IMG/VR virus record: IMGVR_UViG_3300002091_000022
DNA length: 64,000 nucleotides
Reading direction: 5' to 3' (one strand)
From: a virus
Shown here: in pieces, positions 1-64,000 of the stretch
Position numbering within the stretch: the stretch's first letter is position 1
Layout of the letters: each line of letters opens with the position of its first letter
Translations under genes and position numbers: made by a program
The notes under the pieces: generated by a model
What the model was told of the DNA's origin: nothing
Seen by the model: the letters and a program-made list of their open reading frames with translations, nothing else
Databases searched by the model: none

Positions 1-34
1 TTTAGATTTGAGATAAATTTCGTATCTTTGCATT

Positions 35-313
35 ATGGATTTTGTTATACTAAAAGAGGGTAGCCCTACTTGGGAATATATATGGGATGAACTAGCTAAG
101 AACCCTATCAATGATGGCTTGGCGCATCGTTCCATAGCTATGAATGATGGTGAGGCTTGGCAGTATATGGGAACCATTGAATATGGTAATAAGTTCCTTA
201 CCGATTTTAGGCACAGGAAGCACCCGTATAATAGTTTACCTAAGTATATAACCATTGAGCATCCTGATGGGATACCTAGTGAGGATATAGTAGGCAGGTC
301 ACCGATTAAGTAA
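35..313 (+). CDS. hypothetical protein (probably leaderless)
   Basis: 92-aa ORF; TATCTTTG at 23-30 only 4 nt before the ATG. Confidence 0.75.
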   Translation: MDFVILKEGSPTWEYIWDELAKNPINDGLAHRSIAMNDGEAWQYMGTIEYGNKFLTDFRHRKHPYNSLPKYITIEHPDGIPSEDIVGRSPIK

Positions 314-392
314 TACCATATACACAAAAGTGTACATGATGTTTGGTAGTCTCGATAAATAACCTTATATTTGCATAAATAAACTTTTAGTT

Positions 393-737
393 ATGAATGA
401 TTGTATATGTGGTAATAAACATGAGAACTGTCTTCCTTATGTTACTAGTTCGGTAAAGGTTTGTCCTAAGTGTGGACGAATACATAACTTAACCGATAAT
501 GCAATATACCCACCAACTGAACGTAGTAGAGTTTGTGTTAATTTATCACCAATAGTAAGATGTTACTTTAATAAGCTACAGCTACAGGATGCACCCTATG
601 AAATAGAAAGTGATGCACCATTCATAGAGTTGAATGTTGACATAGCTGAAAATGTATGTGCGGAGTTACTGGAGAAAGGGATTGTTGATTCCTATTCCAT
701 TCCTGACATTTCAAACATACCAATAATATTTATATAA
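393..737 (+). CDS. hypothetical protein with Cys-rich N-terminus
   Basis: CICG...C...CPKC motifs; cassette promoter at 342-373. Confidence 0.75.
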   Translation: MNDCICGNKHENCLPYVTSSVKVCPKCGRIHNLTDNAIYPPTERSRVCVNLSPIVRCYFNKLQLQDAPYEIESDAPFIELNVDIAENVCAELLEKGIVDSYSIPDISNIPIIFI

Positions 738-769
738 CCTTAAAGCATACGTTTAATTTAGATGAATAC

Positions 770-797
770 AACCTGCGGTTTCTACCGTGGGTTTTTT
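770..797 (+). terminator. intrinsic terminator
   Basis: aacctgcgg-tttcta-ccgtgggtt followed by a T-run. Confidence 0.65.
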
Positions 798-898
798 TAT
801 GTTAAAGGCTGCAAATATAGGTTTATTTTTGGTTGTTACTTATATCCTACACGATTATTTTGTACATCTTATATCTTTGCAGTCTAAAATTATAAGAC

Positions 899-1174
899 AT
901 GAAAAAAAGATTGATTAAAGCATTGTACTATTTGAATGAAGGTGAGGGCATTAGTTTAGGTTATGATACATTCCTGACTGGTTTATTAGACGGGTCGGAA
1001 AAGATATATGGGTTTGCTAGATTAGATAATCTAATAGTGGTATTGAACGGTAGTAGTAATTATTCAATAGATTATCTAACTGGAAATGATTTAAGTTATA
1101 TCTTTAAGCATTCCCTTATATATGATAATATTGTAGGCAGAATATATGACATAAAAAAAATTGAAGAAATATAA
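899..1174 (+). CDS. hypothetical protein
   Basis: 91-aa ORF with cassette promoter at 859-879. Confidence 0.75.
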   Translation: MKKRLIKALYYLNEGEGISLGYDTFLTGLLDGSEKIYGFARLDNLIVVLNGSSNYSIDYLTGNDLSYIFKHSLIYDNIVGRIYDIKKIEEI

Positions 1175-1230
1175 GATTATATTTGGTGGTATCAAAAATA
1201 GTCCTATATTTGCATTCTAAATTAAAAGTT

Positions 1231-1953
1231 ATGCAAACAGAAAATGTTATCGAAAGTAAAGTAGTTAATCCGTTAAGCAATGATTTTAGCAAAAAGAAAA
1301 GTAAGGCTAAAAAGTTTTTACAGCAAAACAGAATAAAAGAGGAAATTGCTGAAAGTGGTTTATTAAGTGGTATAGTTCCATCGTTGGCGTATGAATGTGA
1401 CCAGGAGGAAATTTTAAAATCATTGAACCACAATTTTAAATTTCTTATGATTGACAACGATGTTGTAACGTATAAAAAAATGGTTAATATCGCCCTTGAA
1501 AAGTTTCCTGACAATCCCCCTTGTTTTCATTTAGGTAATTTGAGTGAGATTATTTTTAATGCTAAAGAAAACGATTTTACCCATTGCTTATTTGATTATT
1601 GTAAGGGTTTTGAAAAACATAGAAATGAAGTAGTACATACGCTACAAAATAAAATAGTTGTGGTTGGTGGGTTAGTTTTCTTTACATTTTGTTTGCGGAA
1701 TCCTAGTCACGAACACACAGCGTTTGTTAACGAAATGACTGGTTATTCAAACCCTAAAATGAAACTGGTTAGTATTAAAACCTATACTGATGTTAGAAAG
1801 GCTAGACTTATCGAGGAAGCGGCAACCTTGCAAGCATATCGTACATTCTTGCTTGGCGAAATAGGTAATGAACGTTGTTGGCGAATTAAAGAAATTGAAA
1901 CATATCGTGACGGTGCGCCTATGGCATTGATAATATTAAAACGTGTTAAATAA
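1231..1953 (+). CDS. putative class I SAM-dependent methyltransferase-like protein
   Basis: Start moved to 1231, 18 nt after TATATTTG. FLMIDND, HLGNLSEII, HCLFDYC and GGLVFFTF follow the motif order of a Rossmann MTase, but the glycine loop is degenerate. Confidence 0.45.
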   Translation: MQTENVIESKVVNPLSNDFSKKKSKAKKFLQQNRIKEEIAESGLLSGIVPSLAYECDQEEILKSLNHNFKFLMIDNDVVTYKKMVNIALEKFPDNPPCFHLGNLSEIIFNAKENDFTHCLFDYCKGFEKHRNEVVHTLQNKIVVVGGLVFFTFCLRNPSHEHTAFVNEMTGYSNPKMKLVSIKTYTDVRKARLIEEAATLQAYRTFLLGEIGNERCWRIKEIETYRDGAPMALIILKRVK

Positions 1954-2014
1954 AATAAATTTGGGGGTATTGAAAAATACCCCTATCTTTGTATCCTAAA
2001 TAAAAATAAACGTT

Positions 2015-2575
2015 ATGCAAAAGTATCAATTAAGTAATGGTAACACTTTACAAGTTATCAATGATAGCAATCCTGAAAGTCCCCGTACTTGGAGTAACTT
2101 AGGTAAAATGGTTTGTTTCCATAGAAGATATTCACTTGGGGATAAACACGATTTTAAGCAAGGTGACTATAATGGTTGGGATGAACTAAAAGCGGCTATC
2201 CTTAAAAAAGAAAATGTTGCCGTTATACAGCCTATGTATATGTATGACCATAGTGGTATAACTGTATCGACTAAGCCGTTTAGCTGTCCTTTTGATAGTG
2301 GACAAATAGGGTTTATCTACATTACCAAAGAAGCTGCTAGAGAAGGCTTTATGGTTAAGAACGTTACGGCTAAGATAAAGGAAAGACTATTGGTTAATCT
2401 AAACGGTGAAGTTGAAACGTATGACCAATATTTAACTGGTGACATTTACGGTTTCAAAGAAGTTGATAGTGAGGGTAATGAAGTGGATAGTTGTTGGGGG
2501 TTTTATGGTGACAATCCAAAAACTAATGGTATGAGTGACCATATAGATAGTGAGGTATTAGATGAGATAAAATAA
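2015..2575 (+). CDS. conserved phage hypothetical protein
   Basis: PESPRTWSNLGKMVCFHRRYSLGD...YDHSG...DSGQIGF...DSCWGFYG, a pattern I recognise from phage/mobile-element hypotheticals. Confidence 0.8.
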   Translation: MQKYQLSNGNTLQVINDSNPESPRTWSNLGKMVCFHRRYSLGDKHDFKQGDYNGWDELKAAILKKENVAVIQPMYMYDHSGITVSTKPFSCPFDSGQIGFIYITKEAAREGFMVKNVTAKIKERLLVNLNGEVETYDQYLTGDIYGFKEVDSEGNEVDSCWGFYGDNPKTNGMSDHIDSEVLDEIK

Positions 2576-2632
2576 AAATAAATTTGGCTATGTGAAAACA
2601 TAGCCTTATTTTTGTAATCTAAATGAAACGAT

Positions 2633-2821
2633 ATGAATCAGTATGATATAACACTTGGAACTGGTAAGAGAACAGTTTTTGCTGATAACCATATTAAAGC
2701 ATTTGAAAGTTTGGGATATGGTAAAGATTATAAGATTACTTCAACTAATAAAAAATCTTGGCAAATAACGTTAAATGGACAAGTGGGGCATAAGAGAATT
2801 TACACTATAAACCAATTATAA
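2633..2821 (+). CDS. hypothetical protein
   Basis: ORF 18 nt after a cassette -7 box. Confidence 0.7.
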   Translation: MNQYDITLGTGKRTVFADNHIKAFESLGYGKDYKITSTNKKSWQITLNGQVGHKRIYTINQL

Positions 2822-2879
2822 AATAAATTTGGTTGGCAAGTAAAATAGTCTTATATTTGCATCACTAAATTAAACGGTT

Positions 2880-3200
2880 ATGGAAAAGTTTGTATTATCA
2901 TCTAAGACAATCATTAATACCTATTGGTGGAATCATGGCAGTAAGACAAAAGACTTTACTGGTACGATTGATGAGTGGTTAACGTTTCATAAGGTTAAGG
3001 TTACTAGGTTAAGACGTAAGAACGTATTACCCCGTTTCAAGTTTGATTTTACTGTTGGTAGGCATACGGTTTCGCTTACAACTGAAAGTAACGATTTTGA
3101 AGATGCAGCCCTTTATATCATAAGAATGTGGATAACCTACTTAGGGGATAAAGCCATGATTGTTACTGATTTAAGAGAATATAAAATAAACTGGAGATAA
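2880..3200 (+). CDS. hypothetical protein
   Basis: ORF with cassette promoter. Confidence 0.75.
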   Translation: MEKFVLSSKTIINTYWWNHGSKTKDFTGTIDEWLTFHKVKVTRLRRKNVLPRFKFDFTVGRHTVSLTTESNDFEDAALYIIRMWITYLGDKAMIVTDLREYKINWR

Positions 3201-3251
3201 ATTTGGTGGTTACCAAAAATACCCTTATCTTTGCAGTCTAAATAAAAAGTT

Positions 3252-3548
3252 ATGATACCGAAATGGGTTTTTGATAGCGTTAATGCTAGGGTAATACTTG
3301 AAGATGATAGTGAGGCTATTTTCTATACCGATACATTAAGTTGTTCTGATAGTGTTATTGAAAGGGTTGTTGAGATACACAACAATAGTAAACAAGAAAG
3401 TCTTGATTTGCTAGATTCTACTGAACAATATTTATTACCTGAAATTAAACAATATTTAATAGATGAAACAAACTGTAATGAGGATGATAAGGATTATCTT
3501 ATAGAAGCTATTTTCAACTATTATCAAGTTAAATGGTTTTGTTTATAA
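3252..3548 (+). CDS. acidic hypothetical protein
   Basis: ORF 18 nt after the -7 box; D/E-rich. Confidence 0.75.
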   Translation: MIPKWVFDSVNARVILEDDSEAIFYTDTLSCSDSVIERVVEIHNNSKQESLDLLDSTEQYLLPEIKQYLIDETNCNEDDKDYLIEAIFNYYQVKWFCL

Positions 3549-3584
3549 AAATACCCTTATCTTTGCATTACTAAATTAAATAAA

Positions 3585-3854
3585 ATGAAAAAAATTAAGA
3601 GTTTATTTGTATCAGCCTTGTTAATGGCTTGGAGAATGATTAAAGCACCGATTATGGGTCGTGTAGCGGATGCTGTATGTGATTACGATTATGAAGTTGG
3701 TGGTACTGTATGTTATCCAACGAATCAGCCATCATTTAACGAATGGTGCGAAATGTTTAACGTGTCAAAAGCGTGTCCGAAAGTAATTGTTATGAGTAAG
3801 GAACAAGTTGCCGACAAGTTAGGTATTAGTTCATCTAATCTAAGAATAATCTAA
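3585..3854 (+). CDS. hypothetical protein
   Basis: ORF with cassette promoter whose -33 box lies in the upstream gene end. Confidence 0.7.
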   Translation: MKKIKSLFVSALLMAWRMIKAPIMGRVADAVCDYDYEVGGTVCYPTNQPSFNEWCEMFNVSKACPKVIVMSKEQVADKLGISSSNLRII

Positions 3855-3926
3855 AAAAAGATTTGTTAGTTTCAAAAAAAGTCTTATCTTTGTGTTCTCA
3901 TATTAATTAACAATAAAAAAAACGTT

Positions 3927-4253
3927 ATGCCTAAAATCGGTAAAAAAAGTCCTGCTGAATTAGCAGCCTTTACAGTAAAGAAAATCAAGTTAGAAGCTGA
4001 AAAAGCCTCTAGGATGGTTCAAGTAGAAGAACTTAGTAAGTACATTAAATTTGGTCATGTTGGTGTCATTGACGGTGAACAAATTGCCGCTCGGTTAACT
4101 ACGTTGAAGCATGAAGAAGCCGCCGCTAAAGCTGACTTGGATGCACTTGAAAAGGAAAGTTGCGAAATGGCAGAAGAAGCATTTGAACACATCTTTGGTA
4201 ATGTGTTTGGTGGTATCTTTGACATTTTTGAAAAAGATGCTGAAAAGAAATAG
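3927..4253 (+). CDS. hypothetical helical protein
   Basis: ORF with cassette promoter, followed by a terminator. Confidence 0.75.
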   Translation: MPKIGKKSPAELAAFTVKKIKLEAEKASRMVQVEELSKYIKFGHVGVIDGEQIAARLTTLKHEEAAAKADLDALEKESCEMAEEAFEHIFGNVFGGIFDIFEKDAEKK

Positions 4254-4270
4254 TAGTATCCCCTGTTAAT

Positions 4271-4298
4271 AAAAGCCTACTGTAATAGGTAGGCTTTT
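4271..4298. terminator. bidirectional intrinsic terminator
   Basis: aaaagcctac-N8-gtaggctttt perfect 10-bp stem. Confidence 0.75.
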
Positions 4299-4404
4299 AT
4301 TCCTAACGATTTAAAGTTTGCCATAAGATGAAACGAATTGTTTATTTATTCATAGCGGCTATTAGTTTAATTGAAGTATTAAGCATGGTCATATACATTG
4401 TAAG

Positions 4405-4524
4405 ATGAAAAGATTAGTACTGGCTCTATTGGTTTGTTTGAGTTTAAGTAGTTGTGTTGTTAGGCATCATAGAATACACCACCACTTTAGACGACCACCT
4501 TGCCATTGTGGACCAATATTTTAA
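4405..4524 (+). CDS. small lipoprotein (39 aa, not in ORF track)
   Basis: MKRLVLALLVCLSLSSC signal/lipobox, then a His/Arg/Cys-rich tail ending HFRRPPCHCGPIF; the stop abuts the next -33 box. Confidence 0.65.
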   Translation: MKRLVLALLVCLSLSSCVVRHHRIHHHFRRPPCHCGPIF

Positions 4525-4577
4525 TTTGGTTGGTAATGAAAATTACCTTATATTTGCATCACAATAAAACATACAAC

Positions 4578-4643
4578 ATGAAAAGTATCGTTACAAAGGT
4601 TATATGCTGGGTTACTAGCTTACCTTTCACAATTTATTTTTAG
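4578..4643 (+). CDS. possible 21-aa peptide
   Basis: MKSIVTKVICWVTSLPFTIYF, directly downstream of cassette promoter 4525-4556. Confidence 0.35.
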   Translation: MKSIVTKVICWVTSLPFTIYF

Positions 4644-4754
4644 TTAAAATACTCCGTTCCTAACAAAGATGTTATTGAAGTTAAACTAGGTAATTGATTT
4701 GTCATTTGGTTGTATAGGGAAACAGTTATGCTAATGTTGCAACGTTTCTAGTGT

Positions 4755-4790
4755 GACTGTTAATCGTGGTTCGATTCCACAGCGGAGTGC
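4755..4790 (+). pseudogene. tRNA-like remnant (Asn-type anticodon loop plus T-arm)
   Basis: ga-CTGTTAA-tc at 4755-4765 immediately followed by gtgg-TTCGATT-ccac at 4766-4780; no D-arm or acceptor stem found. Confidence 0.3.
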
Positions 4791-4914
4791 AATTAATTTG
4801 GTCGGGCGTTGGAAGTAAGCAAAGTAATTGGGAACTTCACATAACGTTAATTTAGCTGGCAAATTCCTCACCTCACTGGTGGGGATTTGTTGGTTATAGT
4901 TTAAATAATCTATT

Positions 4915-4998
4915 ATGAATATTTTTATTGGTATCTGTTGTATTGTAGTGGCCGTGTTAATAGTTGGATTTATCTATTATAAATGTCCTACAAATTAA
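4915..4998 (+). CDS. small single-TM peptide (27 aa)
   Basis: MNIFIGICCIVVAVLIVGFIYYKCPTN; the stop abuts the next -33 box. Confidence 0.5.
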   Translation: MNIFIGICCIVVAVLIVGFIYYKCPTN

Positions 4999-5050
4999 AT
5001 TTGGTGGGTAACTAAAATACCCTTATCTTTGCATCATTAAATTAAACGTT

Positions 5051-5386
5051 ATGAGTAAGGTTCGATTAACAAAGCAATCCTTAATACCAATAGTAAATGC
5101 TCAACTAGTAAAAAGTGAATTACCATATACTGTTGTTAATGTTGAAACAACTAAATATACTGCTGACCAATATGAAGCTGGGGCGGCTCGGATTGTGTTT
5201 AAATTGAAACATGATGTTATTGTGGGTGAAGTAATACCTTTCAAAATGTTTTGTATGTATTCAATTAAAGAATTACAAGAACATTGTAATATTGGATATG
5301 AAATTGTAATTAACCGTATTTCGGCTGCAAGTTCCTTTCAAGAGAAATATCGTGTTGACCTTAAAAGAATAAATGAAACTGTATGA
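5051..5386 (+). CDS. hypothetical protein
   Basis: ORF with cassette promoter. Confidence 0.75.
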   Translation: MSKVRLTKQSLIPIVNAQLVKSELPYTVVNVETTKYTADQYEAGAARIVFKLKHDVIVGEVIPFKMFCMYSIKELQEHCNIGYEIVINRISAASSFQEKYRVDLKRINETV

Positions 5387-5973
5387 TAGACTTATTTAAA
5401 GACAAACAATTGGTTTTCTTGGAGAAAGACTATAAATGCCCTGCTAGTCAAGATAGCATTGATTATGGTATTAGGTTTTTAGATACTTGGCTTGAATTGC
5501 CTGACGAACAAGTTAACGCTATGATTGTCCATTATCAGTTTAATCAAATGGATAGAGATGAACTGGCAGCTATCATATTCAACCCTAATAACATTATCGT
5601 AACATATTCTGTATATGTACAAGGTAGCGATGCAATCTTCAAAAAACTAATGGCTACTACTGGTCGAAATGATGTTAAAGGGTTAACCTACATTGATGCT
5701 AGTGGAGCGTTAATAAAGTATCTAAATAGAAATCTTAGGGATGTTGAAAAGGATTTATATGATATTATTTCAGCTATTAATTCAAACAATATAATAACTA
5801 TCAATCACGGTGACATTCGAGGCTATGATGCGGTTAAACCTCAACTATTGAAGATTGACATTAAAGGTGCTTATCAAGATTGTGTGAGTTTAATTGAACT
5901 AAAAGAAGATAACTTTATACCGATTGATAAGAACTTATTTAATATAGGCAAAGAAAGGGTAAGAAATGTATAA
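5383..5973 (+). CDS. hypothetical protein
   Basis: ATGA overlap with the upstream gene (translational coupling). Confidence 0.75.
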   Translation: MIDLFKDKQLVFLEKDYKCPASQDSIDYGIRFLDTWLELPDEQVNAMIVHYQFNQMDRDELAAIIFNPNNIIVTYSVYVQGSDAIFKKLMATTGRNDVKGLTYIDASGALIKYLNRNLRDVEKDLYDIISAINSNNIITINHGDIRGYDAVKPQLLKIDIKGAYQDCVSLIELKEDNFIPIDKNLFNIGKERVRNV

Positions 5974-6027
5974 ATAAATTTGGTAGTATCAAAAATAGTC
6001 TTATCTTTGTAGCCTAAATTAAATGTT

Positions 6028-6786
6028 ATGAAATTTGTTAAGTTACAATTAAACCATTTTACTGTTGAACCTAAAGATAAAGTTCAATGGCGTTTATGCC
6101 TTGAAACAAGCGAGGATATTAGAAATTACAGTAAGTTAGATGCTGAAAAGATTTTTACCGCTTATCTACATAGTGATAATGAAAAGCACCCTCCCGAAGG
6201 TAGGCTATCTGCCATAATGCGATTATTGGATAGTACAAGACGTTGCCTTAAAGAAGGTGAAGTAATGTACCCTATGATTGAAATTGCAAACATTTGTGAT
6301 AGCAAGGCTATTGGTATGGAAAAAATACTTAAACATAGTCCTGTATTGGTTAATATGGTTGGTGGTTATTGTGATTATAACGGTTTTGTTAAGCAATGGA
6401 ATTGTGACATACTTGAAGAAATTGTAACCGATGGAATTGGGTTTCCTGTTGAAATAAAAGAAAGTGACGTACTGGTACTGGAGAATAACAGTTCAATAAC
6501 CATTACTGTATCAGATTATCTAAACCATAACAATATTACTGATTATGCGGTTATCAAGTTACTAAAAGAAGTTGATAGTAACTTAGTTAAAAACGCTATC
6601 ATTCGTGCCAACACAATAATAATCGAAAGTCAATTTTTAGACAATATGCAAAATGAAAGATTTTTGATGTTGTTTGATTCATTACCTAAGAAGCGTATTG
6701 TGTTATTCAGTACTAACTTCGCTAAACTCAAAGAATATTCAATGTTTAAAAGTATTTCAGAAAAGCATGAAATAATATTTGGCTAG
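6028..6786 (+). CDS. hypothetical protein
   Basis: 252-aa ORF 18 nt after the -7 box. Confidence 0.8.
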   Translation: MKFVKLQLNHFTVEPKDKVQWRLCLETSEDIRNYSKLDAEKIFTAYLHSDNEKHPPEGRLSAIMRLLDSTRRCLKEGEVMYPMIEIANICDSKAIGMEKILKHSPVLVNMVGGYCDYNGFVKQWNCDILEEIVTDGIGFPVEIKESDVLVLENNSSITITVSDYLNHNNITDYAVIKLLKEVDSNLVKNAIIRANTIIIESQFLDNMQNERFLMLFDSLPKKRIVLFSTNFAKLKEYSMFKSISEKHEIIFG

Positions 6787-6827
6787 TATCAAAAATACCC
6801 TTATCTTTGTATCCTAAATTAAATGTT

Positions 6828-7088
6828 ATGGCAACGAAAGTAAAATTTTTGGTACACAAATGGAACGGCGAACTTTACGCTTTTTTCCCACAATTAAGGT
6901 ATGCGCCTAATGGACATCGTAATGACCTTAAAACTGGTATCGTTCAGACCTCAACATTAACTGGTAGCCAATTAGTTAAAACTGGTATTGGATTTGAGTA
7001 CGTTGAACAAAGTCGAAAGGCAACTAAGAATGAGTATCACGATTTTAAAGCTAAACTTATTCAAAATAATCTAATAGGTTGCGCTTAA
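6828..7088 (+). CDS. hypothetical protein, paralog of the N-terminal half of 7909..8385
   Basis: Start corrected to 6828 (MATKVKFLVHK); shares FLVHK..ELxAxFPQL and EYVxxSRxATxxEYxD. Confidence 0.7.
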   Translation: MATKVKFLVHKWNGELYAFFPQLRYAPNGHRNDLKTGIVQTSTLTGSQLVKTGIGFEYVEQSRKATKNEYHDFKAKLIQNNLIGCA

Positions 7089-7785
7089 CGTCACGGTTTA
7101 TATAACTGCAAAGCGGACGAAGATTGGTGTAATGATTTAATCTAATTACATCATCTTCGTTAATAGCTGAATCAACTGGAATGATATGGTCAACATCCCA
7201 ACCGTAATCGGCTGTACCATTGTATAAACCTTTATTTTCCCATGACATCCACGGTTCAAATTGACCCTCAAGATGTTCTTTGAACTGCTCGAAAGTACAA
7301 CCTAATATTTCAAAAGTCCTTGATTTTTTAGTGTACCCTTTACGTTTAATTGAACTATTAATTAATGTTCGCATATTGCAAGCTAAACCAAACAGCTTAT
7401 CGTTTTTACGTCTTTCTCTCATATAAGTGTTTAGTTTATCTCTGTTAGTATCTCTATAGATTTTAGCTTTAGCTTTAATAACATCTTGATTAGTATCCCT
7501 ATATTCCTTTGTCTTAATTAATATGGTTTCCTTATTATTTATATAATACTTTTTAAGACTTTTACTTGTTGACTCCTTAACCTTATCAGGATTATTTTCT
7601 CTATACTCTTTATGTTTAGTTAATATAGTATCTTTATTAGCTTCATAATGTAAACGGTTTTTTTCATTCATTAACTCTTTATTAGCTTTATAATACTCTT
7701 TCTTTTGAGCAGCAATTTTCTCTTTAGCTTTTAATTTGTAGGCATCGTTACAGGCTTTTTGTTTTACTGGGTCTTTATATGGCAT
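7057..7785 (-). CDS. HNH/EndoVII-like homing endonuclease with N-terminal KxYRxxNxD repeats
   Basis: LGCTFEQFKEHLEGQF..MSWEN..WDVDHIIPV..NHYTNLRPL; ATATTTAT upstream at 7800-7807. Confidence 0.75.
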   Translation of the reverse strand: MPYKDPVKQKACNDAYKLKAKEKIAAQKKEYYKANKELMNEKNRLHYEANKDTILTKHKEYRENNPDKVKESTSKSLKKYYINNKETILIKTKEYRDTNQDVIKAKAKIYRDTNRDKLNTYMRERRKNDKLFGLACNMRTLINSSIKRKGYTKKSRTFEILGCTFEQFKEHLEGQFEPWMSWENKGLYNGTADYGWDVDHIIPVDSAINEDDVIRLNHYTNLRPLCSYINRDVKRNLLDYFE

Positions 7786-7908
7786 AATTTCTCTTTATAA
7801 TAAATATCATAGAAAAGAGTAAAAATTCATAAATCTTTACGATACCCAAAAATAAATTTGTTTGGTATTAAATATAGTCTTATATTTGCAATCTAAATTA
7901 TAAACGTT

Positions 7909-8385
7909 ATGGCAACTAAGGTTAAGTTTCTAGTACATAAGCAAAACAAAGAATTATTTGCTTACTTTCCACAATTGGTATTTGATAGTAAAGGTAATAA
8001 GGCTTGTTATGCACACAACGGGCAACACTCCGCTTGTGCAATCGAGTATGTTAACGAAAGTCGATACGCTACTGAAAGCGAGTATAAAGACCTCAAAAAA
8101 GAACTAGAGGGGCAAGGTTATGAACTAATAGTTTGTGACGGTGTAAAGACAATAGATAAGATAATCTATAAAGTCGATACTAAGAGGGGTGCGCCTATGG
8201 GTCGAATGAATCATGGCTATCCTCAAAGTGGTAAAAAAGTCTATGATTGTAAAGTACCTATGAGTGACGGTGCTTATGATAAAGGCGGTGCTTACTGGGG
8301 GTTAGGTGCTGAATTAAGGGTGCGATACCATAAAGATAAATCGTATATCGAATTTTACCGATTAGGTGACAGTTTTGAAAAATAA
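7909..8385 (+). CDS. two-domain phage hypothetical protein
   Basis: N-half has YAHNGQHS..EY..L..EL..QGY; C-half has GAPMGR..YDKGGAYWG. Confidence 0.8.
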   Translation: MATKVKFLVHKQNKELFAYFPQLVFDSKGNKACYAHNGQHSACAIEYVNESRYATESEYKDLKKELEGQGYELIVCDGVKTIDKIIYKVDTKRGAPMGRMNHGYPQSGKKVYDCKVPMSDGAYDKGGAYWGLGAELRVRYHKDKSYIEFYRLGDSFEK

Positions 8386-8437
8386 ATTTGGGGGTATAGA
8401 AATATACCCCTATATTTGCATAACTAAATTAAACGAT

Positions 8438-8860
8438 ATGGAACTTCTACAACCGTCCGAAAAGTATATCAATTTTATTGAGAACTCCCACCACTATCTA
8501 AATTGTCCTAAGTATGAGCTAAATGCTAATATTAGAACTCAAATAAGGTTTAACTGGAATGATAAAGATGCGGCTAAGTCTGTGGTTAAAGCTGCTTTAA
8601 AGTATTACGATATTAAGTGTAATGATTTAGATAAACTAATATTTGACCACATCCATACTAGTGAAGCTGACTTTATGAAGCTGAATGTTAATGCTTATAT
8701 AGATAAGATGCCTGCACACATTTATAATTTATCTAAACGAATAGACGACTGGTACAAAGCTAATGTATTAAACCCTAAAGATTATCTAGTTGGCTGTCCA
8801 ATGTATCACAAAGCATTGCAATCGCAAGGTTATTCATATCCTCACAAATATATTTTGTAG
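8438..8860 (+). CDS. hypothetical protein
   Basis: Start corrected to the ATG 19 nt after the -7 box. Confidence 0.75.
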   Translation: MELLQPSEKYINFIENSHHYLNCPKYELNANIRTQIRFNWNDKDAAKSVVKAALKYYDIKCNDLDKLIFDHIHTSEADFMKLNVNAYIDKMPAHIYNLSKRIDDWYKANVLNPKDYLVGCPMYHKALQSQGYSYPHKYIL

Positions 8861-8902
8861 TTTGGTAAAATAGTCTTATATTTGTATCCTAAATTAAATG
8901 TT

Positions 8903-9085
8903 ATGGCAACGAATGTTACTGGGATTAAATTATACAAGCGTGGTTCAATTATTGTTATTTGGTATGGGTTGTTAAATTACAAATACATTTATTGGAGTAA
9001 AAGAGATGCCTGTAAGAAGTTCAAAGAAAGATTTGGCTTGAGGGGTAAAGTAGAAACTGTTAATCGTTCCCCGTACTTAAATTAA
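8903..9085 (+). CDS. hypothetical protein
   Basis: Start corrected; basic 60-aa ORF. Confidence 0.7.
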   Translation: MATNVTGIKLYKRGSIIVIWYGLLNYKYIYWSKRDACKKFKERFGLRGKVETVNRSPYLN

Positions 9086-9136
9086 ATTTGGTGGGTATCA
9101 AAAATACCCTTATCTTTACAATCTAAATAAAAAGTT

Positions 9137-9412
9137 ATGAGTACTGTAAGAGTTGGTAAAGCATTTTTAAAGAAAATTGCTGATTTAACCGATGAAAATT
9201 ATCACGGTGAATGTTTACTAGTAATTGCCAAAAAGTTTAAGCTGCAAAAGTATATTGATGGCTTTACAGATGTTATCGAAAAACATAACAAAGCTGGGCA
9301 TTTAACCTATGAATTATCATTGAAACGTAGGGGGTTATCCGATGAAATGTTTAAGGAATTGGTGAAGGAACACGGTCAAGAAATCGTAAACAAAATTACA
9401 TCACAAATGTAA
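9137..9412 (+). CDS. hypothetical protein
   Basis: ORF 18 nt after a TATCTTTA variant box. Confidence 0.75.
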   Translation: MSTVRVGKAFLKKIADLTDENYHGECLLVIAKKFKLQKYIDGFTDVIEKHNKAGHLTYELSLKRRGLSDEMFKELVKEHGQEIVNKITSQM

Positions 9413-9423
9413 AATGTATCATT

Positions 9424-9612
9424 ATGTTAATAGTTTATCTAGCACCAGAGTTTACAGAAAGTGACGACTTCACTTTTGAAGGTGACGACCAACGTAAGGA
9501 ACTAGTACTGAATCATCCTAAGAGTGTTAAGTACACTCCATTAGATTTTCAAGTTGCTTTCAATGAAAGTGAAATTAGTGACTTGGGATATATCTACTTC
9601 ATTAATGATTAA
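9424..9612 (+). CDS. acidic hypothetical protein
   Basis: 62-aa ORF 11 nt after the upstream stop. Confidence 0.65.
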   Translation: MLIVYLAPEFTESDDFTFEGDDQRKELVLNHPKSVKYTPLDFQVAFNESEISDLGYIYFIND

Positions 9613-9623
9613 TCTAATCTATT

Positions 9624-9800
9624 ATGATACAGTTAAGTTCACATCACGAAATGAGAATTGTCTTAAAGAATTATAGGTTGGAACCCCTGCCTGATATACC
9701 TATTAGATTAGATAAACCGAAAGGTGGAACTATACCTTTCCCGACCAAATTAAATAAGGGATATAATTCCCAAAAAAGATTTGGCAGAATGAGAAAATAG
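9624..9800 (+). CDS. possible 58-aa basic protein (not in ORF track)
   Basis: MIQLSSHHEMRIVLKNYRLEPL...FGRMRK; fills the gap and runs into the next promoter. Confidence 0.4.
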   Translation: MIQLSSHHEMRIVLKNYRLEPLPDIPIRLDKPKGGTIPFPTKLNKGYNSQKRFGRMRK

Positions 9801-9843
9801 TCTTATATTTGCAGTATCAATTAACAATCTAAAAATTAATGTT

Positions 9844-10056
9844 ATGGCATCAAAGGTAGTTACAAAAACTCGTAGTTATGTGGTTAAGTTAGCCGCTGAA
9901 AAAAAATTCACCACATCTTATAGTGGTAAAGAAAAACGTTTGTTCATTCATGGAGCGGACGAAAAAAGTGTAAAGAACTTTATAGTAGCACTGCAATTTA
10001 AAGGCTTATCCCAAAAGACGCTTGGATTCGATATGCTTGCAGTAGCTAAGAACTAG
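9844..10056 (+). CDS. hypothetical protein
   Basis: ORF with cassette promoter; terminator at 10083-10110. Confidence 0.75.
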   Translation: MASKVVTKTRSYVVKLAAEKKFTTSYSGKEKRLFIHGADEKSVKNFIVALQFKGLSQKTLGFDMLAVAKN

Positions 10057-10082
10057 GTACATAGCGTTTAGATTTAGCCAAT

Positions 10083-10110
10083 AAGCCCCCACCTAACTGG
10101 TGGGGGTTTT
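10083..10110 (+). terminator. intrinsic terminator
   Basis: cccccacc-taact-ggtggggg followed by tttt. Confidence 0.75.
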
Positions 10111-10194
10111 GCGGTAAATAGATTATCTAAAATATAAAAATAAATTTGGTGGGTAATTAATAAACCCTTATCTTTGTATCCTAAATTAAACGAT

Positions 10195-10518
10195 ATGGAT
10201 AAGTTAACTAAAGAATCAGTACCTAATGAAGTGGTATTGAAGTTTAAAGGGTTTAAAGTTACTGGTACTACATTTGTCACTTGTTGGGGTGGTGGTAGCG
10301 GAAACATTGGTTTGAAGCCTTTTAGTTTAGATGAAGTAACGGACGAAACGTTATTAGATAATCTAAACGATAATGGTTTTGGTGTTCAAAGCATTGACGG
10401 TGGTGTATGTGACATTTGGGCGGTGTATGGAGATAACCATACGGTGTTTCAAGAAACGGTTACGGTGGGTCGTGTTCCTGATGACTGGGAAGAAATACAC
10501 GAAGCTAACGACATTTAA
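10195..10518 (+). CDS. phage hypothetical protein
   Basis: Start corrected; CWGGGSGNIG and NDNGFGVQSIDG motifs. Confidence 0.78.
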   Translation: MDKLTKESVPNEVVLKFKGFKVTGTTFVTCWGGGSGNIGLKPFSLDEVTDETLLDNLNDNGFGVQSIDGGVCDIWAVYGDNHTVFQETVTVGRVPDDWEEIHEANDI

Positions 10519-10626
10519 TTTTGGTTTTGGTTCTATATAACGGGGATGGGTATCTACTCGACCCCTTTTTTTTTTATTTGGTGGTTTGAAAAAATAGTCT
10601 TATATTTGTATCCTAAATAATAAATT

Positions 10627-10869
10627 ATGTACAATTACGAAGGTAAATTACCTAATAGCCCTAAACAACCATTCACGGTAAGGGTTAAATATACATTTGA
10701 TGTTGAGTATAAGATTAATGCTACATCTAAAACAGAAGCAAGAGAATTGATTAATACTCAATGTGGTTTAACCTTGGGTGGCAATATTCATAGCACATTG
10801 GCAGATGAAGACATTGACTGGGAAGCTGGTACGCATCCCGAAACAAAAATCGTATCAATTAAAGATTAA
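10627..10869 (+). CDS. hypothetical protein
   Basis: ORF 18 nt after the -7 box. Confidence 0.75.
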   Translation: MYNYEGKLPNSPKQPFTVRVKYTFDVEYKINATSKTEARELINTQCGLTLGGNIHSTLADEDIDWEAGTHPETKIVSIKD

Positions 10870-10904
10870 TTTGGTGGTATCAAAATAAACCCTTATATTT
10901 GTGT

Positions 10905-11000
10905 TCCAATTGGTTACGAAGGATAAACTTAATGGTAGCCTCACAAGGTTCGAGAGTGGGTAACAGGTGGCGTTACTCATCCATTAAGTTTACTTTCATT
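10905..11000 (+). ncRNA. candidate structured RNA (three-way junction) with its own cassette promoter
   Basis: 12-bp perfect stem 10924-10935/10981-10992 enclosing hairpins 10937-10950 and 10956-10980; promoter at 10870-10901. Confidence 0.5.
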
Positions 11001-11013
11001 TAAACTATAAAGT

Positions 11014-11202
11014 ATGAAGAAATATCGTATCTATGTTATTAACGGTACACCAGCGTTCTATAATAGAATAATTGAATGTACAGGAATGGTTGAAAGTACC
11101 AATGGTTATTATCGCTTCTATAAGGATAATGGTAGTGCTGCCAGTAAGACTATTGCCTTATATCCCATTATGCACACGATTGTTGAACTGATTGAGGATT
11201 AG
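11014..11202 (+). CDS. hypothetical protein
   Basis: 62-aa ORF downstream of the structured leader. Confidence 0.7.
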   Translation: MKKYRIYVINGTPAFYNRIIECTGMVESTNGYYRFYKDNGSAASKTIALYPIMHTIVELIED

Positions 11203-11231
11203 ATACACAAAAGTGTACATAACATGACATT

Positions 11232-11519
11232 ATGGCTAGATTGGAGCTTATAGTTAAGATAAACCAATACATTGAAAAGTTTGGCGTTATAACCTATTCC
11301 GATTTACCATCCGATGTTGAACTACAGTTTGAATCAATGGGTAACGGTAAGTACATATCAATGTTCGAGATATTTGAACAGGATAAGGTAACTTGCTTTA
11401 TATATAATACTGAAAATGATGGAGTAGATATTGGTCGTTATACAATGAAGTATAATGATTTACCTAATCCATCATTGAAGCAAATAAGCAAAGCGTTAAA
11501 ACGCTTTACCAGTGCATAA
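11232..11519 (+). CDS. hypothetical protein
   Basis: 95-aa ORF. Confidence 0.7.
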   Translation: MARLELIVKINQYIEKFGVITYSDLPSDVELQFESMGNGKYISMFEIFEQDKVTCFIYNTENDGVDIGRYTMKYNDLPNPSLKQISKALKRFTSA

Positions 11520-11685
11520 GAGCATACGGGTTTTGTCCTAATTCCCTAAGCTTCTTTACCAATTCTTGAAACTTTATTGGTGTAATTTGAAACGTGCAAG
11601 TGTTCTCTGTATTCTCGGTATATTTACGTTTAGGTAACATAGACTGAAAATAAGGAATCTGTGCTTTTGCAATTAATACATACAT
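11506..11685 (-). CDS. 59-aa hypothetical protein on an inverted cassette (not in ORF track)
   Basis: Minus-strand TTTG (11740-11737), TATATTTG (11716-11709) and ctaattaaattaaac leader; MYVLIAKAQIPYFQSMLPKRKY...GQNPYALMHW. Confidence 0.7.
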   Translation of the reverse strand: MYVLIAKAQIPYFQSMLPKRKYTENTENTCTFQITPIKFQELVKKLRELGQNPYALMHW

Positions 11686-11802
11686 AATAGTTTAATTTAA
11701 TTAGGCTGCAAATATAGTGGTATCTTTCCAGTTAAACAAATAAAAAAATAAATTTGTCCAGTATCAAAAATACCCTTATCTTTGTATCCTAAATTAAATG
11801 AT

Positions 11803-12135
11803 ATGAGTGCAGCACTAAACGAAGTAATTAAGAACACGGTACAACGTGATTTCGATGCAAAAGAAACATTGCAAGTATTAACAATTAACAAACCAATTTA
11901 TTGGTCTTGGGGTGTATCTAATAGGTATGCTGATAAGAACTATTTACTCTTAAAGGTTTCGGGTCACCACCATAAGGGTTATGTATTAATTACCCTAAAC
12001 TATAATGATACATACAAGGTTAGTATTGTTAGTTATAGGGGTAAACTACTCCAAACATTTGATGAAGTCTATTTTGACCAATTGACTGAAATAATAGATA
12101 ACCGTATTGAGAAGATAGCTAACTATACTTATTAA
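11803..12135 (+). CDS. phage hypothetical protein
   Basis: Start corrected; WSWG..LLKVSGHHHKGYVLITL..NDTY. Confidence 0.8.
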   Translation: MSAALNEVIKNTVQRDFDAKETLQVLTINKPIYWSWGVSNRYADKNYLLLKVSGHHHKGYVLITLNYNDTYKVSIVSYRGKLLQTFDEVYFDQLTEIIDNRIEKIANYTY

Positions 12136-12210
12136 TAGTTTATCTAATCTGAAAAATAAATTTGGCTATGTGCAAACATAGCCTTATTTTTGCACTCTAA
12201 ATAAAACGGT

Positions 12211-12771
12211 ATGAGTACTAAAGTAAAACATTTCTTATCTAGTGATTTTGTTGATACCTACAAAAATATTAAGAAGGGCGAAGTTGTAGAGTATGAGAAT
12301 AAAAGGTATAGGGTAATTTGGATTGTAATGGAACTAGGCGAAGCAATCATATTCTTACAAAAGATTAAGAAAGACGGTAAGCCATACAACAACCTTTCAC
12401 CCTTTGGCGTTAAGTATAACAAGCTAAAAAATATTGAAGCAGTTAGTTTAATGTTTCCACAGTTTGATTGGACGTATAACAAAGATAATGACGGTTATTT
12501 TGCCACTAAGCAAGTAAACAGGATTGATAAGAGGTTGGCTGATAAAAGTCGTGTATCATATTACACTATTTATATCTTCATTAGTAGCTTATCTGAAAGG
12601 AATGGTACTAGGTATGCAATGTGTTGGCAAAAGATTGAAATTACCCGTTACAGGTGCAGAAATAGCCATGAAGCAGAATTTAACAAGTCATTCGTTTATG
12701 ATGCTAGTTTAGATAAACTATTAGAAAAGTTAAAGGCGGCTACTGATATGAATAAGTTTGTAACTAAGTAA
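12211..12771 (+). CDS. hypothetical protein
   Basis: ORF 18 nt after the -7 box. Confidence 0.78.
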   Translation: MSTKVKHFLSSDFVDTYKNIKKGEVVEYENKRYRVIWIVMELGEAIIFLQKIKKDGKPYNNLSPFGVKYNKLKNIEAVSLMFPQFDWTYNKDNDGYFATKQVNRIDKRLADKSRVSYYTIYIFISSLSERNGTRYAMCWQKIEITRYRCRNSHEAEFNKSFVYDASLDKLLEKLKAATDMNKFVTK

Positions 12772-12828
12772 AAATAAATTTGGCTATGTGAAAAAATAGC
12801 CTTATTTTTGTATCCTAAATTAAATGAT

Positions 12829-13335
12829 ATGAGTAACTACTTAACACCTGAAAAAAAAGCATACTATCAAAATGAGTTTGCTAAAGTACTACAATGTAAA
12901 GATACTGATTGGGATTTAGATAAAGGATTATTAAGTATCCTAACCGAAATTAATAAGAATCCAAACATACAAACAATACTCTCAAAACGTAGTGAGAATT
13001 TAACTAAAAGCAATGATAGTTATTTACATTTCACTTTTACTAAAGAAGTTGAAGAAAAGTTGAAACGCATTTTATGGCGTATGAAAACAACATTTGAAAG
13101 GAAAGGTAATGGTAACGGTCTGGGTGTAAAATACTATGCTGCTGAACATTTTTCCGATATGGAAGTTGACGAAAGTGAGGTTGACCAAAACATTAAAAAC
13201 CTTGATTGTGTTACTAATGTAAAGAATTATATTGATATTGATTCGTTATTTGTACAGTTATTTAGCTTTAATGAAAGGGTGCATGAATCGTTTTGGGAGA
13301 CACTTAAAAAAGAATTAGGTAGTGTCACAAAATAA
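12829..13335 (+). CDS. hypothetical protein
   Basis: Start corrected to the in-frame ATG 18 nt after the -7 box. Confidence 0.78.
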   Translation: MSNYLTPEKKAYYQNEFAKVLQCKDTDWDLDKGLLSILTEINKNPNIQTILSKRSENLTKSNDSYLHFTFTKEVEEKLKRILWRMKTTFERKGNGNGLGVKYYAAEHFSDMEVDESEVDQNIKNLDCVTNVKNYIDIDSLFVQLFSFNERVHESFWETLKKELGSVTK

Positions 13336-13364
13336 CCTTATTTTTGTACTCTAAATAAAACGGT

Positions 13365-13559
13365 ATGAGTAACTATACAACTGAACATAAACATATTAGC
13401 AAAATTGTATCAGGTGACACAATAATGCACAACGGTGAAATGAAAACCGTTACCAATACAAATATCAAACACGATGCCTTTATGGGTACTTCATTATTTG
13501 GTGACAGTTATAATATTGGTTACAAATTGGTTGAGGTTCTTAACTTCAAAACAAAGTAA
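13365..13559 (+). CDS. phage hypothetical protein
   Basis: HISKIVSGDTIMHNGEMKTV..FMGTSLFGDSY; cassette promoter. Confidence 0.75.
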   Translation: MSNYTTEHKHISKIVSGDTIMHNGEMKTVTNTNIKHDAFMGTSLFGDSYNIGYKLVEVLNFKTK

Positions 13560-13616
13560 AAATAAATTTGGTTGGTATCAAATATAACCTTATCTTTACA
13601 CCCTAAATCATATTAT

Positions 13617-13829
13617 ATGTTATTCATTGAATGGTGGAGCGGTTTATCGCTTAATGAGCAAAGAGAATACTCTAAAAAGCATTTAGATTGTTACTACTAT
13701 GCTTGTATATGGGATTACAGCCTAAGTAAGTATGTAAAGGATAGTCTATTCTGTAAAATTATAGAAATAGTTTGGGATAATGAAATAAATTTGGCGGAAC
13801 CAAAAAATAGCCTTATATTTGTACCCTAA
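13617..13829 (+). CDS. hypothetical protein
   Basis: Start corrected; the 3' end reads through the next promoter repeat. Confidence 0.6.
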   Translation: MLFIEWWSGLSLNEQREYSKKHLDCYYYACIWDYSLSKYVKDSLFCKIIEIVWDNEINLAEPKNSLIFVP

Positions 13830-13839
13830 ATTAAAAGTT

Positions 13840-14064
13840 ATGGAAGGACAAAATTATTACGAAGGACAGTTGAACAACATTGAGGTTGGTAAGACTGAAT
13901 TTGCACCAACGTTCAAAATATTTGCAAATGGTAATGGTGCGGACACTAAACACTTATCATTGAATAATGATAGTGCTACTGAACTAGTGAAGTGGTTATC
14001 AAAGAACTTTGATGTAAGAGGGGTTGATGCTTACCCGACACTATTTGCACTTAGTCTAAATTAA
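13840..14064 (+). CDS. hypothetical protein
   Basis: Start corrected. Confidence 0.75.
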   Translation: MEGQNYYEGQLNNIEVGKTEFAPTFKIFANGNGADTKHLSLNNDSATELVKWLSKNFDVRGVDAYPTLFALSLN

Positions 14065-14115
14065 ATTTGGTAGGTAACTAAAATACCCTTATCTTTGTAT
14101 CCTAAATTAAATGAT

Positions 14116-14433
14116 ATGGCAAAGAGTAAACATTACACAGGTTCGGATTTAGGGCAAGACTTTCGTACCTTTTACACTAAGGAAACTAATCGGATTAAGA
14201 AGGTATTAACAGAAATGGGATGTACCAACATTGAGTTCTCTAGGCAGTTCTACTACTTTTATGGATTCTTTACAGCACCTTCGGGGCAAGTGTATTATAT
14301 GAGTTGTAGTGATGTAAGGCATTTTCCTTATGAAAAACTATTGTATCGTACAGCCGCAACTTATAAGGATTACACGGGCGGTTATAACTGTTACGTTAAA
14401 CCTGATGGCATTAAGTTTATCAATTTCAAATAG
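14116..14433 (+). CDS. phage hypothetical protein
   Basis: Start corrected; YYMSCSDVRHF..LLYRTA..KDYTGG. Confidence 0.8.
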   Translation: MAKSKHYTGSDLGQDFRTFYTKETNRIKKVLTEMGCTNIEFSRQFYYFYGFFTAPSGQVYYMSCSDVRHFPYEKLLYRTAATYKDYTGGYNCYVKPDGIKFINFK

Positions 14434-14509
14434 TTTTGGTTTTAGTCTCTCATATAAAAGGGGTTCTATGTCTATAGTGACCCCTATTTTTATAGTTTAG
14501 ATAAACTGT

Positions 14510-14569
14510 AAAATAAATTTGGTGGTATCAAAAATAGTCCTATCTTTGTATCCTAAATTAAATGATATG
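14510..14569 (+). promoter_or_regulatory. Representative cassette element: Bacteroidota primary-sigma promoter (-33 TTTG / -7 TAnnTTTG) plus 18-nt AT-rich spacer to the ATG
   Basis: aaaataaaTTTGgtggtatcaaaaatagtccTATCTTTGtatcctaaattaaatgatATG, near-identical to the copy at ~15747-15806. Matches the established Bacteroidota housekeeping promoter consensus. Confidence 0.9.
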
Positions 14570-14800
14570 TACACAGTACTACTAACAAAAGACAAGCAAG
14601 AAATTAAAATCCTTTCGCAACAATATGTTTGCGGAACGTATGTAACAATCAATGGTATGCAAACAGGCACTACTGAAAAAGAAGACATATACCATAAGAA
14701 GTTAAGAATTAAAGCAATAAAGCTGGGCGATACGATTACAGGCGGCTCGGTGATTGACTTAAAAAGTAAATTCCCTATCAATACATTTGTATCAAACTAA
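14567..14800 (+). CDS. hypothetical protein
   Basis: Start corrected. Confidence 0.72.
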   Translation: MYTVLLTKDKQEIKILSQQYVCGTYVTINGMQTGTTEKEDIYHKKLRIKAIKLGDTITGGSVIDLKSKFPINTFVSN

Positions 14801-14861
14801 TTAAAATAAGATTTGGCTATATGCAAATATAGCCTTATCTTTGTATCCTAAATTAAAGGTT

Positions 14862-15182
14862 ATGACTAATTATGCAATGTTTTTGTGTTCCCCTCTAGGT
14901 GAGAAAACTATTAATAGTTTATCTAAACGTAAAAAGGAGTTAACTATGTCTGACAAAATTGGTAAGATGTTTACCCCTGACATAAGGTTTGAGTTAATGC
15001 CCAAAACAGGTTGTTACAATGTACTTGGATTAAGTGAAGCAGGTAAACTATTCGTGACTAAGATTAGCGGCATTAAGATGGAGAAAGGTAAAATGATTGC
15101 TACTAGTTTAATTGAACCAATATATGAATATGCCTTGAAGCTAGAGTTAACTACTGAAAGGATTGACGGTGACGAAAATTAA
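14862..15182 (+). CDS. hypothetical protein
   Basis: Start corrected. Confidence 0.72.
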   Translation: MTNYAMFLCSPLGEKTINSLSKRKKELTMSDKIGKMFTPDIRFELMPKTGCYNVLGLSEAGKLFVTKISGIKMEKGKMIATSLIEPIYEYALKLELTTERIDGDEN

Positions 15183-15233
15183 ATTTGGTGGCTATCAAAA
15201 ATAGTCCTATCTTTGTATCCTAAATTAAATGTT

Positions 15234-15662
15234 ATGCAAAAAGTATTGGTTCAAGTAATTGTAAATGTAATGGTTAACCTAGACGATAATACGTTAATAG
15301 GTGAAGTAATGGAAAGTATGTCACATAGTTTCAGCTTAAACCAAAGTGATAGTAGTATTGCTAAAACTGAAATTATCCATTATGATGTTATACAAGCTAT
15401 TGATGTTCGTGATGGTGAAGGTTTCGGGATTAAGGTTGAGGTTTCCCCTCGTGACAAGTTCATTAATGAGTTTGAAGCTAGGATATTGGACGGCTTAACA
15501 GGTGATAGGTTATCCACTAAGGTTTCAACTTGTGATTATCCTAATTGGAGTATTGATGAGTACCAATATATGCCAACAGTAGCCGAAAGGTTAAGGGCTA
15601 AAGGGTACACCGTAAGTAGTAAAATTAATCATGGTGTAACTGATTGGTACATTAGTAAGTAA
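15234..15662 (+). CDS. hypothetical protein
   Basis: Start corrected. Confidence 0.75.
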   Translation: MQKVLVQVIVNVMVNLDDNTLIGEVMESMSHSFSLNQSDSSIAKTEIIHYDVIQAIDVRDGEGFGIKVEVSPRDKFINEFEARILDGLTGDRLSTKVSTCDYPNWSIDEYQYMPTVAERLRAKGYTVSSKINHGVTDWYISK

Positions 15663-15697
15663 GATATTTTTTGATTTGGTGAATAAATGTTGATTGG

Positions 15698-15725
15698 GCG
15701 AGGTGTTTCTACACCTTGCTTTTTT
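15698..15725 (+). terminator. intrinsic terminator
   Basis: gcgaggtgt-ttct-acaccttgc followed by T6. Confidence 0.75.
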
Positions 15726-15803
15726 ATTAGATTATCTAATCTATTAAAAATAAATTTGGTAGTATCAAAAATAGTCCTATCTTTGTATCCTAAATTAAAC
15801 GTT

Positions 15804-16268
15804 ATGAGTAAGGCTAAAAAGAAGGAGTTTATTGTAGTAGGTGAAACACCTAGAGTATCAGTAGAAATGGCTGAACAGATTCAGGGGTTACAAAAAAAAC
15901 TTATGACCCCCGAACATGTAGTTTTTGTTGGACAGTTATTTGAAACAGAGTTTGAGAAGGTAATGGTTTATCCCGTATTATTTAGCGTGGAGTTCTTTAA
16001 AGCATTAAAAAAATCTGTGTTGGAACTGATACCTAACACTATTATAGTCGTTGATAATATGTTTGATAGTGATGGGTGGTTATATATCGAACATTGTCCT
16101 AAAGACGATTATCCACGTCAAAAGACAATCTTCTTTAGAAATAAAATTAAATGGGAGGATAAAAATGAGTATGCTAAACGCTTACTACAATACTGCATTG
16201 ATAATCAGTTTAACATTGTACTACAAAAAAATAGAAGTGTGTTTCAATCGGAATTTGTATTGTATTAG
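15804..16268 (+). CDS. hypothetical protein
   Basis: Start corrected to the ATG 18 nt after the -7 box. Confidence 0.75.
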   Translation: MSKAKKKEFIVVGETPRVSVEMAEQIQGLQKKLMTPEHVVFVGQLFETEFEKVMVYPVLFSVEFFKALKKSVLELIPNTIIVVDNMFDSDGWLYIEHCPKDDYPRQKTIFFRNKIKWEDKNEYAKRLLQYCIDNQFNIVLQKNRSVFQSEFVLY

Positions 16269-16285
16269 GTTATCTAATCTAATAT

Positions 16286-16643
16286 ATACACTTTTGTGTA
16301 CATAGAAAATAAATTTGGTGGTTATCAAAAATACCCTTATCTTTGTATCCTAAATTATAAGTTATGTTAGACAGGACAAAAGCAGTAGATAAGGGTACAA
16401 TGGATTCAACGCTTAAACGGCTAATTAAATCAGCACCAAACTTTAATCCTAAAGACGTTAAATATGTTGATGACAATACTATTAATGGGGATTATGGGTT
16501 CGATTTTTACTCATGGAGTTACTGGGGTATGAGTGGTGGTGGTTCAATATGTGCAGTCGTTACTGATACATATAATAGTTATTTGAGGTTTCGGAAACTA
16601 CAAGAACAAGCACAAGGTTAAGAATATACACTTTTGTGTACAT
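16286..16643. repeat. ATACAC-W4-GTGTACAT palindrome (4 copies)
   Basis: 320-337 and 11203-11220 (AAAA core); 16286-16303 and 16626-16643 (TTTT core); each within 20 nt after a stop codon. Confidence 0.85.
16364..16621 (+). CDS. hypothetical protein
   Basis: Cassette flanked by identical 18-bp palindromes at 16286 and 16626. Confidence 0.75.
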   Translation: MLDRTKAVDKGTMDSTLKRLIKSAPNFNPKDVKYVDDNTINGDYGFDFYSWSYWGMSGGGSICAVVTDTYNSYLRFRKLQEQAQG

Positions 16644-16666
16644 TAGTTGTTAATTAGATAGTAAAC

Positions 16667-16698
16667 AAAATAAGGGGCTAATTTCTTAGCCCCCTATT
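16667..16698. terminator. bidirectional terminator between convergent cassettes
   Basis: ggggctaa-tttc-ttagcccc with A/T flanks. Confidence 0.7.
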
Positions 16699-16705
16699 AG
16701 TTTAA

Positions 16706-16819
16706 TTAATCCAATAAAGCAAATATAGCGTCATTTTCATGCTCTTGTTCTATTAAGTCGATTAACTCTTCAACTTGAATAGTACTGCTAAAATCGTCAT
16801 AACACCAATTAAATTCCAT
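16706..16819 (-). CDS. 37-aa acidic peptide (not in ORF track)
   Basis: MEFNWCYDDFSSTIQVEELIDLIEQEHENDAIFALLD, with the typical aaattaaacgttATG leader. Confidence 0.6.
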   Translation of the reverse strand: MEFNWCYDDFSSTIQVEELIDLIEQEHENDAIFALLD

Positions 16820-16888
16820 AACGTTTAATTTAATAGATTAGATAAAATAATAAACGAGGTTACAATAATAGTAACCCCGTCCGATTGG

Positions 16889-17026
16889 TTAACGTAAATA
16901 CTTTGCTCTTGCATCCCCCCATGACATATTTGGGCAATGTTTAGTACTAGTACAACTACTGAAGTTAAATAATAACCACAATAAACCAATAAGGGCTAAT
17001 AACCTGATAACTAATAATGTTCGCAT
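16889..17026 (-). CDS. small lipoprotein (45 aa) on an inverted cassette (not in ORF track)
   Basis: MRTLLVIRLLALIGLLWLLFNFSSC lipobox; minus-strand promoter 17077-17045, ATG 18 nt downstream. Confidence 0.7.
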   Translation of the reverse strand: MRTLLVIRLLALIGLLWLLFNFSSCTSTKHCPNMSWGDARAKYLR

Positions 17027-17318
17027 AACTTTTAATTTAGAGTGCAAATATAAGGTTATTTAATCTATTGAAACAAATTTATTTTTATCTACACTTATAT
17101 AGTAATAGATAAGATAAACCATTAAAAAATAAATTTGGTACTTTCAAAAAATAGCCGTACCTTTGGGGTTTATCCTTGAAAGGATATTGTTAACAAGATG
17201 TTAAAGGACGTTAATACTTTAAATAAAATAAAAAAAGATTAGTTCAATTCAAATTAAACCCCTATCTTTGCACTGCCTTAGCGATATTGCAAGGGTAAAA
17301 CAATCTAAATTTAAAGTT

Positions 17319-18197
17319 ATGTTAAACGTACAAAATGTTAATTTGAAAGGTGGTACTATCCAACAGGACAACATTTTTGTTGATTCTAGTGTTAAAAGTG
17401 TTAATGAGTTAACAGGTTTTGAAGCTATTAAGGGTAAAGAAAATTTAGTTATTAGCAATGGCAAAGTTGTTAATATGGTATCAAACAAGTATGGACATTT
17501 GCCAAATGAAAAGCTATTTTTGCCATGTGAGGAACAACTTATAAATGCTGACATTCAGTATTTGACACGGTCTATTAACAAAAATGATTGCAGTTTTGCA
17601 GTAGATTACATCTTAAACGATGACACTTTTAACGTTGCTATTAATGGCAATATAAAGGACAAAATTCGTCCGATGTTACATATTGTAAACAGTTATGATG
17701 GTAGTGCCAAAACTAGTGGTTCTTTTGGCTTTTTTAGAGAGGTTTGCAGTAATGGCTTAAACATTGCTACAACAAAAGTAGGGTTTAGTGTTAAGCATAG
17801 AAACAACGTTGTTGAAGTTGTTATTCCTAAACTTGAATTGTTAGTAAAGGAATTTATGAGTAATGAGTATTACACTTTAGAAAAAAAGTTTGAAGTATTA
17901 GCGGCGAAGGAATTAAACGGTATTAATGAAGTACAGGCTTTTGTAAAAAAAGTTTGTGAGGAAACAAAGGTTTTCAAATTTGAAGCCAGCGACAAAAACC
18001 CTTTACCTTCATTAAATTCTAATATCGTAATTGATAGCATTATAAACGAAAGTTTGATGTTAGATGTTAAACCTAATATGTGGCTTGGTTTCAATGCTTT
18101 TAATGAGATACTATACAACAAGTTTAATAAGTCATTCGACATATTAAGGGAGTACGATAATACTATTTTTGAAACGGTGTTAGAGATGGCAAACTAA
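17319..18197 (+). CDS. DUF932-family (phage/plasmid TIGR03299-like) protein
   Basis: VSNKYGHLPN; LHIVNSYDGS..GFFREVCSNGL; start corrected to 17319. Confidence 0.8.
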   Translation: MLNVQNVNLKGGTIQQDNIFVDSSVKSVNELTGFEAIKGKENLVISNGKVVNMVSNKYGHLPNEKLFLPCEEQLINADIQYLTRSINKNDCSFAVDYILNDDTFNVAINGNIKDKIRPMLHIVNSYDGSAKTSGSFGFFREVCSNGLNIATTKVGFSVKHRNNVVEVVIPKLELLVKEFMSNEYYTLEKKFEVLAAKELNGINEVQAFVKKVCEETKVFKFEASDKNPLPSLNSNIVIDSIINESLMLDVKPNMWLGFNAFNEILYNKFNKSFDILREYDNTIFETVLEMAN

Positions 18198-18217
18198 AGT
18201 AGCTCGAAAACAAACAT

Positions 18218-18241
18218 AAACCCCTCAAATTTGAGGGGTTT
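18218..18241. terminator. intrinsic terminator
   Basis: aaacccctcaa-at-ttgaggggttt. Confidence 0.75.
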
Positions 18242-18435
18242 TTGCTTTTTAAGCCTATCCCATTAAAAACACATTGCAGCCCGAAAATAAGCCTTAAAAT
18301 CAATATTTTGATATACTTACATTTATTCACTCAGGATTAAAAAAAATATTGGTTTATTTAAAATATAATTTGTTTGGTATTAAATAAACCCCTATATTTG
18401 CACTCTAATTAATTAACAATCTAAATTTAAACGTT

Positions 18436-19041
18436 ATGGCAAAGGTAGCAAAAATTAGCGAAGCGGCTAAAGTTGAAACAAAAAAGTTAATCACTAAAGT
18501 AGTGGTTAAAACAATTAAGGGTACTTCTTTTGTAAGTGTGAGAGAATACCAAAACAGTAAAGGCGAAGTAAGCAATCAAACTTTTTTAGTTGGGTTCGAT
18601 TACGAAAATATGTTAAAAAATGACCTTGCAAAATTGAAGGCATTTGATGTTAACCTATTAGGCGAAGGGGTTAATAAAGAAGTGGCACAATTAGGCTTGA
18701 ATGAGTTAATTGAAAGCCTTGAAAAAAGACTATCTAGTGACGAAAATAAAGCACAATTGTTAAGCGAAGGGGATAGCACTATGATAAGAAGCGAAGCCCA
18801 AAAAAACGCTTATACGCCCGTTTGTAAGGGGTTAAAAATGCAAGATAATAACCTTTACATTTTTGGTCTTATGGTTAAAAAAACGGTGTTAGTTCCCATT
18901 GAGTATAAAAAAGAAAACAGTCAACCTAAAACCATTGCAAAAAAGCAAATTGAGAAGGTAGCGGACGTAAGAAGTAGAAAATATAAAATGTTCAAATTAG
19001 GCGGTTTGGAAACGTTGCAACTACAAGGGGTTTCAATCTAA
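18436..19041 (+). CDS. phage hypothetical protein
   Basis: 201-aa ORF with cassette promoter; last ORF of the array. Confidence 0.8.
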   Translation: MAKVAKISEAAKVETKKLITKVVVKTIKGTSFVSVREYQNSKGEVSNQTFLVGFDYENMLKNDLAKLKAFDVNLLGEGVNKEVAQLGLNELIESLEKRLSSDENKAQLLSEGDSTMIRSEAQKNAYTPVCKGLKMQDNNLYIFGLMVKKTVLVPIEYKKENSQPKTIAKKQIEKVADVRSRKYKMFKLGGLETLQLQGVSI

Positions 19042-19050
19042 CCCACCAAA

Positions 19051-19085
19051 TAAAGTTATCCACATACAAAGTGTGGATAACTTTA
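19051..19085. promoter_or_regulatory. 14-bp inverted repeat containing two perfect DnaA boxes
   Basis: TTATCCACA at 19056-19064 and TGTGGATAA at 19072-19080, within taaagttatccaca-N7-tgtggataacttta. Confidence 0.55.
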
Positions 19086-19130
19086 TCATTGCCATATCAA
19101 ATTAAACCCCTATCTTTGTACAGTCAACGA

Positions 19131-19171
19131 CCCCCCCTCCCGTGTTACCCCCCTTACCATACCCCCTGCCC
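19131..19171 (-). other. G-quadruplex-forming motif (C-runs on plus strand)
   Basis: C7, C3, C6, C5 and C3 runs within 41 nt in an otherwise AT-rich genome. Confidence 0.6.
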
Positions 19172-19324
19172 GTGCCTCAAAGGTGGGGTGCGATAAGATG
19201 CATGAAATTTTTCCTGGAAATTTTTTTCGTTTTCAAAGTCGAGGGGTCCAAATTCAAAATTTTTTTTTTGCAAATTTTTTTTGCATATAAAAAATCAGAT
19301 GTGTATATTTGCCAAAAATAGATT

Positions 19325-19621
19325 ATGGGTAAAGAGATATTAGTATTAACAGAGGAAGAGAAAGCTCGTTTATTAAAGTATGAATCATTAACTACAAAGG
19401 ATAAAGAAACGATAGTAAATATGAAAAAGAATCTAGGTATGACTACTGATGAGATTTCCCGAAGATATGGTATTACGCCACCAGATGTTAATAGAATTAT
19501 ATCACCGCCAGTTAATTATGGCACATGGACACCTGAGGAAAAGATGCGGCACTGGATTGCTGGCCAACGTAGAGCGGCAACGGTTAAACGTCAACGAGAA
19601 GAAAAAAAACAAAAGATATAA
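19325..19621 (+). CDS. HTH DNA-binding protein
   Basis: LGMTTDEISRRYGITPPDVNRII helix-turn-helix pattern; promoter at 19280-19311. Confidence 0.6.
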   Translation: MGKEILVLTEEEKARLLKYESLTTKDKETIVNMKKNLGMTTDEISRRYGITPPDVNRIISPPVNYGTWTPEEKMRHWIAGQRRAATVKRQREEKKQKI

Positions 19622-20001
19622 TGAAAGCGATATTAGCGGTAAACAATTTAGGATACATCGGGTTAGACAATGGGTTACCATGGCGATGTAAAGAGGATTT
19701 CCAGCACTTCAAGAAGTTAACTGAGGGTGGACGATTATTAGTGGGTTATAATACGTATCAAACGTTACCGCCACTTAAGGGTCGAGAGATAATCTTATTA
19801 ACTAAGGATTTGACTGAGGAGGATTTCAAGAGAATAGACTGGTGTATAGGTGGTCGTAAGACTTATGAGTACATGAGTGATTTGTTTACTGAGTTGCATA
19901 TAAGTCATATAGACGATAACACTATAGGGGATGTAATGTTTCCAGACTTAAAGTGTTTGCATCCAGATTGTAAAATTTTTAATTATTATTTTAAACCTTA
20001 A
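19621..20001 (+). CDS. folA: dihydrofolate reductase
   Basis: ILAVNNLGYIGLDNGLPWRCKEDFQHFKKLT; GYNTYQTLPPLKGR; IGG. Confidence 0.92.
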   Translation: MKAILAVNNLGYIGLDNGLPWRCKEDFQHFKKLTEGGRLLVGYNTYQTLPPLKGREIILLTKDLTEEDFKRIDWCIGGRKTYEYMSDLFTELHISHIDDNTIGDVMFPDLKCLHPDCKIFNYYFKP

Positions 20002-20013
20002 TATAGAACAGTA

Positions 20014-21264
20014 ATGGCTGAGAAGTATACGTTAATTGGAGAGAGTAGGTCAAGTGATTTAGATAAGCTTATAGCATGTTATAAGGAGTCGAAGAAGAAT
20101 GCTAGGGTATTATATTACAATAATCCTAAGGCATATTATATAACTAGGTTGGTTGTATTTTATCGTGAGGATGGTAGTTTTGAGATTGCGCATTTGCAGA
20201 AGACATTTGGTATGTCTAAGACGAATATCTTATATAATACGCAGAAGAAGATTTCGAGTATTATCTATTCAAAGAATCGTTTTTATTATCGTGTTGGTGG
20301 GAAGAGTAAGGGTACTATGTGTCAGATGATGTATAAGCATATAGGTGACCTTGCATCTGGCACTGGTTTACGAAAGGAGTTAGAGGCATTTCTACATAAT
20401 AAGTTTTCGTATTTAAGGTTTATTGGTGATGATATTGAATTGCAGCATAAGGCTGTTAATACGTTTATTATTCATAAGTTGTATAATTTGAATGATGCTT
20501 TAAGGTATTTCTACAAGGCACCGTTACCAATTATAAAGAAATGGCGTGGTTTAGCGGATGGTGACGTTTTTCGTGATGGTGGTGATGATTTTTTTATGGC
20601 GACTAATAGGATACCACGAAATCTTAAGGGTTGGCATAGTGCCCGTGAGCGAATGATAAACATTGAGAATATGCAGGGTTGGATGATTAACCATGCGTTT
20701 TTTCATGATACTGTTGGTATGGCCAGAAAGTTGGATAAGATGATAAATTGTTCATGGAGTATTAAGCGATTTATGCAAGAGCATGATGCTTGGTCCCGTG
20801 AGATAAGTGACATATTATTTGCTACTGAGCCTAACATTATCTTAACTATTCATAAGCGTTATTTGGATTTTGCTGAGTATAGTGGGTATAAGATATTCAA
20901 GACTAGTAAGGAGTTGGTATTAGAGGGTATGGTACAGAATCATTGTGTTGGTGGATATACGAATAGTGTTAATTCTGGTAGGAGTGGGATATATCATATT
21001 GAGGGTCATACGCTTGAGTTGAGGTATGGTCAAGATTATTCTTTTAGGGCAACGGCATTTGAGCCAGATAATAAGATGCAGCTTCGTATGGTACAATTTA
21101 GGGGTTATAAGAATGCGGATGCTCCTAAAGAGCTAAAGGATAAGGTATTAGCTAAGCTTGAGGAGTTCAATAAATTACCAGTGGAGCCAGATGTAGAGGT
21201 TATTGATGAGTTAAAAAAAAATAAAGAGAGGGTACTAGCTGTACTTGAGGAAGATTGGAATTAA
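20014..21264 (+). CDS. PcfJ-like domain protein
   Basis: C-terminal ELVLEGMVQNHCVGGY..V..G.SGIYHI..QFRGYKN. Confidence 0.7.
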   Translation: MAEKYTLIGESRSSDLDKLIACYKESKKNARVLYYNNPKAYYITRLVVFYREDGSFEIAHLQKTFGMSKTNILYNTQKKISSIIYSKNRFYYRVGGKSKGTMCQMMYKHIGDLASGTGLRKELEAFLHNKFSYLRFIGDDIELQHKAVNTFIIHKLYNLNDALRYFYKAPLPIIKKWRGLADGDVFRDGGDDFFMATNRIPRNLKGWHSARERMINIENMQGWMINHAFFHDTVGMARKLDKMINCSWSIKRFMQEHDAWSREISDILFATEPNIILTIHKRYLDFAEYSGYKIFKTSKELVLEGMVQNHCVGGYTNSVNSGRSGIYHIEGHTLELRYGQDYSFRATAFEPDNKMQLRMVQFRGYKNADAPKELKDKVLAKLEEFNKLPVEPDVEVIDELKKNKERVLAVLEEDWN

Positions 21265-22583
21265 AGGTATTCTTCATCTAATGGGTTTTTAACATCAAGA
21301 CCTTCGGTTAGTTCTTCGAATTTGAAGAGTGATTCATTAGCTTTATTAATTATTTCGTTAAGTAATTCTTCGGGTATAGCTGGGGATGGTAGTATAATTG
21401 ATTTAGTGTATGATGTTTGACCGAATGCTTGTTTTTTAGCCATAGATAGGACTCTATATAGAAGGTTATCCATATTGTCTGGTCTTGTTGTTACCACATC
21501 GTTTTTAACTTGGCAGAATAAGCTATATCTTTCTTCGTCCATTTTATCTAAGTAGAAAGTGAATTCGGATACAGTATTCATATTTGGGAAAGTATAAATT
21601 TCGTCACCTACTTTCATATTAGCGTCTCTATTAAAGACAACTTTTTGGAAATATACGGCTTTTTCGCTTGAACCATTATAAAATGTTTTAAGGAATGGTA
21701 TTCTTTTTATGAAGTAATCTGGAGTAAAGTTATTAATTCTTGATGTTGATTCGTTGATGCTTACTTCGGTATCATAAGATTTGTTTTTATAGCTATCGAG
21801 TAGGTCCATAAATTCTGTTCTTCTAAGTACTTTGAATACGATATTTTCGGTAGAGTATTCGCCGCCGCTTTCAAGGCCAGCCTTTCTCATTTGTTTTATA
21901 TCATCTTTGATTTTATCAACCTTTTTGATAACGCTTTTAAAGTTTTGTGCGAGGTAATCTTTTTCGACTGATTTAATTTTGTCAAAGATTTTTTGCACTT
22001 TTCTTTTTATAAGGGTTTTATCAACTTTAAATTTAGCTTTATCAGGTTTTTTCAACCATTTATTTGCTTTAACTGAGTATATTGAAGATGCGTGAACTTT
22101 TTCTTTAATATCTTGGACATAGATTTCCACTGGGAATCCTTCAATTTCCACGTTATGTTTTTTGTTCCATAGATTTTTTTCAGCGTCAAAGTGTTTTTTA
22201 ATAAATTCTTCATCATCTTTAAACTTTTTGAAGTCAATAAGAAGGTGGAGGTCAATATCTGAGAATTTGGACCAATTATAATTGGCTAGGCTACCTAGGA
22301 ATAGTACATCTTTAAGTGTAATACCTTCTGGTACTTCAAGTTCTTTAAAGAAGTCGTTAGCGATTTTAAGTAAAGCTGTTTTAACTTTAGGTATTAATTT
22401 ATCGTTTTTAAAAATATTGGTATTAAGTTCTCCTTTAAGTTTAAAGCTATTAAGTACATCGCTTGGAATCTTTAGTTCAATATCTAAATTTTCCATTGCC
22501 TTTTCATTTATTTTTTCGACTTCATTAAGGTGAGCGAAAGGTCTTGTTATAATATCATAATTTTCAGAGAGAATAAATTTCAT
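21261..22583 (-). CDS. pol-beta-superfamily nucleotidyltransferase with C-terminal extension
   Basis: LFLGSLANYNWSKFSDIDLHL (GS..DxD) and PVEIYVQD; start corrected to MKFILSE after ATATTTAT at 22598-22605. Confidence 0.8.
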   Translation of the reverse strand: MKFILSENYDIITRPFAHLNEVEKINEKAMENLDIELKIPSDVLNSFKLKGELNTNIFKNDKLIPKVKTALLKIANDFFKELEVPEGITLKDVLFLGSLANYNWSKFSDIDLHLLIDFKKFKDDEEFIKKHFDAEKNLWNKKHNVEIEGFPVEIYVQDIKEKVHASSIYSVKANKWLKKPDKAKFKVDKTLIKRKVQKIFDKIKSVEKDYLAQNFKSVIKKVDKIKDDIKQMRKAGLESGGEYSTENIVFKVLRRTEFMDLLDSYKNKSYDTEVSINESTSRINNFTPDYFIKRIPFLKTFYNGSSEKAVYFQKVVFNRDANMKVGDEIYTFPNMNTVSEFTFYLDKMDEERYSLFCQVKNDVVTTRPDNMDNLLYRVLSMAKKQAFGQTSYTKSIILPSPAIPEELLNEIINKANESLFKFEELTEGLDVKNPLDEEYL

Positions 22584-22640
22584 TGAATAGTTTTTTAATA
22601 AATATTTGTTTATTAGTATTAAAGTCAGTATATTTGCATA

Positions 22641-23291
22641 ATGGAACAGTATTTTAAATATAATCGTACATATCATTTACCTAATTCATTGGGTTCAACC
22701 AGTGATGACAAGTTTATGCCAGATACATCTGAGTTCATTGGTAAGCGAATTATTATCAGTGAGAAGATGGATGGTGAGAATACGAATATGTATCCAGATA
22801 GGTACCATGCTAGGTCGATTGATTCTAAGGACCATGAGAGCCGTCATTATGTGAAGGGTGTTTGGGGTCGGATAAAGAGTCAGATTCCTGATGGCTGGCG
22901 CATATGTGGTGAGAATTTGTATGCCAAGCATTCATTATATTATGAGGATTTGGAATCATACTTTATGGTATTTTCTATATGGGATGAGAACAACATGTGT
23001 CTTTCATGGAATGATACAGTTGATTTCTGTAAGATGTTAGATTTGGTAACGGTACCAACGCTTGTTGAGCCGATGTTATTTGATGACAAGTTTATTATTG
23101 ATTTTGCGAATAAGATTGACACTACGAAGCAAGAGGGTTTTGTAATAAGGAATATTGAATCATTTCATTATGATGAATTTTATAAGAATGTTGGGAAGTG
23201 GGTACGGCCTAAGCATGTAACGTCTGGTAATCATTGGATGTTTGAAAAAATTGTACCTAATAAATTAAGAAGTAATGGAGAAGATAAGTAA
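22641..23291 (+). CDS. ATP-dependent RNA ligase (Rnl-type)
   Basis: Motif I SEKMDGEN; GENLYAKHS; EGFVIR; KWVR. Confidence 0.85.
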   Translation: MEQYFKYNRTYHLPNSLGSTSDDKFMPDTSEFIGKRIIISEKMDGENTNMYPDRYHARSIDSKDHESRHYVKGVWGRIKSQIPDGWRICGENLYAKHSLYYEDLESYFMVFSIWDENNMCLSWNDTVDFCKMLDLVTVPTLVEPMLFDDKFIIDFANKIDTTKQEGFVIRNIESFHYDEFYKNVGKWVRPKHVTSGNHWMFEKIVPNKLRSNGEDK

Positions 23292-23667
23292 GCAAATAAT
23301 TGTAATGAGGAAGGACCTCAACATGCGTAAGGGTAAGATGATTGCGCAAGGTGCACATGCATCATTGGCAGCGATTCTTAATTATGGTGGTAAGGATGAT
23401 AAAGGAATAAATATTTCATTTTCGTCTAATTCAGCTATATGTGATTGGGTTAATGGCAGGTTTACTAAGATATGTGTATCGGTTGATTCTGAGAAGGAGT
23501 TACTTGAGATATATCAAGCGGCTGTAAAGGCTAAGTTGATATGTGCGTTAATAACTGATGCTGGTGCTACTGAGTTTAATGGGGTGCCAACGAAGACATG
23601 TTGTGCCATTGGTCCATCGTGGTCTGATGAGGTTGATAAGATTACTGGGCATTTAAAATTATTGTAA
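23275..23667 (+). CDS. pth2: peptidyl-tRNA hydrolase, Pth2 family
   Basis: KQIIVMRKDLNMRKGKMIAQGAHAS; ITDAGATEF; TCCAIGP. Confidence 0.92.
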   Translation: MEKISKQIIVMRKDLNMRKGKMIAQGAHASLAAILNYGGKDDKGINISFSSNSAICDWVNGRFTKICVSVDSEKELLEIYQAAVKAKLICALITDAGATEFNGVPTKTCCAIGPSWSDEVDKITGHLKLL

Positions 23668-23894
23668 TGCGTGGGAGAAGTCATACTCAGATGTTTAGAA
23701 TGGCTGAAAAGCGTGGTTGGAAACGTTGGGGTAATTTTACTAAGAAAAATGGTAGTAGTTACCAATGCTTTAGGAAGGGTAATAATTATATCTGGATTGG
23801 ATATTGGTATATAGAAAACATCAAATATTGGTTAGCTTTACCTTATATGGATAAGCGAACAACAAAACAACAAATCGAAAAATATTTAATATAA
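23667..23894 (+). CDS. hypothetical protein
   Basis: Coupled ORF (TAATG overlap). Confidence 0.65.
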   Translation: MRGRSHTQMFRMAEKRGWKRWGNFTKKNGSSYQCFRKGNNYIWIGYWYIENIKYWLALPYMDKRTTKQQIEKYLI

Positions 23895-24088
23895 TGGCTA
23901 AGACACATTATGCGCCTATTAATAGGATAGATAAGGATGACAATGATAAAGTTTATTATGAGGTTACTCATTGTGGTCTTCACAATAGTAAGTCACCAGT
24001 AACAAACGATATTCAGATGGTATCTTGTATCAAGTGTATTGATATTTTTTATAAATTTAAGAATTATGAGTCAGAAGCAGAATCATAA
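23894..24088 (+). CDS. small putative Zn-binding protein
   Basis: THY..HCGL..VSCIKC; coupled ORF. Confidence 0.55.
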   Translation: MAKTHYAPINRIDKDDNDKVYYEVTHCGLHNSKSPVTNDIQMVSCIKCIDIFYKFKNYESEAES

Positions 24089-24380
24089 GCGGTGGCGAAA
24101 GGAATTCAATGAGGTATGTCTTAAGCGTGACAATAACAAGTGTGTATTTTGTGATATTACTGATAATTTGGACGTTCACCATATAGTAGACCGACATGAT
24201 ATGCCGAATGGTGGTTATGTTCTTAGTAATGGTATTACTCTTTGTAGTGAGCATCATTTATTAGCTGAGGAGTGGCATTCAACTGGTAGTGGAATATTTG
24301 AGTTTAGTTCTGAGGAATTATATAAAAAGATTAAAAGTTCATACGATAAGGCGTATGGGGACAGTGAAAATTTAAACTAA
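24066..24380 (+). CDS. HNH endonuclease
   Basis: CLKRDNNKCVFC..LDVHHI..NGITLCSEHH; start corrected. Confidence 0.8.
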   Translation: MSQKQNHKRWRKEFNEVCLKRDNNKCVFCDITDNLDVHHIVDRHDMPNGGYVLSNGITLCSEHHLLAEEWHSTGSGIFEFSSEELYKKIKSSYDKAYGDSENLN

Positions 24381-24847
24381 TGAAAAAAGATATTAAGCCA
24401 CTTTATCGCAAGGTAAATACTAGAACGATAAATGTTCATCATCAATCTGGTTCTGATGCTAGACATGATAGAAATACGAAACAAGGACTTAAAAAGTCAA
24501 TGAGACGTGGTGCTGAACGTGGATTAGATTTTACACCATTATATATGTTTTTATTATCTAAGGTTGGGCAAAATTGGGATGATATTTATAGTGAAGCTGT
24601 TTCAAGATTACCATATTCTGACCCAATCTTTCACTTAGTTAAAGATAAGGATTGGGGTCCAACTGTTAGGTGTGGTGAATCAAGTAGGTATAGTGCCTTA
24701 TATATTGATGAAAACAATTTATTACAGAAAGTGGACCCAGAATTGACAAATGAAAAATTAACACCATCATGTCCATGTTGTACGCATACATTTAATGGTA
24801 AGCCATTAATGTTACCGTATAGTGTTCATACTAAAAAATTAAACTAA
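24380..24847 (+). CDS. conserved hypothetical protein
   Basis: YRKVNTRT..RGLDFTPLYMFLLSKVGQNWDDIYSEA. Confidence 0.75.
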   Translation: MKKDIKPLYRKVNTRTINVHHQSGSDARHDRNTKQGLKKSMRRGAERGLDFTPLYMFLLSKVGQNWDDIYSEAVSRLPYSDPIFHLVKDKDWGPTVRCGESSRYSALYIDENNLLQKVDPELTNEKLTPSCPCCTHTFNGKPLMLPYSVHTKKLN

Positions 24848-25755
24848 TGGAAAAGTCATTAAAAATATTGATATTAATTGGTATTCCAGCCAGTGGTAAA
24901 TCCACGTGGTCTAAGGAATATGCGTTACGTAATGCTGATTATGTCAGGGTTAATCGTGATGATTTCAGGCATATGTTAAAGAATGCATCATTATGTGAGA
25001 ATAAGATTGAGGATATGATTACAGAATTGGTTGAAAAAACCATTGAGTCTTCCTTATCTAAGCGTCTTAATGTAATTGTTGACAATACTAACTTGAAGGG
25101 TAAGTACTTAGATGCTATAATTGAGCGTTTTAAGTACCAAGCAGACATTGATTTCAGGTTGTTTGACATTTCCCCTGCCAAGGCAATTGAGCGTGATAAA
25201 GAGCGTGAAAATAAGGTAGGTGAGGGTGTGATTAAAAAGATGTTTAACGATTATAAGGTCTTGATAGACAGTTATGATTTTCAGCCTAGAACTAAGTTAA
25301 AGGTGAAGCCAATTATTCAACCAGACTTCAATAGTAAGTTACCTAAGGCGGTATTATTTGATATAGATGGTACGTTAGCTCACATGGGTAATCGTGGTCC
25401 ATTTGATTGGGACAAGGTTGACAGGGATAGTATAAATTTGATTGTAGCTGAGCAAGTTGATTTTCATCGAACACTTGGTCGAAGGATAATTGTTGTTACT
25501 GGCCGTGATGAATCTTGCAGAAATATTACTGCGGATTGGTTAGCTTTTTACGATGTCAAATTTGACGAGATGTTAATGCGTCCTAAGAATGATTTTAGAA
25601 AAGACACTATAATCAAGCGAGAAATTTACAATAATCATATTCGAGATGTTTATAATGTGATGGCTATCTATGATGATAGGTTACAAGTATTGGACATGTG
25701 GTATGAGGAAGGTTTATTTACGTTTAATGTTAACCAAGGGAACCTAATGTATTAA
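24847..25755 (+). CDS. pseT: polynucleotide 5'-kinase/3'-phosphatase (T4 PseT-like)
   Basis: GIPASGKST P-loop; RVNRDDFR; HAD motif FDIDGTLA; YDDR. Confidence 0.92.
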   Translation: MEKSLKILILIGIPASGKSTWSKEYALRNADYVRVNRDDFRHMLKNASLCENKIEDMITELVEKTIESSLSKRLNVIVDNTNLKGKYLDAIIERFKYQADIDFRLFDISPAKAIERDKERENKVGEGVIKKMFNDYKVLIDSYDFQPRTKLKVKPIIQPDFNSKLPKAVLFDIDGTLAHMGNRGPFDWDKVDRDSINLIVAEQVDFHRTLGRRIIVVTGRDESCRNITADWLAFYDVKFDEMLMRPKNDFRKDTIIKREIYNNHIRDVYNVMAIYDDRLQVLDMWYEEGLFTFNVNQGNLMY

Positions 25756-25795
25756 AAATTATCATTTCCCTATTCTCTATATATATTTATATTAT

Positions 25796-26575
25796 ATGGG
25801 AAAAGGTAATTTTTATGTTTATGTTCTGTTAAATCAGAAATATTGTGGGGAGTGGAGTTATAAAGATTTAGTTTTTACTAATAAACCATTTTATATTGGT
25901 ATTGGACGTGGTTATAGGATGACAGCACATTTTACACCATTTAATTTAAAAAAGAAATCAATAAAAAATAATATTATTAAGACAATAATGTCTGAATTAG
26001 ATGAGTTACCGATTTTTTATAAAATTTATTGTAATTTAGATGAAGATACAGCTAAAAATATTGAAACTGATTTAATACAATTTTTTGGTAGGATTAAAGA
26101 TAATTCTGGAATATTATCAAATTTAACTGATGGTGGTGATGGAATATCTGGTTATAACCACACTGAAAAATATAAAAATTCACTTAGAAAAAAATTATAT
26201 CAGTATGATTTATCTGGAAATTTTATTAAAGAATGGGAATCATTAAAATCAGTTGTTGATTTTTTTAATTTATCTGGCGGTGGTGGTATTAGAGCATCAA
26301 TAAATAAAAAAAATCAATGCAAGGGGTTTTTATGGCAATATATAAAAGCTGAGAAGTTGGAAAAACATGTTGGGCATAAAGCAAAATATTATTATGGTAT
26401 TATAATGGAAGATAACACTAAAAAATTTTTTAAGGACGTAACTGAAATAAATAGTTTTTTTAAACGGACTGTTAGTATAGGTAATATATCGAGTTGTGCT
26501 TCAGGTAAAATAAAAAGTTATTTAGGTTATAAATGGGTGAAAGAAATAATTAATCAAGGTAATTTTAATTTTTAG
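25796..26575 (+). CDS. GIY-YIG-like homing endonuclease with NUMOD1-type repeats
   Basis: FYVYVLL..PFYIGIG..R; LSNLTDGGDG; KLYQYDLSGNFIKEWES; late-type promoter at 25783. Confidence 0.72.
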   Translation: MGKGNFYVYVLLNQKYCGEWSYKDLVFTNKPFYIGIGRGYRMTAHFTPFNLKKKSIKNNIIKTIMSELDELPIFYKIYCNLDEDTAKNIETDLIQFFGRIKDNSGILSNLTDGGDGISGYNHTEKYKNSLRKKLYQYDLSGNFIKEWESLKSVVDFFNLSGGGGIRASINKKNQCKGFLWQYIKAEKLEKHVGHKAKYYYGIIMEDNTKKFFKDVTEINSFFKRTVSIGNISSCASGKIKSYLGYKWVKEIINQGNFNF

Positions 26576-26576
26576 T

Positions 26577-26951
26577 ATGGCAACGATTTTAGACAAGGAT
26601 TTAGTTAGGGAGACTAGTGTTAAGGTTGATAATAAAGAGGTCTTAATTACGCTTACTGAGGACCAAAGAGTTAACCTCAAGTTAAAGGGTGTTAAGGGTG
26701 AGGGTGTGAGTATTGGTATTGGTGAGTTGTATAGTCATTTAGTGGGCGATACAAAGGATAATGCGAAGCCCAGTGAGGTTAAGGTTTCGAGGAAGATTAA
26801 GGGTGTAAATGGTGACCCAAGTATAAGTCTTTACGAATTAAGGGCTCACAATTTGGTAACTAAGATGGATATGAAGGTTAAGTTGGAGCTTGAGGGTATT
26901 ATCTGTGATATGATTAAACAAAACATTAAACTTTTTGAAGATGAAAAATAA
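26577..26951 (+). CDS. hypothetical protein
   Basis: 124-aa ORF. Confidence 0.7.
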   Translation: MATILDKDLVRETSVKVDNKEVLITLTEDQRVNLKLKGVKGEGVSIGIGELYSHLVGDTKDNAKPSEVKVSRKIKGVNGDPSISLYELRAHNLVTKMDMKVKLELEGIICDMIKQNIKLFEDEK

Positions 26952-27180
26952 TTTAGAGACGGCGTTAGAGAACATTTTTGTTAATTTTATGACTGTGATT
27001 GTGAGTTTATTCATGTCGGCCATATTATTATCATTTTTAGTAATGTGGCTTTGGAACAGTACATTACCATTAATATTCGGTTTAAAGAGTATTGGATATT
27101 GGGAGGCATTTAGGCTATACTATTTATCTGGTCTCTTAATTAAGAGTGTGAATGTAATCAAGGAGAAGAGTAAGGATTAA
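26935..27180 (+). CDS. small membrane protein
   Basis: Hydrophobic segments; LMWLWN..LPLIFGLKSIGYWEA-type pattern. Confidence 0.7.
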   Translation: MKMKNNLETALENIFVNFMTVIVSLFMSAILLSFLVMWLWNSTLPLIFGLKSIGYWEAFRLYYLSGLLIKSVNVIKEKSKD

Positions 27181-27707
27181 CGTTTTTTACGTTTAAATGA
27201 CTTAGGTTTTTTATATGGCTTTTTCTTAGGTGTTTTAAATATTAGGTTATAGGGTTCTTCTCTTAAAAGGGATAGGTCTAGTTTCCAAGTTGATTTAGAG
27301 CGTTTTTTATAAAGTTCATATGATTCGGCTACGTGTTCAACGACTTGTTTATGTTCCCATCCGTTAACATTTTCTAGGTGTTTAAATACTAGTGGTTGTT
27401 TACCCATAGCGAAAGCACGTCCGATATGTTTAACTAAGTGACATAATGGGCAAAGTGAGATAAGTCCAATTAATTTTTGGACTTTTTCGTTATTATTATA
27501 TTGCCAGATTTCATGGCATTCTAGTCTATGTGGGAATCCTTGGTCGAGACCATTTTGCTGACATATTTCACATTTGTTTTCGGCCTTAGCATAGGACATA
27601 AATCTAATAATATCCCATTCTTTAGGTTTTACGGTACTTCTAACATTAATCCCCCAGCAAGATTTGGGTACTAATTCAACGGATAATTTTATTTTTTTGG
27701 TTTTCAT
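27177..27707 (-). CDS. HNH-like nuclease
   Basis: ELVPKSCWGINVRS; CEIC; LECHEIW; SLCPLCHLVKHIGRA. Confidence 0.75.
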   Translation of the reverse strand: MKTKKIKLSVELVPKSCWGINVRSTVKPKEWDIIRFMSYAKAENKCEICQQNGLDQGFPHRLECHEIWQYNNNEKVQKLIGLISLCPLCHLVKHIGRAFAMGKQPLVFKHLENVNGWEHKQVVEHVAESYELYKKRSKSTWKLDLSLLREEPYNLIFKTPKKKPYKKPKSFKRKKR

Positions 27708-27737
27708 TTAGTAAATTAGTATATTTGCGAAAAAAAA

Positions 27738-27893
27738 ATGATAGAGATAATACGACATATGTTTGGTCTTTGTGGTGAGAATCATCCGAGTATCTTATAT
27801 TTATTAGGTGTGACACCATTTGTTAACCATATAAAGGTATTATGGTACCAATTTACTTCATATGTAAAAAATGTTTTAAAACGGCATCGGTAA
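27738..27893 (+). CDS. 51-aa hypothetical protein (not in ORF track)
   Basis: MIEIIRHMFGLCGENHPSILYLL...; TATATTTG at 27720-27727. Confidence 0.5.
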   Translation: MIEIIRHMFGLCGENHPSILYLLGVTPFVNHIKVLWYQFTSYVKNVLKRHR

Positions 27894-28092
27894 GTTCTTT
27901 ATCTTCGGAAAAAATTTGATTAAGTATAATGAATAATTTTGAGTAGATGTTTTTTATATTGGCACCACTAATTTGGCATTGTTCTCCATTATCTAAAATA
28001 ATAGCACGTTTAAATTGTCTATTAATCTTTATCCTTTGCACTGGGTAGCATTTTTTAAGGAATTTAATCATCATATTTTCCATTGTTAACAT
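27853..28092 (-). CDS. hypothetical protein
   Basis: ATATTTAT at 28097-28104 on the minus strand. Confidence 0.6.
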   Translation of the reverse strand: MLTMENMMIKFLKKCYPVQRIKINRQFKRAIILDNGEQCQISGANIKNIYSKLFIILNQIFSEDKELTDAVLKHFLHMK

Positions 28093-28110
28093 TACTATAA
28101 ATATACAAAA

Positions 28111-28413
28111 ATGCTTGATAATTACATATTTTTTGAGATTTGCGATAAATCAATAGCCATCTTTAACAAGAGTTATTATTCACAATATAGGTCATTTTGT
28201 TATAGTGTTAGAAACAACATTTTATTAGATGATTTTTCTAGTAGTGAGAGGGCTAGGTATTATGAGATGATTGGTTATGTGATGTTAATATTTGGTTTTG
28301 ACGTTGAGGAATCAATGATGATGGTAAAGAGATATTTTCTTGAAGAATGGTTTGTTCATTATGAATTTCCAGTTAAGATGATACGAGATACTTTTAGGAT
28401 GTGTTTAAATTAA
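28111..28413 (+). CDS. hypothetical protein
   Basis: 100-aa ORF. Confidence 0.55.
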   Translation: MLDNYIFFEICDKSIAIFNKSYYSQYRSFCYSVRNNILLDDFSSSERARYYEMIGYVMLIFGFDVEESMMMVKRYFLEEWFVHYEFPVKMIRDTFRMCLN

Positions 28414-28455
28414 ACTTTACTCTTTTAATAAGATAATTATAATAAAATAAAAACT

Positions 28456-28770
28456 ATGGCATTACAAATTACAGATGGTACATTTAAGGATGTATTAAGT
28501 GAAAACAAGTTAACCGTTATTGATTTTTGGGCACCATGGTGTGGACCTTGTAGAATGTTAGGTCCGATTGTAGATGAGTTATCGAATGAGATAACAGATG
28601 TTACGATTGGTAAGTTAGATGTTGCTGACAATTCAGTTGCTGCATCTCAATTTAACGTTACAAGTATTCCATGTATTGTGTTTTTCAAGGATGGGGTTGA
28701 AGTCAGTCGAAGCGTTGGGGTATTATCCAAGGCCGCATTGAAAGCGAAGATTGAAGGACTTAAAAATTAG
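28456..28770 (+). CDS. trxA: thioredoxin
   Basis: DFWAPWCGPCRMLGP; SIP. Confidence 0.95.
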   Translation: MALQITDGTFKDVLSENKLTVIDFWAPWCGPCRMLGPIVDELSNEITDVTIGKLDVADNSVAASQFNVTSIPCIVFFKDGVEVSRSVGVLSKAALKAKIEGLKN

Positions 28771-28820
28771 TAAAAGGAGCTGTTTAACAGCTCTTTTTTA
28801 TTTTCCAGATATTTATGTTT

Positions 28821-29156
28821 ATGAGTACTAAATTAATTATTACTGAGCGTCAGTATAACATATTAAAGAGTTTAAACGAGACTAACTTCCACGAAGCTTT
28901 AGTTGAGAAATTGGTATCGGATTTGAATACAAATTACGAGCCAATGCTTGGCATTATGCGTGAGGGTGGGGAATATCATGAGAGTCCGATGGTTAAGATT
29001 AAGGTTGATGAGACTGAGATAACACCAGCTGAATTATATTTATACTTTAGGAAGAAGTATAAGCTTGGAAAGGGCTTCACCAAACAAGTCATAAGGGATT
29101 GGATGTTTGGTACATTAGATGGTAATAGGCTATCAAAAAACGTAGCAATAAGTTAA
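28821..29156 (+). CDS. hypothetical late protein
   Basis: KLIITERQYNIL N-terminus; ATATTTAT at 28809. Confidence 0.7.
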   Translation: MSTKLIITERQYNILKSLNETNFHEALVEKLVSDLNTNYEPMLGIMREGGEYHESPMVKIKVDETEITPAELYLYFRKKYKLGKGFTKQVIRDWMFGTLDGNRLSKNVAIS

Positions 29157-29158
29157 TC

Positions 29159-29482
29159 ATGGACATAAGGGGTAAGATAAAGCAATTATTACGAGAGCAA
29201 TATGGTGACTTTAATACTCACTTAGAACATATCTATGAGGATAAGATTACGGAAAATTTGGCTACTGGCAGCAAGCATAGGAAAGAAGAATGGGCGACAT
29301 ACAATCAAGTTATTTTAGAGCTTAAGCATTCGATTAAGGACCATTTAAGGGTAAAGGAACTGTTATATAAGTTAACAGATAACGGTGACCCTAATATGGT
29401 TTGTATGGAAGTTATAAAGGAAATTAAGAATCCTTCCCCAGAGCTAGAAAGGTTATATAATAAAATAATGAATTTTATCTAA
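29159..29482 (+). CDS. hypothetical late protein (IKQLLRE tag), paralog of 29535
   Basis: W.TYN.(V/I)I.EL..Y.(L/F)TD..(D/N)PN shared with the next ORF. Confidence 0.75.
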   Translation: MDIRGKIKQLLREQYGDFNTHLEHIYEDKITENLATGSKHRKEEWATYNQVILELKHSIKDHLRVKELLYKLTDNGDPNMVCMEVIKEIKNPSPELERLYNKIMNFI

Positions 29483-29534
29483 TGAAGTTTTAGACGATAT
29501 TTATGTATAGATAACATTTGTTAAAATCTACGAC

Positions 29535-29876
29535 ATGGAAATATCTGATTTCGTATTAAGTAAAGATAATAATAAGAACAGTGTTTTGGATAAGGAATAC
29601 AAGCGATTACTTAATAATGTTATACAAAACAGTGATGAGGAAATGGAATCTAGGTGGTCCACCTACAATTTAATCATCAAGGAGTTGATAAGGTTACATG
29701 ATTGTGAGTATTTCGAGGAAATAAAATATAGGTTCACGGACGGGGAGAATCCTAACCAAGTATTAATAGACATAATATCACGTTATAATCAAGACGAATT
29801 GAGTTATTTAATAACTTTCTTGATAAAAAGGGTTGAAGAATACTTGGAAGAAGATTATTTTAAAAGATTTTATTAA
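29535..29876 (+). CDS. hypothetical protein, paralog of 29159
   Basis: RWSTYNLIIKEL..KYRFTDGENPNQV. Confidence 0.75.
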   Translation: MEISDFVLSKDNNKNSVLDKEYKRLLNNVIQNSDEEMESRWSTYNLIIKELIRLHDCEYFEEIKYRFTDGENPNQVLIDIISRYNQDELSYLITFLIKRVEEYLEEDYFKRFY

Positions 29877-29919
29877 AAAAATTGGACAATTAAATAAATG
29901 TTTGTATATTTGCATGGAA

Positions 29920-31308
29920 ATGGAGACTAAAGATAAATCAATTGATAGGTTAGAATTTTTGGCTAACAAGTTTGATGTTTTCGAGGCAACTAAAGAGAGC
30001 ATTGATTTAAAAATTGCCAATCTTAGTAATGACGATAAATATTCAGTTATTAGTAGTGATGACGAGATATTGGCATTTGTTAAGTATGGTATAGGTGATG
30101 AGAAATCAAAGGAGATAAGCGTTGCGTTAAACGTATTTGCTGCGATTATTGGTGCCGACCCAACTTCTAACAAGTCATGTGTGCAATGGATGCTTACAGT
30201 ATTTGTTAGACATATAAAGATTGGGAAGAGTGAATCGGCCATTAGGTTTGTTGTTGAGGATTTACCATTGGCAAATGAGTATATAAAGTTATTTGAAGGG
30301 AATAAGCGGAAGGCTAAATTTAAAGAGTTTTGTAAGCATTCATTCATATTGAAGGATGTTGAGGACCCAACTGATATAAATCAGTATAAGTCTTTATCTC
30401 AATTATTTGACGCTGTTGACCCATTTATTAAGAAGGACCCAAGTGACATGGAAAACATGTTAAATAGGTTTGTTAGTATGGGTCAAGCTGTGATACCAGT
30501 TAAGGATAGGAAGTTTACATTGTTTATACCGAAGAGTGTTGAGGCGAGTGTAGCGTTTAGTCCATTTGCGAACTGGTGTACGACAAGGCCAGGTAATGGT
30601 ATGTTTGATTCTTATACAAATTACAAAAGACCCGATGGTCGTAAGTCTGATTTGTATATTATAATCAATAACAAATTCTTTACTAATGAGTCTAAGGATG
30701 TATATCAAATTCACTTTGAGAGTAATCAAATTAAGGATAGGTCTAACGGCAACAACGTTAGTATTTTTGAGGAAGTTATTAGTGAGAGTGAGGGGTTATC
30801 AAATTTCTTTTATGAGGAATTAATGGGGATGGCTAAGTTATGTAAGACTGGTATTGATAATAACAAGTACTTAGATTATCTAATTAAGTTTGGCTTTTGC
30901 GAGAGTTTGTTTGAATTTATGGATACAAGTACTGCGGTTATTAAATTTACTACTAGGGAAATTCCGAGATTACCTGATATTAGTAGATTTAAAAATCTTG
31001 AAGAATTGGTTATTGTTAAAGCTAAATTAGTTGAGTTACATCCATCAATTGGTGATTTAACTAAACTAGAAATGCTTTCGTTAACAGAAAATTCGTTAAA
31101 GACGTTACCAAAGGAAATTGGAAAGTTAAAGAATCTTGGTTTCTTAAATATTAAGGGTAATAAGATTACTAGTTTTCCTGAGGAGATAAAATATCTTGAC
31201 AGGGTTAATGGCGGCTCGTGTTTTAGAGTGAGTGTTAATAGAGAAGAAATAGGGGAGGAACTTTATTTAAAATTGAAGGGGTTGTTACCAACAACCCGAT
31301 TAGATTAA
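29920..31308 (+). CDS. leucine-rich-repeat protein with N-terminal WCT-motif domain
   Basis: C-terminal LxxLxLxxNxLxxLPxEIGxL repeats; ANWCTT..F..Y..LYII; start placed after TATATTTG at 29905. Confidence 0.8.
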   Translation: METKDKSIDRLEFLANKFDVFEATKESIDLKIANLSNDDKYSVISSDDEILAFVKYGIGDEKSKEISVALNVFAAIIGADPTSNKSCVQWMLTVFVRHIKIGKSESAIRFVVEDLPLANEYIKLFEGNKRKAKFKEFCKHSFILKDVEDPTDINQYKSLSQLFDAVDPFIKKDPSDMENMLNRFVSMGQAVIPVKDRKFTLFIPKSVEASVAFSPFANWCTTRPGNGMFDSYTNYKRPDGRKSDLYIIINNKFFTNESKDVYQIHFESNQIKDRSNGNNVSIFEEVISESEGLSNFFYEELMGMAKLCKTGIDNNKYLDYLIKFGFCESLFEFMDTSTAVIKFTTREIPRLPDISRFKNLEELVIVKAKLVELHPSIGDLTKLEMLSLTENSLKTLPKEIGKLKNLGFLNIKGNKITSFPEEIKYLDRVNGGSCFRVSVNREEIGEELYLKLKGLLPTTRLD

Positions 31309-31362
31309 TAATAGTGGCTTCCAAAAAGGAGGCCATTTTTTTTACAATTAAAAACAATAGTT

Positions 31363-31872
31363 ATGAAATGGAAAAGAGCTGGAGTAGCGGTTAATGTACC
31401 CGTAACGGAGTACTTAGAGTCAATTATTCAGGAAGAAAGAGCATTAAATCACCAGATACAAGTGTGTGTTGGTACCGACTCACAAAGAGATGGTAAAAAT
31501 TACAAGTTCTCAACAGTTATTCTTATAACCGTTAAAGAAGACATGGGTGGTGGTGTTACTAAAGGATTAGGTGGTAAGATAATCTCATCTGAGTATCATA
31601 TTAGCATGTATAATAAGAATAAAGAAGGTGTTAATGAAAGAATGATTGTAGAAGTTGGTAAATCAATGGAAGTTGCATTAGAAATTAACCCTATCTTAGA
31701 AAAGTATGGTATTAAGATGGAAATTCACGCCGACATTAATCCAGACCCAAAGTGGGAATCTAATAAGGCGATGAGTGCTGCGGTTGGTTGGGTAATTGGT
31801 TCTGGTTATGACTTCAAGGTTAAACCAAACTCTTGGGCCGCTTCATACGCTGGTGACAGATATGCACACTAA
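31363..31872 (+). CDS. RNase H-like YkuK/DUF458 protein
   Basis: VCVGTDSQ; EVGKSMEVA; EIHADIN; VKPNSWAASYAGD. Confidence 0.8.
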   Translation: MKWKRAGVAVNVPVTEYLESIIQEERALNHQIQVCVGTDSQRDGKNYKFSTVILITVKEDMGGGVTKGLGGKIISSEYHISMYNKNKEGVNERMIVEVGKSMEVALEINPILEKYGIKMEIHADINPDPKWESNKAMSAAVGWVIGSGYDFKVKPNSWAASYAGDRYAH

Positions 31873-31949
31873 TTTTTAGGTGAATCTTATCTTTTTTATA
31901 AATCCCACATATTTATATTTAAGATAAGATTTCTTAAAAACCCTAAAAT

Positions 31950-32150
31950 ATGTCAAATACAAAAAAAACCGTTCAGATTAAAGAAAGCAAATTAGTAGAC
32001 ATGATTAACAACATCGTTGAACAAGCTATTACAGAAAAGAAAAAGGAGTGGATTGCAGAACAAGCAAAATCTGGTGATAAGTCAGCGATTTTGGAGTCAA
32101 AAATCAATGCTTTAGAAACTAAGATTAACCAATTAAGTAAAGGTAAGTAA
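31950..32150 (+). CDS. small coiled-coil late protein
   Basis: ATATTTAT at 31909; IKESKLVDMINNIVEQ. Confidence 0.7.
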   Translation: MSNTKKTVQIKESKLVDMINNIVEQAITEKKKEWIAEQAKSGDKSAILESKINALETKINQLSKGK

Positions 32151-32256
32151 TTAAATCTACGGTATAAAAAAATTAAGCTAGAAGGTGTAAATATATGCCT
32201 TCTAGCTTTTTATTTTCTATACTTTACAAAACTTAGCTGATAGTTATATTTTATAT

Positions 32257-32931
32257 ATGACTAAATTATTAAAATCCAAGACTCCGTTAACATCTTCAGT
32301 TGAGAATGATGATTTTATTAAGGCCAGTGAAAAAGCATTTGATTGTGCTTTTGATGGTACTTCAAGATATTATCCTTGGGAATTACCAAACATTCCAGAA
32401 GAATTTAAGATTGGAGTTATTGTTGGTTCCAGTGGTTCTGGTAAGTCAACATTATTAAAACAATTTGGTACTGAGAAGTTCCCAATCTGGGAACCTAATA
32501 AATCTATACTTTCACATTTTGATAGTCCCGATGAAGCGATTAATAAAATGGGTGCTGTCGGTTTAAGTTCAATACCTTCGTGGTATAAGCCATATCATGT
32601 ATTATCTAATGGTGAGAAGTTCAGAGCTGATTTGGCCAGAAAGATAGGTACTGGGGTGATTTTAGACGAGTTTTCGTCAGTTATTGACCGAAATGCCGCT
32701 AAAACAGCTAGTGTTTCCTTGTCGAAGTATGTTAAGAACAATGATATTCATAATATTGTTTTAGCTACATGTCACCGTGATATAGTGGATTGGTTGGAAC
32801 CTGATTGGGTTATAGATACTGATAGTGGTGAATATCATGAAGGTTTTTTTTTGTCCGTCCGAAAATCAATATTGAGATATACAGATGTGGGTATGATTTA
32901 TGGCCCATGTTTAAAGACCATCATTATTTAA
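32257..32931 (+). CDS. ABC-type ATPase (N-part of a probable ATPase-GNAT fusion)
   Basis: GSSGSGKST; LSNGEKFR signature; ILDEF; LATCH. Confidence 0.88.
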   Translation: MTKLLKSKTPLTSSVENDDFIKASEKAFDCAFDGTSRYYPWELPNIPEEFKIGVIVGSSGSGKSTLLKQFGTEKFPIWEPNKSILSHFDSPDEAINKMGAVGLSSIPSWYKPYHVLSNGEKFRADLARKIGTGVILDEFSSVIDRNAAKTASVSLSKYVKNNDIHNIVLATCHRDIVDWLEPDWVIDTDSGEYHEGFFLSVRKSILRYTDVGMIYGPCLKTIII

Positions 32932-33320
32932 GTGGTGATATTAATAAAGCTGCTAGGTGTTATGTTGCGGTTTGGGATAATGAGATAGTTGGATTCTCAG
33001 CAACGCTTGCGTTACCTAATGGTAACTTTAAGAATGGTTGGCGAGGTCATAGAACAGTTATCTTACCAGATTATCAAGGTATGGGGATTGGGGTTCGATT
33101 TTCAGACGCTATAGGTCAAATACATATAGAGCAAGGCTTAAGGTATTTTAGTCGAACAGCGCACCCTAGAATGGGCTTTTATAGGGAACATTCCCCATTA
33201 TGGAAAGCAACCAGTAAGAATAAAAAACTAAGGAAGGATGTTAAGCATCAGAATGTTTATAACGAGCATTATGCTGATAATAAGAGGGTATGTTTTAGTC
33301 ACGAATATATTGGTAATTAA
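32844..33320 (+). CDS. GNAT acetyltransferase, -1 frame open from the T9 run
   Basis: HRTVILPDYQGMGIG motif A; frame open upstream of ATG 32907 as RPKINIEIYRCGYDLWPMFKDHHYL. Confidence 0.82.
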   Translation, partial: FFFVRPKINIEIYRCGYDLWPMFKDHHYLSGDINKAARCYVAVWDNEIVGFSATLALPNGNFKNGWRGHRTVILPDYQGMGIGVRFSDAIGQIHIEQGLRYFSRTAHPRMGFYREHSPLWKATSKNKKLRKDVKHQNVYNEHYADNKRVCFSHEYIGN

Positions 33321-33718
33321 ACATAAATATCTGGATATTTTTCACCAAATTTTCTGATTATCTCACCAGCTTTAAAGTTTGCTTCGTTTTCAATTGGGGA
33401 CCCAGCTTCATTATTTTTATCGTGTTCTTTTTGATTAAGTCTACCTTCGATGTCTTGTTTCATATGTGTTAATTCATGTGCGATGGACCTCATAATATCT
33501 ACAATTGCTCTATCTTTTGCATAGACGTTAACTTTTTTGTTACCGTAGCTGGCGGTTGTAACAATACCTTCACGATTATATTGTAATGTTACTTTAGTTT
33601 GTGGTATTTCTAAGTAATCACAAGCGAAGGTAACAAACTCATTTAGTTTATCAACGTCTTGTTTGTTTTTTTGGTTAAATAGACCTTCCCTAAGTAATTG
33701 TTTAATCAGTAATTTCAT
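33317..33718 (-). CDS. HExxH metalloprotease-motif protein (IKQLLRE tag)
   Basis: SIAHELTHMKQ..ENEAN; ATATTTAT at 33725-33732. Confidence 0.7.
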   Translation of the reverse strand: MKLLIKQLLREGLFNQKNKQDVDKLNEFVTFACDYLEIPQTKVTLQYNREGIVTTASYGNKKVNVYAKDRAIVDIMRSIAHELTHMKQDIEGRLNQKEHDKNNEAGSPIENEANFKAGEIIRKFGEKYPDIYV

Positions 33719-33771
33719 ATTTAAATAAATATTCTATAAAAATAAAAAACCCCACAATGTGGGGTTTTAAA

Positions 33772-36297
33772 TTACTTTTTTGGTTTTTCTGGTTTTTCAG
33801 ATTTAACGATAATCTCAGATTTGTCAGTATCGAATGTTATCTTAATTGTTTCACCTTCATTGATGTTACTACTAAGAATCTCATCTGCAATCTGGTCTTC
33901 GACATATCGTTGAATAGTTCTAGCTAACGGTCTTGCCCCATAGTTTTCGTCATATCCTTCTTTTGCGAGGAATTCAACAGCATTGGTATCTATTTCTAAC
34001 TTATAACCGATTTCAACAAGTCTTTTTCTTACTTGGTCCACTTCATTATAGATAATTTTATTAATATCATCTTTAGTTAGACTGTTAAAAATTATTGACT
34101 CATCAATACGATTTAAGAATTCTGGTTTAAATTTCTTCTTTAATGCTTTTTCAATAATTGAATGATTTCTAGCCTCTTCATTAGCGATAGTTGATGGTGT
34201 TTCAAATCCAATTGACTTACCAAATTGATTTAATTCTTTAACACCAATGTTAGATGTCATAATAATTAAAGCATTTTTAAAGTTAATCTTCCTACCAAGT
34301 CCATCGGTTATTACACCTTCATCGAATATCTGCAACATTATGTTGAAAATATCTTCATGGGCTTTTTCGATTTCATCTAAAAGAACTACACAGTGTGGTT
34401 TACGTCTTACTTTTTCGGTAAGTTGACCACCTTGGTCGTAACCGACATAACCTGGCGGTGCACCAATCAATCTCGAAACCGTATGCTTTTCCATAAATTC
34501 ACTCATATCTACTTTGATAAGAGCATCACCATCTCCGTAAACATGTTCAGCTAAAAGTTTTGCTAGATAAGTTTTACCAACACCAGTTGGTCCTAGGAAG
34601 ATAAATACGCCGACTGGTTTATTCTTATCTTTAATACCTATGCGGTTACGCTTTATAGCCTTAACAACCTTATTTACCGCAACATCCTGACCAATCACCT
34701 TACCGCATAATTCTTCACCTAATTTAAGGAGTTTTTTACTTTCTTGGGTTGATATTTTAGTTAAAGGAATACCTGTCATCATAGATACAACTTCTGAGAT
34801 TTGTTCAACCCCAACGATTGTTTCTTTCTTTTCAAGCTTAGTGGCCCACTCTTTGCGAGCGGTGGTAAGTTGTTCAAGAATTTTATTTTCTTCATCACGA
34901 AGTTTTGCAGCGTCTTCAAACTTTTGTTTGATAACAACTTCTTTTTTCTTTTCAATTATCTTATTTAGTTTTTCTTCTAAATCAAGAACTCCTTTTGGTT
35001 TATCTAAACTTACATTAGTTGAGGCACCAGCTTCATCAAGAACATCAATTGCTTTATCAGGCATAGAACGTTCCATGATATATCTATCAGATAATTTAAC
35101 ACATTCTTCGATAGCTTCATCTGTATAAATTACCTTATGGTGTTTTTCATACTTGCCCTTAATATTCATTAAGATGATTTTTGTTTCCTCGATTGTTGGT
35201 TCTTCAACCAATACTTGTTGGAACCTTCTAGTTAGAGCACCGTCTTTTTCAATATGTTCACGATATTCATCAAGTGTTGTTGCACCAATGATTTGAATTT
35301 CACCTCTAGCTAAAGCTGGTTTAAAAATATTTGACGCATCTAACGCTCCAGAAGCGTTACCAGCACCAACGATTGTATGAAGTTCATCAATAAACAAAAT
35401 GATGTCAGGATTTGCTTGACATTCAGCAAGTACGGCTTTCATTCGTTCTTCAAATTGGCCACGATATTTAGTACCAGCGACTAAAGAAGCTAATTCAAGT
35501 GAATAGATTCTTTTATTAGCTATGGTTCTAGGTGCATTACCTTCTTTGATAAGAATGGCTAAACCTTCAACGATTGAAGTCTTTCCGACACCAGGTTCAC
35601 CAATGATAACTGGGTTGTTTTTCTTCCTACGAGATAGTATCTGTGAAATCCTTTTAATTTCATTCTTTCTACCAACCACTGGGTCAACAGTACCTTTGTC
35701 AACAGCTTTACTTATGTCACGACAAAAGTTATCCAATACAGGAGTTTTACTAATTTCGCCTTTTTTCTTCTTGTTTTTAAATCGGTCTGGGTCGCCTTGA
35801 AAGTCATCTTGCACATCGTCATCATCTAAGATTCCGTTAATCGGTCCTTTTTTCTTTTTTATAATCATTTCTTTAAAATTTTTATGTGTTACGTTAAATT
35901 GAGCTAGAATTTTTGTTAATGGTGAATTAAATGCTAAAATCGCCAACATTATATGTTCAGTATTAATCTTATCATCGTTTAATCCTTCACATTCTTTTTC
36001 ACTTAATGCAAGTACATCTTTTGTTTCTTCGGAGAACACAGGTTCTTTTGATTCAACGTATAATATCTTATTTGACAAATCGTTATTTCTTAAAAATTCA
36101 GAAATTCTATCATAACATGTCATTAAATCGAACTTAAATGTTATAAGAATGTCCACACAATTATTTTTACCATCAATTAATAAGGCCAATACAATATGTT
36201 CGGGTCTAATTCTATTATCACCATACATTTTAGATTCCTTATTTGCATCCTTTATTATCAACTTAACTTTCTCGTGGATGTCTTTATTCATTAACAA
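33772..36297 (-). CDS. clpC: ClpC-type AAA+ unfoldase
   Basis: Clp-N repeats; GEPGVGKT and GPTGVGKT; UVR motif FEDAAKLRDEE; GARPL. Confidence 0.93.
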   Translation of the reverse strand: MLMNKDIHEKVKLIIKDANKESKMYGDNRIRPEHIVLALLIDGKNNCVDILITFKFDLMTCYDRISEFLRNNDLSNKILYVESKEPVFSEETKDVLALSEKECEGLNDDKINTEHIMLAILAFNSPLTKILAQFNVTHKNFKEMIIKKKKGPINGILDDDDVQDDFQGDPDRFKNKKKKGEISKTPVLDNFCRDISKAVDKGTVDPVVGRKNEIKRISQILSRRKKNNPVIIGEPGVGKTSIVEGLAILIKEGNAPRTIANKRIYSLELASLVAGTKYRGQFEERMKAVLAECQANPDIILFIDELHTIVGAGNASGALDASNIFKPALARGEIQIIGATTLDEYREHIEKDGALTRRFQQVLVEEPTIEETKIILMNIKGKYEKHHKVIYTDEAIEECVKLSDRYIMERSMPDKAIDVLDEAGASTNVSLDKPKGVLDLEEKLNKIIEKKKEVVIKQKFEDAAKLRDEENKILEQLTTARKEWATKLEKKETIVGVEQISEVVSMMTGIPLTKISTQESKKLLKLGEELCGKVIGQDVAVNKVVKAIKRNRIGIKDKNKPVGVFIFLGPTGVGKTYLAKLLAEHVYGDGDALIKVDMSEFMEKHTVSRLIGAPPGYVGYDQGGQLTEKVRRKPHCVVLLDEIEKAHEDIFNIMLQIFDEGVITDGLGRKINFKNALIIMTSNIGVKELNQFGKSIGFETPSTIANEEARNHSIIEKALKKKFKPEFLNRIDESIIFNSLTKDDINKIIYNEVDQVRKRLVEIGYKLEIDTNAVEFLAKEGYDENYGARPLARTIQRYVEDQIADEILSSNINEGETIKITFDTDKSEIIVKSEKPEKPKK

Positions 36298-36406
36298 TCA
36301 ATTTATGCAAATATACACCAATAGTTTTTAAATGTCAACTTAAGTTTAGAAAAAAAATTAATTGGTAGTAATCAAAATTAATTCGTAGATTTGCAAAAAA
36401 TGATAG

Positions 36407-36868
36407 ATGCTTTTAAAAAGAATTGAAAAAGATGGGGTTATAAAGGCGATATATGAATCCAGTAATATTGTTGCTTCAGTATATAATACAAATACTAATG
36501 AGATGAACCTTATATTTAAGGCTGGTACAAAATATAAGTATAAAGACGTTTCTAGGGCCGATTATTTACGATTTGAGTTAGCGGATAGTCAAGGTACTAT
36601 ATTTAACACCCATTTTAAAAAATATTTGCATGAGAAGATGGGTAATGTTGATATAACTAAGATATTAGAAGAATCAACATCTATCAAGAAGCAAGAATAC
36701 GATGCAGCATTAGCTGTTAAGAAGGAGAAACTTACCAAGACTCTTAAAGGTACCGTATTGTTAATTGATGGCGGCAAACCATTTGTTCAAACGCTTGAGG
36801 TTTTAAAGAAGGATATTGACGATTTTATTAACAAATTAAATGAAATAGAAAAAGATGAAGTACAGTAA
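36407..36868 (+). CDS. KTSC-domain protein
   Basis: ESSNI..YN....L.FKAGTKYKY.DV....F..A.SQG..FN. Confidence 0.78.
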   Translation: MLLKRIEKDGVIKAIYESSNIVASVYNTNTNEMNLIFKAGTKYKYKDVSRADYLRFELADSQGTIFNTHFKKYLHEKMGNVDITKILEESTSIKKQEYDAALAVKKEKLTKTLKGTVLLIDGGKPFVQTLEVLKKDIDDFINKLNEIEKDEVQ

Positions 36869-37076
36869 TTTATTTGGGTTTATTTTTTGGTTTAACCCAC
36901 ACCAAGATTTATGGTATGCCATTGACAGGGATACCCAGTTAGAGTTTTTTAATGGCAATCGTGAGAAATCAACGTATTACGCCTCTAAAGAAATAAACAC
37001 ATTGATTGAAATGTGTAGTGATAAAGATACTCTTGAGAGAGTATTACGTGAAACAAGCACTGATACTAATGGATAG
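36855..37076 (+). CDS. hypothetical protein
   Basis: Coupled 73-aa ORF. Confidence 0.65.
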   Translation: MKYSNLFGFIFWFNPHQDLWYAIDRDTQLEFFNGNREKSTYYASKEINTLIEMCSDKDTLERVLRETSTDTNG

Positions 37077-38214
37077 TTTAGATAAACAATATACCAATTT
37101 ACTTCAAGATATTCTTGATAATGGTACAGTAAAAAAAGATAGGACTGGCACTGGTACAATATCTGTGTTTGGTCGTACTATTCGCCATAAGATGTCTGAT
37201 GGCTTCCCTTTAATTACAACTAAGAAGATGTATTTTAAAGGTATCGTAACTGAGTTATTATGGTTCCTTAAAGGTGATACTAATATACGTTATTTAATAG
37301 ATAATAATTGTCATATTTGGGATGGCGATGCTTATAAGAGGTATTATTACGATAAAGAAACATTTGGGCCATTAACTCAAGAACAGTTTATTGAGGCTAT
37401 AAAAACTGACGTTGAATTCGCTAAGAAGTGGGGTAATTTAGGCCCAATCTATGGTAAACAATGGAGAAGTTGGGATGATTACTATAATGGTACTGCTGAA
37501 AGGATTGACCAAATTGCTAATTTGATTAACGATTTAAAAACTAATCCAGATTCTCGTAGGCTTATGGTTAACGCTTGGAATGTTGCTGAGTTACCACATA
37601 TGACGCTCCCACCATGTCACTATGGTTTTCAATGTTATACTAGAGAATTAACATGGGCAGAACAAGTAGAATGGGTGTTTAAAAATACAGATGTCGAAAT
37701 GGAAAATTTGTATATTGTTGAAGAGATTGCAAAACCAACAACTCCAAAGCGAGCAATTTCATTAATTTGGAATCAGCGTTCGGTAGATACGCCGCTTGGT
37801 CTTCCATTTAACATTGCATCTTATGGACTTCTATTGGAAATTCTTGCTAAAATAGTTAATATGGTACCAGATGAGTTGATTGGTAATCTAGGTGACACGC
37901 ACATTTATCTTAATCAGGTGGATGGCGTTAAAGAACAGATTGGCCGTGACTATACATATGATGAACGTTTTAATATTCTAGCTGAGAGAAACGGTCCATT
38001 AGGATTAAATCATGACAGAATTGAGGAAGAAGTATTATCTTCAACGCCAGCAAGGACTCGTGAACCATTTCGATTACCTAAATTGGTTATTGGTAAGACT
38101 GATGCATTTTGGAAAGTTTTTGACGTAAGTTTATTTGGTCATTTAGACCCTCATGATTTCAGAATCGCTAATTACCAATCGCACTCGAAGATTGATTACC
38201 CTTTATCAAACTAA
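37069..38214 (+). CDS. thyA: thymidylate synthase
   Basis: DRTGTGT; ELLWFLKG; LGPIYGKQWR; MTLPPCH; QRSVD; GLPFNIASY; GDTHIY; start corrected. Confidence 0.95.
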   Translation: MDSLDKQYTNLLQDILDNGTVKKDRTGTGTISVFGRTIRHKMSDGFPLITTKKMYFKGIVTELLWFLKGDTNIRYLIDNNCHIWDGDAYKRYYYDKETFGPLTQEQFIEAIKTDVEFAKKWGNLGPIYGKQWRSWDDYYNGTAERIDQIANLINDLKTNPDSRRLMVNAWNVAELPHMTLPPCHYGFQCYTRELTWAEQVEWVFKNTDVEMENLYIVEEIAKPTTPKRAISLIWNQRSVDTPLGLPFNIASYGLLLEILAKIVNMVPDELIGNLGDTHIYLNQVDGVKEQIGRDYTYDERFNILAERNGPLGLNHDRIEEEVLSSTPARTREPFRLPKLVIGKTDAFWKVFDVSLFGHLDPHDFRIANYQSHSKIDYPLSN

Positions 38215-38277
38215 AGTTAAAAAATAAGTCCTCCAACTGGTTTCATTGATATTTATAAAAGTAAATAGTAAAGAACC

Positions 38278-38664
38278 ATGTACGAGAATTTAGTTAACAA
38301 GTTTAATGATTATGTAGCTGAAAGGTTGTCTGTCATTTTATCAATGATGACAACCTTTTACATAGTTACCTTATTGGTAATTATACCCTTATTTTATTCA
38401 GCTCCAACTAGTATTGTTGCGTGGGCCAGTTATTTATGTTCGGTTGTATTTCAAGGTATTGCATTACCAGTATTAGGTTATACCGCTAGAAAATCAGCTA
38501 ATAAGTCGGATAAATTAATGGATGAAATTTATAAATTAACCGATGAAATTTATAGATTAACAAATGAGATTGACGAATTAGTTAAGGTTATTAAAAACGA
38601 AGAAACTGAAATCAATAACGAAGTTAAGGAACTACTCGATATTGAGAAACATAATATTAAATAA
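38278..38664 (+). CDS. two-TM membrane protein with coiled-coil tail (DUF1003-like or holin candidate)
   Basis: Two hydrophobic segments then heptad repeats; ATATTTAT at 38249. Confidence 0.6.
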   Translation: MYENLVNKFNDYVAERLSVILSMMTTFYIVTLLVIIPLFYSAPTSIVAWASYLCSVVFQGIALPVLGYTARKSANKSDKLMDEIYKLTDEIYRLTNEIDELVKVIKNEETEINNEVKELLDIEKHNIK

Positions 38665-38675
38665 ACTTAATCAAC

Positions 38676-39371
38676 ATGGACAAATTATTAACTATTGTTA
38701 TACCATGTAAGAATGAAGGAAGCAGATTAATTAAGACACTTAAATTAATTGAAAAGCAAGGAATAGATGCTGACATCATAATTGCCGATTCCTCAACAGA
38801 TTTTACTATTAGTGAGTTAATCAATTACAAGAATAACTCAACACAATCAATCAGAATTGTTGGTGGTGGTTTACCAGCTATCGCAAGAAATAATGGTGCT
38901 AAATATGTTAAGACTCCCTATATTTTATTTATGGATGCTGACATATTTCTACGTGATTATACAACAATAAGTAAATGTTTAGATACAATACAATCTAAAG
39001 ATTTAGATTTAGTTACATGCAAGTTTCATACGGTTGAAAAACATTATGATAGAATGTATCGAATCTTTGATATTATACAGTGGATTTCATCAATTACTAA
39101 ACCATTTGCTGTCGGTGGGTTTATGTTATTCAAGACTGATAGGTTTAATGAATTAGGCGGCTTCAATCCTGATGATAAAATTTCTGAGGATTACCATTTA
39201 AGTTCAAGAGTATTACCAAAGAAATTTAAGATTATTAATGTTTACGCTTATACCTCAGCTAGAAGATTTATTATGAAAGGTCCTTGGTATATGGTAAAAT
39301 TAGCTTGGTATTCTTGGTTAAACAGGAATAACAACGATTGGTTTAAAAACGACTACGGTTATTGGAAATGA
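38676..39371 (+). CDS. glycosyltransferase family 2
   Basis: TIVIPCKNE; IIADSSTD; ARNNGA; FMDAD; EDY. Confidence 0.92.
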   Translation: MDKLLTIVIPCKNEGSRLIKTLKLIEKQGIDADIIIADSSTDFTISELINYKNNSTQSIRIVGGGLPAIARNNGAKYVKTPYILFMDADIFLRDYTTISKCLDTIQSKDLDLVTCKFHTVEKHYDRMYRIFDIIQWISSITKPFAVGGFMLFKTDRFNELGGFNPDDKISEDYHLSSRVLPKKFKIINVYAYTSARRFIMKGPWYMVKLAWYSWLNRNNNDWFKNDYGYWK

Positions 39372-40111
39372 AATATAAAGCAATTATTGTATCTGACTTA
39401 CACTTGGGTACTAAAGACTCAAAAGCGAAGGAATTCATTGATTTCCTTGATACACACCCAACTGATTTATTAATACTTAACGGTGATATTATTGATGGCT
39501 GGGCGTTGAGCCGTGGTTCCAAATGGAGAAAGCAACATACTAAAGTAATTGCTAAATTAATGAAATTATCCCTCAAGACTAGGATTATCTATTTAAGAGG
39601 TAACCATGATGAATTTTTAAAAGAATTTAAGGGTATTGCGTTAGGTAAGATTGAGATAAAAGAAGATTATAAATTAGAGCTTTACGAGTTAAAGGATAAT
39701 AAATACATACCTAAACATTATTATATTTTTCATGGCGATGTCATTGATGTCTTTATAACAAAATATAAATGGTTGGCTAAGCTTGGTTCTATCGGATATG
39801 ATTTTGCTTTATGGGTTAATAGAGTTTATAACCGATACAGAGCATTTAGGGGGTTACCATATCAATCAATTTCACAAGAAATAAAAGCTAAAGTAAAGGG
39901 CGCAACAAATTACATTAACGATTTTGAGACCACAGCTATAAAATTAGCTAAACAAAACGATTGTTTCGGTGTGATATGTGGTCACATACATCAACCAGCA
40001 AATATATACATGTCTAGCGGCCATTATTTAAACAGTGGTGACTGGGTAGAAAACCGTACAGCTATTCTATTAGACTCCGACAACAACTTTACACTCTTCA
40101 CTTTAAATTAA
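39368..40111 (+). CDS. LpxH-like metallophosphoesterase (UDP-2,3-diacylglucosamine diphosphatase family)
   Basis: SDLHLG; NGDIIDGW; RGNHD; HGD; GHIHQP; NSGDWVEN. Confidence 0.85.
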   Translation: MKYKAIIVSDLHLGTKDSKAKEFIDFLDTHPTDLLILNGDIIDGWALSRGSKWRKQHTKVIAKLMKLSLKTRIIYLRGNHDEFLKEFKGIALGKIEIKEDYKLELYELKDNKYIPKHYYIFHGDVIDVFITKYKWLAKLGSIGYDFALWVNRVYNRYRAFRGLPYQSISQEIKAKVKGATNYINDFETTAIKLAKQNDCFGVICGHIHQPANIYMSSGHYLNSGDWVENRTAILLDSDNNFTLFTLN

Positions 40112-40198
40112 TTTTGTAAAAAACCCACAAAATTACATAAAAAACTTGACTTTTCCAAATTTTTTCGTATATTTGCATTATAAAAATTACAGAAAAAA

Positions 40199-40930
40199 AT
40201 GAGAGTAGAAGGAGCAAACCGAAACGAAAATTTGACCAAAATCCCAGAAGCAGCAGTTAATGTTGTGGTTGGTGACAGTCAATCTAAACCAACAATTCAC
40301 AACGTATTCATTGTAGACGCATCAGGTAGTATGAGCGGAGGAAAATACAATAATGCAATGATTGGCCTTAATGAATTGCGTAATAGTATTAAGAAGGATA
40401 CTAATACTAACAACACACTTACAATTGTTGAATTTGAAGACACTAACATCCAGACTAGACTTGATTTCGTCACAACAATTCCAGACCATTATGATGGTAT
40501 GGGTACTGGTGGTATGACACCATTAAATCAAGCTGTTGGTGAAACACTTGAAAGAACGTTTAAAAAGCGTAAAGATTCTTTTAACGAAGAAGATAAAGTC
40601 TTGGTTTCAATCTTTACAGATGGTGGTGAAAACTCATCTAGGGGTAAATACGCAAATGATAGCCAAGGTAGAGCAACAGTCTTAGCATCCTTTATTAAGG
40701 AACTTGAAGCTAAAGGATTTACAATTACATTTATCGGTACAAAAGAAGAAGTTAATTACGCTATTAACACGCTTAATATGAAAGCGTCAAATACTCTTGT
40801 ACATAACAATACCTCAGCAGACGTTGCAAGGTCATTTAGTAGAACTGTTACAGCTAGAGAAAGTTACTCTAAGTCAGTATCATTAGGTGAAGTTGTAACT
40901 GAAAACTTCTACACAAAATCAGTTGATTAA
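40199..40930 (+). CDS. VWA-domain protein
   Basis: MIDAS motif DASGSM; GMTPL; IFTDGGEN. Confidence 0.85.
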   Translation: MRVEGANRNENLTKIPEAAVNVVVGDSQSKPTIHNVFIVDASGSMSGGKYNNAMIGLNELRNSIKKDTNTNNTLTIVEFEDTNIQTRLDFVTTIPDHYDGMGTGGMTPLNQAVGETLERTFKKRKDSFNEEDKVLVSIFTDGGENSSRGKYANDSQGRATVLASFIKELEAKGFTITFIGTKEEVNYAINTLNMKASNTLVHNNTSADVARSFSRTVTARESYSKSVSLGEVVTENFYTKSVD

Positions 40931-40957
40931 TAACAAATATTATATACGTAAAAAAAA

Positions 40958-41653
40958 ATGGAAACACAAAAAAAACCCCTTAACATCGCAGACATTAAAG
41001 CTGGAGATGTATTTAGTGAAGAAAGTCACTACGTTTATGTTGGACCTAAGAATCAAGGCCATCAATTTAAACACTTAGAATCAAATAATTTAATTACGCT
41101 TGATGCGAAGTACGTTACTGATTTACTTAAAACCGCTGACCAATTTGAAGAAGTAATTGAAGTTGGCGTTGAAGATAAGGCTTGGACTCAAAAACAGATT
41201 GATGAAGCTAAAAAGAAAGGTACTCTTGAGGTTGATTCTCAAATTAGAGAAGGTGACCTTAAATTAAAAGGTATTAGAAGCGTGTGGTCTGACATTCACA
41301 CAACTGAAGTATTCTCAGTATGCTTCAATAAGAAAGGTAAGGCTCTTACAAAAAAGGCTTATAACGCATTAATTGATAAACAAATTCAAGATGCATTAGC
41401 TGAAACTGGTACTGGTAAAGTAACTCTTGAAGATGCGTTCAGAAAAGTTATTAATAACCCAATCAATCAAGTAGAGGCTCCAGTTGAAAGAGTTCTTAGA
41501 GGTTACAAAATTCAATTCTCTTCAGTTAGTGGATTCTATGATGTAATTGATATGGATATTGAAGATGACGGTAAAGGCTCTAATATTAGAAAAGTGAATA
41601 TCACTGAAATCAAATGGTTAGTTGTAGGCGGTATTAAGTACATTGTTGAATAA
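40958..41653 (+). CDS. hypothetical protein
   Basis: 231-aa ORF followed by terminator 41683-41708. Confidence 0.75.
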   Translation: METQKKPLNIADIKAGDVFSEESHYVYVGPKNQGHQFKHLESNNLITLDAKYVTDLLKTADQFEEVIEVGVEDKAWTQKQIDEAKKKGTLEVDSQIREGDLKLKGIRSVWSDIHTTEVFSVCFNKKGKALTKKAYNALIDKQIQDALAETGTGKVTLEDAFRKVINNPINQVEAPVERVLRGYKIQFSSVSGFYDVIDMDIEDDGKGSNIRKVNITEIKWLVVGGIKYIVE

Positions 41654-41738
41654 ATGTATTAGCCAAACATAAAGAAATAAATAAAAGCACCTTTTTAGGT
41701 GCTTTTTTATTTTCACTAATATTTATAATAAAAACATT

Positions 41739-41984
41739 ATGCCATTATTAAACGATATACACTCAATTATTGTTCCAGTAGCTCAAGCTAATTTTACAGC
41801 ACATACATATACTGAATTATACGCTGGTGACAATGATGTTGTTATGATTAACGGGCAAGGTCCAATAATCATAGGTAACGGTTCATCACTTAAAATTAAG
41901 ATTAATAGTATTAGTGGTGGAACAAAATGTTCCTTATTAGGTGAAAAAATAAATAATAGAACGGATAACCCGATATTAATGTAA
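41739..41984 (+). CDS. hypothetical late protein
   Basis: ATATTTAT at 41719. Confidence 0.7.
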   Translation: MPLLNDIHSIIVPVAQANFTAHTYTELYAGDNDVVMINGQGPIIIGNGSSLKIKINSISGGTKCSLLGEKINNRTDNPILM

Positions 41985-42015
41985 TAATATAGATATTTAT
42001 ATTAAAATAGAAACT

Positions 42016-42855
42016 ATGAACAAAATAACTCCAGTTGGCCTTAAGGGTAGGGAAATTAACGAACGTATGAAAGAATTGATGGGGATTACTCCTATCAATG
42101 AGAATAAGAGAACTTCAGTAGTTGAATTAACTAAGAAGGGACCAGATGGTAAGGTTTACGGTATCGTTAGAGAAAACCACGAATATTATATTAAGGTCAC
42201 TAATAAAACTAGTGATATAGTAACAGAAGATTTTTCGTATATCGGCGGTTTAAAAAATATTAAGCAAGAAGCGTATGGTTCATATGCTAAAGCTCTTAAA
42301 CACTTAAATCTTAAATTTAATAGCCTTAATGAGGCTTATGGTGTATCTGAAAACATTAATGTTTTTGAAGATGACCGTTTATTAAAAGAAGATATTGCTA
42401 ATTTCTATACACCACAAGGTAACGGATTTTCAAATGAAGGTAACATGGATGGCCATGAAACTAGTGAATGTTGCCAAGCTCCAGTAATGGAAGGTTTATG
42501 TACTCAGTGTGGTAGTCCTTCAATGCCAAGTGGTATGGATTCACAAAATAGTCAAATGGATATATACAATCCAATTACAGCTGCGCATAATGAATATCAA
42601 TCACCACATGATAGAATGTTTAATAGTGACGAATTTGCTCAAGCACAACAAAATGCTGATGGTGGTGGGTTGGATGAATTGGATGAATTCAATCAAGCTG
42701 TTCAAGATATGATGGAAGAAGATTCAATACCTAAACCTAAACCAATTAGTCTTTTACCAATGCATGAAAACAAATTATCTATCGCTAGGTCAATCAATAT
42801 TATGGATGACGTTATTGATTCATTAGGTAAAAAAAAAATCCTGAAAGCAAAATAA
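42016..42855 (+). CDS. head-associated hypothetical protein (N-part; ends after A10)
   Basis: ATATTTAT at 41993; ends KKKILKAK*. Confidence 0.78.
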   Translation: MNKITPVGLKGREINERMKELMGITPINENKRTSVVELTKKGPDGKVYGIVRENHEYYIKVTNKTSDIVTEDFSYIGGLKNIKQEAYGSYAKALKHLNLKFNSLNEAYGVSENINVFEDDRLLKEDIANFYTPQGNGFSNEGNMDGHETSECCQAPVMEGLCTQCGSPSMPSGMDSQNSQMDIYNPITAAHNEYQSPHDRMFNSDEFAQAQQNADGGGLDELDEFNQAVQDMMEEDSIPKPKPISLLPMHENKLSIARSINIMDDVIDSLGKKKILKAK

Positions 42856-44045
42856 ACGAAACAAAATATAAGTTGAAGTTGGGTAGCGGTAAAGCTACCC
42901 CAACTCCAGCTGCTGAACCTGAATTGCCACCTGCTGACGATTTAGGTAGCGAACCTGAACAATCCCCTGTTCAGCCACCAGTAGAACCTGAAGCTGGGCC
43001 AGCTGAAAATCCTTTGGAAAAGCAACCATTCGATGCTGGCGTTGATGCGGACGAAGACTCCGACCCAAAAAAATATATTGAAAAACTTACTGGTAAACTA
43101 GGCCAATCACTTAGAACTTACAATCAAAATCAAGGTCAACCAGATTTTGAATTGGAAAAGTTTGCTGTTAATTCATTGTTATCCGCTACACATACTGGTG
43201 AAATGGATGAACAGGACCAAAATGACATTATTAAAAAAGTTAAAGGTTCTGGCGGTGAAGATAATGAGGAAAACGATAATAGCAATCCAAATAATGATGA
43301 TGCTCCAATAACTAGTCCATCAACTGGCGGTAATGCTGGTGAAGGTACCAGTGGTGGAGCTGACGGAGCTATTGGCGGTACTAGCGGTGGTGGTGCTGGT
43401 GGTATGTTTGAAACTGAGGATTTGTTTTTACACAATCCTAAAAAAAATAATATGTTCCAAGAAGGTTCTAATGATATATTAGATGAAATGAAACCATGTT
43501 GGAAAGGGTATAAACAAGAAGGTATGAAAGAAAAAGACGGAAGAAAGGTTCCAAATTGCATTCCAGTTAAAGAATCAAAGAATAACTTGATTAATTCGAA
43601 AAATAGTGGTATATTTGTAGATATAATTAAAAGAAAATTAACTGAGATGACAGAAACACAACCATTGGTAAAACCACAAGTATCACCAACAAAACCAAAA
43701 GAGCAACCAGTAAAGAAACCAAGTAGAAGAGATGCTCCATTCTTACCTGATGTTACTCCTAGTGTTCAACCAGCACCAAAGGCTATTAAAGAAGGAAGGA
43801 AAGATTATGAAGTATATCATAAGACTTTAGCTGCTACATTAGATGAAATAAGAAAATACGTTATTGCTAGAGGATTTGACCCAATTGAATTCGGTACTTT
43901 CGATGTTGAACATGTAGGATATGGTACAACAAGAAGAATTGATAAGGAATTATCTAAAAATGGTATTCCTTTGAAGAATAAACATATTAACGCTCAAGTT
44001 TATAGAATGGATAGCGGTACATATGAATTAAACATGTATATGTAA
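42831..44045 (+). CDS. Pro/Glu/Gly-rich hypothetical protein, -1 frame open from the A10 run
   Basis: No ATG start (track used TTG 42873); frame open back to TAA at 42828-42830. Confidence 0.72.
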   Translation, partial: KKNPESKINETKYKLKLGSGKATPTPAAEPELPPADDLGSEPEQSPVQPPVEPEAGPAENPLEKQPFDAGVDADEDSDPKKYIEKLTGKLGQSLRTYNQNQGQPDFELEKFAVNSLLSATHTGEMDEQDQNDIIKKVKGSGGEDNEENDNSNPNNDDAPITSPSTGGNAGEGTSGGADGAIGGTSGGGAGGMFETEDLFLHNPKKNNMFQEGSNDILDEMKPCWKGYKQEGMKEKDGRKVPNCIPVKESKNNLINSKNSGIFVDIIKRKLTEMTETQPLVKPQVSPTKPKEQPVKKPSRRDAPFLPDVTPSVQPAPKAIKEGRKDYEVYHKTLAATLDEIRKYVIARGFDPIEFGTFDVEHVGYGTTRRIDKELSKNGIPLKNKHINAQVYRMDSGTYELNMYM

Positions 44046-44047
44046 TA

Positions 44048-44467
44048 ATGAAAAAGTTATTCTTAATATATGTTAATCACGTAGGTAAAGATTATAAGGG
44101 TAATCATATCTATGAATTTATCTTTTCCGATACTATTAAGGATATTGATGGTGACGAATGGGATACATTTCCAGCATCTGGTAGGCCAGAGCCGCCTCAT
44201 GACATTTATATAAAACATGTTGGTAAATTAGAATCTGAGTTAGTATTAGATGTAGTACAAAACAGTGATACATTTGCAGTATGGGATGCGGTTGATGGTG
44301 TGATAGCGTTAGCATGGGAAAATATTAACGCTTACGATTCTTATCCAGATTATCGTTTATGTTTTAAATTCGGTGAAACTATTGAAGATGTTGAAGCGAA
44401 ACTTTATGAAAAAGACCTAATATTGGAAAGTAATACAAAGAAAAATGAAAAACAAAAACAAAGTTAA
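44048..44467 (+). CDS. hypothetical protein
   Basis: Coupled ORF in the late operon. Confidence 0.8.
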   Translation: MKKLFLIYVNHVGKDYKGNHIYEFIFSDTIKDIDGDEWDTFPASGRPEPPHDIYIKHVGKLESELVLDVVQNSDTFAVWDAVDGVIALAWENINAYDSYPDYRLCFKFGETIEDVEAKLYEKDLILESNTKKNEKQKQS

Positions 44468-45449
44468 TGAAGGGGCATTAGATACTGGGATACAAAGTTA
44501 TCCAACATCTTCTGTTCAAGGGTCAACGTCAAATACTGGTGCTGTTAAAAAACCAACAGTAAACGTAAAACAAGATAAATTAAATAAAGTCGTTCCTCAA
44601 TTAAAGGGGGATGATGTTAATATTAATATCGTTGGTGAGGATACAACAATGAAACCAAAGAAGTTATCATATTTATCCGATATATTGGATGAAAATAATG
44701 AAGTATCGAAACCGTTTAATTTAAATGGTAAAAATTATCAAATGGTACGAGCTCTAACTCAAGAAAATGAAAAAGTTATGGGTGTTTATTCATTGGATGA
44801 AATGGATGAATTTGGCGAAAATCGTATTCATGATATTTCTGAATTTGAGAAGTCTATTGATAATAAACAACCTACAAGTGAAGAAGGTGTTGTTGAACCA
44901 GAAGGGCCACAAGCTGATGTATTAAAGCCAACAGCAGAACCTACTGAAAATGCACAAAGTAATCCTAATTTTGTAGGGTTTAAGCATTTTATTGTTAATA
45001 AGAAGACTGGTAAGGCAAGGAAGTTTAAAGACATTTCTGAACTAGCTAAGGCTCAAATGGGTGATGATGAACAATACATGGGTGTACGAGATTTTAAGAA
45101 GTACGTTGATGAAGCATTATTTGGTGCTAATAAAAGGCAACCGCAAGCTCAAGCTATGTCTGAGGAACAACAAATTAACGGCCAAGAAAATGATGAACAA
45201 ATGGCACTTAAGGCTGAACAACTAATGGATATGATTAAGAAGAAACTTCCAGCTGGAATATTAGAAACGATTACAACCCCTGTTGCTCAAAGAGAAGTTA
45301 TAGCTGCTTTTGCTGAAATGGTAGGTGTAAAAAGAAATGATTTGGTGAAGGTTGTAGCTACTCTGAAGGATTTAAATGCTAAACCAGCAAACAATATCCA
45401 AGAAAACAGAAAAGTAATAAAGACCATAAAAATAAAAGATTTAGCATAA
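44445..45449 (+). CDS. hypothetical late protein
   Basis: Coupled ORF; acidic. Confidence 0.8.
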   Translation: MKNKNKVNEGALDTGIQSYPTSSVQGSTSNTGAVKKPTVNVKQDKLNKVVPQLKGDDVNINIVGEDTTMKPKKLSYLSDILDENNEVSKPFNLNGKNYQMVRALTQENEKVMGVYSLDEMDEFGENRIHDISEFEKSIDNKQPTSEEGVVEPEGPQADVLKPTAEPTENAQSNPNFVGFKHFIVNKKTGKARKFKDISELAKAQMGDDEQYMGVRDFKKYVDEALFGANKRQPQAQAMSEEQQINGQENDEQMALKAEQLMDMIKKKLPAGILETITTPVAQREVIAAFAEMVGVKRNDLVKVVATLKDLNAKPANNIQENRKVIKTIKIKDLA

Positions 45450-46660
45450 TGAGTGATTATAAAAAATTAGTTGCTTTGGCTCTAGCTAAGAGTCAAACAG
45501 TAAAACTAAAAAGACGAATAAATGAAAGTATCTTATACCCTGATGGTATGACTGAAAGGATGAACCCTAAACTTGAAGAAGATTTAAGATTACAAAAACA
45601 CTCATTAGGTAAGCATCCAGCTTTACCAGAAGGTGATGAATATAGTTTTGAAGAAAAGATTATGGGTGAGAGGTTTAGTGAAGTTGCTAATAGGTATAAA
45701 AGAGCTTTTGATGTTGATACAATTGATACAGCTGAATTAGTTCAGAGTATGTTACCAATGGTAACTGATACAATGAGTATTGAATCTAAACACAAAAAAG
45801 ATTTAGAAAAATTGGCGGTTAAGATGATTCGAGAGGAATATGATATTAGTGAAGATGCTGTTGAAATAATAGCTGAAATAACTGATGATATTAGTCTTGA
45901 GGGTACTATAACAAATCCTAAACCGATGCCTGTTGATAAGATGGAATTTGGTTCTCATGATGATATTGTTAATGCTAATGAAGAAGTATATAAAAGAAGA
46001 TTCACAAATGCTATGACTCAAGGAGCTGCAAAAAAGTGTAATCATATGTTCCACATGGTTGATGATGAGTTAACTCAAATTAACCCTAAATTACCGAATA
46101 GATACGCTAAGATGATGGCCGCTGCTGATTATATGTATTATGTTGTTCCTGATTTACAAACGGCTGTTAATGCTGGCGTTGTTAGAGTTACATTTCCAAC
46201 TAAAGAAAATCCTAAAGCTACTATATTTGCTCAAGCATTAGTTTTCCCAGTACTTGTACATGAGATTGTTAAGGGTGTAATGGAATTGTTATCAGCGCAT
46301 GGTTTACCTAAAGATAAAAAATTAGGTAAGTTTGTTATCAATAAGGCTGATTTCTTAGCTGCTGAACCATGGGATATGAGAATCGGTCCAGCTATTTGGG
46401 GTAAATTCGCCGATATGATTGACCCTGATGATTTTGATTTAAAACATCATATTTATTCTGAATTGGTTAAACTTCCAGCTAAAGAATTTCACCGACAGAT
46501 GAAAGAAATATTAGCTGGTACCAAACAAGGGAAGAAGATTATAACAGATGTGGTTAATAAGGTTAGACGTGAATTCCAAGAAGAAGAGTTTAATAACGCT
46601 TTAGATGAAACGGATGTTAAGGATGACGATGAAGATTTTAAGATAGATTTCTTTCTATAA
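45449..46660 (+). CDS. hypothetical late protein
   Basis: 403-aa ORF; terminator at 46660-46689. Confidence 0.8.
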   Translation: MSDYKKLVALALAKSQTVKLKRRINESILYPDGMTERMNPKLEEDLRLQKHSLGKHPALPEGDEYSFEEKIMGERFSEVANRYKRAFDVDTIDTAELVQSMLPMVTDTMSIESKHKKDLEKLAVKMIREEYDISEDAVEIIAEITDDISLEGTITNPKPMPVDKMEFGSHDDIVNANEEVYKRRFTNAMTQGAAKKCNHMFHMVDDELTQINPKLPNRYAKMMAAADYMYYVVPDLQTAVNAGVVRVTFPTKENPKATIFAQALVFPVLVHEIVKGVMELLSAHGLPKDKKLGKFVINKADFLAAEPWDMRIGPAIWGKFADMIDPDDFDLKHHIYSELVKLPAKEFHRQMKEILAGTKQGKKIITDVVNKVRREFQEEEFNNALDETDVKDDDEDFKIDFFL

Positions 46661-46742
46661 AAAAAGGCACTCAATTGAGTGCCTTTTTTGTTTTATAGGT
46701 GTAAAATACACATTTTATTGGTTTTCAGTATATTTATTTAGT

Positions 46743-48533
46743 ATGTTAACCAAACAAGAAATATTATTAGAGTACGGAAAATGTCTATCAAATCCAATTT
46801 ATGCTATACAAACATATTTGGAAACATTTGATAAGACACAGGAAGGTTTCGTACCATTCAAGCTCTTCCCACGACAAAAAGAGATAATTAACTGTTATGA
46901 AAAGCATAGGTTTAATCTAGTAACTAAGCCAAGACAGGCTGGGGTTTCTACCACTACCGCCGCTTATTTATCTGTAAAGGTCGCCTTTGCTGATGATAAT
47001 AATCCAGAAGCGATATTGATTATTGCAAATAAACAAGAATTGGCATTTGAATTCTTAGCTAAGATTAAAGACTTCTTAAGCCAAATACCAAGATGGGTAT
47101 GGGGTCCAGATTACTATGGTAACGCTAAAAATGAGAGTAAAGAAATATTCATCACAAATGCTAAAGGTGAATTAAAATTACCTAATGGTAGCCGTGTTAA
47201 AGCGGTTGCTACATCTAAGGATGCTCTTCGTGGTTTTACACCAACATATTTGATTATGGATGAAGCGGCATATATTGACAATGGTGCTGAAGTATTTGGT
47301 GCTGCGTTAACAGCGTTAGGTACGGGTGGTAAAGCTACGCTTATATCAACGCCAAATGGTATGGATAAACTATATTATGAAACATATTCTCAATCAAAAG
47401 CTAAGAAGAATAATTTCAATATAGTTGAAATGAAATGGTATGAAGATTTAAGGTATAATAAGGACCTTAGATGGTTGAAGGATGAAGAAGTGTTTTATGA
47501 GTACGAGTTTACGTTCGATTCATACAAAGAAAAAATACAACAAGGTTATAAGCCAACATCCTCATGGTATGAAGACATGTGCCGTGGTATGAATAATGAT
47601 TCCCGAATGATTGCACAGGAACTTGATGTATCATTTATTGGTTCTGGTGGTAACGTAATTAATGAAGAAGATATTCAAGCGCAAGAATTATTAAATGTTG
47701 AGGAACCAAAATTTATCACAGGTTCCGATAGTGAAGTTTGGATTTGGAAACAACCAGAAGAAGGTCATCAATATATAATGGGGGTGGACGTTGCTAGAGG
47801 TGATGGCGAGGATTCCTCAACAATTGTGATGCTTGACTTTACTACAATGGAACAAGTAATGGAATATCAAAGTAAGATTCAGCCAGATTTATTAGCTCAA
47901 TTAGTTTATGAGTATGGTGAATTATATAAAGCATATACAGTTGTGGATATTACGGGGGGTATGGGTGTAACAACGATATTAAAATTATTGGAGTTTGGTT
48001 ATAAACGATTACACTATGAGGTTCCTTATGGTAAGATATTATCAAGTAAGGAAAAACAAAGGCAATTGGATAGTTTTAAGAAAGATGAAAAAACACCAGG
48101 TTTTCAAATTGGTACCGTTCGTCTTTCAATGATTCAAAACTTTGAGGAAAAGGTACGAAATAATGTCGTAAAGATTAGGTCAACTAGACTTATTAATGAA
48201 ATTAAAACTTTTATCTATAAGAATGGTAGGCCAGACCACATGGATGGTTACCATGATGATTTAGTAATGTCATTAGCTATGTGTTTATGGGTTGTTGAAC
48301 ATTCCTTCAAGAACTTAGAAAAAGTTGAAAAACAAGCTAAGGCTATGCTTGAAAGTTGGTTAACTGTCGGCGGTGAAGTAAAACAACCAAATGTTTCACG
48401 TGGAACAGGGTTTGTACCTAGAGATTCAAGACAACAAAGAGAATTACCTAAACCTAAATTTAGTCCTATAGTTTCTAAGAATATGCAAGACCCTACAGGT
48501 CAATATTTATGGTTATTTAGCGGAACAAAATAA
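46743..48533 (+). CDS. terL: terminase large subunit (T4 gp17-like)
   Basis: KPRQAGVST; LIMDEAAY; ISTPNG; GVDVARG; DDLVMS. Confidence 0.95.
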   Translation: MLTKQEILLEYGKCLSNPIYAIQTYLETFDKTQEGFVPFKLFPRQKEIINCYEKHRFNLVTKPRQAGVSTTTAAYLSVKVAFADDNNPEAILIIANKQELAFEFLAKIKDFLSQIPRWVWGPDYYGNAKNESKEIFITNAKGELKLPNGSRVKAVATSKDALRGFTPTYLIMDEAAYIDNGAEVFGAALTALGTGGKATLISTPNGMDKLYYETYSQSKAKKNNFNIVEMKWYEDLRYNKDLRWLKDEEVFYEYEFTFDSYKEKIQQGYKPTSSWYEDMCRGMNNDSRMIAQELDVSFIGSGGNVINEEDIQAQELLNVEEPKFITGSDSEVWIWKQPEEGHQYIMGVDVARGDGEDSSTIVMLDFTTMEQVMEYQSKIQPDLLAQLVYEYGELYKAYTVVDITGGMGVTTILKLLEFGYKRLHYEVPYGKILSSKEKQRQLDSFKKDEKTPGFQIGTVRLSMIQNFEEKVRNNVVKIRSTRLINEIKTFIYKNGRPDHMDGYHDDLVMSLAMCLWVVEHSFKNLEKVEKQAKAMLESWLTVGGEVKQPNVSRGTGFVPRDSRQQRELPKPKFSPIVSKNMQDPTGQYLWLFSGTK

Positions 48534-48539
48534 TTTAAC

Positions 48540-48791
48540 ATGAAAGAAAGAAAAATTGGACAATTTGCCGAGAAGGGGTTTACCCCAATTTTATACACTT
48601 GGACACCTGAGACATCGGTAAAAAAAAATAATAAAAATATTGAACCTATCGTAGCGGCTGAATTTTGTACAGCTAAAGCTGGTTCAGAGGGTGGTGACTA
48701 TATTACCACTTATTGTTACGACATAATTTTTAATACTAAATTAAATGAATTCGAACGACTTGCATACGTTGAGTGTGGATATGTTGAGTAA
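48540..48791 (+). CDS. hypothetical protein
   Basis: ORF between terminase and portal. Confidence 0.6.
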   Translation: MKERKIGQFAEKGFTPILYTWTPETSVKKNNKNIEPIVAAEFCTAKAGSEGGDYITTYCYDIIFNTKLNEFERLAYVECGYVE

Positions 48792-48833
48792 CTCTTTATT
48801 TTAGTAATAAAAAGCCTATAATAAAATAAAAAA

Positions 48834-50891
48834 ATGGCTAATAAAAATTTAACTGTTTTCCAAGCAATCGGTCAAGTATTAGGACCCAATGGAATCAAGA
48901 ACAAACCGCAGCAACCTGCAAAACAAACACAAAGATACAACATTGGACAAGATGTTTTATTAAAGACTACAGATAAAAAGGAATACGAAACTGCTAAGTT
49001 ACAAGCTCAACAGAATAAGTACTTAGGACAAATGTGGAAAAAAGTAGAGCATGGCTTATTTCAACAAGCTGTTAACTATGAAACTTCACGTATTGGTTCT
49101 TATTCTGATTTTGAAGCTATGGAGTTTTATCCAGAAATTGCCGCAGCTTTAGATATTATGATGGAAGAATCTACAACATTAAATAATGATGGTAGAATGA
49201 TTAATGTTTATTCTGATAGCAAAAGGGTAAAGGGTATTGTAGAAGATTTAATGTTTAACAGACTTGATGTTCACACCGCATTACCAATGTGGACCAGAAA
49301 TACTTGTAAGTATGGCGATAACTTCGTTTACTTAAACATTGATGAGAAGCAAGGTGTAACTGGTGCTAAACAAATGCCTAACTATGAAATGGAGAGAAGG
49401 GATGGTGGATTATTTGATATGATTTCACAATCTAATACTGAAGAATATAAGACTGATAAGACTAAATTCTACTGGCGAGGTCGTGATGTTGAATTTAACT
49501 CTTGGCAAATTGCTCACTTTAGGTTATTGGGAGATGATAGAAAATTACCATATGGTACTTCAATGCTTGAAAAAGCTAGAAGAATTTGGAAGCAATTATT
49601 GTTATCTGAAGATGCCATGTTGGTTTATCGTGTAACTAGAGCACCAGAAAGAAGAATTTATAAAATATACGTTGGTAATATTGATGATAAGGATGTTGCG
49701 GCTTACGTAAATGAAATTGCTAATAGGTTTAAAAGAACACCTATGGTTGACCCACAAACAGGACAAGTTGATTTAAGATATAATCAATTAAGTAATGACC
49801 AAGATTACTTTATTCCAGTGAGAAGTGAGGACGCACCGAATCCGATAGATACGTTACCAGGTGCTGCTAATCTTGACCAAATTGCCGATATTGAATATCT
49901 TCAAAAGAAGTTATTCACAGCCTTAAGAGTACCTAAACCATTCTTAGGTTTTGATGATACTACTGGTGAAGGTAAGAACTTAGCTTTACAAGATATTCGT
50001 TTCTCAAGAACCGTTAATAGGATTCAACAAGCGATGTTACAAGAACTTAATAAGATTGTTATTATACATCTTTATTTATTAGGTTTTGAGGAAGATTTAG
50101 ACAACTTTACACTTACGTTAAACAATCCATCAACTCAAGCGGAAATGCTTAAAATTGAGCACTTACAATTGAAGATGACACTTTATAAAGATGCGGTATC
50201 TGATGCTGGTAATGGTTTTGGTGCTATGTCAATGACTAGAGCTAGAAGAGAAATATTTGGTTGGTCAGATAATGATATTAAACAAGACTTATTGGAACAA
50301 AGAATGGAAAAAGCTGCTGCGGCAGAATTGGCTAATTCAGCTAATGTTATTAAACATACTGGTATGTTCGATATTGTCGATAGGATATATGGTGATATGA
50401 AACTAGCACTTAAGGGTGGTGGTACACCTCCAGAAGAAGGTGGTGAAGGTGGCGGTGGAGCTATCGGCGGTGGGGGCGGTGGCTTCGGCGGCGGTGGTGT
50501 TTCACCAGATGATTTAGATTTCGGTGACGAAGGTGAGGATGGTGAAGATGCTGAAATGGGTGGTGAAGCTGGCGGTGATGCTGCTGGTGCTGAACCTGAA
50601 ATAGGTGGTGATGCTGCTGGGGCTGAACCTGCGGACGCTACTGAACCTCAAGCAACGACAGCTGAAGAAATCAACAAGATTAACGCATTACTTACAGAAC
50701 AAAAGAAAATCTTGAATGAGAAATTGGCTAGTAGGTCTAAAAAATATAACAACAGATTCTTTACTAAATTAATTGATTCTGTTGACCATGCTGAAAAGTC
50801 TGTTGATAGTATAAAAATCGTGGATAAGAACGTAAGAATTAACGAAACTGTTAATACTATGATTAAAGACATTGATGATATGCTAAAATAA
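48834..50891 (+). CDS. portal protein (T4 gp20-like) with acidic Gly-rich C-terminal extension
   Basis: EDAMLVYRVTRAPERRIY..VGN; DYFIPVR; TLPGAANL; YLQKKLFTALRVP. Confidence 0.93.
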   Translation: MANKNLTVFQAIGQVLGPNGIKNKPQQPAKQTQRYNIGQDVLLKTTDKKEYETAKLQAQQNKYLGQMWKKVEHGLFQQAVNYETSRIGSYSDFEAMEFYPEIAAALDIMMEESTTLNNDGRMINVYSDSKRVKGIVEDLMFNRLDVHTALPMWTRNTCKYGDNFVYLNIDEKQGVTGAKQMPNYEMERRDGGLFDMISQSNTEEYKTDKTKFYWRGRDVEFNSWQIAHFRLLGDDRKLPYGTSMLEKARRIWKQLLLSEDAMLVYRVTRAPERRIYKIYVGNIDDKDVAAYVNEIANRFKRTPMVDPQTGQVDLRYNQLSNDQDYFIPVRSEDAPNPIDTLPGAANLDQIADIEYLQKKLFTALRVPKPFLGFDDTTGEGKNLALQDIRFSRTVNRIQQAMLQELNKIVIIHLYLLGFEEDLDNFTLTLNNPSTQAEMLKIEHLQLKMTLYKDAVSDAGNGFGAMSMTRARREIFGWSDNDIKQDLLEQRMEKAAAAELANSANVIKHTGMFDIVDRIYGDMKLALKGGGTPPEEGGEGGGGAIGGGGGGFGGGGVSPDDLDFGDEGEDGEDAEMGGEAGGDAAGAEPEIGGDAAGAEPADATEPQATTAEEINKINALLTEQKKILNEKLASRSKKYNNRFFTKLIDSVDHAEKSVDSIKIVDKNVRINETVNTMIKDIDDMLK

Positions 50892-50937
50892 GATAGCTTT
50901 TCACGGGAATAATGATATTTATAAATAAATAAAAAGG

Positions 50938-51714
50938 ATGGAGAATTTTGGTAAAATAATGAATATTTTTAATAATATATTAGCGGAAGGTATTTCTAAA
51001 AAAGATACTAATTCTAAGACGTTATTTAAGAAATATTTAAAGGCAATAAAGGAAAGTGACATCTTAAGAACTCAATTCTTAGTTTACAATAATATTGAAA
51101 CATGGGTTGATGATGACGTGATGTCTAGTCATCTATTTATCTCCGAAAATTTAAGGTTATTAGAGAAGTTTAAAAAAGCAGATATAATAAAGGAGAATAA
51201 GAAGTTAGTTGATTTACTTGGTAGTAAACCTACTGATGCCACATATGCTTTAAGTGATTTACACGAATCAATATCTAATTTAGTTTTTTTAAAGAGAGTT
51301 CCAGAAAATGTTGCAGGTATAACTGAGAATATTAAAAAGGTTACTAAGCACATAATAAACAACAATAAGGCGAAGGTAGTGAATGAAAGTTTTGATTTAC
51401 CAAATAGTATGATTACAAATTTAATGCTAGGTAAATTCAATGAAAAATATGGCTCATTAGATGAGGCCGATAGAAAGATATTAACTATGTTAATTAATTC
51501 TACTCTTGATGAGAAAAAGGACTATTATTCAACTGTTGCTAGTGAATGTATTGCGCTAATTGACTCTATGCTAAAAGAGTCCAACAATGATTCTAAGGAT
51601 AAACTCTTACAAGCTAAGGATAGATTAGCTCAAAAGGTTGATTTAAACGAAGATAACTTTACAACTAAAGTATATAAGTTAATTGAGTTAAAAAACAACT
51701 TAATTAATAGTTAA
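50938..51714 (+). CDS. hypothetical head-module protein
   Basis: ATATTTAT at 50915. Confidence 0.78.
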   Translation: MENFGKIMNIFNNILAEGISKKDTNSKTLFKKYLKAIKESDILRTQFLVYNNIETWVDDDVMSSHLFISENLRLLEKFKKADIIKENKKLVDLLGSKPTDATYALSDLHESISNLVFLKRVPENVAGITENIKKVTKHIINNNKAKVVNESFDLPNSMITNLMLGKFNEKYGSLDEADRKILTMLINSTLDEKKDYYSTVASECIALIDSMLKESNNDSKDKLLQAKDRLAQKVDLNEDNFTTKVYKLIELKNNLINS

Positions 51715-51730
51715 ATTCAAAAAGAAATTC

Positions 51731-51934
51731 ATGGTTACAAAAAAAGCACCGAATACCAACATTGAAAAATTAAGACTATTATCGGATGAATTGGTAAAAT
51801 ATGGTGATGAGTCGATTGTTAAACACAAAAGTACTCTCGAAAAGATAAAAAAATTAATAACGAAGATTCAGAATTTGGATGAGGTGAGACGTGTAATCGA
51901 CTACGAAAGAATAATAATAAATAAAAACAATTAG
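51731..51934 (+). CDS. hypothetical protein
   Basis: 67-aa ORF. Confidence 0.5.
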   Translation: MVTKKAPNTNIEKLRLLSDELVKYGDESIVKHKSTLEKIKKLITKIQNLDEVRRVIDYERIIINKNN

Positions 51935-51939
51935 CAAAG

Positions 51940-52278
51940 ATGGCAGCAGAAGAAACTTGGAATGATTACAGCAAATTAGTTCTTAGCGAACTTGAAAGAC
52001 TTAACGAAAGTTATGAAAAAATGAGGGAAGATATTCACGCTCATTTTAAAGAAATGAATGTTGTACTTTCTGAATTTAAGAACACTGAAAAAAACGTTAC
52101 TGACCATAAGATTTGGATAGAGAAGGTAAATGACGTTTGGTCCCCAGCTCAAATGAAACAAGCTAAGGATGAAATATATGAACAGAAAGGAAAATGGACG
52201 GCAGCAGTTGCCATATTTACCTTTATTCAAATTGTTATGGGAATTATTATAGCATTGGGTTTTAAATTATTTAAATAA
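51940..52278 (+). CDS. coiled-coil protein with C-terminal TM helix
   Basis: Ends WTAAVAIFTFIQIVMGIIIALGFKLFK. Confidence 0.72.
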   Translation: MAAEETWNDYSKLVLSELERLNESYEKMREDIHAHFKEMNVVLSEFKNTEKNVTDHKIWIEKVNDVWSPAQMKQAKDEIYEQKGKWTAAVAIFTFIQIVMGIIIALGFKLFK

Positions 52279-52328
52279 TATTTGACCAAATCAATTTTTT
52301 TTATTATATTATACCAAAAATACCAGGT

Positions 52329-52769
52329 ATGAAAAAAGGAAAAGAATTGAAGAACAATGATTTTAAAAATTACAATGTAACTTACGGAAGCGTAAACAAC
52401 AAAAACAACAAGGCTGTCTATATTAACATATCGACATGGGCCGAACCAGATTATGATGATGAGATTAATTATCATAGAGTCATAAGAGATATTGATAAAG
52501 GCATTCGCCAAACAATATTTCACGAACTAGATAAAGAAATTACTCCGTTCTTAAATAATAGGACGATTGTTGATTTTGATATAAGAGAATCTGGTATTAG
52601 GTCGACTAAGAAGAGTTTTACTAATTGTGAGATAACTCTTTATACTAAGAATGAAATACCCATTAATTCTGAAGATATTAAGCCATTCCTTGATGATTTA
52701 ACTGAAAGTGTAATTGATAAGTGTTTTGAAAAAAATAAATACTTTAAGTTCAATAAAAGAAAGAAATAA
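52329..52769 (+). CDS. hypothetical protein
   Basis: 146-aa ORF followed by terminator 52772-52798. Confidence 0.75.
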   Translation: MKKGKELKNNDFKNYNVTYGSVNNKNNKAVYINISTWAEPDYDDEINYHRVIRDIDKGIRQTIFHELDKEITPFLNNRTIVDFDIRESGIRSTKKSFTNCEITLYTKNEIPINSEDIKPFLDDLTESVIDKCFEKNKYFKFNKRKK

Positions 52770-52830
52770 CTAAAAGCCTCATTTTTGAGGCTTTTTTTAT
52801 TCCCGTACATATTTATTATAATAAAATATT

Positions 52831-53532
52831 ATGGACGTAAGAATATTAAAAGCTGGAGAAACTGGGTTTGGTTATTTAATCGAACAAGATGCTGGGTATA
52901 TATCACCTATGGAACCTAGAAATGCCAATTTGCTAAGAGAATTTGAGAGCATGAAAGACCATGGCCAACGTGAAACCGAGAATCTTATCGTGTACGTTGT
53001 TTTACAAAAATATGGTGTTAAGAATAGGAACGGTAGAATATACCCTGAAAAAATACTTAAGACACAAAACGAAATATATCAAGATGCTATCCGAAATAGA
53101 AGGGCTTTAGGTGAATTAGACCATCCAGAGTCATCTATTATATCTGGCGATAGAATATCACATAATATTATTGAAACTTGGTGGGAAGGTCATACTCTTA
53201 TGGGTAAGATGGAAATTCCTATGACTAAGGGTTATATCAACATGGGTATTGTTTCAACGAAAGGTGATTTAGTTGCTGAGTATTTGAGACACAAATTTAT
53301 GATTGGTGTATCATCAAGAGGCGTTGGTTCATTAGAAGAACATAATGGAACATTTATAGTTCAGGAAGACTTTGAATTAATTTGTTGGGATATTGTTACG
53401 GCTCCAAGTACACCTGGTTCTTGGATGTTCAGAAACAGAAACGAAGCAAGACCATATGTAGAGAGCTATAATATAGTAAACAAGTCAAATCTTAATGAGG
53501 GTTTAGATAAATTCTTATTAGATATTTTATAA
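52831..53532 (+). CDS. prohead core protease (T4 gp21-like)
   Basis: NRNGRIYP; ALGELDHPES; GVSSRGVGSL; WDIVTAPSTPG. Confidence 0.93.
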   Translation: MDVRILKAGETGFGYLIEQDAGYISPMEPRNANLLREFESMKDHGQRETENLIVYVVLQKYGVKNRNGRIYPEKILKTQNEIYQDAIRNRRALGELDHPESSIISGDRISHNIIETWWEGHTLMGKMEIPMTKGYINMGIVSTKGDLVAEYLRHKFMIGVSSRGVGSLEEHNGTFIVQEDFELICWDIVTAPSTPGSWMFRNRNEARPYVESYNIVNKSNLNEGLDKFLLDIL

Positions 53533-53629
53533 TATTTTTTATAAAAATTGATTTTTCATAAAATAACACATATTTATTATGTAAGTGGGTAATACTTAAT
53601 CATTTATCACTAAAATTAAAGAAAATAAA

Positions 53630-55057
53630 ATGGCAGAAAAAAAATCAGTTGTAGAAGAAGCATTATTGGACATTAAAAAAATTCAAGAAGCTTTAAAAAA
53701 CAATACCAAAGAAATACTTCGTACTGTAGCGGTAGAAGAAATTAACGGGATGATAAAAGAGTCGCTTTTAGAAAGTGATTACGAAGAAGAAACTGTTAGC
53801 GATGAAGACGGTGAATCAAGTGAAGAAACTTCAACTTCTGACGAAGGTGGAGAAACTGAAACTGATACAGAAGTTGACGTTGAAGACAATGATTCTGATG
53901 ACGAAGAAGAAGTTGATATTCAAGCACCAGAGGAAGTTGGCGGTGACCAAGAAGACGATATGGACATTGATATGTCAGGTGGTGATGAATTAGATATGAC
54001 AGGTGCGTCTGATGATGATGTTATCGCAATTTATAGAAAATTGAGTGGTGATGACGAAATTGAAATTGTAGGTGACGAAATTCACTTGAACATTTCAGAA
54101 CCAGGCCAGTACATCGTTAAGAAAGGTGGTCTAAGTGGTGGTGCAATGCCATCTGCTGAAACAGGTGATGAATTTGGTGGAGATGAGTTTGGTGGCGATG
54201 AATTCGGTGGTGAAGAAGGAAGTGAACTTGGCGGTGCTGAGGGCGGTGAATTCGGTGGTGCTGAAGGTGGCGAATTTGGTGGAGAAGAAGGTGATGAATT
54301 TGGAACTGAAGTTGGAGCTGAAGGCGGTGCTGAAGGTGGTAGCGAATTTCCAGAAGAAGAAACTGAAGAAGAACCAATCTACGAAATCGAAATGGATGAT
54401 GAAGAAACTGTAACTGAAGGTGACGAAGAAGTTACTGAAGGTGAAGAAGACGAAGAAGAAACTGTAACTGAAGGTGGTGAAGAAGACGAAGAAACAATTG
54501 AAGAAAAAATTAGTATTGGTACTGGCATGAGCGTAGGTTCACACCGTAACAAGACTGTCAATTCAACTGGTGCTGGTAGCAACCCTAAGATAACAAAAGA
54601 ATCTATCGCATCTAAGAAAGTTCTTACTGAAACTGTAACAAAGTACAAAGCGTTACTTAAAGAATCTGCTGAACTTAAGCGTGAAAATGAAGAATTCAGA
54701 TTAGCTCTTAAGCAATTCAGACATACATTAGTTGAAACTGTGGTATTCAATTCAAATTTAAGCTATGTAGCTAAATTGTTTATCGAACATTCAACTACTA
54801 AGGATGAGAAGAAAAAAATTATCGAAAGATTTGATAATGAAGTTTCTAATCTAAAAGAATCCAAAAAGTTATACAAAACTATTGTTAGTGAATTAGAAAC
54901 AAGAAAACCTATGAACGAATCAATAGAAACAAAAATAAACAAAGTGGCAACAACTGGTGGTTCTAAACAATTAAACGAAGTAACCGCTTACGTTGACCCT
55001 TCTACACAAAGAATTAAAGATTTAATATCTAGGGTAGAAAACAAAGATAAATACTAA
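53630..55057 (+). CDS. prohead scaffold protein (gp22-like)
   Basis: Between protease and MCP; very acidic with GDEFG/GAEGGEFG repeats; C-terminal coiled coil. Confidence 0.8.
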   Translation: MAEKKSVVEEALLDIKKIQEALKNNTKEILRTVAVEEINGMIKESLLESDYEEETVSDEDGESSEETSTSDEGGETETDTEVDVEDNDSDDEEEVDIQAPEEVGGDQEDDMDIDMSGGDELDMTGASDDDVIAIYRKLSGDDEIEIVGDEIHLNISEPGQYIVKKGGLSGGAMPSAETGDEFGGDEFGGDEFGGEEGSELGGAEGGEFGGAEGGEFGGEEGDEFGTEVGAEGGAEGGSEFPEEETEEEPIYEIEMDDEETVTEGDEEVTEGEEDEEETVTEGGEEDEETIEEKISIGTGMSVGSHRNKTVNSTGAGSNPKITKESIASKKVLTETVTKYKALLKESAELKRENEEFRLALKQFRHTLVETVVFNSNLSYVAKLFIEHSTTKDEKKKIIERFDNEVSNLKESKKLYKTIVSELETRKPMNESIETKINKVATTGGSKQLNEVTAYVDPSTQRIKDLISRVENKDKY

Positions 55058-55077
55058 AAAAATAAACCAAAAAAATT

Positions 55078-56997
55078 ATGTCACATTTATTAACATCTGG
55101 ACAAGTCGGTAACATTGGTCTTAACCACATGAAACAAATCCGTCAAGAAACACAAGCTAAATGGAACAGCTTAGGATTCTTGGATGGCCTTAAGGGTCAC
55201 GTTAAAGAAAACATCGCTCAATTGTATGAGAACCAAGCGTCTATGCTTTTAAGCGAAGCTACTACATCAACATCATCTGGTTCTTTCGAAACAGTTGTAT
55301 TCCCAATTGTACGTAGAGTTTTCTCTAAATTATTAGCTAATGACGTTGTATCCGTACAAGCTATGAACATGCCAATTGGTAAATTGTTCTTCTTCGTTCC
55401 ACAAACATCTAGCCGTGTAGACAGTACAGGTGCTGCTGGTAATGATTATGCAACAACTCCATACGGTCAAACTTTCTCAGCACAAACTGGTCTTAACGGT
55501 GCGCACAATGGTAACCCTACTGCTGCTGCTCTTCCACTTGCTGCTGCTAGTAATGGTACCCCAATTACACAATGGATGGCTAAGAATATGTACGATATAT
55601 TCTATAATGATGGTCTTTTCGATAACTCTAAGGGTACATTGACTATTAAGTATATGAATGGTATTACATACGGTAACGCATGGGTATTTGATAACAATAG
55701 TAAGCTTACTGCTGCTAGTGCATCTACTGTATCTCTTCCAACAGCAACTGATGGTACAATTAGAGAAGTTATTATCGGTGTAACTGGTTTCACAGGTGGT
55801 GCTGGTGCCCTTAACGGTACTGAAGTATTAACTGGTCCAGACGGTAACAACATGGATACTGAATCTTTCCTTGCTTCATTGAAAGTAGTTGCTACAAATG
55901 CAATTTTAGACCAAGACGGTAACACAATTATCGCTGCTGGTGGTGAAATTCCATTCCGTTTAGTAACACAACAATACGGTAAAGCTATTGTACAAAATAA
56001 CACAACTATCAACAACTCTAATAACTGGGGTGGTACTTCTAAAGCACCTAACTTAGTTAATCCAAACGGTGTATTATACATTGGTTTAGACCTTAGACAC
56101 CCAGTTGGTACAAGTGCTGCTGCTTTAGTTAGCAATGGTACATCAACATACGATGGTTACGTAGGTGCTTCTGGTACTACTGCTGCTATCGTTACAGCTA
56201 TCGCTCCAGTTATTGCTTGGGCTGAATACGCTTCATTAGAACTTGAAACAGAACTTGGTGAAGTTTCATTTACTCTTCAAGAAGTAGTAGTTGCGGTAGA
56301 AGAAAGAAAATTAAGAGCAACTTGGTCTCCAGAATTAGCTCAAGACGTTAGTGCATTCCACAACATTGATGCTGAAGCTGAATTAACAGCAATGTTATCA
56401 GAACAAGTAGCTGCTGAAATTGACCGTGAAATCCTTAGAGATTTACGTAAAGCTGCTGCATGGCAATTACGTTGGGATTACAATGGTTGGAGAAAAGCTT
56501 CTTCAGCTGCGAGCCCATACACTCAAAAAGACTGGAACCAAACTCTTATTACTAGAGTAAACCAAATTTCAGCTCAAATACACAAATCAACTCTTCGTGG
56601 TGGTGCAAACTTCATCATTGTATCTTCTGAAATTTCAGCGATATTCGATGACCTTGAATATTTCCACGTAAGTGATGCTAATCCAGAACAAGATACTTAC
56701 AACATGGGTATTGAAAGAATTGGTACATTAAGCGGACGTTATCAAGTATACCGTGACCCTTATGCTCCAGCATATTCAATCATTATCGGTCACAAGGGTA
56801 AATCATTGTTAGATACTGGTTACATTTACGCACCATACGTGCCATTGCAACTTACACCTACAATGTACAATCCATTTAACTTCGCTCCAGTTAAAGGTAT
56901 CATGACTCGTTATGCGAAAAAAGTTGTGAATAATAGGTTCTATGGTCACCTAAGAGTTGATGGTGTTGTAACATTCAACATCAACGAATTAAGATAA
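55078..56997 (+). CDS. major capsid protein (T4 gp23-like)
   Basis: FPIVRRVFSKLLANDVVSVQAM; RKLRATWSPELAQD; EIDREI; YAPYVPL; GIMTRY. Confidence 0.96.
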   Translation: MSHLLTSGQVGNIGLNHMKQIRQETQAKWNSLGFLDGLKGHVKENIAQLYENQASMLLSEATTSTSSGSFETVVFPIVRRVFSKLLANDVVSVQAMNMPIGKLFFFVPQTSSRVDSTGAAGNDYATTPYGQTFSAQTGLNGAHNGNPTAAALPLAAASNGTPITQWMAKNMYDIFYNDGLFDNSKGTLTIKYMNGITYGNAWVFDNNSKLTAASASTVSLPTATDGTIREVIIGVTGFTGGAGALNGTEVLTGPDGNNMDTESFLASLKVVATNAILDQDGNTIIAAGGEIPFRLVTQQYGKAIVQNNTTINNSNNWGGTSKAPNLVNPNGVLYIGLDLRHPVGTSAAALVSNGTSTYDGYVGASGTTAAIVTAIAPVIAWAEYASLELETELGEVSFTLQEVVVAVEERKLRATWSPELAQDVSAFHNIDAEAELTAMLSEQVAAEIDREILRDLRKAAAWQLRWDYNGWRKASSAASPYTQKDWNQTLITRVNQISAQIHKSTLRGGANFIIVSSEISAIFDDLEYFHVSDANPEQDTYNMGIERIGTLSGRYQVYRDPYAPAYSIIIGHKGKSLLDTGYIYAPYVPLQLTPTMYNPFNFAPVKGIMTRYAKKVVNNRFYGHLRVDGVVTFNINELR

Positions 56998-57015
56998 TAC
57001 AAATCTTTAAAATAA

Positions 57016-57046
57016 TAAAAAGGTCAGATTTTTTCTGACCTTTTTT
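57016..57046 (+). terminator. intrinsic terminator after MCP
   Basis: aaaaaggtcag-N5-ctgacctttttt. Confidence 0.8.
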
Positions 57047-57142
57047 ATTTTAAATACTCGACTTTATAAACTATTATACGTGAAATAAACAAAAAGCTCA
57101 GCATATGGTGGGCTTTTTTGTTTTATCAAATATTTATAAAAT

Positions 57143-57670
57143 ATGAAAAGTCTTATTAAGAAATTACTTAAGGAAAATTTAACTAGAAACTCAATTGAAG
57201 AATTTTTATCTAATAAACCATTAATTATTAAGAATTCTAAAATAAAAGGTTTTTTATATCATGGAACACAAATTGAACCTAGTGAATTTAAACTTAGTGA
57301 CGATTACAATGCTAGTGAAGAAACAGGTAATGGTTCTTATATGACTAACATACCAGATGGTGTTATATTTTTAACTAATGATATTAAAGAAGCATTAGCA
57401 TATGGTAGATATATAATACCTTGCGAATTACAGGTAAAGCATGTTAAAATCTTTAAAATTAACTCAAATTCCCCATCAATAGTTTGGGATGATGATTTTT
57501 CTGGGTACTCAAACTATGGGATGTATTCAGCCCTCGAAGAAAATGAAGTTGTAGTTGTTAAAGGTATTAGTAAATCAACTTATGTTGCATATGTAAGTAC
57601 AGTAATTCCAAGAATAGACTTAGCATTAGAATATTATAATAATGAAAAAAACGATAAAAATATTACTTAG
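57143..57670 (+). CDS. putative ADP-ribosyltransferase-fold protein (IKKLLKE tag)
   Basis: LYHGT..F..G..GVIFLT.D...A..YG..I pattern; ATATTTAT at 57130. Confidence 0.55.
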   Translation: MKSLIKKLLKENLTRNSIEEFLSNKPLIIKNSKIKGFLYHGTQIEPSEFKLSDDYNASEETGNGSYMTNIPDGVIFLTNDIKEALAYGRYIIPCELQVKHVKIFKINSNSPSIVWDDDFSGYSNYGMYSALEENEVVVVKGISKSTYVAYVSTVIPRIDLALEYYNNEKNDKNIT

Positions 57671-58505
57671 AGAGGAGATTCAAGGATTCATGTTACGGGT
57701 TCTACAGAAGGAAGGTGCTAGATGTTTTCCTAAATTAATCTATACTGAGAATCCAGAACCAATGTTTTACCCAAATGGTGAAAATGGACAGGCGTATAAT
57801 GAAAAAGAATTTAAAACTTTATTGGCCGAAGCTAAAATAGATAAAGTCATTATCTGGTTAAAAAGTCTTAATAGGATTACTAAACTTGAAAGTTCTAAAA
57901 GTACGCTATCAAAGTATATTACACTAAAAAACGGAAAAAAAATTAGACTTTCGGACCACAAAACTAAAAAATGGACTGATGGTATAGATATTGTTGTAAC
58001 TTGGGATTCACATCAACAAGAAATAGTTGATACTTTTGATGAGTTGTTTAACGGTGATAATCCAAAAATAAAATCACCAGTACAAGTGGAGCCAGTTTTA
58101 TTATCGGCTGAAAAACTTGCACACGCAAGAGTTGTTGAAAAAGAAGGGTTAAAATATTTTCCATATTTAAAATTTAAAAGGACTATTCTTGGCGGTGGGA
58201 AGAAAACCCATCTTAGATTTTTTAAAACTGGTAATGATAAAGGGTCTTACTCAATTGAAGGATTTAAAAAATTATTGGCTTCAACTAAGATTAATTTTAT
58301 TGTAGAACATCTTAAGAGTTGGGGTAAAGTTAAAAATCTTGTTTATTCAAATACGACTAATTCAGTATATTTTACATATGTTCCTAATGGGCAACCTATT
58401 AGGTTATCTGACCACGCTAAATCAACTTTTGAGGGTTTGGATATACTAGTACTATGGGATACTAATATTAATGAAATTGTTGATAAATTTAAAGAACTAA
58501 AATAA
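57642..58505 (+). CDS. tandem-duplicated IRLSDH-domain protein (IKILLRE tag)
   Basis: Two ~135-aa repeats: KIRLSDH..DIVVTWD and PIRLSDH..DILVLWD. Confidence 0.75.
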   Translation: MKKTIKILLREEIQGFMLRVLQKEGARCFPKLIYTENPEPMFYPNGENGQAYNEKEFKTLLAEAKIDKVIIWLKSLNRITKLESSKSTLSKYITLKNGKKIRLSDHKTKKWTDGIDIVVTWDSHQQEIVDTFDELFNGDNPKIKSPVQVEPVLLSAEKLAHARVVEKEGLKYFPYLKFKRTILGGGKKTHLRFFKTGNDKGSYSIEGFKKLLASTKINFIVEHLKSWGKVKNLVYSNTTNSVYFTYVPNGQPIRLSDHAKSTFEGLDILVLWDTNINEIVDKFKELK

Positions 58506-59002
58506 TGAAGATACTAGAAATATTTAATCGACTAACTGAGGAACATTCATGTAAAAATATAAAATATACTGAAGAAATCGCCAATGAAGCAAGGAAATAT
58601 AATTCAGACGAAGAATTACTTAGAGCTGGTGGTTTCTCAATTGAATCTTTAGATAGATTAGCCTTTGGTTTTGCTGATTCTGACGTTAAAACACTTATGC
58701 CAAATCAATTAAAAATCAAATGGAAGCAAGATTGGGAAAATGTTAAACAGGAACAATTAAATAGTCGTCTGTCAAAATTACAATACGCTAAAAAGATTAA
58801 CTTAGCTGAACCTATTGACGTAGTTTATGAGAAAGGTAATTTCTATGTTGATGATGGGCATCATAGATTATTTGCTGCTAAGGTTTTAAATAAACCTTTA
58901 AATGTGAATCTATCTATTGAAGAATCACCCTTTAGACATTTAAATTATGACTATGACCAATATCATAGATGTGTTTTTAACATCGTTAAATCAACTAAAT
59001 AG
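58505..59002 (+). CDS. ParB/Srx-like domain protein
   Basis: EPIDVV....FYVDDGHHRLFAA. Confidence 0.72.
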   Translation: MKILEIFNRLTEEHSCKNIKYTEEIANEARKYNSDEELLRAGGFSIESLDRLAFGFADSDVKTLMPNQLKIKWKQDWENVKQEQLNSRLSKLQYAKKINLAEPIDVVYEKGNFYVDDGHHRLFAAKVLNKPLNVNLSIEESPFRHLNYDYDQYHRCVFNIVKSTK

Positions 59003-59255
59003 TTTCACTTTCGTGATACCACATTTCATTCTTACTATTGTCATAATCAATTTTATCCTTAACATATTTGATAAATGATTTAGATATATCATTACCTTCT
59101 AGTTCTGTTACCTCTAATTCCCAATAATTATCATCATTTTCGTCAGCTTCAAATTTGTCAGTATTTTCAATAATTTCTGATACTAATGTACCCGAATACT
59201 TTTTTTCAAATGCTAATGCAGCATAATCATCACCACTAATATATAATACTTTCAT
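58995..59255 (-). CDS. acidic hypothetical protein
   Basis: Host-type TATATTTG about 10 nt upstream on the minus strand. Confidence 0.7.
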   Translation of the reverse strand: MKVLYISGDDYAALAFEKKYSGTLVSEIIENTDKFEADENDDNYWELEVTELEGNDISKSFIKYVKDKIDYDNSKNEMWYHESETI

Positions 59256-59313
59256 TGTTTTTAATGCAAATATACTAAATAAATTAACACTTGCAAATTT
59301 TTTTAAAAAATAA

Positions 59314-59340
59314 AAAAGCTGAGTAAAATCTCAGCTTTTT
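59314..59340. terminator. bidirectional terminator
   Basis: aaaaagctgag-taaaat-ctcagcttttt. Confidence 0.8.
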
Positions 59341-59368
59341 ATTGTTACGTTATCTCTAGTTATTTTTA

Positions 59369-60313
59369 TTACGCTTTACTTCCGCAAGCTGGACAGAACT
59401 TATATTCTGCTTTTTGTTTAGTACCACAATTTGGACAATATCTTTTAATATTTAAATCCTCTACTGTATTAACCTTTTGTGAGATTGGTAATAATTTATA
59501 TTCAACTGTATGGAATGCCCATTGATTGAATGACTTATTAACAGTCTGTAATTTTTGTTCTGAAGTAGAACCAAGTTCAACACGTCCTGTTTCAATTGAT
59601 TTAGATTCTTTACTTGCTGACCTAAGTTTAGCCTTTTTAACAGGTTCACCACTTAATGACGCTGATGCTCCGAATCCATTGGGATTACTTAAATAACTGC
59701 TAGAAGAACTACCAACATTTAAGGTACCATTACTAGTATTAGTAAATGATAAATTACCGCTTTGTCCACCAGCTGTATTTGAAAAATAAGTACTAGTTTT
59801 CATATTAGTACCCCCATAACTTCCTGACGTAGATGTAAATGTACTTATGTTAGGGTTATAACATGTTCCACTATTATAAAGACCGCCAGTAAACCAAGGT
59901 GTTGGGTTGGATATTGTTATTGTGCTACATCCACCATTATATATAAATGGTTTTTGTTCGTAGAAAAACTCTACTTTGAAGTCACCGTTTTTTTCGATAG
60001 CTTTCTTTACTTCTGAAGTATTGGATACTTCATAAACATCGAACTTGAATTTGTTTGCAACGTCTATATAACGGTCAAGGAAGACTCTCTCACCAGGTCT
60101 TAATACAAGACCACCCTGTGATATTATCTTTGAGTTAAGATAGATTTTTGCTAAAATTGATTCTGATGTTGGATTGAAAAGTTCAATTTGAAATTCCTGA
60201 CCCTTATCCAAGAAGTAAGTTGGGTCGTTGTCTTTGTTGTAGACTTTAATTCTTGATTTGTTAATACAAATCTGTGCTGTGGGCATCGAAGGCCCTGAGA
60301 TTGTTTGTTTCAT
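59369..60313 (-). CDS. zinc-ribbon protein with S/T/G-rich linker
   Basis: C-terminal CPNCG..FCPACG; ~105-nt leader after ATATTTAT at 60420-60427. Confidence 0.78.
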   Translation of the reverse strand: MKQTISGPSMPTAQICINKSRIKVYNKDNDPTYFLDKGQEFQIELFNPTSESILAKIYLNSKIISQGGLVLRPGERVFLDRYIDVANKFKFDVYEVSNTSEVKKAIEKNGDFKVEFFYEQKPFIYNGGCSTITISNPTPWFTGGLYNSGTCYNPNISTFTSTSGSYGGTNMKTSTYFSNTAGGQSGNLSFTNTSNGTLNVGSSSSSYLSNPNGFGASASLSGEPVKKAKLRSASKESKSIETGRVELGSTSEQKLQTVNKSFNQWAFHTVEYKLLPISQKVNTVEDLNIKRYCPNCGTKQKAEYKFCPACGSKA

Positions 60314-60457
60314 TTTTTTTTTAACTTTTAATTTTTTATTATGTACTAACTTCTTCGTTGCCTAAACAACTCTAAACCTATTTCTGGTCGAAGCCAATAC
60401 GTGAGTTAACGTAACAATTATAAATATAGCGTAAAAATTTTTTTTGTCAAGTAAATT

Positions 60458-60790
60458 TTACCAAGAAATAAATTTTTCTTTACTAAACTTCATCCAACCA
60501 TTGTTTTTAGGTGGTTCAGATTCATTTTCAATGATAACTTTTACATCCTTCTGGTCACTATAGCTTTTGGCCGATTCCAGAACAAACATCTTAAGACTCT
60601 CTTCATCAAAAGGATTTGAGTCACCAAGACAAATGTAAATTTCATTTTTTGTGGGGTGGTAATATGTATTACCATATTCACCGAAACAAACTAGTTCGAT
60701 ACCCATAGCAAATTTTGTAAGCTTCTTAATATCAATCTTACATTTATCAGTGCTTTCTCTTAATAGAGTAGTAATTATTTTTTTATCCAT
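60458..60790 (-). CDS. hypothetical late protein (IITTLLRES tag)
   Basis: Coupled to the upstream structural gene. Confidence 0.7.
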   Translation of the reverse strand: MDKKIITTLLRESTDKCKIDIKKLTKFAMGIELVCFGEYGNTYYHPTKNEIYICLGDSNPFDEESLKMFVLESAKSYSDQKDVKVIIENESEPPKNNGWMKFSKEKFISW

Positions 60791-62184
60791 TATTGAAACG
60801 TTCTTGTGTTTGATTCGCTTACAATATCAAAGTTAATAACATTCTTTAAAGTGGTTACTTCAAGATTGCTTTCAACTAAAATATCTAAGTAATATGTGTT
60901 AGGTAATAAGCTGGCGGTATCAAGTAAAAAATATTGATAATTAGTCGCCTTTTCTATTGGTTGGAAATCAATAACTGTGACTTCATTTCTACCTTCAGTT
61001 ACATATAATCTGTATTGGATATTAGAAATGTTCTGAGTCTGAGCAACAGTATAAGGTATCCTTTGATTAACTATAATTTTTCTTATATCACCACGAAGAA
61101 TTCTATCTTGTTTTCTTATACCAGCGATTGATACAGCGACTGATTTTGGGCCTATATCATTAGCTCCAATGTCGTAGTAGCCTAAGCTATCTTTTATCTC
61201 AAAATTGAGGTTAATATCGGGTCTAGTGACACCATTGATTACTATTGGTGTCCAGATGTCATTAAACAAATATCCATCACTTCCTTGTGCTGAAGTAATT
61301 GTTAAATCAACTGAATAAACACCTTTAGTTACTTGTTGAACAATTGGTGTTGAGAAAGCATTAATCAAGTTACCGCTATTATCAAAAATATTAACATTTG
61401 GTAATGAATCAAGGTTTGTTGGTTCACCGCCAAGATTAACGTATAGATAAAGTTTATTAGGCTTATCTAAGAAGAAATTATTTCTATCATCTGATATATG
61501 GTTATTATAGATTGTTTCAATATAAGGTTCGTAGAATGTTTGAGTATTTCTAGTAAAAAACCCTACATATTGTACTGTAGTTGCTGTAATTGATTCTAAT
61601 CTTGGGATGAATGCTACACCAAGGCCGTAATTTGGCGCACCGCCTAATACTGAATTAACGTAAGATGTTACATCTATTGATATATTTTCATTGCCAGCAT
61701 CGAAATGTTGACTACCGATTACGGTTGGTGAGCCAGAATATACACCGTTAACACTCCAACTAGTAGCAGTCTGTGCGCTAAACCAATTAGATGGTGTCAT
61801 TGCAAATGCCGCATTACCGTATAAGAAATCAGAGACCTCAAAATCATAGCCAACACCTTCATCAAATGGTTGTGTTAAAGCAAACACGATTAAATCAAAT
61901 GAAGATGCCCTAGACATTCCATTAAAGTTACCATTCAATAAAGACTTATCAAATGCACCAGTATTGGTCATTTTAAGCGTATGCGTTAACTTTGTTGTAT
62001 CTGGGAATGTACCGTTAGTATGTAAACTAACTAGTTTTGTTTCATCAAAATGAAATATAAAACGACTAAAAACGTTTGGGTTCACACCACCATAAAATAG
62101 TTGTGTTATTGGGTTTAATCCAGTGTTTATATAGCTGTTACTAATAAGTGTATTGTCTTTATCGAAATAGGTTTTTACTACCAT
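60790..62184 (-). CDS. putative virion structural (baseplate/tail-associated) protein
   Basis: Beta-rich, S/T/N-rich; ATATTTAT at 62203-62210; adjacent to the gp5-like gene. Confidence 0.6.
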   Translation of the reverse strand: MVVKTYFDKDNTLISNSYINTGLNPITQLFYGGVNPNVFSRFIFHFDETKLVSLHTNGTFPDTTKLTHTLKMTNTGAFDKSLLNGNFNGMSRASSFDLIVFALTQPFDEGVGYDFEVSDFLYGNAAFAMTPSNWFSAQTATSWSVNGVYSGSPTVIGSQHFDAGNENISIDVTSYVNSVLGGAPNYGLGVAFIPRLESITATTVQYVGFFTRNTQTFYEPYIETIYNNHISDDRNNFFLDKPNKLYLYVNLGGEPTNLDSLPNVNIFDNSGNLINAFSTPIVQQVTKGVYSVDLTITSAQGSDGYLFNDIWTPIVINGVTRPDINLNFEIKDSLGYYDIGANDIGPKSVAVSIAGIRKQDRILRGDIRKIIVNQRIPYTVAQTQNISNIQYRLYVTEGRNEVTVIDFQPIEKATNYQYFLLDTASLLPNTYYLDILVESNLEVTTLKNVINFDIVSESNTRTFQ

Positions 62185-62219
62185 AAAATGTCTCTTTATA
62201 CTATAAATATCACAAAATC

Positions 62220-63200
62220 TTAGTTTATTCGTATATTCTTAGATAACATTCTATTTTCAAGATTCTCAGCATTCTTCTTAAATTCACGTACATCTTGAGT
62301 TACACCACCAATAACTAAATCGGTTGGTGCCATACCATTATTATTGTGAACATGATTCAAGAAAGCTTTCTTAAGTAATACAAGATACTGCAACTGAATA
62401 TCGCCGAATGCTAACTGATGTGCATTATCTAAAATGTTTAGAATTTCTTCATTACTTAACAAATCATCTTGGTTAGTTAAATTAAATCTAGGTGAACCAT
62501 CTTGGTGTGTTAATAAATTAATTTTATTACCTATAATATTGGTAACTGTACCAATTGTTTGTTGTGTATTTGAAGTTTGTCTTGTTAGTGGAACATTATT
62601 TCTAATTTGAATATAACCTTGCGTGGTATTATTAAATTGAAATGGGTAAGGATTGTTTTTGTTTGGTTGAGATTCAACAAACTTACCAGCTCTAATAACA
62701 ACTTCATTTTTCTTAAAGGTTAAATCGGTATTGTATCGGCCTTGAATTGAAATATCGTCACCTGATGGAAATACGCCTTTTAACGCTGGAATTCGATTAA
62801 CATCAACAGGTGGTGTTAGAAATGCAAATGTAAAGGGGCTTAATGCCGTTGTTTCAAGTGGGTCGAGATTTAATTTATCGGATGTTGAAATAATAGGACC
62901 AAAATAAAGTCTATCACTATGGGTTTTTTGTTTATCGAATATAATAACGAATACCCCTTCACCAACCTTTGGAGTTACGGAAAAGAATTTAGGTATCATT
63001 GGAAAAGCCCAAGCTAAATCATTGGTTGAGATACCATTGTCGCCGCCTTTCTGAGCTGGGCCAGGAATTCTAACCTTAATCCTACCCATAGAATTAGGGT
63101 CGTCAACACTTTCAACCACACCCATTTGAATCACTCTCATGGTATCCGATTGTACTATCGCATTAGGTTGGTTAGATATGTATTTATTCTGGCCGCTCAT
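62220..63200 (-). CDS. baseplate hub/spike protein with gp5-like OB-fold
   Basis: GVVESVDDPNSMGRIKVRIPG..WAFPMIP...PKVGEGVFV. Confidence 0.8.
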   Translation of the reverse strand: MSGQNKYISNQPNAIVQSDTMRVIQMGVVESVDDPNSMGRIKVRIPGPAQKGGDNGISTNDLAWAFPMIPKFFSVTPKVGEGVFVIIFDKQKTHSDRLYFGPIISTSDKLNLDPLETTALSPFTFAFLTPPVDVNRIPALKGVFPSGDDISIQGRYNTDLTFKKNEVVIRAGKFVESQPNKNNPYPFQFNNTTQGYIQIRNNVPLTRQTSNTQQTIGTVTNIIGNKINLLTHQDGSPRFNLTNQDDLLSNEEILNILDNAHQLAFGDIQLQYLVLLKKAFLNHVHNNNGMAPTDLVIGGVTQDVREFKKNAENLENRMLSKNIRIN

Positions 63201-63377
63201 TTATTTTCCTTTTAATCTTCTTTGGATTATTTCATTTGCTCTAGTGAATTCTTTTTCAAGTTCAACTAAGTTGTCATAATCTTTAATCATTTTAATTTTT
63301 AAAGCTTCATGGTCCGCTTGAAGTTGTTTAATAAAAAACAATATTTCATTGTTTGATTTTTGTTCTAAATCTTCCAT
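63201..63377 (-). CDS. 58-aa coiled-coil protein (not in ORF track)
   Basis: MEDLEQKSNNEILFFIKQLQADHEALKIKMIKDYD...RRLKGK; abuts both neighbours. Confidence 0.7.
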   Translation of the reverse strand: MEDLEQKSNNEILFFIKQLQADHEALKIKMIKDYDNLVELEKEFTRANEIIQRRLKGK

Positions 63378-63379
63378 GT

Positions 63380-63829
63380 TTAACGTATTACACCGCTACC
63401 AACGGCAATGTTAGTTGTAACACCATTTGATATTACTGGAACACCGAGATTACCGATACCAATGGTGGTGACTGAGATTCCTGGTGGAATAGCTATTTCA
63501 ATTTTAGCCTCAGTTAATAAAGCGTTAACAATCTCCTCAATTCTAATTAATTCCATCGCTTGTGCGGTATTAGGTCCATCTCCAAAGACATCACCAACTA
63601 CTAATCCAGCCTCAGATTGTCTTGATATAATCCTAGATGCAATTTCACCAGCTGTAATACCAGACCTTAGATTTGCACCAGTAACTAATAGTGGTGGTGG
63701 TAATGGTGTAACAGGCGTATTTGGGATAGCAAATGCTGAATTAATAATACTTAAAATACCACTTATTGAACCCATACTTATAGTATTAGTTGTGGAACTT
63801 GATTGTCTATTTGTGTTTACTTCGCTCAT
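63380..63829 (-). CDS. hypothetical baseplate-region protein
   Basis: 149-aa ORF coupled to neighbours. Confidence 0.72.
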   Translation of the reverse strand: MSEVNTNRQSSSTTNTISMGSISGILSIINSAFAIPNTPVTPLPPPLLVTGANLRSGITAGEIASRIISRQSEAGLVVGDVFGDGPNTAQAMELIRIEEIVNALLTEAKIEIAIPPGISVTTIGIGNLGVPVISNGVTTNIAVGSGVIR

Positions 63830-64000
63830 AATAAGTTTTGGATTTGTCTTAATACATCTTGAGGAACACCAAATAAGCTCAATAACTGTGATTGAGAAAG
63901 GCTGTTTTTTTCAATTTGTCTTTTAATTACCGCTTCGCTTACCAACTTCTCAATTTCTTTTAAAGCTAGGTTAAGTAATAACTTTATTATTTGGCCACCA
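63826..64000 (-). CDS. partial CDS (5' end outside window)
   Basis: Open frame ...LLNLALKEIEK...QIQNLL*; TGA overlaps the ATG at 63829. Confidence 0.65.
   Translation of the reverse strand, partial: GGQIIKLLLNLALKEIEKLVSEAVIKRQIEKNSLSQSQLLSLFGVPQDVLRQIQNLL

What the first reader, a model, noticed from the sequence alone, without database searches (positions are those of the whole stretch)
1..19118. Array of ~40 repeat-delimited promoter-plus-gene cassettes: a candidate shuffling or contingency module of early effectors
Seen: almost every short ORF in the first 19 kb is headed by a copy of one ~55-60 bp element (-33 TTTG, -7 TAnnTTTG, ctaaattaaa..ttATG). The ATG is exactly 18 nt after the -7 box in more than 20 copies. 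Stops often abut the next -33 box (e.g. 4524, 4998, 9085, 14064, 15182), so units tile as self-contained cassettes, and the ORFs are unrelated and mostly unknown. Established: the motif is the Bacteroidota housekeeping promoter; T4-type PeSL elements and the SPO1 host-takeover region show that repeated promoter cassettes can exist and shuffle. Inference: a recombination-expandable, integron-like library of immediately expressed host-takeover or anti-defence genes. The repeat is far more conserved than promoter function alone needs.
Basis: partly seen in the sequence, partly recalled or inferred. Interest (0 to 1): 0.92.

Follow-up and report, generated by a model that had tools for sequence, protein, structure and literature searches.

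The report
Phage early-promoter gene-cassette array
The first 19 kb are part of a 42-kb-plus stretch of a giant T4-like phage of Bacteroidota in which nearly every small gene has its own copy of one strong promoter, and related strains have gained, lost and swapped these genes by recombining within those copies, as already described for T4-type coliphages.

Summary
A profile of the ~65-bp element finds 36 copies in 1-19.3 kb and none in 19.3-64 kb. The ATG lies exactly 18 nt after the -7 box in about 21 copies, and stop codons abut the next -33 box. The window cuts the array: identical contigs extend it at least 22 kb upstream, giving about 70 elements over at least 41.6 kb.

The genome is a T4-like phage (gp20, gp23 and T4-type terminase) of about 385 kb with Bacteroidota-type -33/-7 promoters.

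Three closer strains and one distant relative have perfectly syntenic flanks but mosaic arrays. Cassettes are present or absent in all combinations. Two deletion junctions are hybrid elements, with the crossover inside the repeat. 19 of 44 breakpoint ends lie in elements, against about 12% expected. A second 20-bp palindrome marks 5 more.

The element core is as similar between distant phages as within one genome. It evolves 3-4 times slower than flanking DNA, so it is functionally constrained. About 16% of copies carry a terminator-like hairpin in the spacer.

No integrase, attC-like site or promoterless cassette was found, so this is not an integron. It is a Bacteroidota counterpart of the PeSL (promoter-early stem-loop) cassettes of T4-type phages: a new variant of a known kind. 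Transcription, timing and cassette functions remain untested.

The parts
1..34 (+). 3' part of an element cut by the window start (-7 box TATCTTTG plus leader) ahead of ORF 35-313
   Evidence: the array continues upstream in identical contigs
342..382 (+). promoter element, drives ORF 393-737
872..902 (+). weak or partial element ahead of ORF 899-1174
   Evidence: (E=0.03)
1174..1234 (+). promoter element, ORF 1231-1953. In run X4 this ORF is replaced by 214 nt, exactly between two elements
1952..2018 (+). promoter element with a perfect 8-bp spacer hairpin, ORF 2015-2575 (conserved in G002, phrog_6186)
2574..2636 (+). promoter element with an 8-bp spacer hairpin, ORF 2633-2821
2819..2883 (+). 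promoter element, ORF 2880-3200
3193..3255 (+). promoter element, ORF 3252-3548
3539..3587 (+). promoter element (degenerate -33), ORF 3585-3854. Right breakpoint of junction 11 against strain B
3853..3930 (+). promoter element with a long leader, ORF 3927-4253
4270..4300 (+). canonical intrinsic terminator after ORF 3927-4253
   Evidence: read directly
4520..4562 (+). promoter element (6-bp hairpin) ahead of a 21-codon hydrophobic ORF 4579-4644
4991..5055 (+). promoter element, ORF 5051-5386. Left partner of the 4-kb deletion junction J12
5057..9078 (+). block of 8 genes absent from strain B and from the X7 contig. The junction is a hybrid of elements 4991 and 9078
5971..6031 (+). promoter element, ORF 6028-6786
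6769..6832 (+). promoter element, ORF 6828-7088
7057..7785 (-). HNH / endonuclease-VII-like gene, a probable free-standing homing endonuclease. Paralogues sit at other places in strains B and C and in G002
7847..7913 (+). promoter element, ORF 7909-8385
8377..8441 (+). promoter element with an 8-bp hairpin, ORF 8438-8860
8843..8907 (+). promoter element, ORF 8903-9085
9078..9141 (+). promoter element (-7 box ends in A, 6-bp hairpin), ORF 9137-9412. Right partner of J12
9772..9823 (+). promoter element with a long leader, ORF 9844-10056
10136..10198 (+). promoter element, ORF 10195-10518
10576..10630 (+). promoter element, ORF 10627-10869
10861..10908 (+). promoter element followed by structured RNA rather than an ATG
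10903..11203 (+). 301-bp insert (structured RNA 10918-10997 plus ORF 11014-11202). It is absent in strain B and X7 and present in strain C. It is bounded by the -7 box on the left and the palindrome on the right
11690..11741 (-). element on the minus strand, drives ORF 11506-11685 (-)
11745..11807 (+). promoter element, ORF 11803-12135. Left breakpoint of J14
11807..14860 (+). block of 8 cassettes absent from strain B. Part is present in strain C, and most (11204-14120) in the X4 contig
12151..12214 (+). promoter element with an 8-bp hairpin, ORF 12211-12771
12770..12832 (+). promoter element with a 6-bp hairpin (perfect in strain C), ORF 12829-13335
13307..13368 (+). promoter element (degenerate -33), ORF 13365-13559
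13558..13620 (+). promoter element, ORF 13617-13829
13782..13843 (+). promoter element, ORF 13840-14064
14057..14120 (+). promoter element, ORF 14116-14433
14508..14570 (+). promoter element, ORF 14567-14800
14803..14865 (+). promoter element with an 8-bp hairpin, ORF 14862-15182
15174..15237 (+). promoter element, ORF 15234-15662. In strain B the element here is a mosaic of 15184 and 16314 and leads into a different ORF
15746..15808 (+). promoter element, ORF 15804-16268
16305..16367 (+). promoter element, ORF 16364-16621. This cassette is bracketed by palindromes 16287 and 16627
17022..17085 (-). element on the minus strand
17125..17185 (+). variant element (-7 box TACCTTTG) with no nearby ATG, conserved in strains B and C
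17319..18197 (+). DUF932 gene, present in all strains but only about 72% identical between A and B
18363..18440 (+). promoter element with a long leader, ORF 18436-19041 (201 aa, conserved across the clade)
19104..19120 (+). last, weak -7-box-like match at the right edge of the array
   Evidence: E=0.53
321..337 (.). 20-bp palindrome (TACAC-AAAA-GTGTA core), copy 1
11204..11220 (.). palindrome copy 2, at the right breakpoint of J13
16287..16303 (.). palindrome copy 3
16627..16643 (.). palindrome copy 4. It is a breakpoint against strains B and C, and the X4 contig resumes at 16655, just after it

Best explanation
The region is the right-hand 19 kb of a hyperplastic early-gene region of at least 42 kb. 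It belongs to a ~385-kb T4-like phage that infects a Bacteroidota host.

Anatomy. Each small gene, mostly an ORFan, has its own ~65-bp expression unit. The unit consists of an A-rich tract that often supplies the upstream stop codon, then -33 TTTGG, a conserved 19-21-nt spacer, -7 TAnnTTTG, and an A-rich leader of about 14 nt with no Shine-Dalgarno sequence, followed by the ATG. These are extended-consensus promoters for the host's primary sigma factor. By analogy with T4 early promoters they fire without phage factors (inferred). About one copy in six also carries a perfect 6-8-bp hairpin in the spacer, and the T-rich -7 box serves as its tail. Such a copy probably terminates the upstream transcript and starts the next one (inferred).

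Recombination. The copies, together with a second 20-bp palindrome, are short patches of homology spread through non-essential DNA. The phage's general recombination system crosses over within them. This deletes, inserts and exchanges whole genes between co-infecting relatives without disturbing their neighbours. That is the mechanism proposed for PeSL elements of T4-type coliphages and vibriophages. The crossover location is shown for two junctions, and the unit of exchange is shown for many.

Function. What the cassettes do is unknown. Host takeover or counter-defence is a reasonable guess only.
For: T4-like identity: Portal_T4 1.3e-75, Gp23 2.5e-71 and Terminase_6N, and Peptidase_S77. Genome size: relatives' scaffolds are 384-386 kb.

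Element statistics: 38 strict matches against 4.1 expected. 36 profile copies lie in 1-19.3 kb and none beyond. About 70 copies occur over at least 41.6 kb.

Promoter reading. The boxes match the -33/-7 boxes of the Bacteroidota primary sigma factor. The -7 box lies at -12 to -5 from mapped transcription starts in Flavobacterium psychrophilum (PMC9723704), which implies a leader of about 14 nt here. Genes outside the array carry a different upstream motif, ATATTTAT, in 11 of 54 cases against 0.83 expected.

Functional constraint. Core identity is 0.68 within the genome and 0.67 against G002, whose orthologues are 31-75% identical. Orthologous cores in strains A and C are 96.6% identical, against 81-89% for the surrounding DNA.

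Hairpins. 11 of 69 spacers have a perfect stem of at least 6 bp, against 0.9% of shuffles. Different stem sequences all stay paired. Eight of the hairpins meet a terminator-like pattern.

Plasticity. G002 is syntenic gene for gene from 19.6 to 36 kb, but it shares only about 8 of some 45 array genes. Strain B has a 96-97% identical core, yet about 20 kb there corresponds to 38 kb here, with 16 junctions. Strain C and an X4 contig give further arrangements. Cassettes occur in all presence/absence combinations. The B arrangement recurs in an independent Logan contig from another study.

Crossover in the repeat. Junctions J1 and J12 are hybrid elements, left-type upstream and right-type downstream, with 17-24 nt of shared identity. 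13 of 32 breakpoint ends against B and 6 of 12 against C lie in elements, against 11.7% coverage. The element pairs flanking the B-absent blocks rank at the 93rd-98th percentile for longest identical run.
Against: No transcript data exist, so promoter activity, early timing and terminator function are all inferred from sequence.

Most copies (about 84%) have no hairpin, so the element is a composite promoter-terminator only in a minority.

Breakpoints in elements are partly built in. Elements fill most intergenic spaces, every cassette starts with one, and selection keeps only recombinants with intact genes.

About half of the breakpoints lie elsewhere: J3 and J4 fall inside coding sequence, and others fall on the palindrome. 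Homing endonuclease-like genes in and near the array offer another route to mosaicism.

A typical element pair shares only about 10 identical bases in a row. Most pairs are therefore poor recombination substrates.

The arrangement is 100% identical over up to 20 kb in many samples, so turnover is slow on sampling time scales.
Confidence: 0.78

Rival explanations
1. The repeats are only promoters. They play no causal part in gene turnover. The mosaic arises from homing endonuclease-triggered repair, illegitimate recombination and exchange of longer homologous flanks. Selection for intact genes then makes the junctions look as if they sit at intergenic elements.
For: HNH/EndoVII-like genes lie on the minus strand of the array and sit at different places in each strain. 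Strain B carries extra GIY-YIG, HNH_3 and NUMOD genes just outside the array. Junctions J3 and J4 are in coding sequence with 0-9 nt of shared identity. Elements fill most intergenic space, so junctions between intact genes must fall in or beside them.
Against: J1 and J12 are seamless hybrid elements, which needs a crossover inside the repeat. The element pairs flanking deleted blocks are unusually alike. Only one HNH gene lies in the 19 kb, and most junctions are far from any such gene.
Confidence: 0.15
2. A dedicated integron-like or structure-specific system. The spacer hairpins or the 20-bp palindrome would be recombination sites cut by a phage enzyme, for instance the array's own EndoVII/HNH-like proteins, which would excise and insert cassettes.
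For: Hairpins with different but always paired stems. The palindrome is conserved in all four relatives. It lies on 5 of 44 breakpoint ends though it covers about 0.5% of the array, and two copies bracket swapped segments. The HNH genes match a PHROG labelled endonuclease VII.
Against: No integrase, resolvase or transposase family is recorded among the called genes from -23 kb to +62 kb, partly read from strain B. Cassettes have their own promoters. Crossover points differ from junction to junction. Most elements lack a hairpin. The palindromes are not consistently next to the HNH genes.
Confidence: 0.05
3. The similarity of the copies is mainly recent copy-and-paste (concerted evolution or tandem duplication of cassettes) and not selection on each copy.
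For: Leader similarity falls with distance along the array, from 0.60 under 3 kb to 0.48 over 10 kb (permutation P<0.0005). The leader consensus differs between the two halves of the array and between genomes. Several neighbouring ORFs are paralogues.
Against: Core similarity does not depend on distance and is the same between genomes as within. Orthologous cores, including their individual spacers, are kept at 96.6% across strains that differ by 11-19% around them.
Confidence: 0.1

Closest known systems
PeSL (promoter-early stem-loop) cassettes in hyperplastic regions of T4-type phages: RB49/phi1, T4/PST and KVP40/nt-1 (PMC2839356, PMC4122927)
   Same: The genome is T4-type. Dense arrays of small, mostly ORFan genes each sit behind a conserved AT-rich tract, host-sigma promoter, leader and ATG unit. 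The arrays are concentrated between conserved modules. Close relatives differ by insertions, deletions and replacements next to the units. Crossovers map between the promoter's downstream box and the ATG. Degraded half-elements occur at junctions.
   Different: The promoter is the Bacteroidota -33 TTTG / -7 TAnnTTTG type, not sigma-70 type, and there is no Shine-Dalgarno sequence. The stem-loop, when present (about 16% of copies), lies inside the spacer and uses the -7 box as its T tail, whereas in PeSLs it lies upstream of the -35 box. The scale is larger: about 70 units over at least 42 kb of a ~385-kb genome. A second palindromic motif also marks junctions. Promoter and terminator activity and mini-circles, shown experimentally for RB49, are untested here.
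T4 early promoters (own knowledge: about 40 copies with a consensus extending well beyond the sigma-70 hexamers)
   Same: A phage promoter class that is much more uniform than host promoters, including the spacer and upstream A/T tract. It sits ahead of small non-essential early genes.
   Different: Different sigma specificity. Strength and timing have not been measured here.
SPO1 host-takeover module (own knowledge)
   Same: A cluster of small genes served by several strong early promoters and terminators.
   Different: That module is much smaller, in an unrelated phage group, and no cassette shuffling at the promoters has been described for it.
Integron cassette arrays
   Same: Tandem single-gene units bounded by repeated sequences, some of which can form hairpins. 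Gene content is variable.
   Different: No integrase is present. The cassettes carry their own promoters instead of depending on Pc. The repeats are promoters, not attC sites. Crossover points are variable.

Membership tests
PeSL cassette region of T4-type phages | The genome is a T4-type myovirus | tested here: met
   Portal_T4, Gp23 and Terminase_6N; Peptidase_S77, RNaseH_like and PNK
PeSL cassette region of T4-type phages | The units lie in a hyperplastic region of small, mostly ORFan genes between conserved modules | tested here: met
   The flank from 19.6 to 36 kb is syntenic gene for gene with G002, while the array shares about 8 of some 45 genes. 29 of 30 ORFs have no Pfam hit
PeSL cassette region of T4-type phages | The unit contains a strong host-sigma early promoter followed by a leader and the start codon | tested here: inconclusive
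   The sequence matches the Bacteroidota -33/-7 consensus with fixed spacing to the ATG. No transcript or reporter data exist; no RNA run was listed
PeSL cassette region of T4-type phages | The unit contains a stem-loop that terminates upstream transcription | tested here: inconclusive
   Only 11 of 69 copies have a perfect stem of at least 6 bp. These lie inside the spacer, not upstream of the promoter, and 8 fit a terminator-like pattern. Function is untested
PeSL cassette region of T4-type phages | Indels and replacements between close relatives have crossovers within the units | tested here: met
   Hybrid elements at J1 and J12. 19 of 44 breakpoint ends lie in elements, against about 12% expected
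PeSL cassette region of T4-type phages | Mini-circles form by recombination between neighbouring units | not testable with these tools
   Only assembled contigs of the runs were available, with no raw reads
Integron | An IntI-type tyrosine recombinase gene next to the array | tested here: not met
   No integrase or recombinase Pfam family is recorded among the called genes from -23 kb to +62 kb, with the +22 to +62 kb part read from strain B's scaffold, nor among 30 array ORFs scanned. Distant homologues cannot be excluded
Integron | Promoterless cassettes expressed from a common Pc promoter | tested here: not met
   Nearly every cassette carries its own promoter-like element
Integron | attC sites (imperfect palindromes of about 60-140 bp) at cassette boundaries, with a fixed crossover point | tested here: not met
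   The boundary repeats are promoters of about 65 bp or a 20-bp palindrome, and crossover positions differ between junctions
Bacteroidota primary-sigma promoter | -33 TTTG and -7 TAnnTTTG boxes about 19-21 nt apart, upstream of genes that lack a Shine-Dalgarno sequence | tested here: met
   The consensus and its position relative to transcription starts come from PMC9723704

The most novel reading that the evidence does not exclude
Cassette exchange is not a passive by-product of homology. On this reading it is driven by DNA structure. The covarying spacer hairpins and the conserved 20-bp palindrome would extrude as cruciforms. They would then be cut by the endonuclease-VII/HNH-like proteins encoded inside the array. 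That would make a self-contained, recombinase-free gene-cassette exchange system in giant Bacteroidota phages.
Probability: 0.08. Interest if true: 0.85.

Novelty: new variant of a known kind. Interest (0 to 1): 0.55.

Why it matters
The finding extends the PeSL idea, that repeated expression signals double as linkers for modular gene shuffling, from T4-type phages of Proteobacteria to a giant T4-like phage of Bacteroidota. That phage uses a quite different promoter type and translation signal.

The evidence comes from natural co-occurring strains in lake metagenomes, not from laboratory pairs.

There are two practical uses. The roughly 70 natural variants of one strong promoter-plus-leader form a ready-made parts list for gene expression in Bacteroidota. 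The cassettes are a bounded library of about 90 small unknown genes, whose presence or absence varies between strains. These are obvious candidates to screen for host-takeover and counter-defence functions.

Tried and rejected
- Megablast of 1-20 kb and 20-44 kb against the phage collection found no match.
- The nearest held virus record, G001, covers only 44-64 kb and has no elements.
- An exact 18-mer scan and a degenerate scan of IMG/VR returned mostly single promoter-like hits.
- A protein-pattern scan of IMG/VR with the 201-aa protein re-found only G002.
- No tRNA and no Rfam family at gathering score. Only sub-threshold Rfam hits near 18.2 kb.
- RNA evidence: no RNA holder was listed in either search.
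- Read laying used contigs only. Joints with fewer than 30 nt on one side (for example 1227>2852 and 3246>14509) were ignored as probable repeat artefacts. 'Goes back' joints were not taken as circles.
- Two short contigs have foreign ends. L136 joins the window at 5985, inside an element. L135 joins at 4426, not in an element. They could be real variants or assembly chimeras and were not counted.
- The sigma-70 promoter scan is uninformative here: 110 found against 98 expected.
- The conserved 201-aa protein (18436-19041) folded at pLDDT 78, but it has no sequence or fold match in the PDB. Foldseek best E was 0.09 and VIA best Z was 5.2.
- Pfam on six further minus-strand genes from related strains gave only sub-threshold HNH hits.
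- I considered whether the spacer is conserved because all copies form a hairpin. I rejected this, because most copies do not.

Full report
WHAT IS THERE.
The strict pattern TTTG-N17-21-TAnnTTTG occurs 38 times in the window, against 4.1 expected. 31 of these lie on the + strand of the first 19.3 kb.

Aligning the copies shows one unit of about 65 bp. It has an A-rich tract (consensus aaaATAAA), -33 TTTGG, a conserved spacer (GtGGTATcAAAAATAnnC), the -7 box TTATcTTTG, then tatCCTAAATTAAAnGtt and the ATG.

An nhmmer profile finds 34 + strand and 2 - strand copies at E<1e-3, plus four partial ones. It finds nothing beyond 19.3 kb. The ATG is exactly 18 nt after the -7 box in about 21 copies. Stop codons very often sit 1 or 5-8 nt before the next -33 box, frequently using the TAA of the A-rich tract.

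WHAT GENOME.
Downstream genes include a T4-type portal, the gp23 major capsid protein, a T4-type large terminase and the gp21-type prohead protease. There are also DHFR, RNA ligase, polynucleotide kinase, an RNase H-like gene, thioredoxin and thymidylate synthase. Scaffolds of a 96-99% identical strain are 384-386 kb.

The promoter boxes are those of the Bacteroidota primary sigma factor. In Flavobacterium psychrophilum the -7 box lies at -12 to -5 from mapped starts (PMC9723704), which implies leaders of about 14 nt here. There is no Shine-Dalgarno sequence.

Genes outside the array carry a different enriched upstream motif, ATATTTAT, in 11 of 54 cases against 0.83 expected. This fits a T4-like temporal programme with the array as the host-polymerase (early) class. 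That step is inference.

THE ARRAY IS LARGER THAN THE FINDING.
Contigs from three sources (ENA, JGI and Logan) are 100% identical to the window over up to 20 kb. They continue upstream: elements run from at least -22,279 to +19,300, about 70 copies.

The upstream part includes a Lar-type restriction-alleviation domain, a second DUF932 gene and a GP88-family gene. The leaders of the upstream copies differ from those in the window.

WHY THE ELEMENT IS SO CONSERVED.
Mean pairwise identity of the -44 to -5 core is 0.68 within this genome at any distance. It is 0.67 against the array of G002, a relative whose orthologues are only 31-75% identical.

Orthologous cores in strains A and C differ at 13 of 383 positions (96.6% identical). 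The surrounding DNA is 81-89% identical.

Other IMG/VR contigs (L008, L063, L032, L075) have arrays of the same build. They share the A-tract, TTTGG, TTATCTTTG and a tatcCTAAAT leader, but each has its own spacer consensus.

So the core is held by selection on each copy, most simply as an extended strong promoter like the T4 early class (own knowledge). The leader does show local homogenisation: identity falls from 0.60 to 0.48 with distance, P<0.0005.

HAIRPINS.
11 of 69 spacers hold a perfect stem of 6-8 bp, against 0.9% of shuffles. The stem sequences differ but are always paired: GGGGTATA/TATACCCC, GGCTATGT/ACATAGCC and GGCTATAT/ATATAGCC here, with others in G002 and L008.

Eight of them satisfy a terminator-like pattern, with the -7 box as the T tail. 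They are unchanged in strain C.

Most copies have no such stem. The composite terminator-promoter is therefore a subclass, and the hairpin cannot explain spacer conservation in general.

DOES THE ARRAY SHUFFLE?
Distant relative G002. Every gene from 19.6 to 36 kb has a syntenic orthologue. Only about 8 of some 45 array genes are shared, one pair is in swapped order, and the HNH-like gene is present three times.

Strain B (core 96-97% identical). About 20 kb there corresponds to 38 kb here, collinear, with 16 junctions. Shared segments range from 72% to 100% identity side by side, which is a recombinational mosaic.

Strain C (about 87% identical) and a 15.7-kb contig in run X4 give two more arrangements. 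Across B, C and X4 the cassettes occur in all presence/absence combinations. The B arrangement is reproduced by an independent 5.3-kb Logan contig from another study.

Two deletion junctions are hybrid elements.
- J12 lacks 5057-9078. It follows the left copy through the spacer and the right copy from the last base of the -7 box onward, with 17 shared bases between.
- J1 does the same over a 395-bp cassette.

Other junctions:
- J2 leaves a half-element.
- J4 (junction 15) shows a mosaic element leading into a different ORF.
- In X4 the ORF 1231-1953 is replaced by 214 nt exactly between two elements.

In all, 19 of 44 breakpoint ends lie in elements, which cover 11.7% of the array. The element pairs flanking the B-absent blocks are in the top 2-7% for longest identical run.

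CAVEATS.
Elements fill most intergenic space and every cassette begins with one. Alignments therefore tend to end there, and selection removes recombinants that break genes.

J3 and J4 lie in coding sequence. Five ends lie on a second repeat, the 20-bp palindrome TGTACAC-W4-GTGTACA. It occurs 4 times in the window against 0.13 expected and is conserved in all relatives. Probable homing endonuclease genes are present.

The arrangement is stable across many samples, so this is not a fast-switching contingency locus.

COMPARISON WITH KNOWN SYSTEMS.
The closest known system is the PeSL cassette of T4-type phages (PMC2839356, PMC4122927). It shares the genome type, the hyperplastic regions of ORFans, the anatomy of the unit, crossovers between the downstream promoter box and the ATG, and half-elements at junctions.

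The differences are the sigma type, the absence of a Shine-Dalgarno sequence, a stem-loop that sits inside the spacer and only in a minority of copies, the scale, and the extra palindrome.

An integron is excluded on three defining features: no integrase was found, the cassettes have their own promoters, and there are no attC-type sites or fixed crossover point.

VERDICT.
It is wrong on 'integron-like' and 'contingency'. This is a new variant of a known kind. Promoter activity, timing, terminator function, mini-circles and cassette functions all remain untested.

Noticed in passing
window 321-337, 11204-11220, 16287-16303, 16627-16643; also -7179 and -6794 upstream, and in L159/L148, L151 and G002: A 20-bp palindrome, (A/T)TGTACAC-(AAAA or TTTT)-GTGTACAT. 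It is conserved in all four relatives and found only in the array. It sits either just upstream of a -33 box or right after a -7 box. Five of 44 strain breakpoints fall on it, and pairs of copies bracket swapped segments. Its function is unknown (operator, 5' hairpin or recombination site).
   Followed up: partly
window 10903-11203: A 301-bp insert lies between a -7 box and the palindrome. It holds a stably folded RNA (10918-10997, -30.4 kcal/mol, z=-3.4) and a 62-codon ORF. It is absent from strain B and the X7 contig and present in strain C. It may be a small mobile or regulatory RNA cassette.
   Followed up: partly
window 4690-4895: An ORF-free stretch with a very stable predicted fold (-63.6 kcal/mol, z=-3.7). 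It includes a tRNA-like T-arm motif (GGTTCGATTCC) and ends in a terminator-like hairpin at 4865-4885. ARAGORN and Rfam call nothing. It is conserved at 94% in strain B.
   Followed up: partly
window 4329-4409, 4405-4524, 4579-4644, 4917-4998: Four very short hydrophobic ORFs of 21-39 codons. One has a lipoprotein-like signal (LSSC). Candidate small membrane peptides.
   Followed up: no
window 7057-7785 (-); L159 8867-9592 (-), L150 2037-2675 (-), L157 2715-3539 (-); G002: An HNH/endonuclease-VII-like gene family on the minus strand of the array, at a different position and copy number in every strain. In the window it sits between two paralogous ORFs (6828-7088 and 7909-8385).
   Followed up: partly
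L148 10793-12622 and 16409-17152; L161 6378-7097 and 13781-18456: Strain B carries extra HNH_3, GIY-YIG and NUMOD endonuclease genes inserted around the DHFR, PTH2 and thioredoxin genes. Its ClpB-like gene is split into three calls, one with a faint intein hit. The window's ClpB gene (33772-36297) is one 841-aa ORF.
   Followed up: no
window 19.4-64 kb: ATATTTAT is the most enriched 8-mer in the 60 nt upstream of ORFs outside the array (11 of 54 against 0.83 expected), typically 13-29 nt before the ATG. It is a candidate late or middle promoter, reminiscent of T4's TATAAATA.
   Followed up: partly
L008, L063, L032, L075 (IMG/VR contigs): Other phage contigs carry arrays of 8-17 promoter units of the same build, each with its own spacer consensus and some with spacer hairpins. 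The architecture seems widespread in Bacteroidota phages.
   Followed up: partly
window 18436-19041: A 201-aa lysine-rich protein at the right end of the array is conserved across the clade (93 homologues down to about 35% identity). It folds confidently as two beta-sheet-plus-helix halves but has no PDB match.
   Followed up: yes
L131, L138, L158 (JGI 3300002092 contig of 710,173 bp): The window's sequence lies on a 710-kb contig, whereas near-identical strains give 384-386-kb scaffolds. The contig may be a concatemer or strain-merged assembly, or a much larger genome. This was not resolved.
   Followed up: no
window 11429-11450: A 22-bp deletion inside ORF 11232-11519 in one otherwise identical contig (L132/L140). 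It shortens the ORF from 95 to 74 codons.
   Followed up: partly

Follow-up and report, generated by a model that had tools for sequence, protein, structure and literature searches.

Hairpins set between Bacteroidota-type promoter boxes in a phage early-gene array as putative terminators of the upstream transcript

The early region of an uncultured freshwater phage, analysed here within a 64,000-nt stretch of DNA (the window), carries a long row of stereotyped promoter cassettes, six of which hold a stable hairpin between the two promoter boxes (Table 1). We propose, with a probability of roughly 60%, that these hairpins are the terminator or attenuator half of composite promoter-terminator cassettes and act on the transcript arriving from upstream. 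As far as sequence can tell, the hairpin cassettes are a Bacteroidota-style version of the known PeSL (promoter-early stem-loop) promoter-terminator cassettes. A preliminary description of this DNA had suggested a fused terminator-promoter that insulates each cassette; this is the best-supported reading, given the cassette anatomy, the conservation and the PeSL precedent (PMC2839356). That the hairpins terminate, and how efficiently, we infer.

Each cassette consists of an A-rich stretch, a -33 box (TTTG), a spacer of 19-20 nt, a -7 box (TAnnTTTG), a conserved leader of 18-19 nt and an ATG. The gene that follows is small and without a Pfam family (none of the 15 array ORFs tested gave a Pfam match). 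The array cassettes lack a Shine-Dalgarno motif, and a fixed A-rich leader separates the -7 box from the start codon 18-19 nt downstream, a combination that fits translation initiation in Bacteroidota. The predicted promoter is of the Bacteroidota type, not the sigma-70 type. Both boxes and their spacing of 19-21 nt agree with the housekeeping-sigma consensus of Bacteroidota (-33 TTTG / -7 TAnnTTTG; PMC10309648, PMC5682007). However, that consensus is silent on the spacer, which here is conserved and, in a subset of the cassettes, structured. The spacer consensus is itself in part a dyad, with a quasi-palindrome GGTAT...ATACC (GG...CC). No Rfam family was found in positions 1-20000 and no tRNA in the window. 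A megablast of positions 1-20000 and 40000-60000 against cultured phages returned no match, and a cassette query in distant mode gave a chance-level match only. In the nearest record (G001), a fragment, the early array is missing.

A stable stem was found in six cassettes, or in up to nine if stems of 5-6 bp are counted; the remaining 23-26 or so are without one. The six hairpins (H1 to H6) all sit in the spacer between TTTG and TAnnTTTG, about 10-30 nt past the stop codon of an upstream gene on the same strand, and 0-1 nt separate the 3' arm from the TA of the -7 box. The five perfect 8-bp stems with 4-nt loops listed in the preliminary description were all located where it had placed them, and the T-rich -7 box indeed follows the stem directly. 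It had missed the imperfect copy H5 and a 6-bp stem with a GAAA loop at 4532. The first loop base is G in all six hairpins, against C in the consensus. H2, H4 and H5 have one stem in common, and their flanking genes are unrelated; the genes upstream of H2 and H5 both encode 186 aa, yet they are not paralogous. Among the differences listed for contigs assembled from four public DNA runs, one run has a variant at 1962-1972, and a 6-bp stem still forms.

Table 1. Coordinates of the promoter array, its hairpin cassettes, weaker stems and stand-alone terminators in the window
Feature	Coordinates	Strand	Details
Promoter array	342-18400	+	~32 stereotyped cassettes; repeated early-gene promoters
H1 cassette promoter	1960-1991	+	Hairpin 1964-1983 (GGGGTATT / GAAA / AATACCCC), extendable to 1962-1985; RNA in context -17.6 kcal/mol, z -3.9
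H2 cassette promoter	2583-2614	+	Hairpin 2586-2605 (GGCTATGT / GAAA / ACATAGCC); -7 box TATTTTTG; z -6.5; L208 ortholog loop GCAA
H3 cassette promoter	8387-8418	+	Hairpin 8391-8410 (GGGGTATA / GAAA / TATACCCC); L208 ortholog identical
H4 cassette promoter	12161-12192	+	Hairpin 12164-12183 (GGCTATGT / GCAA / ACATAGCC); -7 box TATTTTTG; identical in L207 and L208
H5 cassette promoter	12779-12810	+	Hairpin 12782-12801, H2 arms with one G/A mismatch, giving 6 bp and an 8-nt loop; -7 box TATTTTTG; L208 ortholog is the perfect 8-bp form
H6 cassette promoter	14812-14843	+	Hairpin 14815-14834 (GGCTATAT / GCAA / ATATAGCC); L208 ortholog identical
Weaker 6-bp stem, GAAA loop	4532-4547	+	Spacer of cassette 4525-4556; z -1.8; not conserved in L208; probably incidental
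Weaker 6-bp stem (GGGTAT / CAAAA / ATACCC)	9093-9109	+	Cassette with degenerate -7 box (TATCTTTA); z -1.2
Stand-alone canonical terminator	770-793	+	Within array
Stand-alone canonical terminator	15696-15721	+	11-bp stem and T-run; next cassette promoter (15755-15785) lies 34 nt downstream
Two-way canonical terminator	18218-18241		Near array end, ahead of cassette at 18369

The hairpins have the shape of intrinsic terminators. Their stems contain 8-10 pairs, including 3-4 G-C pairs, and the 8-9 nt that come next hold 5-7 T; their folding energies (-9.5 to -13.9 kcal/mol) lie inside the range of the stand-alone terminators of the phage (-8.6 to -19.7 kcal/mol). A terminator scan that found 33 sites, compared with 8.2 in shuffled sequences, detected five of the six hairpins; a stricter scan, which also recovered the stand-alone terminators, retained four. 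In a 56-nt RNA context the upstream A-run pairs with the downstream U-run and extends the stem, to energies of -11 to -17.6 kcal/mol. The canonical terminators at 41683, 57017 and 59313 show the same layout of A-run, stem and T-run, which resembles the two-way A-tract / hairpin / U-tract type of intrinsic terminator, in which a stable hairpin follows an A-rich stretch and leads directly into a U-rich one. In the cassettes, however, the U-run is the -7 promoter box, broken by A, C or G. By its layout, the segment 15696-15785 within the array represents this terminator-then-promoter junction in unfused form. Termination may be partial, given the breaks in the U-run after the hairpins (UUAUUUUUG or UAUCUUUG) and the stems of 8-10 bp, which are shorter than the 10-15 bp of the stand-alone terminators.

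Strong folding of the spacer exceeds chance. Among 33 pattern matches in positions 1-19200, six spacers folded at -8 kcal/mol or below, compared with 1.3 expected when the left and right halves were re-dealt among the copies (p ~0.0005) and 0.04 when the spacers were shuffled. In the 56-nt RNA context the six hairpins gave z values of -3.5 to -6.5, and none of 200 shuffles was as stable; as controls, two ordinary cassettes gave 0 and -2.0 and two weak stems -1.2 and -1.8. No enrichment was found for weak stems at -3 kcal/mol or below (13 observed, 10.4 expected, p 0.18). Since strong folds exceed chance and weak stems do not, the hairpin marks a discrete minority of about one-fifth of the cassettes, not the whole promoter class. 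The shorter stems at 9093, 4532, 5006 and 15187 show no enrichment over composition and were treated as incidental. Those at 4532, 5006 and 15187 are not conserved at their counterparts in L208, a syntenic relative, and the one at 9093 has no counterpart there. The 9093 stem had been listed in the preliminary description, and its 6 bp are present as listed, but it belongs to the weak class that is not enriched.

Under the proposed composite reading, the host RNA polymerase, carrying its housekeeping sigma factor, would recognise each cassette promoter, and transcription would start a few bases past the -7 box. Because the start lies after that box, the spacer would be outside the promoter's own transcript and would be transcribed only by polymerases coming from the upstream gene. 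In that upstream RNA, six cassettes would fold a hairpin of 8-10 bp with a GNRA tetraloop at its tip. A U-rich copy of the -7 box would follow directly, and the A-rich stretch in front could pair with the U-run, so that the whole would look like an intrinsic terminator or attenuator. Thus, 32 bp of DNA would end one message and start the next, and the row of about 32 promoters would be cut into shorter transcription units. Only about one-fifth of the cassettes carry the hairpin, and nothing explains the choice of those junctions.

PeSL cassettes have been described in the T4-type phages RB49/phi1, PST and nt-1 (Arbiol et al. 2010, PMC2839356; Comeau et al. 2014, PMC4122927). The usual place of their stem-loops is between -35 and -10, and in a lacZ reporter one stem-loop caused termination of transcription (PMC2839356). 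The present array shares with them repeat units of about 70-100 bp that separate small genes without known function within a variable early region, an AT-rich stretch past the upstream stop codon followed by a host-type promoter, a stem-loop that mostly lies between the two promoter boxes or overlaps the second, stem sequences that vary among copies and among phages, and the gain, loss or exchange of genes in related genomes by recombination between units. The phage also has a T4-type capsid protein (Pfam Gp23, 2.5e-71). In tblastn this protein matched 2588 phage records, led by Escherichia, Synechococcus, Klebsiella and Salmonella phages; the kinship is distant, with a capsid identity of at most 42%. 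The window further encodes a polynucleotide kinase-phosphatase and an RNA ligase. In contrast to PeSL units, which have sigma-70 -35/-10 promoters, a Shine-Dalgarno motif with the start codon at the 3' end and poly-G/poly-C stems, the cassettes here have the -33 TTTG / -7 TAnnTTTG promoter, the fixed A-rich leader and GNRA loops, only about one-fifth of them have a stable stem, and the terminator role is predicted from sequence.

L208 is 81-89% identical to the window, and H2 to H6 are all present at the matching gene junctions. In strict orthologs, the hairpin spacers showed 0 differences in 63 positions and the ordinary spacers 27 in 250 (p 0.002), a lower divergence that we take as pointing to selection on the hairpins. 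The hairpins of L208 differ at just two points, one stem position and the free N of the GNRA loop (GAAA to GCAA). For the gene separating H1 from H2 (2015-2575), 49 relatives were found in viral contigs, the closest at no more than 58% identity, so that it gives no orthologous junctions. The arrays of L207 and L208 are mosaics of that in the window, and the genes downstream of H2 and of H5 are replaced in L208. In contigs of related strains from the four DNA runs, different cassettes are linked, with the joint exactly in the promoter or leader (e.g., 1226 to 14510, 2863 to 5975 and 7897 to 4996), and one PeSL crossover was mapped inside the loop of a stem-loop (PMC2839356). These observations would suit a main selected role in recombination, as a preferred crossover site in cassette shuffling, as with the PeSL mini-circles, or in the upstream RNA, as a 3' stability cap or a processing site of a long early transcript. 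However, mosaic joints also occur at cassettes without a hairpin, so that the 60-70 bp of common cassette sequence are enough for homologous exchange. A stability cap is compatible with a terminator, and sequence cannot separate the two. As the main selected role, we consider these functions unlikely.

Comparison across copies and phages bears on what is maintained in the hairpin. Six of the eight stem pairs change on both sides among paralogous copies and other phages, in an alignment whose rows were picked because they fold. The compensatory change claimed in the preliminary description thus holds among paralogous copies and across phages but not between the window and L208, where the stems are invariant; likewise, the GNRA loop is kept in this phage, but some relatives have TAA, ACA, TTAA or AAAA. 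Other stems occupy the same place in four phage contigs (G002, L072, L103 and L131), and in a viral set 20 of 500 promoter-like sites folded strongly, compared with 0 after shuffling. Bacteroidales contigs L217 and L228 carry different stems in the same promoter position, and a Chitinophagia tRNA-Val promoter has a hairpin at this place with a compensatory A-T to T-A change. In a scan of bacterial genomes, perfect 8-bp stems were far above the approximately 0.03 expected. Some relatives, among them L062, L081, L105 and L049, manage without the hairpin. The free -7 positions were filled with T (TATTTTTG) in 9 of the 20 viral hairpin promoters and 31 of the 480 others, from few independent lineages; this enrichment was not reproduced in the bacterial-genome sample (4/13 and 20/87). 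Flavobacterium phage immuto is the nearest cultured Bacteroidota relative by capsid protein. It has almost no promoters of the cassette pattern (3 matches compared with 6 in the control) and is therefore unfit as a laboratory stand-in.

The inverted repeat lies inside a promoter, and the hairpin could instead act as DNA, extruded from a supercoiled or single-stranded promoter and read by a phage or host factor as in N4, or tuning promoter strength or timing. As single-stranded DNA, either strand folds at -6.4 to -7.8 kcal/mol (z -2.7 to -5.8), which is stable for its size, and the hairpin spacers deviate from the spacer consensus, so that the six promoters could be regulated differently. DNA hairpins, too, are stabilised by GNRA-type loops, GAAA among them, and an A-rich spacer consensus makes GAAA likely to arise; the loop is therefore no proof of a role at the RNA level. 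A strand-specific folding test was uninformative (2 G-U (G-T) and 4 A-C mismatches, 12 other). However, the host-type boxes, spacing, leader and ATG are the same as in about 26 hairpin-less copies, and 8-bp arms are on the short side for a cruciform to extrude spontaneously. The free variation of the arms, which nevertheless stay complementary, led us to reject a sequence-specific dimeric binding site. In N4, the early promoters combine a stem of 5-7 bp with a 3-nt loop and conserved bases; they have no host-type boxes and are recognised by a giant virion RNA polymerase. Apart from a small hairpin within the early promoter region, the present cassettes share little of this: host-type boxes are present, the hairpin is not obligatory (about four-fifths of the otherwise identical cassettes lack it), the capsid is of T4 type, and the 64-kb window, beyond which the genome may extend, contains no RNA polymerase gene, its largest ORF being an 841-aa ATP-dependent-protease-like ATPase, with no polymerase family matched. 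The N4-like promoter raised in the preliminary description is thus not supported, and we regard a DNA-level role of any kind as quite improbable.

Finally, the hairpins could be a neutral by-product of template switching or gene conversion between arms that occasionally perfects the quasi-palindromic spacer, as the part-dyad consensus, the composition-expected rate of weak stems, their lack of conservation in L208 and the stem common to H2, H4 and H5 despite unrelated flanking genes (which shows copying between cassettes) might indicate, but this is very doubtful given the lower divergence of the hairpin spacers, the G that replaces the consensus C in every loop, the recurrence of unrelated stems at the same position in distant phages and a chromosomal tRNA promoter with a compensatory change, and the excess of perfect 8-bp stems in the bacterial-genome scan.

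Current understanding is not overturned by the proposed composite promoter-terminator cassettes. The recurrence of the hairpin in several unrelated phage lineages, in Bacteroidales contigs and in the Chitinophagia promoter makes it conceivable that a spacer hairpin conserved in structure and free in sequence is a general Bacteroidota device, perhaps mechanically coupling termination to initiation; we hold this to be a long shot. A terminating polymerase might be released on the overlapped promoter, or might hand supercoiling or sigma to it, in which case the next promoter would fire according to how much transcription comes in. For annotation, a hairpin inside the -33/-7 spacer would mark a transcript boundary. 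The 32-bp units are candidate compact insulator parts for genetic engineering in Bacteroidota, a group for which characterised terminators and promoters are scarce. The PeSL design, in which a single short unit halts one gene, launches the next and doubles as a joint for recombination, would be extended from phages of Proteobacteria and cyanobacteria to those of Bacteroidota. Because Bacteroidota promoters and translation signals are built differently, this suggests a convergent or very old way of accommodating many early genes that are expressed independently of one another.

The left 18.4 kb of the window is filled with small genes in a row on the same strand, and about 32 of these genes have one stereotyped unit directly 5'. 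In the unit, an A-rich stretch just past the stop codon of the upstream gene precedes TTTG and TAnnTTTG, which are separated by a spacer of 19-20 nt, and a fixed A-rich leader of 18-19 nt then leads to the ATG, a layout that marks it as a predicted Bacteroidota -33/-7 promoter. The preliminary description had reported five hairpins embedded between the two boxes of this promoter cassette. Their coordinates proved exact; all five pair perfectly over 8 bp and are capped by GAAA or GCAA, and a sixth copy (H5) was found whose arms are those of H2 with one mismatch. As also described, the -7 box directly follows the stem, the 3' arm ending 0-1 nt short of its TA in all six and in the 6-bp stem at 4532-4547.

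Positions of the hairpins and other features discussed in the text
Feature	Sequence	Position	Details
Hairpin H1	window	1964-1983	
Hairpin H2	window	2586-2605	
Hairpin H3	window	8391-8410	
Hairpin H4	window	12164-12183	
Hairpin H5	window	12782-12801	
Hairpin H6	window	14815-14834	
Weak stem	window	4532-4547	6-bp stem, GAAA loop
Weak stem	window	5006	
Weak stem	window	15187	
Unfused terminator and promoter	window	15696-15785	
Stand-alone terminators	window	41683, 57017, 59313	
Gene between H1 and H2	window	2015-2575	186 aa
Gene within the array	window	7057-7785	242 aa, - strand
Repeated part of the 242-aa gene	window	7084-7310	~230 nt
DUF932 and PcfJ-like proteins	window	17268-18197, 20014-21264	end of early array
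Array of a Bacteroidales bin	L217	1526-6537	reverse strand
tRNA-Val (TAC) gene and promoter	L237	766-882	
tRNA-Val (TAC) gene and promoter	L306	7931-8000	

Six spacers among the 33 pattern matches in window 1-19200 reach a folding energy of -8 kcal/mol or better, compared with 1.3 expected when the left and right spacer halves were re-dealt among the copies, which preserves column composition (p ~0.0005), and 0.04 when each spacer was shuffled. Weak stems (-3 kcal/mol or better) were not enriched (13 vs 10.4 expected), and the consensus spacer has no fold. As 56-nt RNAs, the six hairpins reached -11 to -17.6 kcal/mol (z -3.5 to -6.5), compared with z values of 0 and -2.0 for two ordinary cassettes and -1.2 and -1.8 for two weak stems. 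With strong folds in excess and weak stems at expectation, the hairpin is thus a discrete feature of about one fifth of the cassettes.

Transcription of a cassette would start downstream of its -7 box, so the spacer would be present as RNA solely in transcripts coming from upstream. In such RNA the hairpin is predicted to be stable and to run directly into U-rich sequence (UUAUUUUUG or UAUCUUUG), with which the A-run preceding the hairpin is predicted to pair. Three stand-alone terminators of the window have the same layout of A-run, hairpin and U-stretch. Five of the six hairpins passed a terminator scan that had 33 hits in positions 1-20000 compared with 8.2 in shuffles, and an unfused form exists in which a cassette promoter lies 34 nt downstream of a terminator. 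The RNA shape, the scan and the unfused form suggest that the six elements are composite promoter-terminators or attenuators; the fused terminator-promoter proposed in the preliminary description is therefore the best-supported reading, though unproven. These observations would also fit a hairpin that stabilises the RNA, directs its processing or serves as a crossover point, and such a function may coexist with termination; a G-U over A-C mismatch test for sense-strand RNA folding gave uninformative counts. The alternative proposed at the same time, a hairpin acting at the DNA level as a cruciform or N4-like promoter, found no positive support: the host-type boxes are intact in the cassettes, most cassette copies are free of hairpins, and the 64-kb window contains no phage RNA polymerase. 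By sequence it keeps a low probability, since the DNA folds reach -6.4 to -7.8 kcal/mol.

The window stems form two families, GGGGTAT- and GGCTAT-, and the compensatory change claimed earlier was confirmed as two-sided change inside each family, from T-A to A-T (pair 8) and from G-C to A-T (pair 7). When 12 hairpins taken from the window and from four further contigs were aligned, 95.8% of the cells were paired, compared with 59% after shuffling and at most 53% with slid partners. Two-sided change occurred at 6 of the 8 stem pairs, a count that describes pairing and is no test of it because the rows were picked for folding. The unbiased pairing tests are the re-dealt and shuffled window spacers and a survey of 433 viral sites, which contained 9 strong folders, and none after shuffling. 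One metagenome scan yielded two relatives: L207, which is about 96% identical and mosaic, and L208, which is syntenic and 81-89% identical. H2, H3, H4, H5 and H6 lie at matching junctions of L208. Where both flanks are orthologous, spacer differences between the window and L208 were 0/63 for hairpin and 27/250 for ordinary spacers (Fisher p 0.002); the two one-flank orthologs contribute a GAAA to GCAA change, at the free N of GNRA, and one stem position. The H5 stem, mismatched in the window, is perfect in L208, where the weak stems (4532, 5006 and 15187) are not retained. The strong hairpins are thus more tightly constrained than promoter spacer as such.

A pattern scan of viral contigs revealed that cassette arrays are common in phages of the window's kind, most of them without hairpins; 20 of 500 distinct promoter-like viral sites were strong folders. 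The four hairpins of viral contig G002 differ greatly in their stems and have loops other than GNRA, L072 has one hairpin (GGGATATA with GAAA), L103 has two (GGTGGATT, GAAA or GAGA loop), and the single hairpin of L131 is closed by AAAA. The reported retention of the GNRA loop holds for the window's perfect hairpins and fails in G002 and L131. In the viral set, T occupies the free -7 box positions (TATTTTTG) in 9/20 hairpin promoters vs 31/480 others; these come from few independent lineages, and this effect was not repeated in the bacterial-genome sample. In bacterial genome contigs the generic pattern had 124 matches, 16 of them with a hairpin, and about 10 of these 16 had perfect 8-bp stems vs ~0.03 expected. 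Some of these hairpins belong to two contigs of a Bacteroidales bin (L217 and L228), probably phage sequence that was sorted into a bacterial bin; they carry a comparable array of about 20 cassettes, 150-600 bp apart, in which six spacers contain 8-bp GAAA-loop hairpins, every stem different. Another, of 7 bp, lies in Chitinophagia between the -33 and -7 boxes of the promoter of a chromosomal tRNA-Val (TAC) gene, directly after an upstream ORF, and its stem shows a compensatory A-T to T-A change between two species. A near-identical spacer with a single mismatch occurs in Sediminibacterium and Chitinophaga (Chitinophagia-type), where it is known from the spacer alone. Two findings contradict a neutral origin as a quasi-palindrome by-product: hairpin spacers have diverged less than ordinary ones, and the hairpin recurs elsewhere with unrelated stems.

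The window is AT-rich (G+C ~32%) and phage-like in content. Its major capsid protein matches Pfam Gp23 (2.5e-71), and other genes encode a large terminase, a portal protein, an RNA ligase, a polynucleotide kinase-phosphatase, a thymidylate synthase and an ATP-dependent-protease-like ATPase. The capsid protein matched 2588 phage records, with Escherichia, Synechococcus, Klebsiella and Salmonella phages at the top; the closest cultured phages (38-42% identity) are one of Microcystis and Flavobacterium phage immuto. Public DNA runs with the window sequence are freshwater and lake metagenomes. Gene content, capsid matches and origin together indicate that the phage is uncultured and belongs, distantly, to the T4 superfamily, and the promoters point to a Bacteroidota host. 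Judged by its capsid protein, immuto (NC_055915.1) is the closest cultured relative that infects Bacteroidota; TTTG-N18-21-TAnnTTTG sites are nearly absent from it (3 vs 6 in a reversed control), and its promoters are evidently of another type. DUF932 and PcfJ-like proteins, families usually found in conjugative elements and plasmids, are encoded at the end of the early array. The gene between H1 and H2 belongs to no Pfam family, and its 49 relatives, at 35-58% identity, are spread over very diverse viral contigs, jumbo phages among them; its product is a widespread phage early protein. The 242-aa gene has no Pfam match; part of it occurs in four copies in L207 at 69-78% identity and is also present in L072, L093 and L131, and the gene could be mobile or multi-copy.

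The promoter plus stem-loop architecture is already published as the PeSL (promoter-early stem-loop) of T4-type phages, a composite early promoter and stem-loop cassette around ORFans in hyperplastic regions (PMC2839356, PMC4122927). One PeSL stem-loop lowered lacZ expression about as far as a strong terminator (PMC2839356), and genes are shuffled through recombination between PeSLs (PMC2839356; PMC4122927). Among the phage and virus papers listed in the library searched, those with this term deal only with T4-type phages, a cyanophage and haloarchaeal viruses. Unlike PeSLs, the window cassettes have the Bacteroidota promoter type, no Shine-Dalgarno sequence, GNRA loops in their hairpins and a stem in a minority of copies only. 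Like PeSLs, they are shuffled among relatives: L207 and L208 are mosaics of the window's cassettes, the genes 3' of H2 and H5 are replaced in L208, and related-strain contigs connect cassettes at the promoter or leader (among others, 1226 to 14510, 2863 to 5975 and 7897 to 4996). Acting as promoter-terminator composites or as attenuators, the six elements would cut the row of promoters into shorter units.

Follow-up and report, generated by a model that had tools for sequence, protein, structure and literature searches.

We describe a compact structured RNA that, judging from sequence comparison, appears to be encoded in the genomes of several large phages of freshwater, in most cases close to genes for tRNAs and other RNAs. 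It was recognised in a 64,000-nucleotide stretch of viral DNA (hereafter the window), downstream of one of the promoters in an array of short genes. Its core of about 49 nt is almost certainly a genuine conserved structured RNA. Eight distinct sequences were collected, falling into about four sequence lineages.

Structure and conservation of the core RNA

The RNA lies between a Bacteroidota-type promoter and a 62-aa open reading frame. The elements considered below have the following positions in the window.

10870..10873, plus strand: TTTG, the -33 box of a Bacteroidota-type cassette promoter of the kind that heads about 30 cassettes in 1-18.4 kb
10894..10901, plus strand: TAnnTTTG, the -7 box of this Bacteroidota-type cassette promoter
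10902..11203, no strand assigned: 302-bp presence/absence unit containing the RNA and the ORF; the contig of strain X4 joins 10901 to 11204
10918..10933, plus strand: 5' strand of the P1 extension (5 bp, a bulge and 10 bp), confined to the phage group of the window
10934..10982, plus strand: conserved 49-nt core, GG-U-P2-CGNRAG-P3-K-CC, as given by the homolog alignment
10937..10950, plus strand: hairpin P2, with 4 bp (10937-10940/10947-10950) and a 6-nt loop, or 5 bp and a 4-nt loop
10941..10944, plus strand: probable kissing strand of loop 2 (U-C-A-C), partner 10967-10970
10951..10956, plus strand: junction linker C-GNRA-G, GAGA here and GUAA in the outside copies; its C, G, A and G are invariant
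10957..10979, plus strand: hairpin P3, 8 bp plus an A·C here, 9 bp elsewhere
10967..10970, plus strand: probable kissing strand of loop 3 (G-U-G-G), partner 10941-10944
10983..11001, plus strand: 3' strand of the P1 extension, U-rich from 10989
11014..11202, plus strand: 62-aa ORF, in the 302-bp unit together with the RNA

Transcription presumably starts near 10907-10909, as we assume from what is generally known of Bacteroidota promoters. The -7 box is separated from the next ATG (11014) by 112 nt, compared with about 18-25 nt in most sister cassettes; the unusual length of this gap had been pointed out in a preliminary description of the same DNA. The MFE fold of the 114-nt stretch has an energy of -31.2 kcal/mol (z = -3.02), and one of 200 shuffled sequences folded equally well. 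Three helices, namely the closing stem and both hairpins, are present in the MFE and centroid folds alike, the 5-bp and 9-bp hairpins being those drawn in the preliminary description. The region is also GC-richer than its surroundings, as had been stated there: the GC fraction is 0.55 in the core and 0.375 in the 112 nt, against 0.32 in positions 1-18400.

Other parts of that description hold for the window more than for the family. The closing stem (10924-10935/10981-10992) is indeed a perfect 12-bp helix here, but homologs keep just its GG/CC. The 9-bp hairpin is present, but its outermost G-U is G-G in half of the copies, and P3 of the window is therefore counted as 8 bp plus an A·C. Finally, the element is structured, but the conserved unit is the 49-nt core, less than the 112 nt. 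The long P1 is perfect in the window group only, partial in L117 and L113, and reduced to 2 bp in L146, L147 and L225; in relatives an A>G change within the P1 extension still pairs, as G·U. The segment 10983..11001 is a possible 3' end of a putative small RNA; a simple terminator scan made no terminator call at this U-rich end.

Covariance models were needed to find homologs, because BLAST returned only noise: chance matches when the element or its homologs were compared with cultured phages, and promoter and AT-rich noise in 28 related phage contigs. A model built from close strains gave the first distant match, L113, in the contig of a relative (G015). L117, L146, L147 and L225 were gained via pattern scans and a second covariance model; the sequence of L147 is identical to those of L175 and L218. 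The first exact pattern had zero matches in viral sequences, and a scan of genome contigs with a pattern fitting only some of the variants gave three chance matches. Pattern matches at L115, L131, L136 and elsewhere were dropped, as they have neither P3 nor the closing CC, and metagenome matches L004-L007 were attributed to chance. A search run without a positive control found no copy in six large phages known by name, among which are Flavobacterium phage immuto and four megaphages.

The shared unit of 49-50 nt consists of GG, U, hairpin P2, the C-GNRA-G linker, hairpin P3, a single U or G, and CC. The window core shares 24-30 of its 49 positions with L113, L117, L146 and L147. When the copies are aligned by their invariant positions, allowing one gap in a loop, pairing is seen in 124 of 128 stem cells, and 10 of the 16 stem pairs are compensatory, that is, changed on both sides. 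MAFFT on its own produced a nearly identical alignment. In the model-fitted alignment, which is biased towards the structure, 96.1% of cells are paired, a value reached by none of 500 shuffles, with slid controls at 31-48%; three of four pairs in P2 and six of nine in P3 change on both sides. The RNAalifold consensus contains both hairpins, P2 as well as P3, and its covariation term is -3.8. A descriptor made of GG, CG...G, CC and the two stems matched only the eight members in 3.4 Mb of fetched loci, on both strands. The new structured RNA suggested in the preliminary description, which had named a lack of covariation among homologs as part of what would refute it, gains strong support from compensatory changes across diverged copies.

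Loops 2 (U-N-N-C) and 3 (G-N-N-R) have complementary sequences and probably form a 4-bp kissing helix, which had previously been missed. Of its 32 cells 29 are paired, whereas 7-12 are paired when the partner is slid. The complementary triplets are CAC/GUG in the window and L117, and GCC/GGC in L146 and L147. We regard it as probable, short of proven, since the two pairs that change on both sides do so together on one branch, and three copies have a mismatch or bulge; one strain of the window group has an A·C within the helix.

Twenty of the 49 positions are invariant, junction bases among them, and the C-G of the linker could close a GNRA turn. Inside the otherwise freely covarying P3, the wobble G10959·U10977 and the pair U10961-A10975 are invariant. 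In a helix that otherwise varies, pairs that never change usually point to a surface for docking or protein contact, and they may do so here. Neither the invariant linker nor the invariant G·U pair figured in the preliminary description. The linker starts with CGU in five copies and with CGA in three, and J3/1 (10980) is a single base, U in four copies and G in the other four.

Genomic context in the window phage and its relatives

The window comes from a large tailed phage whose terminase, portal and major capsid genes are T4-like. Its sequence occurs in freshwater metagenomes, and it has hundreds of uncultured relatives, for which CheckV completeness figures imply genomes of about 330-350 kb. 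Positions 1-18.4 kb form a cassette array of about 30 short genes, each preceded by a TTTG...TAnnTTTG promoter, which is the Bacteroidota housekeeping consensus. The host is likely Flavobacterium-like, since the DUF932 gene of the window is 52% identical to Flavobacterium phage genes. The major capsid ORF (55078-56997, 639 aa) matches T4-like capsid proteins in residues 365-616 only, its long N-terminal part being outside the match.

Three loci (L001, L002 and L003) are near-identical to the window element, with changes confined to a P1 position that becomes G·U, loop 3, the unpaired base 10980 and the 3' spacer. In strain X4 position 10901 is joined directly to 11204, and both the RNA and the 62-aa ORF are missing. 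This absence was observed in a single contig with a depth of 11, from an independent run, and fits insertion and deletion alike. The unit is missing exactly from the -7 box onward, and therefore the same promoter drives the next gene. The idea that the cassette system carries an RNA cargo suits the window copy in this respect. No PHROG entry matches the 62-aa protein, and its matches in the Atlas are all below 0.9. Its homologs are 92% identical in close strains, and two distant ones are at 47-50%; both of the latter lie within operons and have no leader RNA.

The palindrome TACAC-N4-GTGTACA forms intergenic repeats at 321-336, 11204-11219, 16287-16302 and 16627-16642 of the window, and occurs in relatives too. 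One end of the 302-bp indel coincides with the copy at 11204-11219, and immediately ahead of this copy L002 carries an inserted HNH-type gene on the reverse strand; the palindrome may be a site where recombination or insertion is frequent. Related reverse-strand genes of the HNH/endonuclease VII type (L002:2832-3416, L002:4110-4931 and window 7057-7785) occupy differing intergenic sites in the array, one such insertion being located at a terminator-like hairpin near 10545-10575. A T-arm-like hairpin within an ORF-poor gap of the array (4730-4795) suggests a degenerate tRNA-like RNA; neither ARAGORN nor the Rfam tRNA model matched this gap. The end of the array (19042-19324) combines homopolymer runs of G and of C with A/T tracts and an inverted repeat of 16 bp, and is possibly a genome end, a terminal-repeat boundary or an origin.

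All five outside copies (L113, L117, L146, L147 and L225) lie in ORF-free RNA clusters that are served by Bacteroidota promoters. In L113 the motif is preceded by tRNA-Leu, tRNA-Met, a Bacteroidota promoter and a boxA-like sequence, and followed by a weak tRNA-like RNA and then a GC-rich ORF-free stretch. The tRNA-like RNA scores 20 bits and the stretch, of about 270 nt, has no Rfam match (together L113:548-890); a second module of this kind is seemingly found 3' of the motif in L146, L147 and L225 too. In L117 tRNA-Met and a boxA-like sequence precede the motif, and a GOLLD RNA (269.8 bits) follows it; two megaphage GOLLD homologs have no motif at the corresponding spot. In L146, L147 and L225 the motif belongs to an ORF-free RNA string, of which about 235-250 nt come before it, and in one context it sits between A-rich spacers within the string. 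When L205 is compared with L218, the core stands out as a 94%-identical island between RNA regions that cannot be aligned.

The terminases of three related records (G011, G010 and G015) are 73-76% identical to that of the window. The L117 contig has no terminase match, and its ORFs near the motif are unmatched in the window; it may come from a second phage lineage, or be a fragment. The core RNA is optional between relatives. The final model found it in 6 of 54 phage records, most of which are fragments, and gave no match in a relative that is 93% complete. The number of tRNA genes is 1-3 in records with the motif, and two records with large tRNA arrays (27 and 13 genes) have no motif, in a comparison of few records, mostly fragments (G002 and G012 against G010, G011, G015, G030 and G054). 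Genes for tRNA-like RNAs with long insertions in the D-loop region adjoin GOLLD in L138 (G030, upstream of tRNA-Met), L139 and L140, and a freshwater-1 RNA (RF02979, 73.4 bits) lies within the tRNA array of the related phage G002 (L148:215-277).

Candidate modes of action

We see an even chance that the core is a new small phage RNA acting in trans by its shape, as a putative ligand or decoy of a host protein. The 2-bp GG/CC stem closes P2 and P3, which are joined by the C-GNRA-G linker, and the probable 4-bp kissing helix would produce a rigid tertiary fold of about 50 nt. The RNA would be made early in infection by the host RNA polymerase and released as a stable small RNA, bounded in the window by the long P1 and the U-rich tail; read-through past this tail would then allow expression of the 62-aa ORF. 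The target might be a host protein that handles tRNA-like or structured RNA, for example a defence nuclease or a translation component. Action by shape is suggested because the loops are probably engaged with each other and the invariant bases are concentrated at the junction and along one face of P3. By the same pairing of the loops, antisense action is unlikely. An antitoxin mimic or an anti-CRISPR RNA, both mentioned in the preliminary description, are likewise disfavoured, as the loops appear to be mutually paired and no CRISPR-repeat or antitoxin model of Rfam matched at E<=10. On the other hand, the copies represent only about four independent lineages, and three of the four contexts place the motif close to where a transcript begins, a position that would also fit action in cis.

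The main rival is protection or processing in cis, where the motif would be a 5' module of the RNA that follows it: a knot blocking nucleases or a processing signal, by which the 5' end of GOLLD, a tRNA-like RNA or an mRNA would be set or protected, including a new self-cleaving ribozyme. The motif stands just 5' of GOLLD in L117, of the tRNA-like RNA in L113 and of an mRNA in the window. Like small ribozymes and nuclease-resistant RNAs, it is compact and has many invariant positions (20 of 49). However, close GOLLD homologs do without the motif, three copies are embedded about 235-250 nt inside an RNA string, and, for a ribozyme, the core bases of the hammerhead are absent and the J3/1 base varies between U and G. 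We thus hold action in cis to be rather unlikely, though worth serious consideration. The position of the hairpin pair about 25-30 nt past the promoter in the window and L113, and directly after the boxA-like sequence in L113 and L117, might instead point to antitermination, with the nascent RNA modifying the polymerase like HK022 put or a nut site. This is improbable, as the copies in L146, L147 and L225 are far from a promoter and upstream of a convergent gene, and about 30 sister cassettes have no motif.

A cis-regulatory leader for 11014..11202, as proposed in the preliminary description, or a riboswitch for this ORF, would explain the promoter and the 302-bp unit common to the RNA and the ORF. 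Moreover, the candidate kissing-loop junction resembles purine riboswitches, whose junction is organised by kissing loops. However, none of the five outside copies directly precedes an ORF on the same strand, the distant relatives of the 62-aa ORF are in operons with no such RNA, the fold ends 16 nt ahead of the ATG, and no Rfam riboswitch model matched; a leader role therefore seems quite improbable. The riboswitch-like architecture with its invariant junction bases, the 2-bp P1 of several copies, the absence of an expression platform and the early promoter in the window phage could also mean that the RNA is a free aptamer, a sponge for a small signalling nucleotide of host anti-phage defence. 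Many RNAs that bind no ligand share this architecture, and the prospect is a very slim one. Lastly, the window copy could be a drifting passenger captured with the ORF, in a family functional elsewhere. GAGA instead of GUAA and the A·C atop P3 are found in the window group alone, one of its strains has an A·C in the kissing helix, and the unit is dispensable. Nevertheless, despite 19-25 differences from the outside copies in 49 positions, the window copy keeps all 20 invariant bases and nearly all pairs, and strain variants are confined to loops, the unpaired J3/1 base or changes neutral for pairing. The probability of a passenger is close to negligible.

Phage RNA clusters hold many orphan RNAs, and the trans-acting candidate described here is one with a defined covarying fold and a likely tertiary contact. 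Assays of cleavage, ligand binding, pull-down and structure would be cheap, because the fold is defined and has 49 nt, and strains with and without the unit exist naturally. That the motif is present both in an early cassette array and in RNA clusters suggests that the early cargo of phages can include RNA beside small proteins.

Comparison with known RNAs

Infernal searches of Rfam 15, a check proposed in the preliminary description, gave nothing for the window copy at the gathering score or at E<=10, and no model overlapped the homologous copies. As for tRNA or tRNA-like RNA, neither ARAGORN nor the Rfam tRNA model called the window copy, and no cloverleaf was found. Mimicry of an anticodon loop was considered and rejected, as loop 2 is anticodon-like but covariation favours a different stem register; a T-loop reading of the linker region of the window was dropped, since the region involved is not conserved. 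We found no description of the fold in the literature, and it may be one of the approximately 10,000 unnamed candidates of Fremin et al. 2023 (PMC10690425). It is fairly unlikely that the 49-nt fold is a new functional class of RNA, either a new self-cleaving or processing ribozyme or a protein-free early decoy or aptamer neutralising a host defence protein, a signal molecule or a ribosome factor.

Type III hammerheads have a CUGANGA strand, GAAA with the catalytic G12, and an NUH site. The core RNA resembles them in the one-base first junction, the 4-nt turn closed by C-G in the long junction strand, and the contact between the loops of a short and a long stem, with the long/short order reversed. 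However, CUGANGA is absent (C-GNRA-G in all eight copies), GAAA is replaced by the single variable J3/1 base, and there is no NUH site. The preliminary description had likewise seen no hammerhead or riboswitch core, in agreement with the absence of these bases and of an Rfam riboswitch match.

In the SRP Alu domain the first hairpin is long and the second short; in the core RNA the order is the opposite, short first and long second. Both have a three-way junction, a pseudoknot between hairpin loops, with moderate support in our case, and a short closing helix (PMC4231752). Both also have a conserved linker between the hairpins, UGU-N-R in the Alu 5' domain (PMC4231752) and CGU-A in most copies of the core RNA; UGU in the joining loop was seen in none of the eight copies, and the window group has CGA. 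There is no helix 5 or S domain, P1 has 2 bp in three copies, and no locus had an SRP match in Rfam. Model R3 had zero matches in 101 Bacillota genomes, in a search that ran without a positive control, as the three SRP loci that were fetched show no clear Alu fold.

The PeSLs of T4-like phages are terminator-plus-promoter units upstream of a gene (PMC2839356, PMC4122927). In a way that recalls PeSL-mediated shuffling of cassettes (PMC4122927), early promoters are repeated in a variable region here and an indel breakpoint falls at a promoter box. Unlike PeSLs, the structured RNA comes after the promoter, is present in a single copy and also has homologs that are not in any cassette array. STnc100/PasD (RF02076) are also small, structured and phage-borne, and are base-pairing sRNAs of enterobacteria with seed regions (bioRxiv 10.64898/2026.05.13.724894); in contrast, no free conserved seed is apparent in the core RNA, and RF02076 matches none of its copies.

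The closest parallels are in phage tRNA clusters, among them GOLLD (RF02032), a small structured RNA (PMC12286853). A reading of the motif as a GOLLD 5' domain was rejected: the core RNA is not part of GOLLD, because close GOLLD homologs lack the motif, and the conserved 3' domain of GOLLD is found behind the L117 copy only, with none in the window. T4 species 1 and 2 are also small structured RNAs of phage tRNA clusters. The core RNA shares the defining property of such RNAs, a free-standing conserved fold in ORF-free phage RNA strings, and appears from its sequence relationships to be an undescribed family of this known general kind, the orphan small RNAs of phage tRNA clusters. Like freshwater-1 (RF02979), T4 species 1 and 2 and GOLLD, it occurs in ORF-free strings near tRNAs and is optional; unlike them, it has only about 50 nt, and its window copy stands in an early cassette array.
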